Made by a program: the position numbers and the translations under genes. A stretch of DNA of 64,000 nucleotides from Moniliella sp. 'wahieum' (Eukaryota), in assembly GCA_003971905.1 (NCBI GenBank), contig RSEE01000039.1, forward strand, positions 248,001 through 312,000, in the 5' to 3' direction. The notes below the pieces were generated by a model. It was not told the origin of the DNA and made no database searches. It saw only the letters and a list, made by a program, of their open reading frames with translations. This document shows, piece after piece, positions 1 through 64,000 of this stretch; position 1 is the first letter of the stretch, and every line of letters begins with the position of its first letter.

Positions 1-385
1 ACGCGTCGTACCCCTGTCGGCGGAGGACAAGGCGGACCAAGGCAAGACCCAGCTTCGTCCTGAGGCAGCCAAAGGACGCCGCAACGCGATGCGGGACAAG
101 GCTAAGGCCCGCGCAGCCGCAGCAGCTGCTGCAACTACCGTCGTGGCTTCCTCTTCGGACGATGAGGAGGAGGAAGCGGCGCCTCCTACAGCCCGGGAAG
201 CAGCTCTGGCCCGACCTAGCAGCGATCGTGCGAATCGGCTGGGTGGGCCCGGACCTGCGGTGCCTCGTGCATTGCGTCAACAGCTCGCTGATACTTCCAT
301 CACCCCCGCCATGCGGGCGCGCATCGAACGCGAAAAGAGGGCCCGCGCGGCAGAGGAACGGATGCGCAGGCTGCAGGGCAATTGA
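1..385 (+). CDS. VMS1: 3' end of a Vms1/ANKZF1-like protein (5'-truncated by the window edge)
   Basis: The frame is open from position 2 to TGA at 383-385. A charged helical tail ends in RIEREKRARAAEERMRRLQG, which matches the Cdc48/VCP-interacting motif (R-x5-AA-x2-R) that ends fungal Vms1. Confidence 0.6.
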   Translation, partial: RVVPLSAEDKADQGKTQLRPEAAKGRRNAMRDKAKARAAAAAAATTVVASSSDDEEEEAAPPTAREAALARPSSDRANRLGGPGPAVPRALRQQLADTSITPAMRARIEREKRARAAEERMRRLQGN

Positions 386-1551
386 ATTCATTCTTGTTCT
401 CCCTCTCACACTACGCGTCCTCATTCGTTTCTTGGGTATGCAGACTCAGAGGGAGATGGGGAAAGGGGAGGAAGGTGTGGCTCCCTGGGGAAATTGTCAG
501 AATCGTGGGAGGTTTAACCTGGTATCATTGGTGCGAAGATATTGAAGCCTGAGCCTGACAACAGGGAAAACTTCAGTGGGGAGAGCAGATCACAAAAGTT
601 ACAGATACAGGAGCAACCAGAACCAACAAGAGCAAGAGACCTCATCCGTACTTGGCAATGAACTTGTGGGAAATTGACTAAGCGAGCGCAGAAGGCTCAG
701 AAATGATGGCGAGGAAGAGACTTGATGCGCAGCAACATATGCGACCGCTCGCGGTAGGCTCATCCTTGCAAAAGCCTGAGCCCCACTGTGACGCAGATTC
801 CGATCGCATCCGTACTGGTCGGGCCGGCGAAGGGTCTCGACAGAGCGGGAATGACTTTGGCCAGCAAGTCAACCTCAGCGAGGAGGCACATTCTCCTTTC
901 ATTAGTCCCGCCGAACATCAGGCACGGAAGAGCAAGTGGAACGTGTCCTTCATCTTGCGTGAGCGTGAACGGACTGAGCATCACCAGCGTGTATGCATGA
1001 CCGTATCCTGCTGCTTTTGACCCACAGATCACACGTCGCTCCTTCCTCTTCCCCTTATAGGCGGCTTGATCATAGTATAACGTCTCCATCCTTCTCTAGC
1101 TGGCCTGACAGAAAAGCAAAAGAGGCCGATGGAAACCTTCTTGCGATTCAGGGCTAGGATGGCATTGTGCAAGTAGGCCAACTCGAATTACCGGCCCTAA
1201 TAACCGACCAATCCTTCGAGATAGAGTTGAAGGGAGCCAACTCCACTCCTGGGCAATCGCATGCATGCTGCTGCCGGTGAATCCCTCATGTCCTTGTTTA
1301 ACTTTTGCGACTACAATCGATTCATTATACAACTAATCGGTCCGGTTCTTCAGACCTGTATTGTGAAGTTGTCAAGGTGTTACAATGGCATCGTGCTCTG
1401 GGGGGCCCAACCCTTGGTATTGGCATGACCTCGATCAAGAAGTCTGGTCATATTCTTGAGGATTAAACGTGAAGGCGAGGGGGAAACAAAGCGTACCTTA
1501 CTTCTCTTCGTTGAGTCTCAGCTCTGAACTCTGAGCTTCAAGGAGAATTGA

Positions 1552-2077
1552 TTAGCTTCGCTTTGCCTCCACAATCTCGACCCAGTACAAGTCAGGATCG
1601 TAATGAAGGCGATGTGGCGCATGCGGCCGTCCTCCGGACGCTGTAGGCAAGACGAATGTGGTTAGATCACACGTAGGCGGTGGAGGACGGAAAGGGAGTA
1701 TAGGATGAGATGGAAACGCACCTTCTTGAAGCGCACGCCATGGGCGTCAAAGTGCTTGACAGCCTCCTCGAGCGAGTCAACAGCGATGCAGATGTGGCCA
1801 AAACCTTGCTTGTCCTGCTCATTGCCGTTCACATATACCTGGCCCTCCTCCTTCTCGGTACCCTTGTTCCAGGTGAGCTCCAGACGGCCTCACGAGAAAA
1901 AACGGACGCTTCTTGGCTTCCATGCTTGTAGCCCAAGAAGTAGAGGACAAAGGATCCGTTGTCAGACTCGCGCAAAAGGTCCATGCCCAGCACGTCCTTG
2001 TAGAATGCGAGCGATGCCTTCGGATCTTTGACCCGGATCATGGTGTGGTTGAAGCGGAAGGATGCGCGAGGATCCAT
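1552..2077 (-). CDS. GLO1: Glyoxalase I (lactoylglutathione lyase), single-domain
   Basis: Motifs FNHTMIRVKDPKASLAFY, LELTWNKGTE, GFGHICIAVD and DPDLYWVEIV. GT-AG intron 1641-1721. Two apparent 1-bp deletions near 1885 and 1600. Confidence 0.92.
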
Positions 2078-3677
2078 GATGGCGGGGCACAGGGGGCGAA
2101 AATAGTAGAAGATGTGATGGTGGGGGTGGTGGTGGTGCGACGTTGAAGCTCCTTAGCTTCAAGTGATGCGTTTGATGGATGGTCTGATGAACTAAGTGTT
2201 GTACTGTGCACGGATGTCGCACCAGCCAATGAGATGTCGAACTTCACGGAAAATTACGTCAGAGGTACTGGATACTGGCATTACTTTCCGATTCTCCCGA
2301 TGATGGATCGATGATGCGTGGTCTTCAGTTGTCCTGGCTGCAGTTGCTCCCCTACGATCTATCAGAGCAATCAACATACCCGGCTGCGCTTTCCGGCCCT
2401 CTCCTTTGTTTCCTCTCAGGTCTGTTTTGCTTCTCTTGTATGGCCTACGCGTATACGCCGCAGGCGAATGTGGCGACACCGCGGGCGAATATGTATGACG
2501 TTGCGCTGCACTATAATGCAAGGAATCGAGCCTAGTACTACTAGTACGCACAAGGTCTTGTGTGCATGCACTAATGAATCTCTGCGGTGCCACCCTATAA
2601 TGTTCGACAAGCGACCCCAATTAGTGCAGCTAACATAGGGTACTCCATCTGTCCTTGACGACTTGAGCTTTTGAAAAGTGTAGAGCCATCGGTGGCTCGT
2701 GCCTTGAATAATGTCCCTTCAGTTCCTCCTCACAGGCCTGGGAGTTCCGTTATTTTCTCTCTCCTGTTCTTCCTTGTTCCGCAGCTTAGTAGCCCCTGGT
2801 TGCAACTCGCTGCTCGATGTTCCTCTGTAGGCCTTGCTGTTGGCTTAGACCACCACCACCAGTGCGATTGCATCACCATCGAGGGAAGGACTCATGGCAG
2901 TCTTTCAACAGGCGTATATCTCTTCGTCCGCGCGTCAGCGCCATCAGCATCCCTTGGCTATACTCATTCGTCATTGTCATGCAGCAGATTAGGGCTTTGG
3001 GCACGTCCTGTAGAGAGGACGCACACACTCATATCCCACACCAGGTTTGAATATACGTTTCGAACGTTGAACGTTGATGCCTGTAGCGATACGGCCTACG
3101 GCCTACCACTCGATCCAGAGATATACTGCATGTGTGATGTCGATGAGATCATAGTTGTACAGCATAGTTAGGTCTAGCCCCTCATCATCACATGCGCTCT
3201 TATCCAGCACTTTTGCACTTATCATGTGAATACGATTAACATATCTTCAAGGGATTCGGACAGTCTGGTTCTCATTACACCGCTCCACAAGCGCTTAGTC
3301 CTCAGCCAGCGCGCCAACCACCGCCTCTGCGCTCGCCTACACACTATGGTCGAGGGTTACCGCTTACCGGTTATTCCGAAATTAATGACTTGCGATACCA
3401 TATGTGTGTATGGTCCGCGCGGGACAACCCTCAGTGTGCCCGATTTTGATTCACACCCTCGGATCGAGAGACCCCTCCAGCAGAAGAGCTCTTCACAAAA
3501 GCCAGACAGTGATTCCTCAAGCCTTCTGTGTTCCCACAACCCCAACTGTGACTATCTTTCTGGGGCAGAAGGCCAATGACCATCGACTTCTTTTTGGATG
3601 GCTCTTTCAATAGTACCACCATATACTCCAACATCCACACGGTCCGCTTCTCGTGTACATTTTTGTGCTTATTCCCC

Positions 3678-5533
3678 ATGGCTTACACGTACGACGACAG
3701 GACCATGGACTACGATCCGCATGACACGTATGGTCGGTATGCGGAAGACGAAGATGCATCACCCAGGCCATACGAATTCGACTACGGCGTCAGCAATAGT
3801 CACTCATATGGTCGGCACCAATATGAATACCCACTCCAACATCAGCAAAACCGGCGATTTCGCAATGTTCTCGCCCCAGCCGAGTACGCTTACAACCAAG
3901 ATCAGTATGGCTATGCGACTCATTACGTTGGGCACGCGGCTGAGCCCTCCTACGGTGTTTACGGCGATCAGAATGCTGCTGTTCCTCCGCGGGAAATGGG
4001 AGAGAGAGGTTACAGTTCCCCATTGGCCAGTGGTGCCGACAACACGTCTAATACCAGTGCTGCTGCCTATGGGGCTGGACACGCAGGAAGTCGTTCCACC
4101 CTAGAGGACATTTGGGCATCAGATGCGAGCCATGGTCACTCCCGTGGCCGTGACGACACGTTCACATCTCCCCTCTCGGGTACGTCCTCATCGCACTGCA
4201 TCGGTCATTACCTACTTTCTGTTCCTAACATCGTTTTCCCCTGTGTGAACAAGGACTGCATTTTGCGTTTGATCTTGGCAGGCATTGGCGTTGTTTGCGG
4301 GGTCATGCTCGCTGTGGTGGTAAGCACCTATCAAGACTGGTTCATACAAGTGCTAATCCTCTTCTTTGCCTAATGTTCCTGCAGTTTATTCGTCCACCCA
4401 ACATTGGATTAGCAGGCTACACGACGCCTACCGCGTACATCCAGAATCAAACATTGATGCTCAACACTACTGTCTACGCAAGCGTGTCAAATCCCAATTC
4501 AGTTGGGGTAAAGGTAAAGAACCTGCACGCTTCTATCTATGAGCGCAACGTACAGATGCTGTGCTGGGTACTTCGCAAGACAAAAATCTTCAGATCAACT
4601 CGCACTCTAACACACGCTCGCCATCCCGTCCAGTTTCAACTGGCCTCTGCAGAAAACTTGACTGCCAATTCGCAAACAATCCAAGACGTGGCCCACAACT
4701 GCGGATGGGATTCAACCGGTTTATCGAATGTCCTGCTGGTTCGCATGAGACCATATCCTACTACGATCGTCGTGGTGGGAATTTCCATGCCTTGGAGCAG
4801 CAAACAGGAACCATCCCGTTGCTCGTCAACTTGGACATAAAGGTATCGGTCATGGCTGTACGCTTCCACACTCCAGTAGACAATGTCGCTTTGGATGTTG
4901 CCTGTCCCAATTTGTCACCCTTGTTCGGGAGGAGCGCCATGGCAGCAGTGCCTCTAGTTCGCCTTCCAGTAGCCCGAGCAGTGCAACCAGCTCAGCAAGT
5001 TCGACTACCATGAGCACCAATACTGTGACGGTGGTACCGACTTACAGCCCTCAAAGCAGTACCACGAGTACACCATCCAGTTCTACAACCAGCACTACTT
5101 ACATGTACGTCGGGCGTGCTCTCTGATCCATCTACGAGAACATATGCTGACCCATCGCTGTGTTCGCTTCTTCATATGTTGAATGGGGTTCATTTATGTC
5201 CGCCCATTTATACGCGCCTTCCTCACTTACCACTCTCGGCTATTCCGACATTAAGCCCACCTCCAACCACAACAATCCAGAATCCATCGCCTACTTACTT
5301 TACTACCTACCCTTGTTTCTACACCAACGCCCACGCCCACTCCTACCCCCACTTCCACATCCGCTAGTATCTTCACCCCGTCGACAGTCACAACGACCGA
5401 TGTGGGTGACTCGAGCGATTCTACGGTAAACTCATTGGTGAGCAATGCCCAAGGCGTGGGCAACGCTCTCAGTGGCATCCTCAGTTTCCTCTCTGTGGGA
5501 AGCATGCCAATTCGTCGGACTGCTGCTTCCTGA
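3678..5533 (+). CDS. Single-pass membrane protein with a LEA_2-like domain and a Ser/Thr/Pro-rich C-terminus
   Basis: Tyr/Gly-rich N-terminus, hydrophobic segment LILAGIGVVCGVMLAVV, then FIRPPNIG...ASVSNPNSVGVKVKNLHASIY. Introns at about 4180-4253 and 4320-4384. The SSTT/PTPTPT-rich tail to TGA 5531-5533 is reconstructed across frameshifts, so the end is approximate. Confidence 0.55.
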
Positions 5534-6015
5534 GCTATCTCCTGAAACGCCTCAGACGCGTTTTGCCAAAATCGTCGTCTGCAGGTTTTGTTGTTGTGTG
5601 TATACTCTCGAGCCACTGATGGGCGCACCGCCTCTCTCCGTCCTTGTTGTCTAGCTTTTCGTTACATGCCACACGTTGTTGTTCGCCACTTGTTTATTTC
5701 TCTCCCCAAGGTTGACCGTTTCGATCATTCGAATAACTGCCTCCACAGAATGGATCACTGGCTGATTTGCTCTGGTCTCCTGGCGATCCCAACAGGGTGA
5801 AGGTTGCTCGTCTCAGTCCCATCCCAGCTGCGTATCATCTCTCACCAAATCTACAAGCCGAATAGAAGATGGAAGGTCGAATACCGTAGATATGCATATG
5901 CAGGCGATAGACAGTCTTGGGCAGATAGACCAACTTTTGGGATGCTCCAACGTCCGGGTAGTGAAAATGAAACGAGGGAGCAGGGGACGGGAATGAGCAA
6001 CGAAATGAGTTGCGT

Positions 6016-6414
6016 TTAGTCGAAGAGACCAAAGCCCATGTCGTCGTCGGACTCCTCCTCCTCCTTCTCCTCCTTCTTCTCCTCAGCGGCGGGGGCCTCA
6101 CCGCCAGCGGCAGCGCCAGCAGCGGGGGCAGCCGCGGCCACGGCACCACCAGCGGGAACCGAGGCAAGCTTCTCGGCGCCCTGGGCAATGAGCTTTCAAA
6201 GATAAATGCTAGTCTTCCCTTCTTGGTACTATCAATGACGAGAGGGGTAACGTACCTCCGAGACGTCCTTGCCGGAAAGCTCGGCCACGACCTTCTCGAG
6301 GCGCTCAGCGTCAGCCTCAATGCCGACGGTGGCAAGGAGGGAAGTGACGTCCTTGGCCGAGGGGGCGGCGTTGCCACCGGAAACGAGCAGGAGGTAAGCG
6401 GCGACGTGCTTCAT
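6016..6414 (-). CDS. RPP2: 60S acidic ribosomal protein P2
   Basis: Exon 1 [19 protein letters not shown]..., intron 6193-6255, exon 2 [13 protein letters not shown]...[14 protein letters not shown]. Intact, 111 aa. Confidence 0.97.
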
Positions 6415-6489
6415 CTTGGTCAACTAGAGAGGTTGTTGGTAAGAAGCTAGCCTGGCTTGGCGGAGGATGAAGGTGGAAGACGGATGATG

Positions 6490-6497
6490 TTAGGGTT
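6490..6497 (-). promoter_or_regulatory. Telobox/Tbf1-type site AACCCTAA upstream of RPP2
   Basis: TTAGGGTT on the + strand, about 75 bp upstream of the RPP2 ATG. A TCACGTGAC (bHLH/Cbf1-like) site lies at 6587-6595. Confidence 0.45.
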
Positions 6498-6873
6498 GGG
6501 GGCGACTCAATATTCTAGAAGAACAGTGGCCTCGTGCCCGGCTATACCGCAGCAAGCTACAGATGCAAGCGGTTGGGGTTGGGGTCTCACGTGACTCTGC
6601 GTTTGCCAACAAGTTTACCCCACGGAATTTGGGAGCTTCGATATGCTGATGATCGATGAGTGCACTTTCACCGGCCACCTTCCATCTAGTTCATTGTCAT
6701 TTGCCAGCAGGACTGTCCTCGGCAGCTCGATATGGTCCATCCCGCAACCACGCTGTGGCCATTTTGCACCATGTAATACAGCGTCTAATACCAAGGATGG
6801 ACTGGTGGCATCCGACAACAATGAGTTGAATTGGATTCCAAAACCTTGATTAGAACAGCACTTGTATTACCGT

Positions 6874-9073
6874 TTACTCTGTAATTGCCTCAATCTCTCC
6901 GGGCGAAGGAGAGTATTGACGTTGCACCACCTCGACCAAGACGGCGCGCCGAATCCACTTGCGACGACGGGTGTTGTTGCCCATTTCTGCGCGGGAGGTC
7001 ATGTTCTCCCAGCTGTTGCCGCCATATTGCCAGCCCTCGGCATCGACTTCCAAAGTGTCAGGGGCCGATGTAGGTGCCTCTGCGCCAAAGGTGGACAGGG
7101 CAAGTAGATTGGTGGCTGACAGCCGAGCTCGGAGCGAGGCGCTCAAGGTCCCTGCCAGCGTCGCCGCCTGCCCGGCTAGACCACTCGCTACACTTCTGGT
7201 GATAGTGGAAGCTCCATCGTCATTCTCGATGTGGGAGGCGTATTGCGGCATAGCCGAAAGGTACCCCGTCCCGGCGATCGTCCACTCAGGATCGATCCAC
7301 TCCCAGCGAGAAAGGCGCTTGACGTACACCCCACCAACCCCAACGGGATTAAGTTGCAACTGAGCTTGTGGGAGGGTAAAGGAAGATGGAGGAAGCGTAC
7401 ATTGTCTTGTTCGTCCGACCTAGGAAATGAACGTCAGAGTGCACACTGAATATAGTAGAAAAAGACGTACCAGCTTGCTCGCTCTTGTGGTAGGAGCGCC
7501 GCGGTCCAATCCAACCCGATCCACCACCTTTGGTTTTCAAAAATGGAGAACTGGTAAACCACATCGCGGAACTCTTCAATCTCCCGTCCTCCAATACCGG
7601 AAATGGGTTTGAGAATACCCTCCGACAAGACTGGGCCAATGACCACACTCGGCTGCTCTTGGTCGTCGAGATGGAACGGATCTCGCCGTTCCCGCGGGCT
7701 CAGCCCCTCAACCAGGTGCGAAGACTTCAATGGGCCAGCCACATTGCACGCCCGTTTGACAAAAATGGCATGCAGATTGTAGTACTTCATGTTCTCCTGC
7801 TCCAGATAGCCTAGGGTGAAGGCACAGACCCTACGAGTCACATAGCGGACAAAGGCACTGCTCCACAAGGCATGGCGGATGAGGACAAAAACGGGAGAGC
7901 ACCAGGTGAGCACAAGGGTCCCCCCAATAAGAAATCCTGTCGACACGTCCAAGCTGAAGAAAGGGAAAGGGGGACAATGGGAATAGCGATTGCATCGTTC
8001 CCATGCACCGTGTGGAGCACTCGGAGGCTTACACTTCGGCTCAGAGCAATACCCTGCCTGCTCAAAGCATGAATGTAGGGATGCACGATGGCCCAGTACT
8101 GCGTCGCCGTGTTAATAAAAGGCCGAGCATGTTGAATAAACTGTTCGGCCCTCTTATACTGCGAGACCCAATGGAGTGCATGTTCTTTCCCCGCCGTGGT
8201 GAGAAGGATCATATGGCGCCAGACCCAGGACAAGGTGAGACACGCGGTTTCCGTCGCTCGCGTGCCGGTAGGCACAAAGACGAATGCGATCCGGGGGATA
8301 CCGAAATAGCTCCATGGGAGCACACAGATCAAGTAGAGAGGATACGTAACGACTAAGAAGACGGCCAAAGCTAGGGTGACTTGCGGGTCAGACCAGTCGA
8401 CTGCGCGGCGGCATGGACGGATCAAGTGCGAATAGAACGCGCTCGCAAAATCAGCGAGCTCGTCCAGCTGAGCCAATGTGGTGGCCAATGTCGCGGCACT
8501 GGCCACAGTGATGATCTGATCTTCCTGCGCCCCACGAACAATGACCCTTTTGCTACCCATCACGTCCCCAATCTGCTTGGGAGGGGGCGCGCCGCGCAGT
8601 GGGGCCCAGTGGGCTTTGAGGTAATACCACCCGATCGATCCGAGGAGTAGAACTTGCGGTGCATACCGGATCAGGGGTACGCGAACTTGCACACTGCCCA
8701 CCATGCCAGAACAAGGAGCACACTCAGCGGAGCGCTATGAGGGCCGGCGGTCCATGTGGCCAATCGAACAGTCCCATTGAGCGCGGCAATGACGGGGGCG
8801 AAGATAGATAGCAGCCTTACGACTCCCGTGGGGAGGTTAATCACATCACGGTCAGACAATGGCCGGAGATTCTCATCGTAACCCTCGGTCTCGGTCTCAG
8901 ATTCGGATTCCACTTCCGTTTCAGCTTGCTCTCGCCCATGACATCCTTCCGTGTAGGCATAGTGGTTTCCAGAGCATGCAAAGCCGTTGCGTGTGGCCCC
9001 GATCCGCATCGCGCCTTGAATCGGCCTGGTTGAATGCCTCGACGGCTCTGGGAGGGGCTCCGATGGAAGCCAT
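6874..9073 (-). CDS. Pex23/Pex30-family peroxin (membrane segments plus dysferlin domain)
   Basis: Dysferlin motifs FSIFENQRWWIGLDWTAALLPQERASW, WEWIDPEW and DAEGWQYG...TRRRKWIRRA, with N-terminal hydrophobic segments. Intron at about 7360-7470. Several frameshifts; the start is approximate. Confidence 0.85.
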
Positions 9074-9264
9074 AGTGGCGAGTGGTGGGGTAGAGACAGC
9101 CGTCCAGCTGTCAGGTTGGCGATGCCGGCATTCCCCACACTCCTGACCTAATCTCCGCCCTTGACGGCTGAGTACCTGAGTGAAAGCCCAGAGCAATTAA
9201 ATGTTCAACGATTTCTCCAGTTTCTGCAACCTCTCTAGGTATTTGTAGCCATATCATTGCCAGA

Positions 9265-9650
9265 GCTTAAGCGCTCAAGGCTGGGACAAAAAAACGCTGC
9301 GCCTCAACTGACCTTCATCCGGCGTATGTTGCTTGTTGGTATGAAGCTAAGAGATGAAGCTATCGGTCGATGAAGCGTCAGCTGGACGCTTGAAGAGGTG
9401 AAGCGCTGAACTTCAGCGTGTGTTGAACGTTCATTCAACGTTCACCGGTCACCGGTGAGGTCACTCCTGAGGCTCTTCTTGGTCAGCTGCTTCAACGCTT
9501 CAGGTATAATATCGACGAGACACTGACCAGAGTTACTGGTTACTAGCTTTACTAGAACCAGTTACTGGTTACGAATGACTTCGTCGCACGACCCTTCCAC
9601 CTCCGCTCCACTCCACCCTCCACGTCCGCTTTAAAACTGACTAGTCACAA
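9265..9650. repeat. Cluster of xyTNAy'x' palindromic heptamers upstream of the peroxin gene
   Basis: GTTGAAC 9422, GTTCACC-GGTCACC-GGTGAGG 9440-9460, CCTGAGG 9466, AGTTACTGGTTAC twice (9531, 9560), TGACTAGTCA 9638. Confidence 0.75.
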
Positions 9651-10930
9651 TGACCCAGTGAATGACTTGACTCGATACTTGATGTGGCGTGTGGAGGCGG
9701 AGGCGGAGTTTGATGTTCTATCATACCTGTTCCGCACTTCGTTTCTACACGGGAAACTTTTGCTGCAGGTAGCTGTTTGTGGCTCTGCACCATCGTCATT
9801 ACCAGTGAACGTGAACGAGCATCCTACCGACATTAAGGTTCGGCTCGTGACCGCCTCTCTTGTCTCCCTTTGGTCTCTCTCTTCAACGGGTAAGTTTTAC
9901 ATCCGATCCCATCTGGCATTCAAGATGACAAAAGGCGAGACGCCTGACTTCTAACCCAGCTCTTCGCACGCCTGATTCCTCTCCTCGGAGAGTTGAGTCG
10001 GCAATGAGAACAATAGTTACCTCACTGAGCTTTGTTTTCACGGTACCGGAATTGGTCGCTGACTCCCTGTTCTTTCTGCTATTCTTTGCTGCCCTCCCCA
10101 GGGTTTAACGTTTAACGTTTAAGTGGGAATCGGGCGTCGAGTATCAATTGTCAAGCAACTACTGCCCTCACCTATATCACGGTCATGTGCACATCCATTC
10201 GTTCTGCCCTAATGCGATAAACTTTCTGCAATTACCTTCAAGCTTCACTCCTTCCCGGTACGTATCCCCTCTCTCGAATGCCGTCCACTACCTGGTCATG
10301 AATACATTTCTGTTCCACACCCAGACCACGTTTGTCTCTAGTAGAGCCCTTCATAACTATCTCAGCTTACCCTCTTTTTGGTATGGTTGTGCTCCTGACA
10401 GTGTGCATTCAACGAGCACGCTACTACCGCGGTCTCGTAAACTCTGCATCCCTACATAACACCCTCCGGACTGCCTGCTCGAGGTAACCTCCGGGAGAGG
10501 GGAGAGCCCTCGATCTCATCGCTGGTCTCGCCGTCGCCACCACACAGGGGCGAAGTCTCAATGTTCCTTCTCGACAACCAGCAAATGAGACGCTGGCGAG
10601 ATGATGCGAAAGGGGTGAAGCACTAGCATGGTCCGCCATCCCACCACCAATGCGGCCTCACGTACAAAATCCCCTGTCACACACGACAGAAGATGAGCGC
10701 GGTGAGCCACCCATTACATGTCACACCTACCCGCCAACAACTACCATGAATTGGTCAGGATATATCATGCGTATAGTAGAGGTGTACGTGTATGGTAGTG
10801 TCCGCATGCCTTCACCCTCTTATCACCTTCGCGTTCCTCAAGGACGGGCAGGCATCAGAACAGGTCGTGGTGGCCAGCGATTTAGGAAAAGGAGCCCATC
10901 GTCACCGGCTACCACTACAAAAGAGGTAGT

Positions 10931-12834
10931 TTAGTCGACGGTGGGCGACGGCGGACGATGAGTGGGACAGCCAACACCACGAGCCAGCCATCCTTGAAGG
11001 CAGGTTTCATGGAATACGCACAAGCACGCCATTCGTGCCACCGCTTCGCCTATCTCAAAGTCTTCCATGCAAATTGGGCATTCGTCACCCAAGAGTGGGT
11101 TGCCTTCGGCCAACTTGTCTCGCGCGTAGCGGGAATAGATCGACTCGTGTGTATGCGGGTGCGGACGAGCCGGTGTAGGCACCGCCATTTGGGTACGAGG
11201 TAGGGTTCGAATCCCACTCGCCGCCAACAGTGCAGTGGTGGGGGACTCGATGCACTCTCGCACGTGTGCCTCCAGCACCTCAGTCTGCCCTACTGGCGCA
11301 ACAGGGAGTGTGCACACTGGGCACTCGAGCATGCTCGGACGAGACGGAGGTGCTTGACGAAGCGCAGACGAAGACGAATGGACGTGCGCGGGAAGTGAAC
11401 GGGAAACGAGGGGCGAAGGTGACCCAAAAAAGTAAGAGGAAACATATTGCGAAAAGGCATTGCGTTCTCCCGAATCAGGGTTCCTTGAGCTGGTGGAACG
11501 CTCGATCCTCCGTGCCGTCACTGGAGCCGGGAAAGGGGTTGTCCGCATGGGGCCAGGAGAGTGAGTAAGGGGCGCCCGGGGCAAAATGAGACCCTTGTTC
11601 AATGTGCTGCTGACCCAAAACCAAGGCACACTCATCGCAGACTCGCACCGGATCAGACTCGGTGTCGTCAGGCGGCAACGGCGTAGGAGGCGGTACCGAG
11701 ATGCTGCGCGAGTGGTTCGATCCAGCAGGAGGCCTCGCCATGCGTGGGTCATAACTCATATTGGGAGGGAGCACAATCAGATGCTGAGGGATAATGGCGC
11801 GGCGACGGGTGCACTGTGCACAGCACACCCTTCCGCACGAACGACAATGGTGCCGCCGAGTAAAGAGGGTGAAAAGACGATGACATAAATGGCACTCGGG
11901 TGTTGCGGAATCGGGCTCCCATGTGGCACGGCCCTCCAACCATGGGGCACGAGAAGGAGCCGAAGACGAGGGCAAGGCAGAGGAAGGTTGTCCTGACTCT
12001 GGGGGAAGGATCAAGGGAGCAAGTGGGGCTGGCGCTGGTATGGGCTCTGAGGCCTGGGGCGGGGAGCGCGAGGAGCTCCGACCTGCATCTGCATCATCCA
12101 CACCAGCAAGCGTACCGAAACGATCCAGCTCAGGTGCCGTAGATGTAAGCGAATTCCTTGGTACACCTGCGGTGATCGATCTCGGAGTAAGGGGACGATT
12201 CAGACTGGGACTGGGTAGCCTGAGGAGCGGACATGGCCAGTCCTGCAGGGCCTGGAGAAGGGCAAGGAGCGCTGGTTTCAGCGGGAGGTGCGAAGTCCAA
12301 ATATGAATGAGAGAGAGATGAGAAATCAGGGTTGCGGGGCGACTCTGGATGGAGGGAATCTGGCCTGGAGTGAGAGAAGGCGTGAGTCTCATCCGAGGGG
12401 GCAGAGGCTGGTACAGGACGCAGCGGGGAGTTGAGTGACAAGCCGTCCAGAGAGAGCGAGGCCAAACCATCCTCCACGGGAGTGGGAGGAAGCGAACGGC
12501 TATGGGCCATATTGGGATTCACATGGGGAGCATCTGCGGCCGAGGGTGCAACAAATGCTGATGAAGTGCGGTGCGTCAAACTGGCTGCAACAGGGGCGTT
12601 GGGATCCGAGTCGGAAGAGGAATCGCTAACAGGCAATGAAGAAGAAGGAGATGAATAGGCCGATGCGTCGGCGCCAGGAATCTCGGCGGGGACATCCTGA
12701 GGACCAGACCCCGTGTTGTCGCTGAATAGTCCAGTGTGAGATCCGGATGGCTGGAGTTGGGCATGGGGACAGGGGGGGGAGGAGGATGAGGCGGCTGCCT
12801 GGTCAAGAGGCATGGCAGACGACGCGGGAGACAT
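10931..12834 (-). CDS. PIB1: FYVE + RING-H2 E3 ubiquitin ligase (Pib1-like)
   Basis: FYVE domain WEPDSATPECHLCHRLFTLFTRRHHCRSCGRVCC...VRVCDEC. C-terminal RING-H2 CPICMEDFEIGEAVARMACLCVFHETCLQGWLARGVGCPTH. Spread over three frames by indels. Confidence 0.85.
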
Positions 12835-13005
12835 AGCAGAAGACTTTGTGGCAGCCAGACCGGGGGGCAGCCGTGGGAGATCCGACTGCGCTCATGGCAA
12901 TGACAAGTGGATGGGGGTGGCGGTGGTGGCGGTGGTGGCGGCGGGTGGCGCCGATAAAGGGTTGCTCGATTGCTGCTTGCAATTCCTGAGCCGCACATTG
13001 GCTGG

Positions 13006-13310
13006 GATGATGCATGATGCATGATGCATGATGATGATGCATGATGCATGCATGACTCAGGCCATACTCGGCCTGGGTATCAGCAGCTGCTCAGCCTGAG
13101 CATCACCCGTCACCGGTCACACCCCGCACAGTCACCGGCCAAGTCACACATCGCCGCCTAAGCCCCCCCTCAGCGCCTCAGCATGCCCCGTGCCCCAGAG
13201 CCTCACGCGTGACGCCATGCGTCACGCGACACGCCGCGTGCTGACATAAGCCTACTCTCCTAGGTAACCGGTAACCTGCAGGGAACCTAGCGGTCGCCGG
13301 TCACGGTGAT
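13006..13310. repeat. Palindromic heptamer cluster in the PIB1/RPS20 divergent promoter
   Basis: (CATGATG)n 13006-13050, GCTCAGC 13089, GTCACCGGTCAC 13109, CGTGACG/CGTCACG 13208-13226, (GGTAACC)2 13263-13276. Confidence 0.85.
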
Positions 13311-13395
13311 GTCAAAGGTAGATTTGAAATGAAAAACAATCTGCCATTTCAGCTCGAGCAAAGAGTGCGGGGGTTATTTACACGGCAGATGACAC

Positions 13396-13403
13396 AACCC
13401 TAA
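13396..13403 (+). promoter_or_regulatory. Telobox/Tbf1-type site AACCCTAA upstream of RPS20
   Basis: Exact AACCCTAA about 115 bp upstream of the ATG, in the same orientation relative to the gene as at RPP2. Confidence 0.45.
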
Positions 13404-13515
13404 TGAAAATGCGCCGCAGCTTTTGCCGGCCTGTCAAAGTGGGATGCTGGCGCGATGTTCTACCCCCACCCACCAGCTTTTCCTGATCGTCTTCTTGGTC
13501 ACCGCTGATTCCGAC

Positions 13516-13941
13516 ATGAGTTACGTCGCCAAGGACCCCAAGGGCGATGCCCAGACCCAGGCTCAGAAGCACAAGATTCGCATCACGCTGACCAGCCGCA
13601 ACCTCAAGAACCTCGAGAAGGGTACGTCTCGCCTCCTTTGGTGCCACGTGAAATACTACCCAGTAACACTAACACCTTGCTTTTAGTTTGCACGGACCTT
13701 GTTACGCGCTCCAAGGACAAGGGCCTGCCCGTTAAGGGCCCCGTCCGTCTCCCCACGAAGGTTCTTTCGCACGTTGTGCGCAAGTCGCCCTGTGGTGAGG
13801 GCTCCAAGACCTGGGACCACTTCGAGATGAAGATTCACAAGCGTCTGATTGATCTCCGGCACGTCGGAGGATGTCCGCCTCATCACCCGCTTCAACCTGG
13901 AACCCGGCGTTGAGGTTGAGGTCACCATCATCGACGCCTAA
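13516..13941 (+). CDS. RPS20: 40S ribosomal protein S20 (uS10)
   Basis: [17 protein letters not shown], intron 13622-13686, KGPVRLPTK...[26 protein letters not shown], apparent small deletion near 13857, then [13 protein letters not shown]. Confidence 0.96.
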
Positions 13942-14884
13942 ATGGTGAGTTGCGCCCCGGTCGCTACCCTGCGACCTCAAGACCTCGGGCTTTAGCAAAA
14001 CGCCAACAGTTTCTTTCAGTTGTAAACTATGCGAGACAGCAATCACCCCGAAGTCTGAGCCAGCGCTCAGGTTGAGCGCTCGTTGAGCGGGCACTTCTGA
14101 ACTCGGTCCCTCAAAATTCATCGTTGCGATGCTTATTGTATGCGCCTACCGCTCAGCCTCCACAGTCTCCCACGTACACGTGTGAACGTAGTTTCTGGAA
14201 TGTCAAATCGAAGAGTGTTACTAACGCGCTGTCGGATAACGCGCTCGATCCATAACGAAAGTCCGACTAGTTCCGTGGTGGAAATTAGTTGGAAATTTGC
14301 TCTCCGTTGCCACACAGCCTGGCTGTTCGCCTTAGGTACTCGCGAGCGATTTCATCTCCGTCGCTCCCAAAGCCCCGTCGGACAGCAACCCCTGGACGAT
14401 GTCACCCCATTTGTCTTGTTGGCGACATCATTCTATAGTGTGGCTTTCGCTCGGTTTCCTCAAAACGACCTTCTCCATGGTATAGTGCACGGGCCAGTCT
14501 TCGGCTCTCAACTCACAATCATAACAGCTTCCACCTCGCGCCTCACCGGATTCACCTCACACGTCAACAATCGCTCCTCGAGTGCATGCCATCGTTGGGA
14601 CAATACGTTAGTACTGTCGCCTGGTGTTGCTATTAGTGGAGGCGAGGCAAACGATGAAATGTGGGGTTGCACAGCTCTTCGCGGATGATTGTCCGTGGGC
14701 GGAGATTCTCGTCGTGATGTGTAGAGCAACTATTAAGGGGTACTTCTTGGCTCGCTCCGGCAGTTGGCTGGAGCATAAAAGACAGCAGAATCCTTTCCTC
14801 TCTTCCCACCACACCTGTACGCAGTTACGCCACCACCACCCCCGCCTCCTACGTCTCTTTTCTTTTCTCCCACTCTACCACACC

Positions 14885-15271
14885 ATGGGTTTCTTCGGCC
14901 AAGACCACTACGACACCGTCAACAACTACGACGGATCGGACGAGCACAAGGCCAAGCTCTCCCACGAAGTTTTGGGCGGTGCTGCCGCCTTTGCCGCTGC
15001 GAAGGGTACGTCTCGTTTCATGTGTACTAATAAGGAAAGCAAGACCTGACCAAAGCGCGGCACAGCGTATGAGGACCACAAGGCCACAAATGGCGAGCCC
15101 GAAGACCATGCCCATGCTAAAGAAATCCTTGCTGGTTTGGCTGGTGCTGGAGTCGATCGCCTTGCGGAGACCAAGGGCCTGGACTTCGTTGATCGGGAGA
15201 AGGCCAAGCGTCATGCTGAGGACCAGAGTTACCAGCAGTTGGATACAACTAAAGGAGCCTGCATGATATGA
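14885..15271 (+). CDS. CipC-like / DUF3759 small protein
   Basis: EHKAKLSHEVLGGAAAFAAAKA, intron 15006-15065, YEDH...HAHAKEILAGLAGAGVDRLAETKGLDFVDREKAKRHA. Confidence 0.88.
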
Positions 15272-16113
15272 AAGCCGGTGCCTGGATTCCCTCTGCAGAA
15301 AATGACACCCACTGCAGCATGAATGTCAACACATTTTACCACCATTAGTGACATGTGGCACTGGTTGCGTACTGTCCGAAGCTATTAGGCAAGCAATGAG
15401 GAAAGGCAGAGAGGGAAAAGCCGCAAGCATACGGACTACGGAGAGATGGGGGGCTATCGATGCGTTTCATGATGTGGATCAGAAACTGAGGAGCGTTACG
15501 GTGGACACCCTAGCCATCTTACAGAAAATGTAGGTGATTCTCTCTTCACCTATGGAGGTAGTCAGGTGTTGGAGAAGACCGGTGATGTGACTGGACGTGC
15601 TTTTCAATGGGTACATAGACATGCGTCCTTGGGCCTTGACGCGCGTTGCGCGTACTATATATATGCAGTCGCAGGTGAATGTATGGCGTGGCACACCATG
15701 AAGCAAACCCTCGCCCTTATATGCACCTGTGGCTACATCAAGTTGGGAAGAAGTGGATGACGACGTCAACGGACATTTTCATTGTGCGGTGTATATGTGA
15801 CAGGATGATAAGGTGCAGGCCATAACAGTGAGGTCATTGTCGCAGACCCAAAACGAGACCACAAAACATAACGCTGCTTGCCCACGGCAACAGCGAATAA
15901 GAAGAAAGAGGCCTCGTGGTGTATAGGGGGAGAAGAACCAGGAACCAACGTGAAACAAGAAAGAACGTACGAGACAGACTGGACAAAAGATCAGAACTTT
16001 CGGAGAAAAGCCGGAACAAGCGCATCAGAAAAGAGGGAAAGCCTCTCTTTGCTCCGGGCCGGGGAAAAGCATGGCCATAGTAGGGAGGTCGGGGCGCAGC
16101 ATGGAATGGGTTG

Positions 16114-18161
16114 CTAGACCCACGCGAGTGGGAGGTAATCAGGCCCAAAAGGGAGTGGTGCCATGTCCATGTCCATCAGCAATGGGTCGAGGTCGTGCTT
16201 GGACTTAGGCTAATTCGGGATGGGATGCGAGAGGCCAAGGTGGATCAAAGGGTTTGTTGTCATTCACCTCCTCTATCATGGGAGCGAACACCACGTCCGG
16301 TGGGACACCAAGAAAGGAAAGGCTCCGTCCGGCCATCTCCGGTGCCTCACTGCTTTCCTCAGGGGACGTTTGTAGACTAAGACCACTCGAGTCGGACGGG
16401 GTGGGGCTCAGGATACCGTCGGGATCAGCTGGCCGCCTGGAGACGGCGTTGCCTGCCATCAAAGGGGGTGTTGCCCCTGTCGACGGATCTTTGTGTCAAC
16501 ACCCTTCCCCCTTGGTGCTTCGTCGTCACCGCACCAGCAAAAATAATGTCCATCTCGGCCCGAATGGGGTGAGCCGTTTTGGGCAGGGGAGTCAGCTGGA
16601 CTTGGAGGAGGCAAGTTGACGAAGGTAGACTTGGTGCCAATTGCATCGGCTGATCTGGAAAGGGCAAAGATAGAAAAATTAGTGGGTCAGCACGATCTTA
16701 TACCCATAGGTTGGGTTGGAGAGAGAGATAGGTTGCGAGACGTAGCAAGGACAAACATTCAATAAAAAAAACGACGACGAAGGAAGAAAGGGGGGGATGC
16801 TTACAGTTGCTGTGGCGGACAATGAGCTAGAGAGGCTCTTCCGTTGCAGATGGATGTGCCCAACCGGTCAACAGACCACTATTGAATCCCAGATCCGGTT
16901 GGTTGGGGCCCATCAGGGGAAGTGGTTGTGTTGGTGCTACGGTTGTCGAAAGCGGGGGGCCAAACTGCAAACCCAGTACAGTAGAAGAAGGTGCAGCCGT
17001 CGCCATCTCGGGCGAGGGAATGGCTGTAGTTGGCAAAGGTGCTGATCCGGGCATCATTGGCGAGGTGACCATAGGAGGCATAAACATGTTGCACCCCAGT
17101 GTGTGTTCATCGAGAAGCTCAAGTCCAGGGGGGCAATGGTGTGGGCCAGCGCTATTGATCAAGGGACGGGAAACGGACATACTCGACTCGCGACTGGAAC
17201 CAGGAGACCGTGAAGACCCGGTCTGTCGCACTTTTCGGTTCTTCCTCGTCGACCCTCCTGTCATAGAAGCCTGGGTTGTGGTTGTCGTAGGCCGATGAGA
17301 GGCGTCAATGTGGCCGGGCTGGGCACGAACGACGACAGCCTTCTTCCCTGTGCGCCACTCTGCCAGAGCCTCCGGGTTAAGAGTCCACCAGGACCCCTTA
17401 CCCGGCACATGGGACGGTCGCGGAATCTTGGTAAACACTGCGTTTTGATGGACAGCGTTGACTTGATCCGGTTTTTAACTTTACCCTGGACGAGAAAGGA
17501 AAGAGGTTGTTAATTAGTCGACCTAATACTGCCCCAAAAGGAGAAGACGATGAAACGGTACATACCTCCCAATCTTTACCCACAGCCCATTCGCGAATCT
17601 CAGGAAAGAGCTGGCACATGCGTAGGAAGAGATCCTGGACCACCATGTGCGGTTCGGCGAGCTTGCGAGAGTCTGGCAAATCATGTCGCACCAGTTCAGC
17701 CGAGTACCAACAAGCGTGCCCGTGGGTTCATGAGGGGCCGAGGTGGTGCAGAAGCAAGAAGCTGCTGGGGAGGTGGCGGAAGAGGCGAGAGGAAAGGTTG
17801 GCAACATGCATGCAGGTGATTGCATGAGGAACGGAGGCGTAATGAGGCGCTGCCCTGACGGTGCATTGTTTATTGTTGGACCGATGACAGAGGGCAAACC
17901 AGGGGCAGTCCAGTCGGTGTGAAGGGGTGGGAGCTTGGGGGAGGCGCAACATCGAACGAGGCAGCGCGAGCGGGCGCCAAGGGAGCCGAGGAAGGCGAGA
18001 GGAACGTTGTACCAGAGGAGAGAGGCAGCGAGGGGCAAGTACTGGCTGCGAGCTGTCATACTGGTAGATGGTGAATGGAGGGGTACGCTCGCCTGACTGA
18101 AGAGGGAGGGCTCGGGTAGAGGAGCAGCCGCAGTCGCGGAAGCAAAATCAGACGAAGTCAT
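16114..18161 (-). CDS. Forkhead/winged-helix transcription factor (divergent)
   Basis: RLNWCDMICQTLASSP...LFPEIREWAVGKDWE, intron 17486-17565, GKVKNRIKSTLSIK...FTKIPRPSHVPGKGSWWTLNP. Low-complexity flanks and a second intron at about 16655-16805. Both ends are approximate. Confidence 0.75.
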
Positions 18162-18197
18162 GATTGGAAGAACGGTCAAGGGAGTATGACTACTAGG

Positions 18198-19795
18198 GGT
18201 AACCGGTAACCCGTAATGGGACAAGAAAGGGCTAAGCGGGGTAAGTGACGGTTTGCGGTGGGTAGGGACGTGGTGGATCGAGCGGATGGATATGGGGGAT
18301 GACCAGATGACCAGTAGCTAGTAGCTAGTGGCTAGTGACTAGTCGTAAGCACCAGACAGTTAAGCGCTACGCTAGGGAGCGAGGTGCACGGGCTCAGGTG
18401 ACCGGTGACCGATCAGTCCGATGAGTCAGATTGCTGGTACTAAGTACGAACTAGTACGGGGTTCAGAATGGGGTTGACTAGTGAGGCCTGAGGGCGGGGT
18501 ACGGGGGTGGTGGATGTTTGGACGCAAGTGGGATGGACTCAAACTGAGAGAAGAGGGAGGCGATATTGAAGGGCCTGATGAGGTAGAGGGAATACGAGGC
18601 CTGAGGTTCAGGACAGGAGAATCGACTCGAGACCTGCCGAGAGGAGAGGGGAGCAAGCCGATGAAGAAGCACAGACGTCGGTGAGGTGGTGGCAGGGAGC
18701 CTTGCCAGTGCCGATCTCCAGGACGGGCATCCCTTTTTGGTCCAAGGGCGTCGTTTGTCGTCTCAGACGTCCGATGGACCCCTCCAACTTGAGGCGCTCA
18801 GGCGCTCAAGTGTACTGCTGCCTGGCCACCGCAAGACCGAGGTCACCTGGGTCACCCGGTCACCATCACGCCAGTCACCGGTCACGACTGCATGGATACG
18901 CCGATTACGTCGATTATGCAGGGTCCTGTGTACCTATGTACAGCTGGTACTTCTGCCGTTAAGCAGGTTAAACGTGAAGCGTTAACCGTGTTGTGCAGGA
19001 GCCGCTGCAGAAGAGAAGCGAGCACCTCGGCAAGAGGCTGGCCATGTGCTGGTGCGCGGGGCTTGCGGTGCCAAGCGGTGCCTGCCCGCTGGTGCTGGGC
19101 ATGTGCGGATGTCTCAACGGGGCAGCTGTGCACGCCGCACTCAGACATGCATCCAGCCCCGTGCTAGTGCGGCGCCGCGGGGCCGGCTCCTGCGTACTCC
19201 AGGACGCTGGACGGCGCTCAGCTGAGCGCTGACGCTGACGGCTGATGCGCTGATAATGATTGGCGCTACGCCCAAGCGCACTACCTGCGCCGAGTTACGG
19301 TAGGCTACGCGTTACGCAGTTGCGGTTAACGTTACGCGTTACGCCTGGTTACCGGTTACGCGTTACGCCTGGTTACCGGTTATGCGTTACGCGTTACGCG
19401 TTACGCGTTACGGTTCTATAGTTAACGTTTAACTACTGTTGCACGTTAGACGTTAGATTCCGCCACCTCTCTCTCACATGTCACGCATGTCACATGCTGC
19501 AGTTTCCTTTTTTCCATACCGAAATCACCTTCCGGCCGCAGGCGGTTTCGGCTTGCCTGGCTCCCAGGGCCTAACCTAAGGCTTAAGGCCAGGCCGTACG
19601 TGCCCTTCTCCGCTCTGCCCCTATGCTCTACCCTCTGCTTTGTCTGGAGGGAGTCTCCCCAACAGTCTCCTGTTCTCTCCCCGATGGACGTAGTCCAGCT
19701 GTGCCTCCCAAACCTACGTACCCTATAGTGATCCGTACAGTAGCCTCTATTAGTAGCTAAAATAGTAGCTAGTAGCGTGTATTAGCGCTTAGCCA
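18198..19795. repeat. Extended palindromic heptamer field upstream of the forkhead gene (part 1)
   Basis: (GGTAACC)2 18198, (AGTAGCT)n grading into AGTGACT 18313-18343, (GGTGACC)2 18397, GGTCACC x3 18841-18864, GCTCAGCTGAGC 19216, (CGTTACG)n/GGTTACC 19307-19412, TGTCACA near 19489, CCTAAGG 19575. Confidence 0.9.
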
Positions 19796-20014
19796 CAAGC
19801 TGCAAGCCACATGGGCGACAAACGTATGCGCCCTCCCACCCCCACCACAGGGATCCAATTGCTATAGCAGTCTATTTTGCCAAAATAAGATGATTCTCGC
19901 TCGTGACGCGTGATGATAAAAAAGAAAGCGTAACGTTTTCTGAGCAGGTCCCTCCAGTACACCCCCTGCCCTTCCCCCACTGGCCAACCAAAACTTGCGA
20001 AATGGAATGATTAA

Positions 20015-20855
20015 TGATGCAGGACGCAGGATGCAGGATGCAGGAATGGTCTTATGCCTGGTAGTAGCGGCTAAGCGCTAAGGCTTAGCGCTGAGGCTCA
20101 GCGCATGGCTCCTGCACATGCATCATGCACTCATGCTGCGCTATGTGCTGCTATAGAGCGCATATAGTCGGCCTTGTAAGCGTTACATGTTAGGTCTGAG
20201 ATCGATGAGGTCATGAGATCATGTCACATGTCACATGCTCATCTTATCGATCATCGCACACGCCCACATGCCAAGTCCTGAGACCTCAGGCCTTGAGGCC
20301 TGAGGCCTGAGGCTTGAAGCTTGAAGCTTGAAGAGCTTGAAGCTTGAAGCGTGAAGCTTGAGGAGCTTGAGGCCAGCCCCAGGCCTGGGCCTGAGGCCTG
20401 AATATTGAATATTGAATGTTGAACGTACCTGAACTTCCTGGACCTTCCACACCCTTGCCCGGCCCAAGTCCTGCATCGAGCACGCTCAGGCTGTCAGGCC
20501 AGTCTGCTCAGTCGCTCACAAGCTCTCAGATCTCGAGGCGCGATCGTATTCAACAGATGCACGGATCTCAGATTCAGATCGAAGAGTGATCTCGAATACA
20601 TATACTGAGTGTACTGAGTTACTATTACTGAAGCTTGAAGCTTGAAGCGTGAAGAGCTTCCGCTCCAGCAATGGAGTTGAGTGGTTGAGCGCGTTGGTTG
20701 AGCGCTGAGGGTGGTATTAGACTGAGTGCTCAAAGTGGCAAGAAGGCGAGCGATTTTTTTGGTGTAAAAAATCTTATTATTAACAACAATCTTAACGATC
20801 TTAACGATCTTAACGATCTTAAGGTCAAAACGTTTAACGTTTAACGTTTAACGCG
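20015..20855. repeat. Extended palindromic heptamer field (part 2)
   Basis: (GATGCAG)n near 20020, GCTAAGC/GCTTAGC/GCTCAGC 20070-20102, (TGTCACA)2 20222, CCTGAGG>CTTGAAG>ATTGAAT>GTTGAAC array 20292-20426, (CTTGAAG)2 20634, (ATCTTAACG)4 20789-20824, (GTTTAAC)3 20832-20852. Confidence 0.92.
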
Positions 20856-23240
20856 TTTATCGTTTTTTAACGCCTTCCAACGCAAGCATACCTTTGCTGT
20901 ATTATTGCTGCAAGGCCTTGTCCCAGCGTCACATTGCCTTCAAGTTTGGCGCGTTGCAAGAGGTCTTGCGAGAGCCAATCCTCAAGTTTGTGCGCTAAGC
21001 TTTTGTGTGCTCCGCTGTGCGGAATATACTCATGCTCACAATGAGCCCGTTGTGGAAAAAGAACAGAAAGCGCGGTGTTGGGGGGGGGAGCAGAGCAAAA
21101 GGCATACGGATTGCCGAGATGTGATAGGGTCGGATGTTTGCTGTGGCAAAGATGTAGGAGTGCACATATAATACTTGTGAGGGACTCTAATAGTACAGAG
21201 GATGAGGCCAAGGTTGAGTACCGGAATGTGACACACGAGAGGAGAGATGACGACACCGGGGTGCAATGGACTGTTTGGAGAAGAAACTGCATCGATTGTG
21301 GAGCAAGCGGAATGCGGCAAAAATGCCCAAGTATAACAGGAACGCAATCAATAGTCGATCTTCGTCCTTTGCCGAGACAAGACGCGGGTACTGTATTTTA
21401 GCAGGACTGTATACCAAAACACGTTGTTTGAGAGTATAGAGAAAGAAACTTACTGTACATTCTCATTGGAGATAAGATGGTTCATCTGAACTCTGAACGT
21501 TCACATGTACTTACCACTCTACTACTCTCATTGTATCCGCGAGCGCTACATTCCGTTTGGAAGGGGATGGCGAAACCGAAAGGTGCTGGCCTGCTGGCAA
21601 CATAACACTTTGCCTTCACCATGAATATTACTATACAGTCCTTAGTTACTGCTAGATAAAAAGGAAAGACCTTGTTCATTCGCATCAGCTCCAGAACTAT
21701 CTGTTCCCACATCTCAGCCTTCTTTTTCTTTTTCCTCTCGATGTATATACTATCTCTGGTGGGCTACCTCTGGTGGGTAGTACATGGACGTAAATAGGTG
21801 AATGTATAGATGTATAGATTGTTTCTTCTCCTTTTCCATTCTCATCCTTCTTATGCCTCTCGTGACACATCTTTTTACTCACCCCACCTAGAACAACCCG
21901 ATTAATCCGTTGTCAATGTGATCGGTACGAGCACCCCACATGACTCTCTGCTTTATTGATGGGTCTATTGCCACAGCGGATGTACACGGGAGCGATCAGG
22001 ACCCGACAATTGCCCTTGGGGATGATGAGTGGCGAAAGCAAGATGACATATACTGATACATGAACACTATTGGTGAGGATGATGAAGATGATCCTGAGAC
22101 TCTCAGTATAGGCACTGCGGCTTTTTGTTTTATTGGCCATTGCGATGAATGGGAGAAGAGAGGATCAGCCCGAAAGGTATGACTGGTCTTGCAATGCTGG
22201 CTGAGAAAACAGTTAATCTATACGAATGACTTTTTGGGGATCTGACGAATTGTGTGCCGGCGTCCTGTTTGGGGATGAGAGAGATTGCACCACTGCACCG
22301 TTGCAGTGAAAGGAGCGATCATTAGCAGACCTGTGCTGTAAGCTCACGGAAATGGATCTAGCTTCTCATTATAGCTGTGTGCATCGCATAGGATAGTTCA
22401 ATGATGGTATGGAATTGCCTTGAGTCCCTGCATAATCCGTGGAAACGGTAGGCACCAAGTCCATATAGGAAAAGATCACATAATCGATGATAATAGGTCA
22501 TGAGTCTGATCCCTTTATCCACAAGAGAGGCCCGTGGGCCCGAAAGACATGAGGCAAAGGTCCATCCCTAGTGTTCGAGCGACAGTAGTTAGCCACTGTT
22601 CTTCCCGAGAGTATTGTCCAGCAGAGACGAAAACAAACCTAGTCATTGCCATCTTCCTTACAGCCTTTGCAAGGGTGGTGAATCCGATCTTTCCCTCTAT
22701 ACTAATAGTACTACTAGCATGAACTTCATGTTTCGCGTCTCTTTTTCCCACTTACCGATCATACCTTGAACATTGAGAACTGTCGCATTACCACCTGTCT
22801 TGATTCGGTTCATGAGCTCAGAACCAAAGAGGAAATACTTGCTTCGCCTCTGGAGAGCCTGCGATCCCACGAGACACCAAAATCCTACCAGCCTTAGGCC
22901 TTGCACCTTTTGGTCTACTCGTGCAAAAAAAGATGCGGCACCGGTAATCAGTGCTGCTGCGCAAGACCCCACTCAAAAGGCAGAACAATTTCTCTTTTCC
23001 AACACTGTCGGCCACGAGAGAGGGCGCTTCTATGCAATTATCCGATCAATTGTGTACCGCTTTTCAGCGCTTATCATTGGCGTTTGGTCTGGGTCATGGA
23101 GGATCTTCCATGGATGGAGGCCCATAGAGTTTTCCGGGGGAACAGGCCCGTGCGAGGTCGACAGAATCAGGAGACAAAGAATCCTAGATGACAATGAGAA
23201 AGTGTGGTTGCTGTGATATATGATGAGGGCAGTTGGACTG

Positions 23241-23940
23241 CTACGAATGGGACAAGGGGAAGCCGGAATCAATGGGAAAGGGGACAAGACTGGTCGACCT
23301 ACTTGGTCCCATTCTTGGTGGAGGAGTTCTGCTTTTGTACCCGGCGTTGGCCCAGGATGTCCGACTCGCTCTCCATCGGAGCCGGGGACCCCCAGGGAGT
23401 GGTACGAGGAACGCCAGGTGTAGGATCAAAGGGAGAAACTGACCGCCCTCCAGTCGGTCCTGAGTACGTGTGGGCCGCAAGGGATGCCTCCTCACCCGGG
23501 GCTCGAGGAGAGGCGTGGATATGACCCTGATGCTCCCACAGATTCGTACCATCCACAGTAAAGACCCCGGCAGGTGAGTCCCACTGCGCTGCTACCCCCT
23601 GGCGGCCCGACTTGCTCTTGGCGCCACCGCCAAAGGCCCAGTCATCCGTGTCATCCTGACGCAGCGGATCATTGTATGCGGTAGCGAACATACCGGTGAC
23701 GGAGTGGATCGGCGCACCAGAGAAGGTATTGGCACCGAGAGGGATCCCTGCCCCGAGCCAAGGCGCGTCCGACGTGGCTTCGTCTTGCCCTGATCCACCT
23801 TGGCTGCCCGCCGCGCCGGATGCGGGTCCGCGTACCACAGGCGATGTGTGAAGAAGGTTGCTGCGCACTTGGGATAGCGCACGCTGGGCATGCGCCTGAG
23901 CGGAGGAGAACGTGGCAACGTGCCGCAGTGCCAATGCCAT
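23241..23940 (-). CDS. Hypothetical protein with a mitochondrial presequence-like N-terminus
   Basis: MALALRHVATFSSAQAHAQRALSQVRSNLLHTSPVVR is Arg/Ala/Ser-rich, has no acidic residues and contains an R-x-x-LHTS-like cleavage motif. It is divergent from SEC22. The C-terminus is uncertain (23241 or 23299). Confidence 0.5.
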
Positions 23941-24218
23941 CTTGGCCGACGTGGGGGTAGAGGCGAGGTGGAAGCAGGACGACCGATAAACGAGCCTGCG
24001 CGGCCAGCATAAACCCATGGGGCATCCGGGGGCCCCAATTGCCACCTGGCGATAGCTGGTTTGGGACAGGGTGAAATTTGAGATGTGAGACGTTACCTAA
24101 TCTCCCAGCCCCGCGGCGCCCCCAACGCCCCCCAGTCCGCGCTTCACAGTCCACGGGCCAGGCGCGACGTGGAAGCGGCACCCACACACCATTGCCGCCT
24201 CCTCTCCCCTGTCCTGGC

Positions 24219-24967
24219 ATGGTGCGTGGTACGCTCATCGCGCGTGTCAGCGACGGCCTCCCGCTTGCGCAGAGCAGTGATGACCAGAACTCGGCCCAGC
24301 TCGCCGAGTACGCGGCCCAGGCCAAGCTTGTCGTTCGCCGCCTTGGTCCCGGGAGCGAGCCTCGGTGCAGCATCGAAAGCGGTGCCATGACCCTTCATTA
24401 CCTTGTCCGTCCTCCTGCTCCCGACCCAGCGGCGGTAGTATATGTGGCCATCTGCGAAAAATCGTATCCGCGCAAGCTGGCCTTCGCCTACCTCGAGGAA
24501 CTGGCTGTCGAGTTTGGCCAGTCGCATGGACCCCAAGTGGCCCAGCGCACCCTTCGACCGTATGCGTTTGTCGCGTTTGACACATTTATCCAACGCACCA
24601 CCCGACTCTATGCCGATGCCCGCACCGCCCAATCGGCCAAGTCGAGCAACCTGGACAAACTCAACGAGGACCTGGCCGATGTAACACGCATCATGACCAA
24701 AAACATGGAGGACCTTCTCTGGCGCGGGACAGTTTGGATCAAATGTCCACCATGTCGAGCTCACTCCGGGATGAGTCGCTGAGGTATCGGAGATCGGCAC
24801 GCAAAATCAACATTGATGCTATGATCCGCAAATGGGCCCCGTACGTAACCCTTTGGGCTTAGGCTGGTGGGAGCGTGACCTGCGTCATACTAACACTTCT
24901 TCTTTCGGTCAGGGTGGGTGCTATTGGGGTTCTGTTTGTGTTTATTGTGTACATCAAGTTCTTCTAA
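24219..24967 (+). CDS. SEC22: R-SNARE Sec22 (longin + SNARE + TM)
   Basis: TLIARVSDGLPLAQS, CEKSYPRKLAFAYLEEL, RPYAFVAFDTFIQ, VTRIMTKNMEDLLWRG. 1-bp deletion near 24728, intron 24841-24912, C-terminal TM VGAIGVLFVFIVYIKFF*. Confidence 0.96.
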
Positions 24968-25200
24968 CTGCATGTCTTTGACCGAACTCAGTTGACGGCA
25001 CCGTCGAGTTTGGTCGGTCTCCGCCGTAACATGGCTCTCACTACCTATCCAAAAACACCGTCGAACCGTCCTGTCTGCCACTACGGAGGCGCACACGGCT
25101 TCCCAACCTGTCCTGCATTGTGCTGGTAGAGATGATAATATGCACCCGGGATAGGAGAGGGAACCTAGACCTGGATCCTTTGGTGCATTAGCAAGAACAA

Positions 25201-26123
25201 TCACTTCTTAGCGTCCTTGGGTGGCTCCTCCTCCTTGGGCGGCGGAACCAGCTGGTATTCATTGGGCAGGTACGACACGCCCTCGCCCACCTGCTCCCAT
25301 GGAGACGTTCCCTCAAAGTTGCGGAACGCTTGGGTCAGCTGCAATGGCTCCTGCACCACGCGCTTCTTTTCTTCGTCGTACCGCAGCTCGGTGTACCCAG
25401 TCAGAGGGAAATCCTTGCGTAGCGGGTGGCCCTCAAATCCTGCAGATCGAACCGAAGTTAGATTAAAAAAACTCTCTCTCAGAACCAGGCAGGAAAGGGC
25501 GTACCATAGTCGGTCATGATGCGACGCAAGTCCGGGTGGCCAACGAAGAAGATGCCAAACAGATCATACACCTCACGCTCCATCCAGTCCGCCGAACGGA
25601 AAAGACCAGTGGCACTAGGAATGGGCGTCACCTCGTCGCCGTAGGTCTTGACGCGGATCCGCGAGTTAAAGTTGATGGAGAGAAGGTGGTAACGATCTCA
25701 AAGCGTTGCGAACGCGAAGGGAAGTCGACCGCGGTGAGGTCCTGAAGCTGGGTGTACTGGCACTGGGTGTGGTCGCGCAGAAACTCGAGGACGGGGGTGA
25801 CACCGGCTGGGGCAATGTACAGCGTCAACTCGTCCTTGACCACCGTGAATTGCTGGATGAACTTGGGCAGCACGCTGGTAAGGTAGGCGCCGTAGTCATG
25901 GAGCGGCAGGCTGATTGCCTGGTACTTCTCTGCGGGGTTGATGCCGGCGGGCTCGATAAAGGGCGAGTCGGGGTTGACGCGGTCACGCCGGCGGGGTACG
26001 GGGGCTGGGCCAGCACACGCACCGAGGAAGAGAGCGCGCGGGCGGAGAGGCGAGGGGCAACCTGGGGCGCAGCACGCACCGCGGCGCGGACAGCGCGTAC
26101 ACCGAGGGCAGAAGGGCCACCAT
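25201..26123 (-). CDS. NDUFS3: NADH:ubiquinone oxidoreductase 30 kDa subunit (NDUFS3/NUO-30.4)
   Basis: [18 protein letters not shown]...[35 protein letters not shown], intron 25440-25504, [29 protein letters not shown]. Frameshifts are present. Confidence 0.96.
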
Positions 26124-26478
26124 GGGGCGTCGGCAGGGCGGGGGCGGTGGGGGTGGTGGCTGGCCGTCGCCCCGCCTGCGCCGGGCAGATTCGACCAGGC
26201 GGGGCTGGGCTTCCGTCTCGCGGGCGGGCAGGTGCCGGGGGCCATTACTAACCCGAGCGCACGGGGCGGAATGGATTCTCTAGTGTGCATTTCCGCCTCC
26301 CCGCCCCCGTCGCCTGCGCCACCATTCACCACCATATTCACCACCAACACTCCCCACCACTCACTACCCCCACCACACATCAAGGGCAAATAGATTCATG
26401 AACAAACAACACGATCCGTCCCCCCTCCACCCGTGCAGCAGTCCGAGGGTGGGAAGGATGACTGGAGGGATCATCTAC

Positions 26479-28689
26479 TTAGAAGGGACAGGATAAAGCA
26501 GATCGGAAATGCCTTGCTTTTGACGTTAGGCTTCCGTGCTGCACCCTCGCCCGAGGCTGGTTCCGGCGCTGACATAGGCGGCGCTGGCTCGGGCGCAGGC
26601 ATAGGCGGCGCTGGTTCCGGAGCTGGAATCGGCGGTGCCGGTGCCGGGTCCAGGGAGGAAAAGCCCCAGGTCCCCGTTTCAACGATTTGCAGCCCTGGTT
26701 GGCCGCATGGGCCGTCGAATCGGATGCGCCATCGGACGTGACAGGAACCTGAGCCTGACTCGTCTCGGCATTCGGAGACGCGTGCTCGGAATGTCGATGC
26801 TTGCGCTTGTGATGCCGACGCTCTTGTGGGGCTCCCCTACATGGCCACCGCAGCGACGGCCTGTTGCTGGGCAGCATTGTTGCATTTGCGCTTGCAGTTG
26901 TACCATATCCCGCCCGGCATCTGACCCCAGCCGCGCATGGGCTGTGCCATCGCGGCTGCTGACGGGCCTTGGGATGGGTCGGGCATGAAGCGCTGCATAT
27001 GCAGCTGCCAAGCATGCATACTGGCCTGGGCCGCCGCCTGGGCCGTCTGGTGGGCCGTGGCATGCAACTGGGTGATCTTGGCATTGTGACGGCGTTGCGA
27101 GCCCGCGTTGCGTCTGCCAGGCACATGTTCGTTGACCGCAGCCGTGTAGGCAGCAGCAGCTTGCTGGGCCTGTAAATGCAATTGCGTTGCGGCTGCAGCG
27201 GACGCAGCAGCTGGGCCTCCATCTGCTGTCGCATCATCGCCGCTTCATCCTCCCCGGCACGAGGCGCCCATCTCATCCGAATCCGCCTTGCGCTTCTTGC
27301 CCTTGCGCTTCTTTTCGGACAGATGCGCCATAGGATCCGTGGCTGGGAGGGGCGGAGGCGGGATAAGCTGCGACAACGGGTCGTGAACTTGGGATGGCGC
27401 ATCTACCGTGCGCTCTTCTTCTGCGTCCCCTTGGCCGTCGGAACGCTGGGACCGACGTCCTCTGCTGCGGCCAGAAGAACTGTTGCGGGTGCCACGCCCA
27501 CGAGAATTCGGCTCCGGTCCACCGAAGTCGCTAGCGTGCCAGCCATTTGCAACGCCTCTTCCAGTGAGGGAACCATTGGCGCGGGTTCGACCATAACACC
27601 CTCCACTGCATCATTCTGCCCGGTGGTACATACCACCGTTAGTGCAAACGAAAGGGAACCAAAGAATGGATCATGGAAAAGTTAACACGTACCCATAGAG
27701 TCTTGTGGAGAATATTCTTCCAAAAGGGAATGGGTTTGCCCGCACGTTTCAGGCGCAACAGCTCATTGCGCGACTTGTCCTTAAGCTGCATATTGTTGCG
27801 TGCAGCCAGCAAAGTGGAGCGCTCGCCTGAAGGTCCATGCCAGCGCAGGACGAGCGCATAGGGCTGAATTCCCGTGTACTCTTGCTTGTACGCACAAATC
27901 TCCTCGATCGACTCGATCAACGCTGCGGTCTCTTCGGCTTGCCATGGCTTGCGGCCATTGGTGTTGCCACCAGTATTGTAAAGAGAACGCTTGGTGGCGT
28001 CCTGGTGAGGCTTCAACTCGTTGTAGAGTGTCGGGTTGGGCGGGAGCGCTCCATAGCCAGCCATTCCGGCCTGTTGCTGCAAAACGTCAAAGCCAGGGGG
28101 GAAAGACCAGCCACTGGGGCAGCCACAGGTGCAACACCGACCTCATTGGCATGATTTTCATCTTGCCCCGAGTCAGCGGCCGCGGCCGCAGCGGCGGCTG
28201 CGGCAGCTGCAGCTGCTGCCAGATGCATCTGTACGTTGAGATCGTACGGTTGCGCAGCCTCTTGGGTTTGGGGCTCCGGCTCAGGCGCTGGCTCAGGTTC
28301 AGGAACGGGATGAGGTTCAAGTTCGGAGGTAGGCTTGGGAACCGACTCGGCCTCATGCCCATGCGCGTGCTGCGGCGCCTCAGGCTTGACGTGGAATTCA
28401 GGTTGCTGCTCATGCGCCGGCTCAAGCGCAGGCGCAGGCTGGGGCTCGGGCGGGGGGCGGGGCCCAACTGGGGGTCAGACGAGAATTGATCCTGCACGGA
28501 GGCCTCGATGTGGTGCTCGGACGCGCCTTGGGGAGCGGGGTTCGACGCGTTGTCTGGAGGGGACGCGTCGTGGGCCACATGGCCCGCCGGCGGAGGAGGG
28601 GGAGAGGGCGGAGGGAGGTTGGGCGGCGGGTCGGGCTGGGCCGCATGATCGGACGCGTCGGGCGCGGTGGCTACGGGCATGTCGGTCAT
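26479..28689 (-). CDS. Myb/telobox-type DNA-binding protein (Tbf1-like domain) with low-complexity flanks
   Basis: RKPWQAEETAALIESI...PYALVLRWHGPSGERSTLLAARNNMQLKDKSRNELLRLKRAGKPIPFW resembles the Tbf1 telobox (..G.G.....L..R..VQLKDKARN). Pro/Glu-rich N-terminus, poly-Ala at about 28174-28220, Gln/Ala-rich C-terminus. Intron at about 27631-27693; ends approximate. Confidence 0.7.
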
Positions 28690-29498
28690 GGCCAACGCGC
28701 TGGGGGTGTTGTGCGTGGAGCGTTGCGTGTTGGGCGTTGAACGCGGCAGCAGCTGCCGGGGGGGACGCGACGGATGGGCGGCGGGTGGTGGGGGTAGGGT
28801 TGTACGCGTGGGCAAGGGTTACCGGGTACTGGTTGGGTGTGCAGCCTGGGGCTGGGTCGCCAGTCGTGGTGGTGGAGGGTTATTAATTTGAATCGAACGC
28901 CTGCGCTGAGCAGCCTCTGCTCGCTGCCCCCCTGCCGCCGCATGCAGCCAGGCGTGTACACAACCCTAGTCCTCCGTGTCGCGCGCAGGGAGCACCTGCC
29001 CCCACGTGGCTGTATCCGCCGTCCTTCGGAATGCGGGATTGCACCGAATGGGGGGCGGGTCACGCGCAAGTGAAATAGTGCGACATGGGCGACATGCCCG
29101 CGCTGCAGTCCAGATCTAAGGGCACACCTAGTGGCCGAAGGCCTAACGGGCATACGGGAAGGCGAGTCTGAACTTGCTTGAGCCTAGTATAGAATCCCGC
29201 TTCAATTGCATTATTACTCCCTTGGTATGGATAAGGGAAGTGATAGGTTTCCAACTAGCATCAATCTGCTCTTGAGTCCAAATCCTGGCCAGGATGGTCG
29301 CGTTGGTAACTGCAATGGGGCTGATAGGTGTCATACTTTGTTGTTGCCCGGGTATGCGTGAGAGAGGCAAGAAAGATGCGTGGACGCCGTAATGGCACCG
29401 AGCTGTTATGGGGTAAACAGCTTTTGCTGTTGGGCATGGTGAATGTGAAAAGTTTCCACGGGGTATTAGACTACAGAACGAAGGAGCAGAGACGTGCT

Positions 29499-30363
29499 TT
29501 ACGAAAGGAAGAACTTGAATGCCACAAAAGTATATGTGCCCCCTCCTGGATGGCCCTGAGGCAACGCATAGACGTTACATCTGGGCGGGGGTTCCAACAA
29601 CGCCACCGCCTGGGACCATGTACAAAACCAGCCCCACCCTTTGAGGTAGTGGGACAATAAAGTATTTGGCCGCGCGCCACCGGTTGCGGAATGGCAATTC
29701 GAGGCAATGGAGGTGGGTATGCTCAACCGAACGAAACGGAGGCAACTGCCCAACGCAACGCAACCCAACGAATCCCAACCCACCCGTTCCCACCGACGCA
29801 ATATCAATGTCAGCAACGTCTCTCTTTGTCCCTTTTTTCCAGTAACCGGGGATGGAACGTACATGAAACCCAAACCGTTCTCCCGCCTCGGTCTCCGGGT
29901 CAGGCCCAGATTGCGAATCCAGCAGCGATGGCAGTCCAGCTTCTGGGTCCGCTCGCTGGGCCCGGGCGATACGCAAAGCGTGTTGGCCAAACGCGTGCAT
30001 CGCACGTACACGTTCTGCGCTCTCGTGCGACACTGGCCAGTGCACCACGTTGTTCCAGTGCTGACGCGGCACCACGAGCAGGTGAATGCGCGCGGCCGGG
30101 GAACGATCGTGAAACGCAATGAACCGTTCGTCTTGCAGCACCACGGCAAACCCTTTTTCGGGCGAAACGTGGCAAAATGGACAGCGCGATTGGACGGCGT
30201 TGGCATAGTTGGCGCTGGTATCGGGGGAGCCCCAGAGGTGTCGGACGAGGTGCCATGGCGAGCCCAGAACTGACCAGAGGCGAGGAAAGAGGAAGGCGCA
30301 CTGAACGCGACCTTCCCCGTTTGACTCGCTGCCAGGTACCGGTAGCAGTGCGTCCTTCGACAT
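29499..30363 (-). CDS. HIT-family protein (HINT3/HINT4-like)
   Basis: CPFCHV, FIAFHDRSPAARIHLLVVPRQH, RFGFH|LPPFRSVEHTHLHCL (HxHxH motif). Intron 29746-29862. The C-terminal KGWGWFCTWSQAVALLE lies in a shifted frame. Confidence 0.88.
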
Positions 30364-31029
30364 GGCCACAGTACGATTGCCAGTCCAAGTTGGCGGGCCC
30401 GCCAGGCGCAAGGTTGCCCCCGACGGGATCCCTACGCCCAGTGGCCCAGAAAGCGGGGCAGTTGCGCGTTACGTGATTCGGTCTCTGAACCATCTGCATG
30501 GGTTTCCAACTGCACTCTGACTCCTCAATAAGCCTCTTTGGCTCAGTGGTAAAGCATCTCACTAGTACCATGTGATCCTGGAATGAGAAGATCGGTCGTT
30601 CGATTCGGCCAAGAGGCATGTATTTTTTGGCACTTTTTCGCCGCGCCGTTCCCTGCGTCCGGGGCCTGTGTCTGACACCCGATGGATTGACCTCATCAGG
30701 TGGGCTGGTGACCAGGATGACCTTATCCAAAGTTCTGATCGGATCCCCGTGGGTCAACCGCTGCGTCCACCACTTGCATCCGCGTCGGCTACGAATCGAT
30801 TGCAGGGCTGCAAAGAGAATTGGATGGGGAGAAGTTGGGGAGCGGCGGGGATAGGGAAAAGGGGGAAGGCACACCATGATGGCATATGCAACAGGATGGG
30901 ATGGATATAGTTCAAAGGGGTTGAGAAAGTTGATGCGTGCAAATGGAGATCGAATCACCACATGAGGAAACTGGCGCAGTCCTGGGGGCAGTACTGCGCT
31001 GTGTGTGGGGACAGAAGCGAGGCCCGGGC

Positions 31030-34000
31030 CCAGCCTAAAACAGCAGGCCCAAGGCGAATCAGGACGGGGAAGGGGCCTGGTCAGGAGCCGGGCTGAGGGA
31101 GGTGCGGGAGGAAGGAGACAAACGTTGGGAACGCAGGCGCATGCTCAAAGGGGGTTCGCCGTAGGCGTTTCAGCATCGGGCAGGACACGGGGTCGATGGC
31201 GAGGGTATGGGTGGCGAGGGTGGTAGTAGTCCATCCGGGCCCTTCTTGGATGGAGAGGGAGGAATCGAGGCCCGTCGAGGGAGATGCGGCCGATTGCGGC
31301 GGTTTTGTCTTTTTGCGCCGGCCACGGTGGGAGACAGAATGGGAGGATGCGACAGACTGGGGTCCAGTGGAAGGCGAACCAGACGCCGGAGGTGGACCGG
31401 GGTTAGAGTGGGGCTTGTGGTGCCGGGAGAAAACAGGCGGTGGGCGCCCAGATATGCATAGGAGGAAGATAAGTCCAGGTCGTCGGGGTCCTTATCGGGC
31501 ACGAGGCAAGGTGGGGAGGATAGGCCGGTCGAAAGCAAGGCGGGACTGATCGCCTGGGTTGGTGGTGCCACGTCCTCAGCTTCCTCCTCCACCGGCGTGC
31601 GGGGCAGCACATAAACTTCATGAATAATCGAGGGATCGACAAGGCGAGCCAAGAGCTGCTGAATGTCAGCAGAAAGTGGGACCAAGGAAAGATCCACACG
31701 GCGGTCCAGCTGCTCTTTGGAGGCAGGACCCGCATCCGTCACTCCCTCGGCCTGGAGAGCAGGTGCGTAGAGTGTGCACTGGGGCAAGAGGAATGCCTCT
31801 GGTCCTGCGTGAGCCGTGTTGATCTGAACCACATGATACCGGCACCTGTACCAGACAGCCAGAGCAGTCAGCCAACCAAAGTTTCCAAACAATCAAGTGA
31901 AGAGAATCTCACGTACTGCGAGCGCGTCACGGGACCCTTGCTTTCGTACGACGGATTGGAGGCGATGCGATGGGAATGGCCACCCCTTTGGGTGCCAAGA
32001 AGTCTTTACCGGGGAGACGGGGTTACAGATTTTGTGGCAGCCTTCTTCTGGGAGGTGGTGGGGGTGGCGTGTTGTGGTTGTGCGCTGGTAAGGGTTCAGG
32101 AGGCTGAGTAGTGCTGGGATTTTGCTCGTTCTGAGGCTCAGTAGTGCTGGGATTTTGCTCGTTCTTCTTGTTACTTTCCAGGATCCTCGGTTAGGATTTG
32201 CACCCGAATTACCCAGTTCATCCGGTCCCGTCGTAACTGGCGACTGCGCCCGGAGAAAATGATCGAGATCCACGCCGGGTGACCCCGGAGCAAGGTGGGT
32301 GGGCAGAACGAGCTCTTGCTCCCCAACCTGTTGTTCAACAGGTCCAATCCGAGGACTGCATTCCTCCGGATCCCCTTCCAAGAGACGAGCTATAAACTCC
32401 TCCTCTTCAAGTCCATCCAGGTCAGTTGTAACCGGTGCCTGCTCCAGGGGAGAATGATCGAGAGCGAGGGAAGGAGATCCGATGGGCTCTTCCACGACTG
32501 CAAGAGGCTCAGAAGAACTCGTCTGGACATTTCTGTTCCCCTGCTCCGCTTCCAAAACGCGGTATGGTTTCCACCCTTCCCAGCTCTTTTGAGCTAGTTG
32601 AATCCGTCAACGGGCCCTGTTTCGGAGTATGGTAGAGGGGCGGGGTGGGCTTTTGCGCTACCGCCTCGGCCTCGGGATGGTGTACCTGGGAGTTGCTGCT
32701 CTCCGGGGCTTCATCCCAATCATTCGACGCCTTGGACTCTTCCCGTCTCAGTAGATCTGAGGGAGATGTAACCGACCCCTCATTCGTCAATTGCTCTCCT
32801 CCCAGTCCATCCGAGCTTGTTTCATAAGGTGGCTGTTTCATAGGAGGGGGGTCCAGAGCGAGATGAGAGGATTGTTCCTCCACGGGATGATCCAGGGTGG
32901 GGAGGGGGGCGGGTGGGGCCCTGCACCACCGTCTGGTGCTCAGGAATGTGTTCCTGGACGTTGCTGCTCCCTGGGGTGTCATCCAAGTGACTCGACGCCA
33001 CGGTTTCTTCCCTTCCCAGTAAATCTGAGCCAAAGGCAACCAGCATCTGATTAGTTAATTGCTCCCCTCCCAGCTCATCCGAGTCGGTTTCATCTGGCGG
33101 CTGTTCCAGAGGAGGATGTTCCGAAGCAAAGTGTGAGGACTGTTCCAGCAGGTGGTCCAGCAGGTGGTCCAGGGTGAGGCAGGGGGACAGGGTGGGGTTT
33201 TGCTCGCCCTCGGGGGTGTGAGCCTGGACGTTAATATTCGCCGGGTTATCAGCGCGATCACTCGAAGCCAAGAATTCTTCCCGTCTCAGTAGATCTGAGC
33301 CAGATACAACCGGCACCGGATTTGTTAATTGCACCCCTCCCAGCTCATCCGGCGGCTGTTCCAGAGGAGGATGTTCCGGAGCGAGGTGGGATGACTGTTC
33401 CAGCAGGTGGTCCAAGGTGAGGCGGGGGGACAGGGCGGGGTTTTGCTCGGATTTGGGGCGTGGCGCTGCACGTTGATACTCGCCCGGTTGCCATGCCCAT
33501 CATTCGACACCAAGGATTCTTTCCGTCCCAGTAGATCTGAACCAGATACATCCGGCACCGGATCCGTTAATTGCTCCCCTCCCGGCTCATCCGAGCTGGA
33601 TTCAACTGGCAGCAGTTCTAGAGGAGGATGTTCCGGAATGAGGCGGGCAGACTGTTCCATCACGGGGCGGTCCAGGGTGAGGTCCTGCACACCCCCTTGA
33701 TGCTCAGTAGGATATACATGAAGGTTTCTGTCCCCCTGCTCCTCTTCCCGAAAACACATGGTTGCTTCTTCTCCACCGAAACGAATCCAACCCAGCGGAA
33801 ACCGGTCCATCCTCCAGAGCAGGATGGACCAAGACAGGCGGAGAGGACCAAATCAGGGCTTGATCCATCGACTGAGGCTCGGAAGGGTCTGGTTGGGCGT
33901 TGCTGTTTCCCAGGCTCTCCTGTAACAGACACGGCCTAGACGCGTCCCCTTCCATCTGACGAGAAGCAGACATATCCTGCACCTGTTCCGGGGAATAGGG

Positions 34001-34739
34001 GCGAGAGCGGGAGGAGAGGACGAGATGGACTGTTGCTCTACCTCCATTGGCACAGTAACAGCACTGACCTGGATTTGGACCTCGCGCCGGTCCGGGCGCC
34101 GCGTGGCAGCCCGTTCAGGCCACCTAACGGCAAAATCAGGGTGAACACCATCTTCCTGCACCGGAACGGAAGCAGCATGTCGAGATGATGGAAAGGCGTG
34201 AGCGCCTCCGTGGTGCATGCTTTGTTGTCTTGATCATCAGGCCGCGCACGTGGCAATCGACTGTGAAAGGGGGTAGAGGGGATGCGAGGAGGCATTGGTT
34301 CGAAGTGAAGGCGGTCTTCCGCGAAAGCAGCGGTAGGGCTAAAGCTGCTGTCAGTCGCGTTTCTCTGGACGGTGGTCATTCGCCTTGGAACGGTGCTTGG
34401 CGTTGCTCGTGAGAGGGGGAAGACAGGACCAGAAGGGTGTGGGGGCGATGGCGGGGCGACGGCAGGACGCAAGCGACCCAGCAAGCCTCGGATCCAGGCC
34501 AGCTCATCAAAGCGGCCATAGGCGTCCGCACCCATTCGAGACAACGCAAGGGACGCCATGGGGGAGGGGCCCCTGGGGGTGGAGGCAGATCCACCGGGCG
34601 CGGCAAGGGCAGACGATGACGGCGGCGGTGGCGGCGGTTTGGCGGGCGTTGTGGGTGCGGTTGCGGGGCGGGGGCGCTTGTTGGTGCTGGTGGGCGGCTG
34701 GGGCGAGCGGGAGCGACGACGGCCAGCGTGTGGTCGCAT
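31030..34739 (-). CDS. Large low-complexity protein with internal ~80-90 aa repeats and a small Cys/His-containing C-terminal domain
   Basis: Basic N-terminus (MRPHAGRRRSRSP..NKRPRP) and repeated LDH..EQSSHLA.EHPPLEQPP..ELGGEQLTN...GSDLL units. GPVTRSQ|CRYHVVQI...FLLPQCTL is joined by a GTACGT...TACAG intron at about 31845-31915. Many frameshifts; ends approximate. Confidence 0.55.
32100..33850 (-). repeat. Coding tandem repeats of about 240-270 bp, plus 33-bp and 12-bp duplications
   Basis: The anchor CAGTARATCTGA recurs at about 32748, 33017, 33287 and 33529. There is a 33-bp duplication at 32101-32165 and (CCAGCAGGTGGT)2 at about 33146-33170. Confidence 0.85.
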
Positions 34740-36694
34740 CCCGGGCCGCGGGGGAGGGGGTGGAGGTGGAGGCGGAGGTGGGGGCGGTGCAGAGGGGCGG
34801 GTGGCTGATAAATGCGTCGTGCGCTTGTCCTTCGACCGTCTCCACCCACCCACCCGTCCGAAATAAGAAACGCCCCTTCGGCCCATCGCTTGTCCCAGCC
34901 ACAGCCCCCACATCACATCCGCATCCCTTCCACACTCACGCCGTGCGCGTGATGTGCCTAACACCACCCCATCACATGGCCACGCGTCTCTTGCCAGTGT
35001 GAAGAATCATGCATCATGGGCATGGGATCATCGATCAACATTCAATGCGATCCCATGCATTGCACCGATGGCCCACCCCCTTGCTATTACCGCAATGCGG
35101 GAGAGGCACACTCATGTTGGTATTACTCTTCTCATCCAACATCGATGCATCTCCCATTGGGCGCTTCTACCCCCAACGGGGGGCGCATAGATCGGCATCT
35201 ACCACTCCACCGCCTCGTCTGCCATCTTCCAAGCCTGGGCCTAGCAGGACATGGTGCACCACCAGGCCTATCACGGCCTCTCACCAGTTGATGCTAAAAT
35301 AGCTTTAGCATACCACACTCTCCCCGAAAAACATCTCCCTTTTTCGGCCCCTCCATTTTCTTTATCTAATTATCGAGCACCGAATCATGTCGTCCAGTGT
35401 ATCGGCAAGGAAAGAATCTTGGGGGCAGCGTTATCCGGGTGCCTCCATGTCTTCATCATCCCCAGTAGGCGGGAGGGCCGAAGGCCAGAGGAGCCAGCCT
35501 GTGAAGGGAAAAGCGCTTTTCTTTTATATACACGTACCAAGTTTGTTGGTCATCAATCATTCCATAACAGAAAGAACGATGTGTGGAACGCTGGGAGAAG
35601 GAGTTGCTTCTCTTCCCCACTCTGTTTTCGAGCAAAAGCCGAATGCGAAGACAAGAACGTCGAGTTTATATTAGTACCGGACGGAACCACTCGAGAACCA
35701 TTCTCTCCCTTGCGGAGGAGGGTTTGGCACAGAGCATCAAAAGTGAACAAACACAGTAAACTGATTTTGTTCGAAGGTGTATAAGCTGCTTCGGCTGCTG
35801 GAACGGATATGCCTTCAAGACAGCGGGCAAGATGCTTGGGAAATGGATGGAATTGACTACTGAGTCTCAATGGAGATAGTTTTTCACCGTTCGGATGCCT
35901 ACCACGTTCATTCATCCGTATCCACACCCGCTTCCTCGGGTATGGGAACGGATGGCGAGCACCACAGAGGGTGTTAGAGGATGCGTGAGCTTCCATCACG
36001 GGTCATCAACTTCATCGGCCACGCCATGCACTGTTGGTAAGAGGAAGCCATCTCGACTTTCTGCCCATGTGCGTGCGCAGCATTAGTTGCGCTCGCGCCT
36101 CCTTCCCTCTCTCCTTTCAATTCTCCCTGTTGCTCTCAAGATTGGATAGCTAGCTAAGGAGCTTACAAGAAGCCATCTCTGACTGTTCCCTTCTCTCTCG
36201 TGCACAGTTTATTTTGTTGCATAAGTCCTTGGCTCATTGGAAGCTCGTAGCTATTCCGGATTCAACGGACGACAATATCTTAGTCTTTAACCCATTGGAA
36301 GCTCGTAGCTACCCTGGCGTTCGCATTAGCGGACGACAGCTTTCCGAGCGCTCTCCGTTGACCGACTCCTCGTCCTCACCCATCGATCGCTCCGCACGTA
36401 CCCTCGTGCTCTGCCAGAGGGACCTGATCTTCTGGCGATCCACCTGGTTCCTTAAACGGGGTTTTGACGATAAAACAAGCAACACGCGCCGGATGAACGG
36501 GTCGGTTTAGGCGCAGTGTTTCTTTGTCCCACAGCCCCTAAGCTCTGTCAATGAGATGATGACAGTGTATACAGGCCCGTGTAGAAGAAGAAAGCGGTGG
36601 CAGCACAGCGAAACGGTGGAATGATGCTCCGCTCCAGACTGAGAGGCTGGCGGTGAGCTGTGGAGTTCGCTTCCGCGGCGGGCCGGCCAGAAAG

Positions 36695-37600
36695 CTGTGG
36701 TGACGCTGTGGTGACTCCACGGTGACGTTGTGGTGACGCTCTCTGGTGACACTGGTGACCGACTATATGGGAATGCCAAAAACCCCACACGATTGTATGG
36801 AGTGGCTCACGGCATGACACTCATGGTCACTCGATGCATCATATGGCCCGTTTACTTCTAATTACCCCACTGCCGCTCGGAGAGGACCCTGGGCGCAGGG
36901 ACCTAACATGTAACAGAGGACATAGGTCCTAGCGGCTGCGCCAGCCGGCACCAGCCGTCGAAGCTTGAAGCTGAAGCTCCTCCATGTCACATTGACACAT
37001 GGCATGTCCGCATTCTCACCGTTCATATTCACCCACTGGCCATGTCATCGAGGACGGTCAGCGTCAGCGTCGCAACAGCGCCTCTGCCGTTGATCGATGA
37101 CCGCATGACCGGCCTGGCCGGCTGACCTGAGCCTGACGGTGCGACTGTTCGGCGCAGACGGTGACGCTGACGCGCTGACACTGGATAGGGGGTGCGCGCG
37201 CTGCGCAGCAAGGGAGTGATTAGTAGTGGCCGATGAAGAGGTGGCCACCCGACAGAGAGGATGACGCACACAACACTACTTCCAAAGTGTAGCCGATGGA
37301 TGTTGCGCGGACGCATTGATATATTACGCCAAGAAAAACAGGTGTGATTCGATGACCGCATTGCCTCTCTTTGGCATTGCCTTCCAGGCCATCAGATGCG
37401 ACCTAATAGAGGGGGCTCACGCGCTCACGGCAGAAGGGGAGCTGCTGCTGAGCTGCGTGCTGGCTGAGCACTGGCTGAGCGCTGATGCTGGCTGTGGCTG
37501 CACCTACAATCGCGACTAATTTATGATTGACTAGTGATCCATGCGATTCAAGCTAGGCTCACCGCGCTGAGCTCTGTTGAAGGTTGAGCTTGAGCTGAGC
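36695..37600. repeat. GGTGAC array and palindromic heptamers upstream of the sedolisin gene
   Basis: GGTGAC at 36699, 36710, 36721, 36732, 36745 and 36754; CTTGAAG 36964; TGTCACA 36985; GCTGAGC at 37447, 37463, 37474, 37566 and 37594. Confidence 0.7.
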
Positions 37601-38008
37601 ACACTACGGGGCAGAGCCTCTGCCTGTCCTCCCAGACCCGCCCTCGGGCAGCATATGGTCACCGTCAAGTGTCACACACGCGGCCGTGGCCCTCTTCCGT
37701 AGCAGACAGGCGATCGTGGTGCCGTGTTCTACTGCTGCCCACCCGGCAGGCATCGTCGTATTGCACAACGGTGGTGCGTCAGCTCTGTCTCACCGTTTCT
37801 CCGCCTTTGCCCGCCTGCCGCCCCAAGCCGTCTGCTGAGCACAGCGCTATGCGCACGCCGTCTCCAGCAGCCGTAGTAGTCCTCAGCCGCTCAGCACAGG
37901 GGGGCTTTGCTTGGTGCGACGACCACAGTACGCTACGCCTGCAGCAACAGCACTGCTACCGCGGTGCACCCGCCCCCTCCACCTTCCCACCATCGCCCCT
38001 TCGGCTTC

Positions 38009-39855
38009 ATGCGCCTCCTTTCCCTGCTGGCCCTGCTGGCCGCATGCGTCTCTGTCCACCCTGGCCTTGCCCGGCCCATCGCGGCCCCTCAGCAGCGTGG
38101 GGCGGCAACACCACGCATGCTGCAGGCGCCTGCCGCCTTGGCCCCCCGTTGGAAGCGCTCCCAAACGCTCGTGCCCGACGATGAACCTCTCACCTTCACC
38201 ATCTCTCTCCACGGCGCCAACTTTAGCCAACTCGCTGCCCACATGGAAGAGATTGCAAGCCAGGGCCAAGGCCGCTGGCTGTCTTCTGCCCAGCTCGCCC
38301 ACTTCGCCGCCCCTGAGCCCGCCCATGTCGCCCACCTTTCTGCCGCACTCGCCCAAAGTGGCATTCCAGCTTCGGATCTAGTCTGGAGCCCCCACCAAGA
38401 CAGGGTTACGATCAAGACGGACGTTGAGCATACTCAGCGCTTGTTTCCAGGGCCCAGCCCTTCCACCAGTATACCGCGACCGCCAACGGGGAGAGCGGCA
38501 GGGCAACTACCCGGTACACTCGTACTACGTCCCTCGCCATTCCCAGCGACATGGACTACGTCCAGCACGTTGACGGTCTTACCAACTTTCCCTCCTGGAC
38601 ACGACCGGCCTTGACTACAGTGCCCCCCGACTCTTCTCAGGTTTCAGCCAAGCAAGCTCAGCACTCTGTCGTTTTGCCCGCACGAAAACCTACAACGGGA
38701 TGTGGAAGCAATGGGACGGCAATCGAAGCTGGGTGCATTCAACAATTGTATGGGTCAGCCTCTTAACCTCCAAGGGTGGTTCGGGCTGGATGTGCTCATT
38801 ATGGGCTACACTGGATCCAACATTAATTTGGACGACGTGCAGGATACATGACTAAGTACTCGTCCTTTGTGCCCTCTGGCACAACCGCCATGCACCTTAT
38901 TGACGGCGTGAGCGGGACAACACTGCAAGCCAGCCCAGCTTGGAAGGTTCGTTGGACACTCAGATGGTGGTTGCCGCGCAAGGGTATCCCTTGAACACAC
39001 TACTCTACTATTCCGAGTCTGGTTCCACTTTTTCCCAATCGCTCAACTATTCTTGGACACACCCAGTCTTGACCCAGGTGTGATTAGCATCTCTTTTGCC
39101 GCGCCTGAATCCGCCTTTTCACCGTCCGAGCAACCTACCTATGCAATACGATCCAAAGCTGACCGCCCAAGGCACGACCGTCGTGTAGTCGCCCTTCTAA
39201 TGCTTCCTTCCCCGTTTCTTCTTGGCACTCAGCTTACCAGGATGATCGTCATTGGTTTGGCTTTCCGGTTTGCCGCCGGTGATGGCGGTGTGGATTCGGT
39301 CAGTGGCAATTCGACGTGCCCATCGGCGAGTTTTGCCTACATACCCCTCTATGCCCGTATGTGCTTTCGGTCGGAGCCACCGTCGACGCTGAAGAGGAGT
39401 GGGCGGCAAGCTGGTCATGAAGCGGGTACAGCAACTTGTTCTCCTCTCCTTCCTACCAAACGTCTGCCTTGCAGAACTACAAGATTCTCTTCCCACTGCC
39501 ACCCAAAGCCAACCAGACCGGCCGCGGTTACCCGACGTCAGCGCAATCGGCAACACCATCACCGTCATCCAAGGCGGCACCCTGTCACCGCGTTTGGCAC
39601 CTCAGCCAGTGCACCATCTGGGCTGGCCTCATCTCGCTCATCAACGATGCGCGTCATGCGGCAGGCTTGGGTCGGGTGGGTTACATTCACCCCACTCTGT
39701 ATGCCAACTCGAGCGTGCTGTACGATGTGCGGGCCGGACAAAATTACGGCTGTGGTGGGGTAGGCTTTGCTGCGTCGGAGGGTTGGGATGCAGTGAGCGG
39801 GTTAGGCACCCCGACCAACCTGACCGGTCTGATGGAGGTATTTGGAGTCCATTGA
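38009..39855 (+). CDS. Secreted S53 (sedolisin / tripeptidyl-peptidase-like) serine protease
   Basis: Signal peptide MRLLSLLALLAAC and a pro-domain. Catalytic EGSLD (about 38943), AAGDGG, GRGYPDVSA, nucleophile GTSASAP, SLINDAR and GWDAVSGLGTP. Many frameshifts. Confidence 0.92.
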
Positions 39856-40611
39856 TCCCTGGTCCCTCACTTTCCGATCACGGACTGCGGTGGACTCACT
39901 TTTTCCCCTTTGCCTCTTTTCTTGTGGATCATGCGATTCATCTTGGACTTTTTCGCCTTCTCTTCTCCACTCACTTTTCCTCCGTATTTTTGGTTTCTGT
40001 AACGGGTTGAGCTCCGCATCGAACACTACCCCGTTTCCCCATTACCATCTCCACATCCTCTTTCCGGCTTCTTCCACTTTTCCTCTCTCATCCACCCTCA
40101 CCCCTTTCTCTCTCTCCACTCATCTCCAATCTTCTGCATCGTACAACGGACATCGATTCGCCATGCCACTCCACTGGGAAAGCAACGTCTATGCTACTGC
40201 GTCTCGCTATACCAGTTGCGTCCACATGCCTTCTTCGTCCCCCCTCTCCCCACGCCCCCCCGCATATCAATTCCTCTTCTTTTTCTTATCTTTTTTTCTC
40301 TCTTCTTTCCCCCATCATGCACATACATCCTATGCCCTCCCCCGTCTGCATATGGGTTGCATGCGAAGCGCATTCTCGCGAGCAGCCAGGCGCGAAGGCA
40401 AAGAAAAGAGAGAGGACAGCCCACAGCATAACCGACCCCCAGAGCAGAAGCTGTTTGTGAAGAGTGAAGATGGAAGCTACTTTGACTAGAACTAGAGTGG
40501 CGCTAGTGACGCGAGCGACGGGCACGGGTGATGCATGATGGTGTGGTGGCGAAGCGACAGGGTGCAGGGAATACAATCGACGTTCTATGCTCTGTTTCGG
40601 TACTTGTCCTT

Positions 40612-40717
40612 GGTGACCGGTGACCGGTGACGTGAACGTGAACGCGTGAACGTTGAACCAAGTACGTTCAATATTCAACGTTCAAAGTACGTACGTCCAA
40701 TGTTCAACTAGTTCAAC
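40612..40717. repeat. Palindromic heptamer array upstream of the Tvp38-like gene
   Basis: GGTGACC GGTGACC GGTGACG...GTTGAAC...GTTCAAT ATTCAAC GTTCAAA...GTTCAAC TA GTTCAAC. Confidence 0.85.
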
Positions 40718-40840
40718 GAGCGTCCTGCGCCTGATGCGCGGCAGGAGGGCAGTGTAGGCAACCTGTTCGCAGCTCGCTACGCTCGCGCCGCTCGGCCGAT
40801 TGTGCGGCGTAGCGCAGATGCTGATATAGCAGGAAAAGAG

Positions 40841-42791
40841 ATGCCCCCAGTGCCCTGTGACACGATTGCCCCGTCCGCATCACCACCACCTGCGCCTCCT
40901 GCGCCGCTGCGCATCCTGCCCACCCCCGCAGCACCATCCGCCTCTCCCGCCGCCTGGCCACCTGGCACGTCCCGCTTCCAACCACGCCCCGTTGCCAGCT
41001 AGATGGACAGCCCCGTCGTCGGCATGGCGCAGCCTCTGTTTGCGTCGGCGTTGGTGAGCGAGCCGGACGAGGCGGAGCTGCTGCCCACACGCGACAGCCT
41101 CGACGGTCGCACCACCCCCACCTGCTACCGCCCCACCTCCCGTCTCCCCCGTGGCCCCTCCTATTCCACCTGCCAGGGCCCCGTCCCCAACGTCCTGCAC
41201 CGCCGCACTCAAAGTATCCAAATGGCGAGAAGCGCGCCGCCCCGCTCCTCTTCTACCACCACCGCTCTCGACACCATCGCTCCTCCTCCTTCCCCTATCC
41301 CTCCTCCTTCTTCTTCCCCCGCTCCTTCCCTTAACTCGCACTCCCGCCCGTTCCCCGACGGCACTCCTCTGGCCCCTGCCGAGGAATACTTTTCACCTCC
41401 CCCCGAGCCACCCTTTGTCCCCATACAACAGTCCCAGACTTACAGTAGGAAGTTTTACCCTCCCACGTCAAGTCCGCCCACCTCGCCGATCCTCTGAGGC
41501 CGTCTGCTGGGTACCCCCCTCCTGAGAGGACATGCGGGCCACCATGCTCAGCCCACGGCTCCGCTCGGCCATTTGTTCGCTGTTCTCCTCTTGGCCCTGC
41601 GCTCCCTCTTCTGGGTCCTTTTCCATCCGTGCGCGGCTGTAAGACTGGCGGGACGGGGTGTGCATCGCACCTTTGATACTGCCGATCACGCATTCGTGAT
41701 CCGTCTACCGGCGAACGCATTTGGCGCCCGCCCTGGCTCTACGCCTACATACCCTTTTTCATATGGCTCCTCATCTCACTGACTTCCACCGCCTTCCTGT
41801 TCACCCATCGCTCTCTTGTGTTTTCCACACTCGATCGACTGGCTCAGACCCTGGTCCATGGGGCTGGTTCGGGTACGCAACCATGGCCGGCTTGATTTTT
41901 CTTACTACCATCCCCCCCGTTCCTCTCTATTCGACCCTGGTCGTCCTCAGCGGCTACACCTTTGGCTTGTGGCCCGGCTTTGTCACAGCTTATGTCGGTG
42001 CGCTCGTGGGCAGCATCGCTGTCTTTCTTGCTTCTCGTACCTTACTCCAGGGGCCGATGCAGCGTCTCCTGTCCAAATCCCAAGGTTTGCAAAAGATTGT
42101 TCGAGCGATTGAAAACAACCGCGCTTGCTGTTTCTCATCCGCTTGCCCCTTATCCCTTTAATTTGCTCAACACGGTTCTGGCCGCCGGCCCACCTTGACA
42201 TTGAGGACGTACACCCTCTGCACAGCGCTGGCCCTCCCCAAGCTGTTGATTCATGTGGGTGTGGGTGCTATGACCAAGACTTTTGCCGCGCCGGCAGCGC
42301 CGGCGGATGACGCTGCACCAGTTGTGCGCACCACCCTGTGGGCCAAGGAGGTCATGGGCATCGGCGGTCTGTTTCTCTGCGTTGGTATCTTCTTCTACCT
42401 TCTCTCGGTCGCACGGCAGGCGGTGGACGAGCTGGAGCAAGAGGAGGAGTTCCACCCGCTTCACTCGCCCTTGTCTCCCGTTTGGTCCGACACCGACTTG
42501 CCCGCTCCTTCTGCCTCCGCTTCAGGTTCGAGTTTGCTTTTGGCCTCAGCTCCCTCCTCTCCTCCCCCGCCTTTTCTCGCGTCATCGTCTTTGCCATGGG
42601 CTCAAGAGAAGTACCTCCCCCTCCCCCGGAACGAGAACCGGCCTCAGCACCGGGCGAGACACTACGTGGCCTCCCGCCGTGCCATCTCCGGGCCCCTTCC
42701 TCCCCTGGTGCATCCCTCTCTCTCCCCATATCCCTGGGGCGGGGAAGGAGGACGCCGTCGCGGCTTAGCCCGCACGCTTAGGACATTTTGA
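40841..42791 (+). CDS. SNARE-associated Golgi protein (Tvp38/VTT/DedA family) with a long Pro-rich N-terminus
   Basis: LIFLTTIPPVPLYSTLVVLSGYTFGLWPGF, LLFLIRLAPYPFNLLN, YTLCTALALPKLLIHVGVG. Frameshifted; the start could be 40841 or 41003. Confidence 0.85.
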
Positions 42792-43097
42792 TGGACATTC
42801 GTTTCCCTGTTACTGTTACTGCTACGTTACCGATGCGTACTCTTGCTCTTGCTCTCGTTGCAGCCTTGCCGGTCCCTGGGTTGGTTGGTGTTCTGCGTAG
42901 CGAAACTGATCGACTCGCATAGCAACTCGTCACTCTCTCCGCCCCGCAGCTCCGCCAGCCAAGGACACGGCACGTGCGGGCTGACATAAGCAGCGCCCGC
43001 TTCCGGCCGCGGCGGCTGCTCCACTTGCTTGGCTGCTCCCCAACACGCCAGGCGCCGCCCGCTGGTTGGCCTGCCCGCCGTCTGCCCCGTCGCGCCC

Positions 43098-46074
43098 ATG
43101 CTCACCACCGCCTCGTGGCTGCAGCAGCGCTGGCACGCCGCCCACCCGCCCACCACCGAGCAGGACACCGTCCGCGCCCTCGCCGCCCGCCTCGCCCTCG
43201 CCGCCGATGCCAACCCCCAGCCCTCCGCGCCCGAGTCCCAGTCCCCGCCTCGGACCAGGACCAAGCGCTGGCCGACGTCCGCGCCGCCCTCTACAGTCTC
43301 CGCAGCCTCGCTCGCAGTCGACCCGCCCTCGTTGCTTCCGATGCCTGGGCCGCACTCTCGATGCCCTCCCCCTCCTTGCCGCCCCCCTGCCCCTCTGCCT
43401 CCGCTTGACATGGGCCACATAGCCTCCCCCTCCGGTGGGGAAGACCTGGCGCGGCAACGGGCACGCCAGGCCGCGCGCATGCGTCAAGTCCGTCGCGCGG
43501 CACACGAACGCGCGCGCGGGGAAGTGTTGACGGCGTTGCTAGATACCTTGACGGCGCTGTGCGACGACCCGGCGCGGGCCGAAGCGTTCTTGAAACAAGA
43601 AGGCTGGCCTGGTCCTTGTCGCTGCTCGGACCCGGGGTGCACCTTTCGGAGCAGCAAGTTTCGCCCGACTTGGATTACGCGCCTAGCGTCGCGCTGGCCT
43701 CCCTTGCGCTTCTTCGCACTTGGTTCACTCGGCGCCGGAGCGAACGGGAGCAGCGCTGCTGTCCCTTGGCGGTGGAATGGCCGTTCTGCTCCATTGCATC
43801 TCCCAGACGAAGCGCAATTTGAGCCGGACGAAGAAGAACCGCAGGGGGTGCATGCGCGTGCAGCATTGCGGGGGGAAACGTTGTTGCTGCTGCCTTCGTT
43901 GGTCGGACACAGTGCGCCGTTGGCCCAGCTGGCCCTGTACGAGGGCGGATTGGACGTCTGCTCCGCTTCCTCTCTCTTCGTGCGCAGGCACGGGGACTAT
44001 CCCCCTTCCCTGGGAAACCGATTTGGACGCGCTCGAATCCTGCGAGGCCATCCTCACTCGAGCTCAGGGCGCACGCAAGTACTTCTCCCAAGCGCGCCTC
44101 GGCACCCTTCTCCGTCCTGTCCTTGAACGAGGAGGGGAAGTGACAGCACAAGCAGGCCTGAGGGTGCTGCAGGTCTTGCTGGCCGATCCCGAACCTGAGT
44201 CGCTGCAACCCACCACAGGATATTCACAATGAGACGCCGAAGGAAGGGACAACTAAGGAGAGACAACCGAGGAGACAACCAAGGAGACAACCAAGGAGAC
44301 AACCAAGGAGACAACCAAGGAGGAGACAACCAAGGGGAGGACACCCAAGGAGGAGACAACCAAGGAGGAAACACCCAAGGAGGAAACACCCAAGGAGGAG
44401 ACGGACAAGTCAGAGAAGGCGGAACTGGCCAATGATGAGACGGGCAAGGAGAAGGAGCTCAATGAGACCAAATGGAGGTCCAACGGCACATTGCCGCCAC
44501 CTGCTTCCTTGGGTGGGGACGCTGCTTTGGACCGCCATTGAACGTGCGTGTGCACGCGGCGGTAGTCGGTGACGCTGGCAGTAGAAGGGTGTCTGGAAGC
44601 GCAGGCGTCTTTCGTCCAGTCCCGTGCCATCCCACCTCTTCTACATGCCCTTTTGACACTCGGGCTGGAAGCGAATCAGAGGAGGACCCACGTGCGCTCG
44701 GGGTGTGTATGTCGCCTTCCTCAGCCTCCTTGACCGATTGGGGGAGAACATCGCTCTGCGCAAAGCTCTTATTCACTGTTTGCTCCTTCCTCCTGAAGAG
44801 AATGGGGAGGCAATGGCACCAATCGACCCTCTGGACCCAGAGTGGAGAAGGTTTATCTTCTATTGCCAGGAAGGGCAGCCTCTCCATTGGCACACGTCTG
44901 GCGACGGGCAAATTGGATGCACAAGGATTGCGAGCTTGCCAGATTCTTTCCCATCTACTAAGGGGCTCCAACGAAGCGAAGGATGTTCTCCGCAATCTCG
45001 TTCTTCCCATGTCACCCTCCGACAGCCAGCCTGAGAAGGAAGGCCAACCAGCTGACGTGAAGAGAATCCCCTTCATGGAGTTTATGTTATTGCTTCTTCA
45101 GGCTCCGGCGCCCCGGACCCAGGTGGGCGTCCTTACACTCCTCTCGCAATGGGGGTGGGACTACGCCCTGCCCTTCTCACCGGACCTTATGTCCGTGCTC
45201 ACCCAAATGCTGGGGAAGGAGGACTTGCTCCCGGCTCTGGCTGCGTTGGCACTGGGCGTGAACGCCACGTTTTCCCCCTCTCCCATGGGCGAAGAAAGCA
45301 AGGCGGTGGTCCCGCCCTTGGCTCAACTGGTCCAGATCAGTTCGCTCCTACGGGATCATGTGACGTTTGCCCGTCTGCGTCCTGCTGGGGGCGCACTTCC
45401 CACGCCCGGACCGCTGCCTCTATCCTACGCTCTTCCCGGCTGTCCGGACTGGGGTGGGGAATGGTTCGATTGGCCTTTTGTGCTGTGGTGGCAAGGGGCG
45501 ATGAGTCTGATGGCCCACACGACCGCTCGCACCTTCCTCCCTTCCCCCCAGGCTGGAAGCCAGCCGAGCCTCCCTCCTCCTCCTTCGTGCTGAAGTACAG
45601 TCTGTTCGTCAAGCCCGTGTTGAGGCTGAGAGAAAGCAGGACGAAGCCACTGCCAATCTAGCCGCCCTTCGAACCAAGCTCGAGGCCGAGGTGCACCTTC
45701 GCGCCATGGGAGCGGCTGGGGCAGCGGCCGAAATCCGGCGATTGCGGGACGAGGTGGGCAGGCTTGCTCCTGCGCCTTGCTGGGACGGCGGCGGCCGAGG
45801 AGGAGTCGGCGGACGAGAAGGAAGTTTCTTCTGAAGAGGAGGAGGAAGAAAGAAGGAAGAAGCACTTGTTTCTCCTTCGCCTGATCCGGTTCTGTTGGAA
45901 AGGATCGAGCGACTGCAACTCTTGCTGCGGGAGGCAGTGCAGGTCCAAGAGGCCGAAACGGAGAATGAGGACTTGCTGGTCTTGCTGGAGGACTTGAGTC
46001 TCAAGCGAAGTGCAGAGAAGGAGCTTCTACGGTCCTGGGGGGAGCCAGTGAGCGAGGACGACGAAGAGGAATAA
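43098..46074 (+). CDS. USO1: Uso1/p115-like vesicle tethering protein
   Basis: N-terminal TEQDTVRALAARL and armadillo-head motifs (RGETLLLLPSL, ACQILSHLLRGS, WFDWPFV). Diagnostic C-terminus ENEDLLVLLEDLSLKR...GEPVSEDDEEE*. Several frameshifts. Confidence 0.8.
44245..44405 (+). repeat. Coding minisatellite (GGAGACAACCAA, 12/15-bp units) encoding ETTK/EETTK
   Basis: About 10 tandem imperfect units inside the Uso1-like gene. Confidence 0.9.
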
Positions 46075-47416
46075 AAGACCATCGTATGCCATACGCGATT
46101 CAAGGGTCTGCTTCCAGGGGCTCGAGACAAATGCGCAAAGACGAAGGATAGGGATTTGTGTCGTTTTTGCTCGGCTTATGCCATGCTATCAAGTCAAGTC
46201 AGCACGACAGTTGGTGATCCTTTGGGCCAATACGCAGTGAATCAAAGGAAGCGAAAGGGAGATCGAATCGGGGTACGTTTTTTTATGCTGGGACGAGTAC
46301 GTCGATGAGTGCAGAAGGGTCCAAATGTGAGACTCTCAGCGCTCACGCGATGGAACAGGAAAGGGGGAAATGTAACCGCATGACAAGCTGCAGTACACTT
46401 TAAATTAAGGTTTTTGGAAGGGAACTCATGGGGGGATCAAGGGCAAAGGAAGGATGGGGAGTGTGTGCTGGCCGGGATTGTACTCCCATTTATATGCTCA
46501 CTGAACACATCCACCACCGCATTTCAAATTCTGTGGGAGACCAGAACGGAGTGGTGGTGCTCGAGTCTTGGATGAAGTATGTTGCGATAGGAGCCCATCT
46601 ATTTTGTTGCATTTTGCGCAAGCCAAGTACCGGTGTGAGTGAAAAAAGTGGAGTATATATCATGATCCATCAATGTGCTGTGGGTAAAGCAGAGCTCTGG
46701 GTGATCTTTTGGAAGGGGACGGAGAAGGGCTTGGGTCCATGGCAGAGAACAAATCAGCAGGCCTTGGGATCTGCCACAAAATCGACCGCCGCTATTATGG
46801 TGAAAAGCGACCCCCATGCTGACCCGGAAGGGAGCGAAGAGTAGGCAACATTATGCACAACATTCATCTTGTTCAACCCATTTCAGCTTGAGCACGAGAA
46901 GAACGTAGAAAGGGTCGAGCGAGGCCAATGTGCAAGGGGACCCGGATGAAAGGAAGATCCTTAAGCGTATTGTGAGCAGCGACTGCAGACCAACTATCAC
47001 TCCCTCCCCTCAAAAAGTAAAAGTAGATGCAGGTGCGCCATGACTTTACGAAGCGGGCGAGAGTCCGAAATCTCCCAACAACTTATAGTATTCGGGGCAC
47101 ACGCACACGCAGCACGAGCACACAAGAAGACGAGAGTGATTATAGCGGTCGTGCCCGAGAGGGGTGTGTGGGGCCAAAACAGGCACACGGGGCCTGATGA
47201 GACCTGGAGTCCTGATGGTCCTCTGTTGCTCGCATCCTATCTTTCCCGGTTTACTGTTTTTTCTTTTCGGACATCTGTCTCAGAGTAAGAGATGCATGAA
47301 GCTCAAGTGAGGGAGAGAAGATAAATAAAGATATATATATAAAGGTGCCTCGCACAACCCCTCGGGCATGAATGGCAAAACGAGCTATAGGCAAGAGAGA
47401 GAATACCGAAAGATAA

Positions 47417-49297
47417 TTAAGAACACTTACGCACGATGTCCAATGACTCGTCTGCGCTGAGCCAGGGAACCGTGTTGAGCACGCGCCGGATCTCCCGCAT
47501 CGCGGCGCTGCTGGGTAGAATATTTCCCGCTTGCCAGCACTTCACATTTCCATCCTCTCCCCGGGCCATGGCTTCCCAGCACCCAGTCGAGGTTGAGAAC
47601 AGCGGCGGAACCGTCGGGAACGTTGACGCGGAGGCGACCTTGGTCGTCCGATGTGAACTGGTCTCCGGTCGTTTTGACTTGCTCTTCTTGCGCATTGGGC
47701 AAGGTTTCGTACGACATGCCGTTCCAGGTGGTATTGTAGACCGCGTCGGTACCGGGTGCTTCGAGGGTGGAGAGGTACCACGTCCGCCCAACAAGCTCAG
47801 GAATGGTAATATCAAAGGACACCGAGTGGGTGCGGGACGAAGTGGTGTTATGAGGATGCGTGTTGAACAAGGCCATACCGGAGATGTAATCGCCCGTGTA
47901 AATCGCATATGCAGTCAAACGAGGCTTGTCCCTGTTCGAGACGCCCATCAAGGGGATTGGTGCCACTCGAGTATTGCAACTGCCACCCACCAGTTGGGCA
48001 AAGGCGGCAAAGGCGTAGAATGACGACGGACATGAGGCGCCGTGTTGTCCATCACGATCGGTTGCCACGGCGCACCGTACGATGTTGGGTCATGTGGATC
48101 TGCACTGAGTTGATTTGAACCGTGGCGGCATAGAAGAGGAAGTTGAAGAGCCACAGGGTAGTGGCAAATGTGTCGGAGATGCCCTTAATGCCTTCGGGAC
48201 CGATCGAACCCATTTCGCGCAGGTAGTAGGGTTTGCCCGTGTCCAACGCCTGGTAGGACTGCTGTTGCCACTCGTACAGTTGCGACACGGTATTGGGAAG
48301 AGAGAGCAACCAGTCGGTCGTGATGGGGAAATTCGAGACGTTAATGTAATACAGCTTAGGATAGGAGAAGACGACAAAGGTCAGATCGTGACTTCAGCGC
48401 AAGAATTGAGAGATGAGCCGTGGATATATAGGGAAAATATAGGGCAAAACGTACATAGTCATGCTGCGACCAGGCAGTCACAAACATACTGTCATTGTAC
48501 CCAATGCCATGTGTGTCCTGGGTCAAATTGACCACACGGTAGGGGTGGCCATTCTTGTTGGCCGTCGTGGCCGTGACAGCGGCTTCAAACATGGCAGCCG
48601 GCTTGCCCCGGGGCTTGAGAGCGCGCCGATAGATGGCCTTTACGCGGGTGATCCACTCCTTCCCGTACATTTGCTCTGTGTAGCCTGGTTTGCGGTAGCC
48701 ATTGCTAACGTACAAGTCGGGCTCGTTCCCAACTTCAAACCCGACCAGATCAACGTTTTGCAAGTGATCCATGGCCGCATTGGCCGTCTCCACAATCCGC
48801 TCTACCGCATCGGAGCCAGTGTAGGCCAAATTGAGGCCAAACGTGATTGGGGTATCTCGGGCAACCGATCAATGGCCTTGAAGAGCCCAGGGCCAAAGTA
48901 AAGACTGGAGCTGGGCCCAGCAGATGCGTCTGTGTTGGTGCTATACCCATATCCTGCTGCCGAGGAATTCCACAGCGCATTGTCACCCGTATTCCACCAA
49001 TACGGACGTGAGGGGATGATCCACTCAGGTTCTGGAGTGCCTCCATACATCCATACGTCAGCGGGTTGACGGAATCGGTCCCGACGATGGCAGGCAGGTT
49101 ACTCGGTTCGATCCCGATCCCGGCATAGCTCGGGAAGAGGACAGTCGAGAGGTTGGCCCCAGCATGGCTTGCCTTCCAGCTGGGGAAGAGACTGACGCTT
49201 GTGAGCGCGCCTTGCACCAACGGGAAAAGGAGGAGGGCGGTGGCCAGCGCGGCCCGCGGGTTCGACGCTGGCAGGACGGTCTGCGTGTGAAGGACAT
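47417..49297 (-). CDS. Glycoside hydrolase family 79 (beta-glucuronidase-like), secreted
   Basis: Signal-like ALATALLLFPLVQGA, GIGIEPSNL, VRIGGNTGD, FEVGNEPDLY (acid/base), PYYLREMGS (nucleophile), GISDTFATTLW. Intron at about 48352-48453; frameshifts. Confidence 0.9.
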
Positions 49298-50029
49298 GGT
49301 GGAGGAGAACGTGGGGGTGCCCACAGGGGGATGGGGGTAGTGGACGCTGGTAATCCACACACTTGGCGACGGATGAGTGAGGAGGAAGATATAGTGGCTT
49401 GAGATGGTATGCTTCCGTGCTCCTTGTCCAGCGCAGCTGGCAGGCAGTCGGAGTCTCCCTCCTTTGATATGTGCTGCCACTTGTGCTATATTGCACACAC
49501 TCTGTTATCACAGCGTTATAATGCCTCTGTAAGTTCTGTACCCCACTGTCGGAACTCTATTGCCTCGGCACCTGCCTGTTGAGGCAAAAGCGTTAGCCTC
49601 AACGTCTCAACAGGCCCTCAGATCATCCGGTCATGCACATGCCTCAACGGTAGGGTTCAAACTTGGCTCGCTTGCTTCTTTCGCTCACCCGGGCGTAATA
49701 GTATCCCAGCTTACGACGCTCTCAAGCCCACATCAAACTTTTTTGGCATCAACGCGTTCAATAACGCTCAATATATATATACCCTGTTGGACGCATATAT
49801 ATCCTTTGGACGGTGTGCTCGGCGCGAGGCGATGGCGGGAACGAGAGAGAGACTCTTGGACACGAGTAAGACGGAGCCAACCAGATCAAGGGGAGGAGGA
49901 GGCCATGCTGCGGGTATGAGTGAAGCGGGGTTGGGCCTTGGGCCTTGGAAGTGATGGTGGTGTCAGCAGAAAAAGTCAGTCGACGAGAGGACAAGAACCG
50001 AGATGCTCGATGGAAAATGCAGCCAAGGA

Positions 50030-50665
50030 ATGTTGAACGTTCAAGTTGCGCTGAACGCGTTGGACCCTCATCCATCACATGCGCATCACACGGCGAATCG
50101 CACATCACTTGCATCACTATCCCCACCGGCCCCACCATCCTCCATTTCCGGTGGCGTTGGCCTTTACCGACCCCGTGCGCCCAGAGCGGAATCAAGCAGT
50201 GGGCGGAACGACACAACGCACGCGTAAGCTATGCACCATGTGCCTACCTAAGGCCTGGCCGGCTTACCTAAGGCCTAACCCGATTCCCGGCCAGTTCGTT
50301 ATCGAATCGGTTATCGATTATCGACCGTCGTATATCAATCTCGTCTGCCTTGTGGTATCGATGTATCCCCCGACTCGATCGAGTCATCGAGTCACCGCAG
50401 TATGATCGATGATCGAGATGACCACTCGCTTGAAGCTTGAAGCTTTGAAATGTGAAACTTGACCCGTGGTTACCGGGTTACCGGTTATCGACCGGTTATC
50501 ACCCTTGTGTGAACAGTGAGCGCGCGCTGAGCTCAGCACCAAAGATAATCGATGGCATCGACCATTCGATCAATCGTCCCGAGTTGGCCATCGAGTCACA
50601 TCGAGTCACCTGAGTCAGTTCGCCAGGCTTTCGTCTCATAGATCATCGACATCGATCATCGAGTT
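50030..50665. repeat. Palindromic heptamer cluster in the GH79/epimerase divergent promoter
   Basis: GTTGAAC 50032, CCTAAGG 50247/50267, GATTATC 50316, GATGATC 50408, (CTTGAAG)2 50429, GGTTACC 50468/50476, GCTGAGCTCAGC 50526, GATAATC 50544, GATCATC 50641/50654. Confidence 0.88.
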
Positions 50666-50823
50666 TGGCTTTTGAAGCCTGGAGCTTGCCTACACCTCCA
50701 ATCGCTTTGGATGTCGATGCCCGGACACGTTAAAAATACTTGCGCAGTCTCTGTTCAGTGCACCAAGTCATCTGATCCGAGCGCCTGAGCCTCTCTCCCG
50801 CCCGATTTTCTCAGCTATACGCC

Positions 50824-51826
50824 ATGGTCCGACTGTTCTTACGGGCGCCACGGGGGTACATTGGCGGTAGTGTACTGGCCCTCGTTGTGGCCACCATCCC
50901 GACTGGGACGTGACGGTTTTGGTGCGCGACGAGGCCAAGGCGCAGTTGGTTCAGAAGGCCTATCCCACGGTCCGCACCGTCCTTGGCGACGTTACAGCGA
51001 CAAACCACACTCGAGTCCCAGGCGGAACAAGCCACGGTGGTGATCCATACGGCTGGCAGTGACGAGGACCGAGTCGGCACCCCGGCTCTGCTTCGTGGTG
51101 CGGCAAGAGGCGAGTCGACGTACTTGCACACCAGCGGAGGTCTGGCATGGGCAGCAGCGGCGCTGGCTGCCAACCAGTTTGGTGTACCGACCTGCCAGGA
51201 GGCGTACGATGACTGGCACGGTGTCCAGCGCATCCTCGACCGGCCGCCCGAGGCACCACACAGCTTTGTCGACCATCTCGTCTCGGCCGCCCAAAAGGGG
51301 CTGAGAGCAGCGATCGTGTTTCCCGGCGTGGTGTATGGGCAAGGCACTGGCCCCAGCAAGAAGGAGACATACCCACTTTGGGCTGCCGCCCTGGCTCAGC
51401 GCAAGGCATTTGTCATTGACCAAGGCACGAACCGGTGGGGGGCAGTACATGTCCAAGACCTTGCTCGGATCTACCTTGCTCTGGCCGAGAAAGCAGTAAG
51501 CCCCGATTCGTCCGCTTCTACAGGGCTCTGGGCGCCCGAGGGAGGCATGTTCATGGGCCAAAGCGAGGCAATTGTGCTAGGGGAGTATGTGGCGCGTGGG
51601 GCCAAGGTGGGGCATGCGATGGGGCTGCTGGACACGAGGAGGTGGAACATGTGTCGGTGGAGGAGGCTGAGGCGCGTCAGCCCTACATTCGCTTTGTCCT
51701 CCGGCACCGACCTGTTCCCGAGCCGAACGGGCGGTGCGCCTGCTGGGTGGACACCCCAGGGCCCGTCGATGGTGAGGACTTGCCGCGTGGCTGGCGGCGG
51801 AGGCTCAGAACACACAGACGAAATGA
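50824..51826 (+). CDS. NAD-dependent epimerase/dehydratase (atypical SDR)
   Basis: Reconstructed MVRLFLTGATGYIGGSVL (GxxGxxG), VIHTAG, YLHTSG, IVFPGVVYGQG and WGAVHVQDLARIY. Frameshifts at both ends. Confidence 0.87.
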
Positions 51827-52079
51827 CGAGGTTGAGAATGAATATTGAGGAGGCCCGACGAGGAGGGGAGGGGAGCATGTGCGTCATAGGCTGCGTTTGC
51901 CCCACAATTGGCGTGTTGCTATGGCAAGGAACACAGCTGGGGAGACTAGAGAGTGGGCTTCCGTCGGGGCGCGTGCTACGACGCCCTTGGGCTGTCGGCC
52001 CGAACAGATGCACGAAGGCTGCCGGCGTGCCGCTTTCTTTGCTGCGACTAAAATAGGGCCATTGGTTTCAGGCCTTCCA

Positions 52080-52567
52080 TTTTGAAGCTTCCTTGAAGCG
52101 TACGGGGCCGGGGGTCGGACTGCGCAGCCACGCGCTCGGCTGCCCCCGTGCTGCCCTGCTGGGGGCGGCCGCAGTAGGCCCGGCCGTAGCCTGCCGCAGC
52201 CCAGCGCAGCCCATGCAGGCAGGTGCATGATGCTGATGCATGATGCATGATGTATGACATTCATGACACTGCCCCGTGCAGTGCAGGCCGGCGCCTGGCC
52301 GCAGCTGGCGGCCCCAATCTTAGCGCTCGATGACGCGTCCTTCCTAGCCATCGCGGCAGCCGAGTGCACATGCGTCGTTACGTTCATCACGCGTCAACTA
52401 TCGCCGAAACCGAGTTGATGCATGGGCCTGCACCAGCGCAGTGTGGCTGCCGGGCGATAGGCTGCCCACGGCTGGGCACCAGCACTGCCCCGCGTGTGGG
52501 GCGTGTGTCAGAAGGCGAGGGCGCATGGCATGGGCCCTGCCAGGCACTGCCAGGCACTGCCAGGCAC
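52080..52567. repeat. Palindromic repeats upstream of the Pmp3-family gene
   Basis: CATGATG at 52226, 52239 and 52246; (TGCCAGGCAC)3 at 52538-52567. Confidence 0.75.
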
Positions 52568-52763
52568 CTTTTCTGATCGTGGATGCGCTCCGAGGGCGGC
52601 CGGGCTTGCGCCGCGGAGGCTAGCTTGGCGCCGGTGGCCATTGGGCCACAACATCCACCCCAGATGGCAACCATGTGAGTTTGCGGCAACGGCGACCGGC
52701 TTGCCAGCCTTCGTTCGATCCCGTCTTTTTCCGTTCTGCCCACCTTCCCCTACACTTCCCGCC

Positions 52764-53732
52764 ATGTCTGAAGGGCGCCCTGCCCCTGCGTATCCCACGC
52801 GCCAGACCGTCAACTACCGCCGCGGCAAGCGAGCGGCCAACCCAATGAAGCGCCGCCATTGGTACACTGGTCTGATCATTCTGTGTGGCTGGCTGTTGCC
52901 ACCGCTTGCGGTCGCCGTGCGCTTTGGGATTGGCCTTGACTTCTTCATCAATGTCATCCTCACCTGCTGCGGCTACATCCCCGGCCACATCCACAACTTT
53001 TGGATCCAAAACATCCGCAACAACAAGAACAAGAACCATTCGCCCGCCTGGGCCGTACGCAACGGCTTGATCAAGGACTACCGCCGCGACAAGGCCCAAA
53101 AGCGCCAATGGGCTGGCCGATACGACGACGATGGTATGGTGGGTGGCACCTCCCATTACGACCGCCAGCGCTGGGAAAATGAAGAAGTGGTGGTCGATCC
53201 CGTCTCGGGCGAGACGAGGCGGGAGCATCCGGTGGCTACCGGCTTGCCCCCCGCGCCGTGGAAGACGGACCCCAATGCGCCCAACGGCCGCGACTGGGAC
53301 GATGACCTGGCCCCCGAAAAGCAGGAGGACCGATTTGCTCGCAGCAAAAATGCTCGCAATCCTGCCCCGGCAGGCAGGAGGGACAGCGTGACGGGCGCGT
53401 GGATTCAAAGCGGGGAGGAGTTGCAGCCGAATGTCCCTGGCGGCAGTGGCTCCACCAGCGGACTCGACGCGGGGAGGGACAAGCCGCGCAAATCAAGCAA
53501 GAAGAAGGCGCCGTTGCAACAACAGTATGCTGAACGATATGGCTTTTCCCGTTCGTCCTTGTCCAATTCGAGCGACAGCCTCCGTAATGCGCGCGGGTGG
53601 ACGGCCGGGTCGGGCGATGCATTGGACCGTGAGCTGCAAGGCGGTAGGAGTGCCGATGTGCCACCCAAGACTGTCTCGAACAATCCCTTCGACCGCGTCG
53701 TTGCGAACGACGGCCTTGATCATCAATTCTAA
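52764..53732 (+). CDS. Pmp3/UPF0057-family membrane protein with a long hydrophilic C-terminal extension
   Basis: GWLLPPLAVAVRFGIGLDFFINVILTCCGYIPGHIHNFW. Intact 322-aa ORF. Confidence 0.88.
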   Translation: MSEGRPAPAYPTRQTVNYRRGKRAANPMKRRHWYTGLIILCGWLLPPLAVAVRFGIGLDFFINVILTCCGYIPGHIHNFWIQNIRNNKNKNHSPAWAVRNGLIKDYRRDKAQKRQWAGRYDDDGMVGGTSHYDRQRWENEEVVVDPVSGETRREHPVATGLPPAPWKTDPNAPNGRDWDDDLAPEKQEDRFARSKNARNPAPAGRRDSVTGAWIQSGEELQPNVPGGSGSTSGLDAGRDKPRKSSKKKAPLQQQYAERYGFSRSSLSNSSDSLRNARGWTAGSGDALDRELQGGRSADVPPKTVSNNPFDRVVANDGLDHQF

Positions 53733-53956
53733 ATCGAACCGCACCCTCCCTCCCCGTGGGTTCACCTGGGATGCATCACACAATCAGTTTGGTCTCATGT
53801 GTTGATGCGTGGATGCATTGTTTCTCTCCTTGGCTTCCCTGCTTCATATGTACCTCGCCATCTCTGCTACGCATATTTCCGGCGCTTTGCCCGCTCCGTC
53901 CCACCCTCTGTGAATCAAATGGACTGATCGACGAGATTGCCAAAAGAGGTAGAATT

Positions 53957-55272
53957 TTACTGATGTACAGTTTCTTGTACACCTGCCTCGGTCCCATCCT
54001 CTGTCTCTGCCGCTTGCGGCGCGGGAGGCGGGGGCGCGGGCATAAGCCGTTGGTGCAACGCCGCGGTTGCCCCTAGGGCAGCAGCCTGAGCTTGCAACAG
54101 GGGGAGTAACGTAGCTTCCGCAGCTCGGACCGTCTGTGGGGGCAAGTTGGCCTGCGAGAAGATGGCCTCCTCTGGGCCTGCAACGGAAGAGGAGGCAGGA
54201 CAGACGAGCATCGTCAAAGCCAAGAGGGCCAACGTACCATGCTCGATCCGCGTAAAATGAATGTTCCACTAAATTCAAGTTAGTGAAAGGTAGATGCGAC
54301 ACAGAGGAGGATCGAGAAGCACATACGTGGTCCAGGTGGGACCCAGCGCGGGTGTAGGAATACCCCACGCTGAGGTACAGGCTGTACGCGGCACGATAGA
54401 GGAAGAGGGCAAGTAAGCTCAGCATCGCGGGCAAGCGCCATGCCCGACGTGTCAACGAACCCTTACTCTGAACCCGAGGGCAGATGGAGGCGAGGAGAGG
54501 GAGAATAAAGGCAGAAACCAGTCTGCTACGGTTTGGACGACAGTGAGGGGTATCAGGTGGTCCAACAATCCCAGGACACCGGGTCCCAGGGTGGCTAAGG
54601 AGAAGAGAGTCGCTTGGAGCGCCAGCTGGCCCAGGCGCGTGACGAGAAGCGAATAAAGGGCAAAGTCAGACCAGCCATGTGGGGAGGGGTCCAGATTTTG
54701 CCCAGAGAGGGGGCGACAAAAGTCGCAGGCGAAGACCTCGGGCCCAAAGAGCAAGTAGGCCCGTCGACCCTCCATGCTGCCCACTCGCCGCAGGATGGGC
54801 TCGAGGGCGGGTAGATGTGGCGTGCCGTGCAGGAGGGTGCGCAAATGAGCCCGCAGTTCAGAGTTAGGGGCATATGCATCCGTATTGCTTTGCAGAAACA
54901 GGTCAACAGAGCTGGCGGTAGCAGAGGGCCAAGGGACGAGGAAGGCAAAGGTGTGAGCCAAGGAGGCCAGGTGGCTGCCCAGCCCCAGCAAAAGTGCGAC
55001 GACAGCGAGCTGGGGCAGGTGAACTCGGGCTTGCCTGGCTGCCTCGCCGTTTGGACCAAAGCTAAGGGGCTGGACGACACCGACGAGGGGGTTGGAAAAG
55101 CCCCAGGAGCGGGGGCCGCAGAGGAGTGGGCGGCGGCCCAGGCGCGGAAGAGGGCGAGACGAAGGCGAGTGAACAGCGCCCAAGCAAGACGGAGAAGCAG
55201 GACGCCTGCGACGGGCAGGACGAGCTGGAGGATCCACGTGCCCTCCTCGAAGGCGCCCGCCTGCGTGGCCAT
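53957..55272 (-). CDS. Conserved fungal multi-pass membrane protein of unknown function
   Basis: Several hydrophobic segments and the motif ILRRVGSMEGRRAYLLFGPEVFACDFC...DFALYSL, recalled from an uncharacterised fungal family. Spread over 4 ORFs by indels. Confidence 0.6.
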
Positions 55273-55366
55273 GGCGGGGTGGCGGGATGGGCGGATGGGG
55301 TGGGTGAGGAGCGTGTTAGGGAGGTGTGACTGCGAGGGGCTTCGAGGCGGTGGGCTTCGAGCAGTC

Positions 55367-55553
55367 GTTGAAGGTTGAACGTTGAACGTTTAAGCTTGAA
55401 GGCGCACGGGGTGGATTTGAAATTGAAGGCGTGCGCGGTTGAGCCTGGTGGGCGGACGAGTAGGGTTGCCCGTTCCGCGTGCCTGGAACCCGTGCCTGGT
55501 CCAACCCTAACGCACCGCCAGCGCACCACCTGCCACCTGCCACCTGCCACCTG
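55367..55553. repeat. Heptamer arrays in a divergent promoter
   Basis: GTTGAAG GTTGAAC GTTGAAC GTTTAAG CTTGAAG (55367-55401), AACCCTAA 55503, (CCACCTG)4 55526-55553. Confidence 0.85.
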
Positions 55554-55808
55554 ACACGCCCACACGCTGCCCCCCGGCCGCACACGGTCGCCGCACGGGG
55601 CGACTGTGCCTGCGGCTGCCCCGCAGGAAGACGCATCTGCGGGGCAGCGCAGCACCGGCAACCTCTCATTCACCGGCATTGATCATCGCAACGCCTCTTG
55701 TCCGCCACCCGCCGCCTCGACCCTCCCATCACCATCACCACCGTCACCATCACCATCACCGCCACTGCCATCTCCACCCCCCACCCCATCGCTCTCCTCG
55801 CCGTGGCC

Positions 55809-57339
55809 ATGTCCAGCCCGGCCGATCTGCTCCGTACGTCCCCCTTCAGTCGCGTCGAGCCCTACGCACTTGCTCACCCGCCTCTCCTCTCCCAGTCCCC
55901 CTCCCCCCCGCGCAGCAACACGCGCTCCAGCAGCTCTGGTCTCGCCTCCTCGCCCTCTTCCCCCAATGCCCCGTCTCCGCCGCCGTGCTTGCGGCTGGTG
56001 GTCCCCGTACTGTGCCCTCCCGCTTCTCTGCCCGCTCTGCCGAGACAGAGGCCGTCGCCCAGAGCCGCTTGAGCCGCACCGATGACGACGCGGTCCAGCT
56101 CCGCGCTGAAACGAGCGTCCAGGTCGAGCAGGGCGCTCCCCATCACTTTCTTACTCGCTATGGTGGGCCTCTTCTGCGCACTGCCTTCTGGCACTACACC
56201 AACACCGACTACCCCGACGCCATCCTGCTCAACTTTCTTCGTGCCCGCGACTTCCATGTCGAACGTGCTTTGGGCCTGTACGTATTCTCCCTTCGGATCG
56301 CAGCGCAGTCCCACTGACTCGATGGACGATGGTTAGGTTGTGCGAGGCGCTTTCGTATTGGTACGAGCTCGACGTGCCATCAATCTTGCGTGAGGGCGAG
56401 GCCGGAATGCGCTCTACCCCCGGCGCCACCGCACTCTGGCGCCATGGTCTCGGCGTCGTGCAAACCGTCAGCAAACAGGGCAACCCCGTTGTCCTGGTTC
56501 GCGTGGGGAAACACTCTGCCACTGCTCAGTCTACCGAGACAATGCACCGGCACATGCTCCTCAGTCTCCTCTCGGCCTCTGCCTGTGCAGGGCCATGCTC
56601 GGCCACGGCTGCAGCAGATGGGCCCGAGTCGGGATCCGGCAAGTTAGTGGTGATTTGTAACATGGCTGATTTTACCATCCAATCCATGGACTGGCAAGCG
56701 GTTCTCTTTTCCGTCCGCTACATGGCCGTCCTGTTTCCCGAACGGATGGAGCGCGTCTACATCCACGCCTCTCCTTGGGTCTTCCGCTCGGTATGGCAGA
56801 TGCTCCAGCCAATGATCGAGCCCATATTGCCCAAAATCCGCTTCTCGTCCTCGGCCGCTGACTTGGCTTCTATTCTGGCTTATCCCGCCGAACTTTCCCT
56901 TCCTCCTAACATGGGGGGCCAAGGACCCAAGTTTATCTACCCCCTTCCCGGGCCTCGCGAATCATCCCAAGTCCTTCGGGCGGACATTTGTGCTTTGATT
57001 GAGGCTGAACACGATGCATTGGCCAAGGAGTTTGAGAGCACAACGTCCGCCTGGGCCGCCGCCGGGAACGAGACGGAGCAGAGTGAGGAGCCCGCCGAAC
57101 CAGTGGATGCTATGGTGCTCAAGCGCCGAGTTCAGCAAGTTCAGTTGCGACTCAAAGCGTTGCAAAACCAACCCTACCTCCGCGCCCCAAACGTGTACCA
57201 TCGTCTCGGCATGCTCCATGAAGATGGGAGCGCCACTTTCCTTCCCCCCCAGGCTGTGACTTGGAGGCAATCATCCTTGGGCAGGCCCATTGTATCCCTG
57301 CTCTCATCTCCTGGCTTGCCCAGAACGGGGCTGACATGA
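55809..57339 (+). CDS. CRAL-TRIO/Sec14-family lipid transfer protein region (Csr1-like); possibly the N-terminal half of a fusion
   Basis: DYPDAILLNFLRARDFHVERAL (CRAL_TRIO_N), NMADFTIQSMDW...FPERMERVYIHASPWVFRSVWQML, LPPNMGG, PYLRAPNVYHRLG. Intron at about 56278-56337. Confidence 0.87.
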
Positions 57340-60063
57340 TGACCTTCTCGTATGCTTCCCGTCTCGGCGCTTGTGGTATCGATCGCGCCCCCGACCTAAT
57401 CCCCACCTACCCAACCACCCCGGTCCTGGCTCTTCCCACACCGGGTGCTGTTGCTTCTACCTCTCCTTCCCGGATTGCAGGTGGGGTAGCGCGCCTGTCT
57501 GTTGCTTCGCCTACCCCACCGCCCAGTATGGCCATCCCACCTATCCCCAAAAGGGCCAGCACCGTCCTGTCCGCCAGCTCTCGTTCTAGCTCAGCCATCT
57601 CGCCTCCTCCGACGAGCCAACTCCCCCACTCCCACCGGGTGCGGCGCGTGTGCAGCTGCCAGCGAACGCCCCCGCTCTGGCTCCTCCTCAGGTCGGATGA
57701 GCTTCCCCACCAATGCTTCCGCACGGTCGGCAGTCACGGCCCAGACATCGCCGCCGCTGACCGCCGCATCGACCATGCTGCCCCACAGCTCTACTATTGG
57801 GATCACCGAGCCCGTCCCCACTCGCAGCGGGGCGTGGCAGGAGGAGGATGCCGCAGCAGCCTTCTCGGGTTCGGGTCCGGGGTCTGGTACTGGCTCTGGC
57901 TCTGGCTCCGGCTCCGGTCCTGGTTCTGGCACTGGCTCAGGAGGCGGGGTGGGCTTGGGGTTCGCGAATTCTGGTCCGGAAGAAGAGGTGGACTTGGATG
58001 ATCCAGTCCAGGACCAAGATGACGATGGGCTTGTCGGCCGCGTCGGACGAGTCGGTATCCCAGACCGCCTCACTTTGGCCCGACTACATTCCGCGGCACA
58101 AGTTGTCCAAGGCCGAGGTGGTTCAGAGTGAGACTGAGGTACGGGAGGATGTGGCCAAAGTGCACCGGATGATGAATTTGTTCCTCAACTCGCAAATGTC
58201 CGAATCGGAAGACATTGCTCGCCCCTATGCAGGGACGCGGATGTACATGGCCATCGCGTTGGCCCTCATCAATGCCGTCAAGGCTATGATGACCTTTGAG
58301 CGGATTCATTTGGAAACGGCAGTGCGGTGTGCCAAGCATGCGGGGCAGATTGCCAAGTTGTTGCGCAAGAAGCGGCCCAAGATCCGCCTGCCGGGATGGT
58401 CGGTGACCAACTTTGTTGCCTCCATGACCTACGTCCAACAACAAGCCGAGCTGATCTACTCGGAAGCGTGCCTTATCATCTCCATCATTGGCACCATGCT
58501 CTCCAACGACCCGACCAAACTGGCACGCCACGTGCTCAGCCTGCGCAAGGCCTACCTCATCATCCGTCAGCTGTCTCACTTTTGCGACCGTCGCGACGCG
58601 TTAGCCCAAGGCGCGTACCCTTCGGGCCGAGAAGAAGAGCACCAAGGACCCTAAGGTGTATGCCGTTGATGTGGACTTGCGTTGCGGAATCCAATTGTCC
58701 TATGGTCTCTGTACCCTGGTCTTATCTCTGTTGCCATCCCTGGCAAGCAAGGTGCTTGGCACCATTGGTTACTCGTCCAACCGCGACAAGGCCATCACCA
58801 TCCTTTCCCAGGCAGGCGGCTGGACCACCAAGTCTTCCACACCGGGCATTGGCGTGGAAGACGAGGGGCTGCGGCGTCCGCTGTGCGACATTACCATTTT
58901 GACGTACTACCTCTTTATCAGCAACTATGTGCCCGTTCCCGAAGTCAACCTGGAATTGGCAGACAAGGTGTTGCAGTTCAACCTCCAGCGGTACCCACAA
59001 GGGTTCTTTTACCTCTTCTTCCAAGGCCGGATGCAGAGCATGCTCGCTCTTCCCGAGCGGGCCATGGAGTCGTTCCGGAACGCCATTACATGCCAGCACC
59101 ATATCGTGAACTCAGCCATTTGGTCTACTGGGACTTGGCCCTGTCCTACCTCACGCTCGGTGACAACGAACGAGCATTCGAGTGCTTTGACGCCCTCTCG
59201 CGCCAATCGTCATTTAGCAAAGCCATTTTCCAGTACTCCAAAGCGCTTTCTCTTTACGCTGCCCACACCGAGGGCGCAGCCGGCCAAGGCGATTCGGAGG
59301 ATCCGTCGGTCCAGCGCGCCAAAACGATGATGGCCACCGTGCCACTGCTATGCCAGCGGGTGGCCGGGCAATCCATTGCGGCCGAGCGCTTTGCCTTGGG
59401 TCGCGCCAAAAAGTTCATCCGCTACGGCCGCCTCACCCTTCCCGGACTCGAGTTTGCGTACATTTGGCACACGCTACCCCCACACCGGTCTTTCTTTTGT
59501 ACGAGTCGGCCGGGGCGGTGGCATCCCGGGAGGTGGCGCATCTGGAAAGCGTGGGTGCGGCAGCGTATAACCCGACGGACGAGTCCGAGTGGGCTGGAGC
59601 CTACGCTCTTGCGCTCTTCCTGCGTGGCGCGATTTTGCTTTTCTCTGCCTTCCCACTGGACTATACCCTGCGCCGTCTGCCCCCCGACGACCAGATGCCG
59701 TCCAAGGAAGAGTTGGCCGCCGAGGCAAGCGATTGCTTTTACAAAGTATTTGCGCTGGGCCCCCAGTTGCGCGGGGACGATGCGGGGATCCTTTTCTTTG
59801 CCCATTACGAACTGGGTCGCCTATGGGCGGCTATGGGTCGCACCGAGGAAGCGCAGCGCGAATTTAAAAAAGTTGTGAGTGGGAAACCATTGGAGACCCG
59901 CTCCGCCAAATCCTCCACCTCGCTCTTGGCCAACGAACGGCCGCCGTTCTCATTGGAAAAAATGGTGGTTCACCGTTCCCAGGTGGCGCTTAGTCTCTTG
60001 TCGGATCCACACGGTCGGTACGTCCAAGCTGCCTCGCACTTGCATCGCCAAGAGTTATACTAA
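57261..60063 (+). CDS. Iml2/TTC39 (DUF3808)-family TPR-like protein region
   Basis: MNLFLNSQMSESE, KAMMTFE, QQAELIYSEA, LRKAY, EDEGLRRPLCD, LQRYPQGFFYLFFQGR, FFAHYELGRL. It ends at TAA 60061-60063. No clear independent start was seen. Confidence 0.85.
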
Positions 60064-60891
60064 TCTCTGTCTTCTCCCTTGTAGTTCGCGCACCAACACC
60101 ATCCTCCCCAGTCCTCACGCCGGCCTGGGGTTGAAGCAGTACAAGAGCGTCAGTAGCGGCACGGTGCATACCCGCACCTCCTCCTCCCTCGCTGCCGCCG
60201 ACACGGACGGGTCGGTGCCTACGACCATGGGCCGTGGCCGTGTGCGCACGCACACTTCCTAATCTTCCCTTCTTTTGTAGCGATTCCCGTGTGTGGACCC
60301 CCCCCCCTCTCTCTTCCTCAACAGCATCACGCAAGACGGCGCCACGGTGGCCGGGCTTGGCCTTGAACCCCTATACCTTCCATCGCTCTTTGAAGCTTGC
60401 CCCTTGTCCCTTGCCCCCCCTCTTTCCTCGTTCCTCCCTTGTCGCGATGCAACATTGTACCCCACGCACATTTTGCCTCTTTTATCCATCCACCCTCTCG
60501 CCTGTTTGACGATATGGATTACGGGGCCACATCTAGTTTCCCAGGCGGAGAACTTGGCATGTGTAGCGTTGTAGCGTTGGGCTTATATGCTTCTCGGATG
60601 GCGTGATGGCGCAGGGATGTGGCCTGGTGGGGCCCTCTGATACGGGAACCATCACCACAGGTCACAAGCGGACGGCACGTCCTGGCGCAGCGAGAACCCC
60701 CTTCCAGTTCTCTTTCCTCTTCGGTGTAGTTCTGCTGAAAGCTGTCTGGCCTGTGCGTTGTTGCCCTTTGCTACGCAGAGGGCACGACGTTGACATGCTG
60801 AATCCATTTGATTTGGATGGTGTGAAGCGACAGTGGAGTCAAGTCGTTATTGGACCATTGAATTATCTAGCAGCTCCACAGTATTCGTGCA

Positions 60892-60986
60892 GGTCGATTA
60901 GCTCAGTTGGTCAGAGCGTGGTACTAATACGTCTTCCCGGAGTATTGGTAATGCCAAGGTCATGAGTTCAAGCCTCATATTGACCA
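60892..60986 (+). tRNA. tRNA-Ile(AAT) with a 21-nt intron
   Basis: Acceptor stem GGTCGAT/ATTGACC, D arm GCTC..GAGC, anticodon stem TGGTA/TGCCA with AAT at 60926-60928, intron 60930-60950, T arm ATGAG-TTCAAGC-CTCAT. Confidence 0.93.
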
Positions 60987-60992
60987 TTTTTT
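60987..60992 (+). terminator. RNA polymerase III terminator (T6)
   Basis: TTTTTT directly after the tRNA discriminator base. Confidence 0.8.
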
Positions 60993-61159
60993 GGTTCCCT
61001 TTTTGGCCCCGCATTCTGTACTCTTCATCCCTGCAAAGGGTGTTGAGGGGCCTGATCCCAACGTGCTGGCATCGTTGTCATCAGTGCGGTTAAAGCGCGG
61101 ACTCGGCCACACAGACCGCCAGAAACCCAAACGACTGTGGAGAAGGTGTTGATACTTGG

Positions 61160-61340
61160 TGTAACAGTCGGGGCTAAAGGAGGGAAACCAAGGTCCTGTC
61201 AGAGGTGGGGGAAAAGGCAAGATCTTTCGTGGGAGGAAACAGAAGGCATTGGACAGAGAACAGAATCAACAGGGAAGGGAAGAGCTAGGCACAGGATGCA
61301 GAGTTGGAAATTGGAGCGAGCTTAGTCACTGTCGGTGACA
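61160..61340 (-). repeat. Putative short 3' LTR
   Basis: It starts TGTCAC just after the PPT. Candidate ends are ...TGACA (61197, 144 bp) or ...GTTACA (61160, 181 bp). The 5' LTR is outside the window. Confidence 0.55.
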
Positions 61341-64000
61341 TTTCCCCCTTTCAGACCTCACCTCCCCGGCGTTGGAGAAGGCGGGGGCAAGGGTCACACG
61401 ACGGGCGCGGGAAACAGGCTTGTCGGGTATACATCGCATGGAAACGAACCACCACGACGGCGTCATGGGACATGTCCGCAGCTGGCACCCACACCCGCTC
61501 GTGGACAGGTGTAGCCTCGGAAATGGACAAGGTAATACTCCCGATGTCCACCGTGATCCTTACGGCGGGAGTCAAGAACCTCCTGGACCTCGTGATGAAC
61601 CGTCCCATTGTCTGCATATTCGGGAAAGGGTGGAGGGGGCTCGACCAAGCGGTTAGAGACCTCGTCGCCCGGACTGTAGACGCACAACCGGGAGAAGTGG
61701 AATACATCGTGGATATGAAGCCAACCAGGCAGGCGAACTTGATACGCAGCACGGACGACAGCACGGACGATTGGAAAGGGTCCCAGGTAGCGGTAATTCA
61801 ACCCGTCAGACGGACGTTGAGTGGATAAGTAGCCATCGCGACGGACCAAAACTGGTTGACCAACTTCAAAGGAGTCGGCCTCGGCGCGATGCTGATCATA
61901 CAGCGTAGTGCCGATACCGCTCCTGGGCTGCGGCTAGCGTCTTCCGAGCTACGGCCTGGGCCGAGCGGAGACCCTCGAGGTACGAAGCGGCGTCCGGCAC
62001 GACCGACGACTCAGCCGCTAACTCACCGCGGGGCGAGTAGCCATACGTAAGGAAAAAAGGGGACGCACCTGTGCTGGAGTGGGGAGAGAGTTGTAAGCAA
62101 AATCGGCCTTGGGGAGAAGATCAATCCAGTTTGACTGCTGCTCATCCAGGTAGCAACGAAGGTACTGCTCGAGAACCTGGTTCACCCTCTTCGTCTGTCC
62201 ATCCGATTGGGGTGATACGCCGTGCTGAGGCTAAGTGGATGCCCAAAAGTCACTGCACAGGACCCGCCAAAAGTGGCTCGCAAAAGTAGGACCGCGGTCG
62301 CTAACCAAGTGGCGCGGCAACCCATGGTAGCGGAAAACGTGGTGAACAAACTGGCGGGGCAAGCCGCGGCACCGTGTCCGTTGTATGGGCAGGAATGAAA
62401 TGCGCCATCTTGGTGAATCTGTCCACCACGACCAAGATGGCATCGAACCCCTTCGAGGGTAGCAGCTGGGTGATGTGGTCCATCGTCAAATGAGTCCATG
62501 GGCCTTGGGATGGGGCCATCAGGGGTTGGAGCAAGCCAGCAGGAGGACACCGCGGCACTTTGGTCCGCTTACAACGGTCGCAAGAGTGCACTATATGCCC
62601 ACGTCGGCCGACAGGCGAGGCCACCAATACTGCTACCGTACAAGCAACCGAGTCTGGTCCCTCCCTTCGTGTCCTTCCAGCGCGGAGTCGTGGGCCTGGA
62701 AAAAGACAGCCGCGCGGAGAGGGGCATCGGGAGGGGCTTAGATCTGCTCACCATGCCACAGGAGGCCATCGCGAACGGTAAGAGCATGAGGGGGAGTCGC
62801 GGGAGGTCGCAACGGCCCAACGGGAGTCGCGCGGCACCATATGTCGCGGATGCGCTGCTGGATCTCGTTGGCCGACAAGCATGCCATCACGGCGCGTCGG
62901 GCTGACTGGACATGATATCGGGCACAGCAGCTGAACGCTCAGAAACAGGCTCCAACAAGGTCTGAGGGGCAGCCTCGGCAGGCCAGAGGCGATGGAAAGA
63001 TCGGGGCGACGGGACAAGCATTCAGCAGCAGCATTCTTCGACCCGGATCGATACACCATGAGTAACCGGTAGGGCGACAAGGTCTAACGCCACAGGCCCT
63101 GCCGGCGGTTCAGGAGGCGCGGGGCGGAAGGTAGCGAACGCCTGTGGTCCGTAAGCACCTGGACCGTATCGACGCTCTCAGCATAGTAGCACCACACTTC
63201 GACGGCCGCCACAATGGCAAGCACCTCCTTCTCAGACGTGGTATAGTTGAGTTCGGCTGCGACAACCTTGCAAGAATGAAAGGCGACACGCCGCCAACGA
63301 CCATGCTCGTCCTTCTGGGCCAGCACGGCACCTAAGGCGGCGTCCGATGCGTCATCTCAATGCGGAGTGGCCGACTGTTGGGGTCAAAATGGCAAATGAC
63401 ATGGGGAGAAGCGAAGACCCTCTTGAGGTCGTCGAAGGAGCTTTGGCACGTAGGCGTCCAATCAAACCGCTGTGTCTTGCGGGTGAGGTCGGTAAGGGGT
63501 GCCGTAATGCGGGCATAGGAGCGAATGAAGTGGCGGTAGTAATTGGTAGACCCAAGGAACACAACTTGGCGGCTGGCCTTTGGCGTCGGCCATGCTTTGA
63601 TCGCTTCCACCTTAGCTGGATCCATTCCGATCTCCGTAGGCGTAACGACGTAGCCCAAATACTCTGTCCGGGAATGTGTGGAACTGGCACCTGTCAGGAT
63701 TAAGGTAGAGCCTGGAGGGCTGCAGACGCCCAACCCTCCGCAACATGCTCCTCGTGTGCCTTTCGTCTGACGAGAATACCAAGATATCGTCCATATATAC
63801 GCCAGCACCGAGACGTCGAGGAGGTCCTGAAGGAGCATTCGTTACGGATTGATGGACAGTGGCGGGTGCTTACAGAGATCGAACGGCATGATGAGGCACT
63901 CAAATGACCATACCGGGTACGAAAGGGCGTCTTGTACTCATCGCCCTTTTTGACCCTCAAAAGGTTGTACGCCCCACGGAGGTCAAGTTTGGTAAAAACG
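61160..64000 (-). mobile_element. Ty3/Gypsy chromovirus LTR retrotransposon (3' part: RT, RNase H, integrase, chromodomain, PPT, 3' LTR)
   Basis: [29 protein letters not shown] and YMDDILVFS; RNase H AELNYTTSEKEVLAIV; integrase CDRCKRTK, VVVDRFTKMAHF, VSDRGPTF and STAYHP; GPF motif; chromodomain EVQEVLDSR...YLVHFRGY. The minus-strand polypurine tract AAAGGGGGAAA is followed by TGTCAC at 61340. Heavily frameshifted. Confidence 0.95.

Follow-up and report, generated by a model that had tools for sequence, protein, structure and literature searches.

Promoter DNA of Moniliella sp. 'wahieum' contains a real and highly non-random pattern of short tandem arrays whose 7-base units are their own reverse complements. 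In the window, the 64,000-nt stretch analysed here, there are 38 exact tandem arrays (at least two copies) of period 7, compared with 3.5 ± 2.1 in 20 dinucleotide shuffles (mean 3.63, maximum 8, in 100); in 27 of these 38 the unit is a perfect palindrome. The best reading, to which we give a probability of about 40%, is that these are lineage-enriched, self-complementary and thus hairpin-capable heptanucleotide microsatellites, whose turnover in open promoter DNA is driven by slippage and by errors that the folded structures induce, and that they are neither sequence-specific factor sites nor transposon footprints. No description of such a fungal palindromic 7-base promoter pattern was found in the literature searched.

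By chance, 10.2% of the units would be palindromic (binomial P = 6.6e-19), and shuffles contain on average 0.49 palindromic-unit arrays and never more than 3. Exact tandem arrays at periods 8 and 9 number eight each. Reverse-complement symmetry of the unit is seen at period 7 (71%, versus 10% for random 7-mers), and is at or near chance at periods 4-6 and 8-15. The core of the palindromic arrays is T-N-A in 25 of 27 and A-N-T in the other two (CTAGTAG), while C-N-G and G-N-C cores are absent from all 27. Palindromic heptamers with the TNA core are also in excess when every occurrence in the window is counted (260 versus 188 ± 13 expected), and 26 have an in-phase neighbour at +7 (0.6 expected, maximum 3); those with the other three cores are not enriched in the window. 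Finally, base-identity autocorrelation within 5' intergenic DNA is maximal at a lag of 7 (0.308 versus about 0.26).

The preliminary description had reported one symmetry rule across nine clusters and three small sites. All were inspected, and the described units are present in each. The hexamer palindromes noted at unit junctions are not a separate observation, since tandem palindromic units produce them arithmetically. One member does not belong: the array that closes the described range, (CCACCTG)4 at 55526-55553, lacks palindromic symmetry and is probably part of a coding sequence. The sites, in window coordinates and without strand unless given, are:

3062..3077: GTTGAAC x2.3, 5' of the plus-strand gene 3178-5423
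9265..9600: degenerate cluster in the divergent gap between a Pex24p-like gene (minus) and a weak plus-strand ORF; array GGTCACC x2.1 (9442-9456); single CTTGAAG, GTTGAAC, CCTGAGG and AGTTACT
10103..10122: GTTTAAC x2.9, within a doubtful gene model
13004..13276: cluster in the divergent promoter of a FYVE/RING gene (minus) and a ribosomal S10 gene (plus); arrays of CATGATG (13007-13050) and GGTAACC x2 (13263-13276); a single GCTCAGC; the inverted pair CGTGACG/CGTCACG
18198..18986: cluster with GGTAACC x2, CTAGTAG x2.4 (the A-N-T exception), GGTGACC x2.1, and GGTCACC x3 with 1-2 nt spacers between copies (18841-18864)
19221..19457: CGTTACG/GGTTACC arrays, centre T throughout; higher-order unit of 24 bp; hybrid units such as GGTTACG
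20016..20853: densest region; chain opening GCTAAGC, CATCATG, TGTCACA; then CCTGAGG, CTTGAAG, ATTGAAT and GTTGAAC in this order in one phase, all with centre G (20277-20424); later CTTGAAG x2.9 (at 20629) and GTTTAAC x3.6 (at 20829)
35012..35046: single CATCATG, GATCATC and ATTCAAT, each with centre C
36694..37600: cluster 5' of a sedolisin-like gene (plus); GGTGAC at an 11-bp period, the last copy being GGTGACC; single CTTGAAG and TGTCACA; five GCTGAGC modules with variable spacers
40612..40718: cluster between the 3' end of the sedolisin gene and the 5' end of a VTT-domain gene; GGTGACC x2.9, then CGTGAAC and GTTGAAC (centre G), then GTTCAAT, ATTCAAC and GTTCAAC (centre C); overall an imperfect large palindrome
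50032..50662: cluster in the divergent promoter of a GH79 gene (minus) and an epimerase gene (plus); GTTGAAC, CCTAAGG x2 (20 bp apart), GATTATC x2, GATGATC x2.1, CTTGAAG x2.6, GGTTACC with a +1 spacer, GCTGAGCTCAGC, GATCATC x2 (13 bp apart)
52092..52257: single CTTGAAG and a CATGATG array (52224-52257), 5' of a Pmp3 gene (plus)
55367..55401: GTTGAAG GTTGAAC GTTGAAC GTTTAAG CTTGAAG in one phase, divergent promoter beside a CRAL/TRIO gene (plus)
55526..55553, plus strand: (CCACCTG)4, non-palindromic, in a plus-strand ORF with a high coding score

On an approximate gene map, which assigns 9.4 kb to 5' intergenic DNA and 5.0 kb to convergent gaps, the proposed restriction to 5' and divergent-promoter DNA holds: 24 of the 27 palindromic arrays are 5' intergenic, the remaining three are in a doubtful gene or at most about 120 bp from where a gene is inferred to have its 5' end, and none is in the convergent gaps. 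Palindromic TNA heptamers reach 14.0 per kb in 5' DNA compared with 2.3 in genic DNA and 3.0 in the convergent gaps, although these gaps show 3-base periodicity and hence include coding DNA, leaving a true 3' non-coding sample of less than 5 kb. Only 5' DNA exceeds the arm-shuffle expectation (132 heptamers versus 40 ± 6); genic DNA and the convergent gaps are at expectation. The retrotransposon said to be free of arrays is present at about 61.4-63.8 kb as Ty3/gypsy sequence, but only as an integrase remnant, at which no LTR pair of at least 40 nt was found. Several promoters of the window, at 21-35 kb, are without arrays, which counts against the microsatellite reading.

An assembly or sequencing artefact is a very unlikely source of the pattern. 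The arrays, at 14-40 bp, are far shorter than reads, are limited to 5' intergenic DNA, and are embedded in degenerate in-phase chains with point differences. Arrays of this type are also present in metagenomes that several projects assembled independently. In eukaryote-like contigs from these, different palindromic TNA heptamers again abut in phase (CCTCAGG then GCTCAGC in L010, GTTAAAC then CTTGAAG in L062, GATGATC and GTTCAAC in L006), and a bacterial-like contig, L055, contains (CCCCGGG)n(CCTCAGG)n. This occurrence, anecdotal at six non-seed TNA arrays in four contigs and a density several times below that of the window, points to a DNA-level process rather than to one organism's transcription factor.

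The unit repertoire is broad. Among the 32 possible TNA classes, 27 are used in 5' DNA, bearing out the claim that many different units have one symmetry rule in common, with a rough consensus S-N-T-N-A-N-S. Of 136 units, 96 (71%) have G or C at the centre; at the outer arm base 103 do, where the local GC content is 55%. The second arm position accepts almost any base (G 42, T 38, C 34, A 22) and nevertheless remains complementary to its partner. Over nine promoter regions, CTTGAAG and GTTGAAC each recur in six and CATGATG in five; this reuse of the same few units counts against the microsatellite reading.

Such features could be those of candidate modules for one or more dimeric architectural or general regulatory proteins that read a T-N-A-centred dyad largely by shape, with promoters retaining homotypic clusters, for example for a nucleosome-free region, and slippage merely supplying the copies. 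The strictly 5' location, the invariant T and A at ±1, the outer-base bias to G or C, the few units common to five or six of nine promoter regions, their presence in both orientations, and the recurrence of intact modules at variable 1-20 bp spacing, like homotypic site clusters, are all consistent with this idea. We nevertheless consider it doubtful. A protein that does not read the second arm base cannot enforce the symmetry of that base, and a repertoire of 27 out of 32 classes speaks against a factor with any sequence specificity; together with the G/C outer bases, it fits a structural rule (G/C clamp, A/T centre) better. Dyads at junctions survive no less well than those at unit centres, which means that the heptamer has no special standing as a site, and a centre base that is constant within an array and differs between arrays fits recent copying rather than constraint. 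In addition, we know of no fungal dimeric factor with a half-site ending in T beside a central base.

Comparison of neighbouring units reveals how the arrays grow. Of 44 pairs of adjacent in-phase units, 41 agree in their centre base and just 1 has complementary centre bases. Growth is thus by direct same-strand slippage of 7-base units, with the centre base copied unchanged. Differences between neighbours number 9-12 per arm position in 44 pairs compared with 3 at the centre base (Fisher P = 0.012), a per-site change in the arms about 3.5x that of the centre. These arm changes preserve one of two dyads: that of the unit centre, which is broken in 18 of 59 cases, or that of the junction, broken in 10 of 44. 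Since neither axis is privileged, what is kept is the self-complementarity of the whole array.

The same changes could suggest that the symmetry is written by inverted copying, each half-unit arising as the reverse complement of its neighbour. Replication or break repair would provide the occasion, through quasi-palindrome template switching or fold-back (snap-back) synthesis. Many arm changes have a mirror image on the other side of the unit centre (CCTGAGG to CTTGAAG, ATTGAAT to GTTGAAC) and others across a junction (GGTTACC GGTTACG CGTTACG; CCTGAAT ATTGAAT), and the 40.6 kb region, palindromic overall, switches its centre from G to C halfway. Template switching is reported to be frequent at yeast promoters and to homogenise inverted-repeat arms (PMC13100816; PMC8794818, PMC3820800). 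However, inverted copying across a unit centre should complement the centre base, an outcome termed 'spacer inversion' (PMC8604942). The centre-base counts therefore disfavour the earlier proposal of hairpin-templated growth, and the period of 7 and the T-N-A core would be left unexplained; we regard inverted copying as the source of the symmetry as unlikely.

Array birth is equally selective. In 5' DNA, 24 palindromic arrays arose from roughly 100 palindromic seeds and 5 non-palindromic arrays from about 9000 other positions, so that ordinary slippage of arbitrary 7-mers is, as had been argued, insufficient. Perfect runs are short and surrounded by long degenerate in-phase chains, and intact palindromic units often reappear with 1-13 nt of filler exactly between them. 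Examples of interrupted units are GGTCACC-tg-GGTCACC-c-GGTCACC, the GCTGAGC modules, and CCTAAGG at 20 bp. Filler so placed looks like discrete modules, either protein sites or products of cut-and-fill, and counts against the microsatellite reading.

Cut-and-fill would be the work of a symmetric dimeric DNA-cleaving enzyme (a transposase, domesticated transposase or other nuclease) whose cuts in open promoter DNA would be staggered by 7 bases about a T-N-A centre. The 7 bases would be duplicated through fill-in and end-joining, as in a target-site duplication; each copy, being a fresh target, would let the array grow, and end-joining would sometimes insert 1-2 filler bases between units. A period of exactly 7 with the symmetry axis on a base, as an odd stagger requires, a T-N-A core with G/C outer bases resembling a cleavage-site preference, filler precisely between intact units, the accessible 5' location, and isolated 14-bp (GGTAACC)2 arrays at 13263 and 18198 that start and end exactly in palindromic phase all fit. 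There are also precedents: NGCTNAGCN is the preferred target of IS10/Tn10 and a 9-bp palindrome around TTA that of PIF, insertions of Galileo (P superfamily) duplicate 7 bp at sites with a palindromic consensus, and fill-in after trapping of Top2 yields 4-bp duplications. Still, this origin is quite unlikely. Independent half-site preferences cannot give 25 palindromic versus 3 non-palindromic TNA-core arrays with almost all arms used, and only 7 of 27 arrays start in palindromic phase. No element of the window has a 7-bp direct repeat beside inverted termini (0 matches), a Pfam scan of 119 ORFs detected no Harbinger or other DDE transposase domain, and we know of no eukaryotic enzyme with a 7-base stagger and a T-N-A target. 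The PIF/Harbinger footprints suggested previously are likewise unsupported, as the period is 7 rather than the 3 bp of a TWA duplication and, with G or C at most centres, most units are not TWA.

For hairpin-capable microsatellites, computed folds of array single strands yield hairpins whose triloops are TNA, with an energy of -32.5 kcal/mol (z = -8.6) for the 136-nt array at 20290-20425, and two shorter arrays have z = -3.1 and -4.2; four homogeneous arrays give weak values (-0.8 to -1.9), their dinucleotide shuffles staying self-complementary. From about three units, either strand could fold into a stem with 6 of 7 bases paired and a T-N-A loop. By stabilising slipped intermediates on both strands, such hairpins would let self-complementary units go on expanding while asymmetric ones die out. 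The hairpins would also stall polymerases, and the ensuing error-prone synthesis would hold perfect runs at 2-4 units and change the stem-forming arms faster than the centre. Arm changes that restore a unit or junction dyad would be those re-amplified, and quasi-palindrome template switching may contribute to this restoration.

This mechanism leaves several points. A stable hairpin cannot form from one or two units, yet palindromic TNA heptamers already seem to pass from one copy to two hundreds of times more often than the remaining 7-mers of this DNA do; alternatively, single units are decayed arrays. Nothing in the model explains T-N-A (25) versus A-N-T (2), C-N-G (0) and G-N-C (0), and nearest-neighbour stacking values are not known to separate TGA from AGT. 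Nor does it explain why symmetry is not in excess at periods 5 and 9. Structured STRs are reported to stall polymerases, leading to point mutation and limiting repeat length (PMC7441554); there, structure constrains expansion rather than promoting it, which argues against expansion by hairpins. Heptamer SSRs are over-represented in bacterial intergenic DNA, and one published proposal relates the size of 7 nt to the length of DNA that the active site of the polymerase encloses (PMC4692102).

If the arrays are microsatellites of this kind, their 5' restriction would come from nucleosome-free, negatively supercoiled promoter DNA that favours strand opening. Within coding DNA they would not persist, as a T-N-A unit would place a stop codon in every frame of one strand. 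Any putative effect of the arrays on the promoters themselves, such as nucleosome exclusion, would then be secondary.

The whole window contains 38 exact tandem arrays with a period of 7 and two or more copies, against 3.5-3.6 in dinucleotide shuffles (maximum 8) and 8 each at periods 8 and 9. In 27 of the 38, one rotation of the repeated unit reads as a perfect odd palindrome (chance 10.2%, shuffle mean 0.49, P ~7e-19). The centre of these 27 palindromes is highly restricted: it is T-N-A in 25 arrays, A-N-T in two (both CTAGTAG), and C-N-G or G-N-C in none, although palindromes with the last two cores are more frequent in this sequence, with its 57% GC. Only at period 7 do units show an excess of reverse-complement symmetry (71% vs 10%); periods 4-6 and 8-15 lie at or near chance, and several of the period-8 and period-9 arrays within clusters are palindromic heptamers extended by one or two bases.

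The same preference is seen when single units, xyTNAy'x', are counted. Window-wide there are 260 TNA-core palindromic heptamers vs 188 +/- 13 expected, and 26 of them vs 0.6 expected have an in-phase partner 7 bases on. The histogram of their spacings peaks at 7, 14, 21, and 28, whereas other cores give no such peaks. Thus, an enrichment over both shuffled controls and other cores, which the preliminary description had made the measure of its proposal, is seen for T-N-A palindromes alone, and direct reading finds the described units in every cluster that it named. The array that closed its finding, (CCACCTG)4 at 55526-55553, does not belong with them: it is non-palindromic and lies in a high-scoring + strand ORF. 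As in a microsatellite, exact short copies are arranged head to tail above chance (38 vs 3.6 in shuffles). A plain slippage microsatellite, for which any unit could serve as seed, does not account for the proportion of palindromic units (27/38 vs 10%) or for the T-N-A core of 25 of those 27. A related arrangement at another period is present at 52533-52567, upstream of the Pmp3 gene, where 3.5 copies of the period-10 unit GGCACTGCCA contain two on-base dyads; in TGCC-A-GGCA-C, 4-base half-sites are mirrored about two alternating single bases, following the same logic.

The window is eukaryotic and fungal, as indicated by Pfam domains on its ORFs (Pex24p, Iml2, FYVE, RING, Longin, CRAL/TRIO, and sedolisin pro-domain). 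The ORFs are interrupted every few hundred bases, and the genes must therefore have introns. Locations are given relative to an approximate, home-made gene map, based on a codon-usage score that was trained on Pfam-positive ORFs.

Features of the window, assigned by Pfam domains on ORFs
6.9-8.1 kb, - strand, Pex24p
10.9-12.5 kb, - strand, FYVE and RING
13.5-13.9 kb, + strand, ribosomal S10
24.1-24.8 kb, + strand, Longin
25.6-26.4 kb, - strand, complex I 30 kDa subunit
29.6-30.5 kb, - strand, DcpS/HIT
37.9-38.6 kb, + strand, sedolisin pro-domain
41.7-42.2 kb, + strand, VTT
47.4-48.1 kb, - strand, GH79 C-terminal domain
50.9-52.1 kb, + strand, epimerase
52.5-53.7 kb, + strand, Pmp3
55.5-57.3 kb, + strand, CRAL/TRIO
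57.8-59.9 kb, + strand, Iml2
61.5-61.9 kb (within 61354-63841), - strand, Ty3/gypsy integrase SH3 remnant

In the protein atlas, the nearest clusters are from Zoopagomycota for the CRAL/TRIO ORF and from Basidiomycota for the Iml2 ORF; a homologue search with the CRAL/TRIO ORF gave no match at E <= 0.001 among the candidates scored. The retrotransposon reported earlier is represented by a Ty3/gypsy-type integrase SH3 remnant at 61354-63841 (- strand), with no LTR pair of at least 40 nt in the window. Other repeats are also present. At 32686-33667, a 242-270-bp unit is repeated four times in tandem (63-75% identity to the reference copy) within - strand ORFs of a long repetitive gene that has no Pfam domain. 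A 15-bp repeat, AAGGAGGAGACAACC, present in about 12 copies at 44229-44425, adjoins + strand ORFs and is probably a repetitive coding segment. The region from 21400 to 23000, with a GC content of 46-47% vs 57% overall, has neither a Pfam-positive ORF nor heptamer arrays.

By this approximate map, the 9.4 kb of 5' intergenic DNA contain 24 of the 27 palindromic arrays, either in divergent promoters or upstream of genes in tandem orientation. The other three are located no more than about 120 bp from a putative gene start or within a gene model that is itself doubtful, and the 5.0 kb of convergent-gene gaps contain none (Poisson P ~3e-6 for none). Individual heptamers are distributed similarly.

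TNA palindromic heptamers by region; the expectation comes from shuffling arms among the nnTNAnn sites of the same region
5' intergenic: observed 132, expected 40 +/- 6, 14.0 per kb
genic: observed 113, expected 116, 2.3 per kb
convergent gaps: observed 15, expected 14, 3.0 per kb

In 5' DNA, the autocorrelation of base identity is highest at lag 7 (0.308 vs ~0.26) and lacks 3-base periodicity. Such periodicity persists in the convergent gaps, indicating that they include coding DNA and that less than 5 kb of truly non-coding 3' DNA was sampled. On the approximate gene map, the 5' excess claimed earlier is borne out as 14.0 vs 3.0 per kb, the second figure being that of gaps that are in part coding. 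Not every promoter carries the arrays; several between 21 and 35 kb are free of them. When arrays were read by eye, the strand of the unit that bears TGA or TAA showed no consistent relation to the orientation of the downstream gene.

The units are diverse. In 5' DNA, 27 of the 32 possible TNA palindrome classes are present, and the exact arrays alone contain 12. The commonest are CTTGAAG (14 copies, in 6 of 9 regions) and GCTGAGC (11), followed by GTTGAAC, GGTGACC, CATGATG, and CGTTACG (10 each). Among 136 units in 5' DNA, G or C occupies the outer arm position in 103 (local GC 55%) and the centre in 96; at the second arm position, base identity is almost free. These features make a single sequence-specific transcription factor unlikely: 27 of 32 classes without a single consensus are in use, and a second arm base that is free and yet matched to its partner cannot be enforced by independent half-site contacts. 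A shape-reading dimeric architectural protein, for which promoters would keep the units as binding modules, is rather unlikely. The promoter location characteristic of homotypic site clusters was found (132 vs 40 heptamers in 5' DNA on the approximate gene map).

Perfect runs comprise 2-4 units and are nested in longer in-phase chains in which the type of unit changes. The chain at 20292-20424 contains two copies of CCTGAGG and three of CTTGAAG and later reads CCTGAGG, CCTGAAT, ATTGAAT, ATTGAAT, GTTGAAC, with G as the centre throughout; a chain at 19347 (GGTTACC, GGTTACG, CGTTACG) has T. Across 44 adjacent in-phase pairs, the centre base is the same in 41 and different in three, while each of the four arm positions differs in 9-12 (Fisher P = 0.012 vs the centre). 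The arrays therefore grow by direct duplication of 7-base units. Inverted, fold-back copying would flip the centre base, and a complementary centre is present in only 1 of the 44 pairs (identical in 41). Hairpin-templated growth, one of the candidate explanations offered in the preliminary description, is consequently unlikely, and it is improbable more generally that the symmetry was written by template switching.

Dyads can be centred on a unit or on the junction, the 6-bp palindrome formed where two tandem units abut. Broken dyads are found on both axes, in 18 of 59 unit-centred and 10 of 44 junction-centred cases. Since arm-type breaks occur about equally often on either axis, neither the heptamer nor the junction hexamer is the privileged palindrome. 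Mirrored changes are found across both kinds of axis, and single asymmetric changes are equally common. In several places, filler lies exactly between intact units, as in GGTCACC-tg-GGTCACC-c-GGTCACC at 18841, in the five GCTGAGC modules at 37447-37600, and in CCTAAGG units 20 bp apart at 50247. The divergent promoter located at 13 kb also contains, at 13205-13228, an inverted repeat with 9-bp arms, CGCGTGACG-ccatg-CGTCACGCG, which consists of two palindromic heptamers in opposite orientation.

Transposase targets offer a partial likeness. PIF/Harbinger elements target TWA inside a 9-bp palindrome and generate a 3-bp duplication with A or T at its centre; IS10 has the palindromic target NGCTNAGCN; Galileo makes a 7-bp duplication at a palindromic consensus; and some DDE transposase elements prefer the 5' regions of genes. 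Like the arrays, these targets are T-N-A-centred odd palindromes or 7-bp duplications at a palindromic consensus. However, each such transposase has one consensus, whereas the arrays comprise 27 unit classes with no accompanying element, transposase, or TIR in the window. PIF/Harbinger footprints, suggested earlier, are excluded as a direct cause, given a period of 7 rather than 3 and a centre that is mostly G or C (96/136). No PIF/Harbinger or other DDE transposase domain was found when 119 ORFs of the window were scanned against Pfam. A P/Galileo-like cut-and-paste element with a 7-bp target duplication likewise finds no support within the window: a search of the window for 7-bp direct repeats beside inverted termini (at least 12/14 matching, 40-15000 bp apart) returned zero flanked candidates. 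In the window, arrays of the same unit have no visible flanks in common, so they are not carried there by a mobile element, and no dispersed or inverted repeats of at least 40 nt join the clusters. An array starts in palindromic phase in 7 of 27 cases and most others begin 1-2 bases into the unit, which gives no clear support to phasing by target duplication. It is thus quite improbable that a symmetric enzyme makes 7-base staggered cuts that are then filled in.

In computed folds, single strands of the arrays form hairpins whose triloops are T-N-A. The folding energy is -32.5 kcal/mol for the 136-nt array at 20290-20425 (z = -8.6); for two short arrays, z is -3.1 and -4.2. Weak values, -0.8 to -1.9, are obtained for four homogeneous arrays, because their dinucleotide shuffles stay self-complementary.

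The explanation we prefer, at a probability of about 0.4, is that these short, degenerate arrays, which are restricted to 5' DNA, form a class of self-complementary heptanucleotide microsatellites. Arrays of about three or more units could fold on either strand and would stabilise slipped intermediates, so that symmetric units would expand more than asymmetric ones. The hairpins would also stall polymerases, raising point mutation in the stem-forming arms and capping the length of runs; this would account for arms that are more variable than the centre. Variants that restore a dyad would be re-amplified, and arm-to-arm template switching may contribute. Strand opening would be favoured in open, negatively supercoiled promoter DNA, and T-N-A units, which put stops in all three frames on one strand, would be barred from coding DNA. 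Elements of this scheme have precedents in earlier reports: in structured short tandem repeats (STRs), structure limits run length through polymerase stalling and point mutation (PMC7441554); template switching is frequent at yeast promoters (PMC13100816); and, for heptamer repeats of bacteria, 7 nt has been put forward as a preferred size of slippage (PMC4692102).

Several observations keep the alternatives to hairpin-driven expansion alive. It leaves unaccounted for both the T-N-A core, as opposed to A-N-T, C-N-G, or G-N-C, and the absence of an effect at periods 5 and 9. In addition, units in one or two copies, which are incapable of stable hairpins, already look strongly favoured; intact units are set apart by filler exactly at junctions; and most promoter regions contain the same few units. 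Triloop stability fails as a cause of the core, as known DNA triloop bonuses favour G-N-A loops rather than T-N-A. A further idea, which we regard as unlikely, is that machinery recognising dyad symmetry as such, and not sequence, writes or reads the arrays. In one version, a dimeric nuclease or domesticated transposase would make 7-base staggered cuts on T-N-A in open promoters, fill-in adding one unit per event. In another, the arrays would be supercoil-sensing, cruciform-capable elements with which fungi of this lineage exclude nucleosomes from promoters, as a substitute for poly(dA:dT) tracts. Arrays of 14-40 bp that lie in 5' DNA only are very unlikely to result from misassembly.

The closest known things are bacterial heptanucleotide simple sequence repeats (SSRs), structured STRs, and quasi-palindrome mutagenesis, and the arrays differ from all three. 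Heptanucleotide SSRs include the cyanobacterial STRR, GGGAATC of Xanthomonas, and GGGGAYT of Nostoc (Mrazek et al. 2007 as cited in PMC4692102). They share with the arrays an over-represented 7-base period and an intergenic location, and are likewise variable in length and in some cases laid out in a way that allows hairpins or cruciforms (PMC4692102). However, each bacterial genome has one or a few non-palindromic G-rich units, and symmetry arises from inverted array blocks; in the fungal window, every unit is an odd palindrome, the arrays are confined to 5' DNA, and dozens of unit sequences obey one symmetry rule with a T-N-A core. Structured STRs such as CNG triplets also yield single strands that make mismatched hairpins, and slippage together with structure-induced stalling shapes their length and load of point mutations (PMC7441554). 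Quasi-palindrome or template-switch mutagenesis likewise produces symmetric multi-base changes that perfect inverted repeats, and the process is reported to be enriched in transcribed or promoter DNA of yeast (PMC13100816, PMC3820800, PMC8794818, PMC8604942). Such mutagenesis affects inverted repeats that stand alone and leaves their spacer inverted, whereas the arrays are tandem, with a period fixed at 7 and the 1-nt "spacer" inverted in 1 of 44 pairs. No precedent for a rule of any complementary arms around T-N-A was found in the literature, nor any description of palindromic heptamer arrays in fungal promoters, in a search that most subscription journals lay outside. What sets the arrays apart is the combination of odd-palindrome units, many sequences under one rule and core, and restriction to promoters in a eukaryote.

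A scan of metagenome contigs, seeded with three copies of CYTGARG, returned 121 loci, most of them bacterial-like and many with seeds that are hybrid units. Apart from overlapping pieces of one contig, no homologous pairs were found among the 121. Four eukaryote-like contigs bear extra, non-seed palindromic TNA arrays, some of which adjoin the seed in phase.

Palindromic TNA arrays on eukaryote-like metagenome contigs
L010: CCTCAGG then GCTCAGC
L062: GTTAAAC then CTTGAAG
L006: GATGATC and GTTCAAC
L024: a second CTTGAAG array

These anecdotal cases indicate that the TNA array type exists in independent assemblies and probably also in other fungi, at a density in metagenome contigs several-fold lower than in the window. 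Under a crude sorting of contigs, prokaryote-like ones have palindromic units in 15 of 67 non-seed period-7 arrays (6 GNC, 4 CNG, 4 TNA, 1 ANT) and eukaryote-like ones in 2 of 21, both TNA. The rule, based on ORF density and GC, is too crude, having put L010, L024, and L062 among the prokaryote-like contigs; all four TNA arrays of that set come from these three. On L024, two copies of a dispersed repeat of ~100 bp (4860-5021 and 7340-7465) each end in a CTTGAAG array, which may thus travel with a repeat element in that organism; nothing similar is present in the window. On the bacterial-like contig L055 (67% GC), (CCCCGGG)3.6 is followed in phase by (CCTCAGG)4.3 in intergenic DNA at 4978-5028, and all five period-7 arrays on this contig are built of palindromic units, most of which have G/C cores. 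Another contig, L003 (5037 nt, 62% GC), is extreme in its heptamer repeats, with 93 exact period-7 arrays in 5 kb, ten of them with palindromic units.

STR surveys usually stop at units of 6 nt and minisatellite surveys begin at about 10, so a class with 7-base units can escape notice even if it accounts for a large share of the DNA in promoters. In the window, one symmetry rule (self-complementary arms, a T-N-A centre, and a period of exactly 7) governs most of the upstream repetitive DNA. If its origin is mutational, the arrays would be a clean natural system for the effects of DNA secondary structure, supercoiling, and polymerases on promoter sequence, and could reveal why slippage favours 7 bases in bacteria and fungi alike. 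If instead a protein reads or writes dyad symmetry, it would represent a new promoter-architecture or genome-editing activity, and machinery that recognises symmetry itself would be a new kind of promoter-shaping system. Whichever the cause, the arrays probably evolve fast and give rise to variation in expression.

Follow-up and report, generated by a model that had tools for sequence, protein, structure and literature searches.

Palindromic 7-bp arrays in a smut-related fungus: probable stacks of transposon excision footprints

Introduction

Excision footprints are known from single loci and from assays. Those of Ac/Ds (hAT) in plants, S. cerevisiae and C. albicans are described as a retained target duplication accompanied by short deletions and P-nucleotide palindromes (PMC5873905). 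The arrays analysed here are similar in that the target duplication is kept and that P nucleotides can be attributed to hairpins of the flanks, with P tracts that are likewise short in a fungus. They differ from Ac/Ds in their centre of symmetry: there it is odd and falls on the complement of the element-adjacent base, here it falls between two bases where a 7-bp duplication ends. RAG hairpins are flush. RAG coding joints, Transib and Muta1 all involve flank hairpins, which are opened by Artemis or Pso2 (PMC5499845, PMC3299998). Our locus would share with them the hairpin on the flanking DNA, its opening by the host two bases from the apex, and the end-joined footprints, but it departs from them by a 7-bp TNA-centred duplication and by a single dominant product that recreates targets in register.

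Subterminal repeats are a feature of EnSpm/CACTA elements. The fungal members of this group (Tnp2, PF02992) have CAC..GTG ends and 3-bp duplications; duplications of 7 bp are made in fungi by hAT7 and by Kyakuja, the latter being devoid of terminal inverted repeats (TIRs) (PMC12730594). The element family that we describe below resembles EnSpm/CACTA by its weak Tnp2-like remnant, its TIRs and the subterminal repeats behind both of them, but it starts with CTCACTG and duplicates 7 bp, where EnSpm/CACTA elements have CAC..GTG and 2-3 bp; it resembles hAT7 and Kyakuja by its 7-bp duplication and differs from Kyakuja by having TIRs. In the smut Ustilago maydis, short and dispersed '10-bp repeats' have reportedly been proposed to be element footprints, a proposal said to come from Laurie and colleagues in 2012. 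The available parts of PMC4159001, PMC5106213 and PMC4824034 contain neither '10-bp' nor 'footprint'. The present pattern is not described in the literature that was searched; its novelty may also depend on subscription papers and on repeat libraries.

The genome and the second copy of the locus

The window, by which we mean the whole stretch of 64,000 nucleotides that was analysed, belongs to contig C39 of an assembly of 69.5 Mb in 223 contigs. The host is a smut-related fungus of the Ustilaginomycotina: the SEC22 of the window has 74% identity to that of Tilletiaria anomala, about 71% to those of Ustilaginales, and 86-96% to three further records. The region is present twice in the assembly, once as the window and once, in collinear order and with an identity that is mostly 91-98%, on contig C15 (C15:160001-310000). 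With its two collinear and diverged copies, the genome is that of a dikaryon or of a hybrid, and the second copy amounts to an allele pair for most loci of the genome. Another diverged collinear pair is formed by stretches of C17 (L063) and C62 (L070).

In the alignment of the copies, clean 1-bp indels number 517 and isolated substitutions 1,473, and both SEC22 (24078-24782, + strand) and the gene for NDUFS3, the 30-kDa subunit of complex I (25628-26389, minus strand), appear frameshifted without an intron, these frameshifts being probably long-read indel errors. Differences of 1 bp between the copies are therefore unreliable. The window also carries a 230-bp dispersed repeat (2683-2884) that is nested in the transposable element of contig C23 too, a 242-bp tandem repeat (32631-33682) and a probable fragment of an LTR-retroelement (61268-63300).

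Layout of the locus

An earlier note, made from the sequence of this DNA, had listed TGA triplets every 7 bp from 20294 to 20420 and the 4-mers that separate them, all of which are present as given. It had also singled out two hybrid 4-mers, GGCT (20311-20314) and ATGT (20416-20419), and each half of these indeed pairs, as reverse complement, with the dinucleotide on the far side of the adjoining TGA. The single array in register that it described is rather a pair of adjacent arrays, A (20292-20372) and B (20390-20434), and the register is broken between them: the TGA steps after 20329 are 9, 7, 7, 7, 9 and 24 bp, which sum to 63, so that 20392 is back in phase by arithmetic (a chance of 1 in 7), and in the second copy the two arrays are out of phase with each other. 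The four units that were thought to morph into one another exist as 4-mers, but ACGT is not a full unit, since the step that follows it is 10 bp, and GGCC passes to ATAT without any hybrid. The note had omitted two 9-bp units as well as AGCG, a unit that is not palindromic. All the features of the arrays given below are read on the + strand.

Array A contains 11 TGA, which is the longest run of identical TNA among the 734 kb examined. The 7-mer CTTGAGG is found at both of its outer ends (20292-20298 and 20366-20372) and is read as the seed, or target site, of the array. Two GGCC units (20297-20310) are missing from the second copy, and the first of them cannot be produced by direct duplication of the shorter allele, two mirrored bases being needed. 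The hybrid GGCT, present in both copies, consists of the right two bases of the seed followed by its left two bases, and this is the junction of a bare 7-bp duplication. GGCC mirrors the left half of the seed and AGCT mirrors the right half. Within the AGCT run, a 9-bp step (20327-20342: a 7-mer, two P-type bases and the same 7-mer) is missing in the second copy, and the AGCG unit (20348-20351) breaks the symmetry and is uncompensated in both copies. The array ends in a textbook footprint (20357-20372), in which two P-type bases (AG, 20364-20365) separate two seed 7-mers, and at the matching site the second copy holds the seed once. Immediately to the left, at 20277-20291, a presumed older scar common to the second copy comprises two near-inverted 7-mers, forming a 14-bp palindrome with one mismatched pair; it may be a long P-nucleotide tract.

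The spacer between the arrays (20373-20389) includes a perfect 12-bp palindrome (20378-20389), and its right end differs between the copies. In array B, which retains its seed CCTGAAC at 20428-20434, GGCC switches straight to ATAT at the TGA of 20399, a switch that needs no intermediate if one asymmetric site has grown both ways. The hybrid ATGT is common to both copies, and the last step, of 10 bp, is made of two P-type bases and one unexplained A. Both arrays belong to a non-coding stretch (18200-20853) with 35 sites that follow the TNA-palindrome-TNA rule described below, located upstream of a probable forkhead gene on the minus strand (a weak match, E 0.044, in one exon).

A genome-wide rule

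The locus is an extreme case of a rule that applies throughout the genome, according to which a TNA is followed by a 4-bp palindrome and then by the same TNA. Where two identical TNA follow each other at a distance of 7 bp, 265 of the 467 fillers between them are palindromic (7.7 in shuffled sequence), and in the frames ANT, CNG and GNC palindromic fillers number 11 of 191, 26 of 462 and 22 of 559. Exact 7-bp tandem repeats tell the same story: 27 of the 38 in the window are a 6-bp palindrome plus 1 base (0.2 of 4.4 in shuffles), as are 108 of 170 in 264 kb (2.3 shuffled), and a 14-mer of this kind has 3,150 occurrences across the assembly, where its reversed control has 0. We count 454 scar clusters in 734 kb, in which every one of the 16 possible palindromic cores occurs; this is a density of 619 clusters per Mb, which would correspond to about 43,000 over the whole assembly. 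Besides the window with its flanks and two transposase loci, the sample comprises 60 spaced stretches from the 25 largest contigs less one, and it includes about 17 kb of homologous pairs. By a crude count, open reading frames of at least 150 aa contain only 10 of 74 sites, though they hold 33% of the TNA. In other fungi, no flank-matched site was found in 423 kb around SEC22 (30 loci of at least 6 kb out of 53 fetched, partly redundant); the corresponding 20.5-kb span of the present genome has 29. Scar clusters less than 600 bp apart in the 734-kb sample have the same orientation in 159 of 277 pairs, a weak bias.

Anatomy of the junctions

For the analysis of the junctions, sites were modelled as x y T N A z w, symmetric sites were excluded, and 664 kb were covered, 10 kb of which are the second copy of window DNA. 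Each filler was tested as a prefix of (z w + site mirror) joined to a suffix of (site mirror + x y). Among the uniquely assigned junctions, the left four bases are kept in 116 and the right four in 107 (2 and 3 shuffled). The full 7-bp duplication with 2 mirrored bases is found 9 times on each side, that is in 18 junctions, one of them at 20357-20372 (0 and 0 shuffled), and 8-bp forms are found 14 and 5 times (0.5 and 1 shuffled). Forms of 6 bp amount to 21 and 18 (3 and 1.5 shuffled; 7 and 8 in the ANT control), bare duplications, a class that slippage produces too, to 34, and both overhangs are retained once. Of the 9 registers that a doubled dinucleotide can occupy within a symmetric unit, the two P registers account for 14 of the 20 unambiguous cases (a further 3 are ambiguous), which means that scars have been hit again.

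Our reading of the junctions is that 7 bp are duplicated, that two P nucleotides are added and that one side is trimmed. They contain both a target duplication, retained in whole or in part, and an inserted reverse complement of the flank. Pso2 and Artemis cut hairpins preferentially two bases 3' of the apex (PMC3299998). The junction spectrum fits flush hairpins at both ends of the duplication, opened two bases off the tip, with one overhang usually lost. Two allele differences, at 19214 in the window and near position 8310 of L071, a stretch of the second copy, involve a longer mirror tract; its centre falls within a GC pair to the left of the TGA and is shifted by one base from the usual position.

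Differences between the two copies

Over 131,474 aligned columns, the copies differ by 16 clean indels of 7 bp, and by 8 of 5, 14 of 6, 6 of 8 and 8 of 9 bp. Four of the 16 are exact pairs of an empty and a filled allele without any prior repeat, 5 are pure duplications within existing arrays, and the remaining 7 were left unassigned by the script. When one mismatch is allowed in blocks with a net difference of 7 bp, 12 of 31 fit a TNA-centred site (ANT 0, CNG 0, GNC 1, any other frame 5).

The locus is useful in this respect, since the two alleles reveal the order of events around the hybrids. In array A of the second copy, the seed leads directly to GGCT, without any GGCC unit, and is found again at the end; the window has in excess two GGCC, two AGCT and two 9-bp units, which make 46 of its 81 bp. 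An outgroup allele was sought by a metagenome scan, in which the best segments of 53 loci are 36-78% identical and none is close, and the change in array A could have run either way, through three deletions leading to the short allele or six insertions leading to the long one. In array B, the window has two ATAT and one ACGT around the common ATGT, and the second copy has one ATAT (with a base missing) and two ACGT. ATGT is best read as an ACGT that would have undergone one C-to-T change at a CpG and would later have been mirrored into ATAT units.

As the same hybrids are found in both copies while the numbers of palindromic units differ, whole units have been gained or lost. The changes that the earlier note called compensatory are thus inserted mirror copies of the halves of each hybrid: neither hybrid involves a compensatory substitution, although ATGT still needs one ordinary point mutation. 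The note had also envisaged selection on pairing, and suggested checking whether substitutions come as complementary pairs. Between the two copies they mostly do not, since out of 65 gap-free aligned sites 52 are identical and 13 have differing cores, 11 of which break the symmetry (2 of these are alignment shifts in array B). The other 2 are still palindromic, one through an alignment shift at an inserted unit and one through a swap of the central bases. Cores diverge at 5.8% of positions and flanks at 3.6%. Selection on pairing is therefore not supported.

A transposable element with the same target

A pattern search demanding a TNA gave 40 matches, including five inverted pairs. All five paired copies have different flanks, an exact 7-bp duplication, TIRs of about 60-95 bp and subterminal repeats; four are about 4.9-5.0 kb long, with ends that are 96-98% identical, and one, a non-autonomous member on C20 (L123 161-538), has 378 bp. 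As these copies were found by a pattern that required TNA, a search with the TIR only serves as the unbiased set: a TNA-centred 7-mer adjoins 11 of its 12 exact ends. At the twelfth (C8:478684-478707), a TNA-centred site is followed by two mirrored bases and then by the TIR, an arrangement that may have arisen when a cut at one end only was closed into a hairpin, reopened and joined back to the element. The 57 TIR matches with one mismatch, against 55 in the control, were excluded from the counts. At C11:228231-233099, two facing TIR ends are 4.9 kb apart, with flanking 7-mers that do not match and are both TNA-centred. The genome thus contains an element family, with termini that begin with CTCACTG, that matches the scars in duplication length (7 bp) and in TNA centre. 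Its targets look narrower than the scar seeds (TGA/TCA only, against 71% TGA/TCA and 29% TTA/TAA).

The C23 copy, the sole element read whole, is without a long open reading frame. Two of 150 Tnp2-like proteins match it weakly (E 6e-8, 28% over 189 aa), and a Pfam search of its 7 short open reading frames gave no match. The element behaves as a hairpin-forming cut-and-paste type and fails two defining EnSpm tests, for which reason we do not place it in that group. A profile search of the genome with PF02992 found two genes, around which no convincing inverted ends were seen. One of them, on the minus strand of C34 (C34:513259-516872; L064 3259-6872), has long open reading frames of 446, 251 and 543 aa; this Tnp2-like gene is a single match in the genome, lies 8 kb from a TIR element, has no inverted ends that could be found around it, and is a candidate for a domesticated or source transposase.

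Other searches were less productive. Profile searches with PF13960 and PF18759 gave no match and are weak negatives, as is that for the hAT dimerisation domain PF05699, whose control did not match either; a search of longer proteins for a transposase found none. A generic scan for TIRs and duplications over about 690 kb returned 9 candidates, none credible. A loose pattern gave 412 matches against 238 in the control, the first 30 being without a common family, although one of them (L119) is a TIR end. Six small repeat families have no TIRs, and no TIR end occurs within the 64-kb window.

Proposed origin and alternatives

We consider it probable that each array is a stack of transposon excision footprints, lengthened in part by slippage. 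At insertion, as the paired copies show for this genome, the TIR element duplicates 7 bases x y T N A z w. On excision, both flanks would close into flush hairpins, and the opening of each hairpin some two bases from its tip would create an overhang of 4 self-complementary bases, z w w' z' at the left flank and y' x' x y at the right one. As the junctions show, one overhang is usually kept and the other dropped, which adds 7 bp and a palindromic 4-mer copied from one flank; rarer products add 8 or 9 bp. The scar then carries new TNA sites 7 bp apart, which, as the allele differences show, are hit again or slip. What looked like morphing would be an asymmetric site that grows one palindrome leftwards and another rightwards, and a hybrid would be an older junction, or a singly mutated unit, both halves of which were mirrored afterwards.

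Adjacent palindromic units are the same in 102 cases, differ at one pair in 15 and at both pairs in 13, which makes 28 direct switches, and there are 12 half-and-half junctions, each with one broken pair only. A simulation of footprints, whose junction weights derive from the same junction spectrum, gives, when scaled to 102, 9.5-14.3 one-pair switches, 11.6-12.8 both-pair switches and 1.2-9.5 hybrids, fewer hybrids than the 12 observed. Since all 12 have one broken pair, bare duplications of random seeds fail for most of them and point mutation is needed. Further observations count against the footprint stack: scars outnumber the 12 exact element ends by three orders of magnitude, the window is devoid of TIR ends, no pair of an element-filled and a scarred allele was found among the 14 large differences inspected in the aligned copies, the element targets look restricted to TGA/TCA and part of the scar seeds are TTA/TAA, and the element read whole has a weak Tnp2-like match and no long open reading frame.

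The scars appear to be a main source of non-coding sequence here, at about 600 clusters per Mb, and are still polymorphic between the copies. They offer a concrete way for tandem repeats to originate in the repair of transposon breaks, without selection for base pairing, and they warn that changes in DNA palindromes may look compensatory and yet have a purely mutational origin. They would also document, in nature, where fungal hairpins are opened, namely two bases from the tip, and form a fossil record of transposon traffic in an element-poor genome. We would suggest only tentatively that an undescribed transposase lineage (with an EnSpm-like remnant, CTCACTG ends and a 7-bp TNA-centred target), or a domesticated copy of it, acts as a self-propagating writer of promoter DNA. 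If so, the repair product would recreate, and perhaps improve, the transposase's own target, leaving tens of thousands of scars and a measurable share of the indels between haplotypes, and this would be a route to microsatellites that starts without slippage.

Two alternatives seem to us unlikely to a similar degree. The first is a free or domesticated transposase-like nuclease that would cut with a 7-base stagger at TNA, the ends being hairpinned and rejoined without any insertion. This would account for scars that exceed element ends by orders of magnitude and for one spot being hit repeatedly, array A alone having three differences that are not due to slippage, and the C34 gene, with its long open reading frames and no inverted ends found, would be in keeping with it. 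However, a real family exists whose duplication has this length and this centre, so that ordinary movement of elements that are later lost is sufficient, and we know of no precedent for stagger duplication and hairpinning without strand transfer. The second is a template switch during replication or repair, in which a nascent strand would fold back two bases past the TNA, copy two or three bases and re-anneal 7 bp upstream, no transposon being involved. The main +7 product can be drawn in this way with the T as microhomology, and vanished elements become unnecessary. This reading nevertheless predicts neither the strict centring on TNA with free flanks, nor the 8- and 9-bp series that stop, to the left as to the right, exactly at a 7-bp duplication, nor an element whose 7-bp target is identical; it predicts the scarcity in coding DNA no better, and the lack of flank-matched sites in the 423 kb of other fungi speaks against it.

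It is much less likely that the array is maintained by selection for a cruciform, a hairpin or a protein-binding function in the forkhead promoter, and as an explanation of its origin this is refuted. The strand does fold far better than shuffles (-37.7 kcal/mol, z -7.95), and it lies in a long upstream region. Good folding must however be expected of any palindrome-plus-one repeat, and there is no dominant fold (MFE frequency 0.0023, centroid -16.6). More than half of array A is missing from the second copy, the cores are not conserved, their differences mostly breaking the symmetry, and all the possible palindromic cores occur. The array is without a shown function.

Least credible of all is an ordinary slippage microsatellite with point mutation as the sole cause. 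As a secondary process, slippage in all likelihood brings gains and losses of units in arrays that are already present, and it clearly contributes to their recent change: the pure duplications among the clean 7-bp indels speak for it, at a per-site rate (5 of 128 sites) about 50 times as high as that of new scars (4 of 5,192 TNA). As the sole cause it is refuted. Simulations with 0.5-4% mutation per step, scaled to 102, yield at most 1.05 one-pair switches, at most 0.1 both-pair switches and 0.1-2.6 hybrids, even from a palindromic seed, against the observed 13 both-pair switches and 12 hybrids, and the 9-bp steps have no flanking microhomology. The earlier note had asked whether slippage with point mutation readily reproduces the pattern, which it fails to do. 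Of the two causes that the note proposed in place of independent point mutation, local inverted copying is supported.

Three further candidates were rejected: a 3-bp duplication with two-sided hairpins predicts that both pairs are broken in 9 of 15 hybrids, against 0 of 12 observed; an odd-centred hAT hairpin disagrees with the even centres (265 same-N sites against 20 complementary-N sites); and an assembly artefact is at odds with a pattern that is common to both copies and depleted in open reading frames, unreliable though the 1-bp differences are.

Neighbouring arrays

Other arrays are found close to the locus. A second AGCT array, 298 bp away in the window (20629-20662), has an AGCG unit and a doubled AG like array A, in both copies. 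Genome-wide, G is the commonest variant at positions of the AGCG type (48 G, 26 A and 26 C among the 100 sites listed out of 127). Where the window has 9-bp and 7-bp arrays, at 20795-20849, the second copy (L071 7849-8234) has a dispersed repeat of about 385 bp. Finally, a TTA-based array at 19306-19412 follows the same rule, alternates CGCG and CCGG units, and shows a 17-bp difference between the copies.
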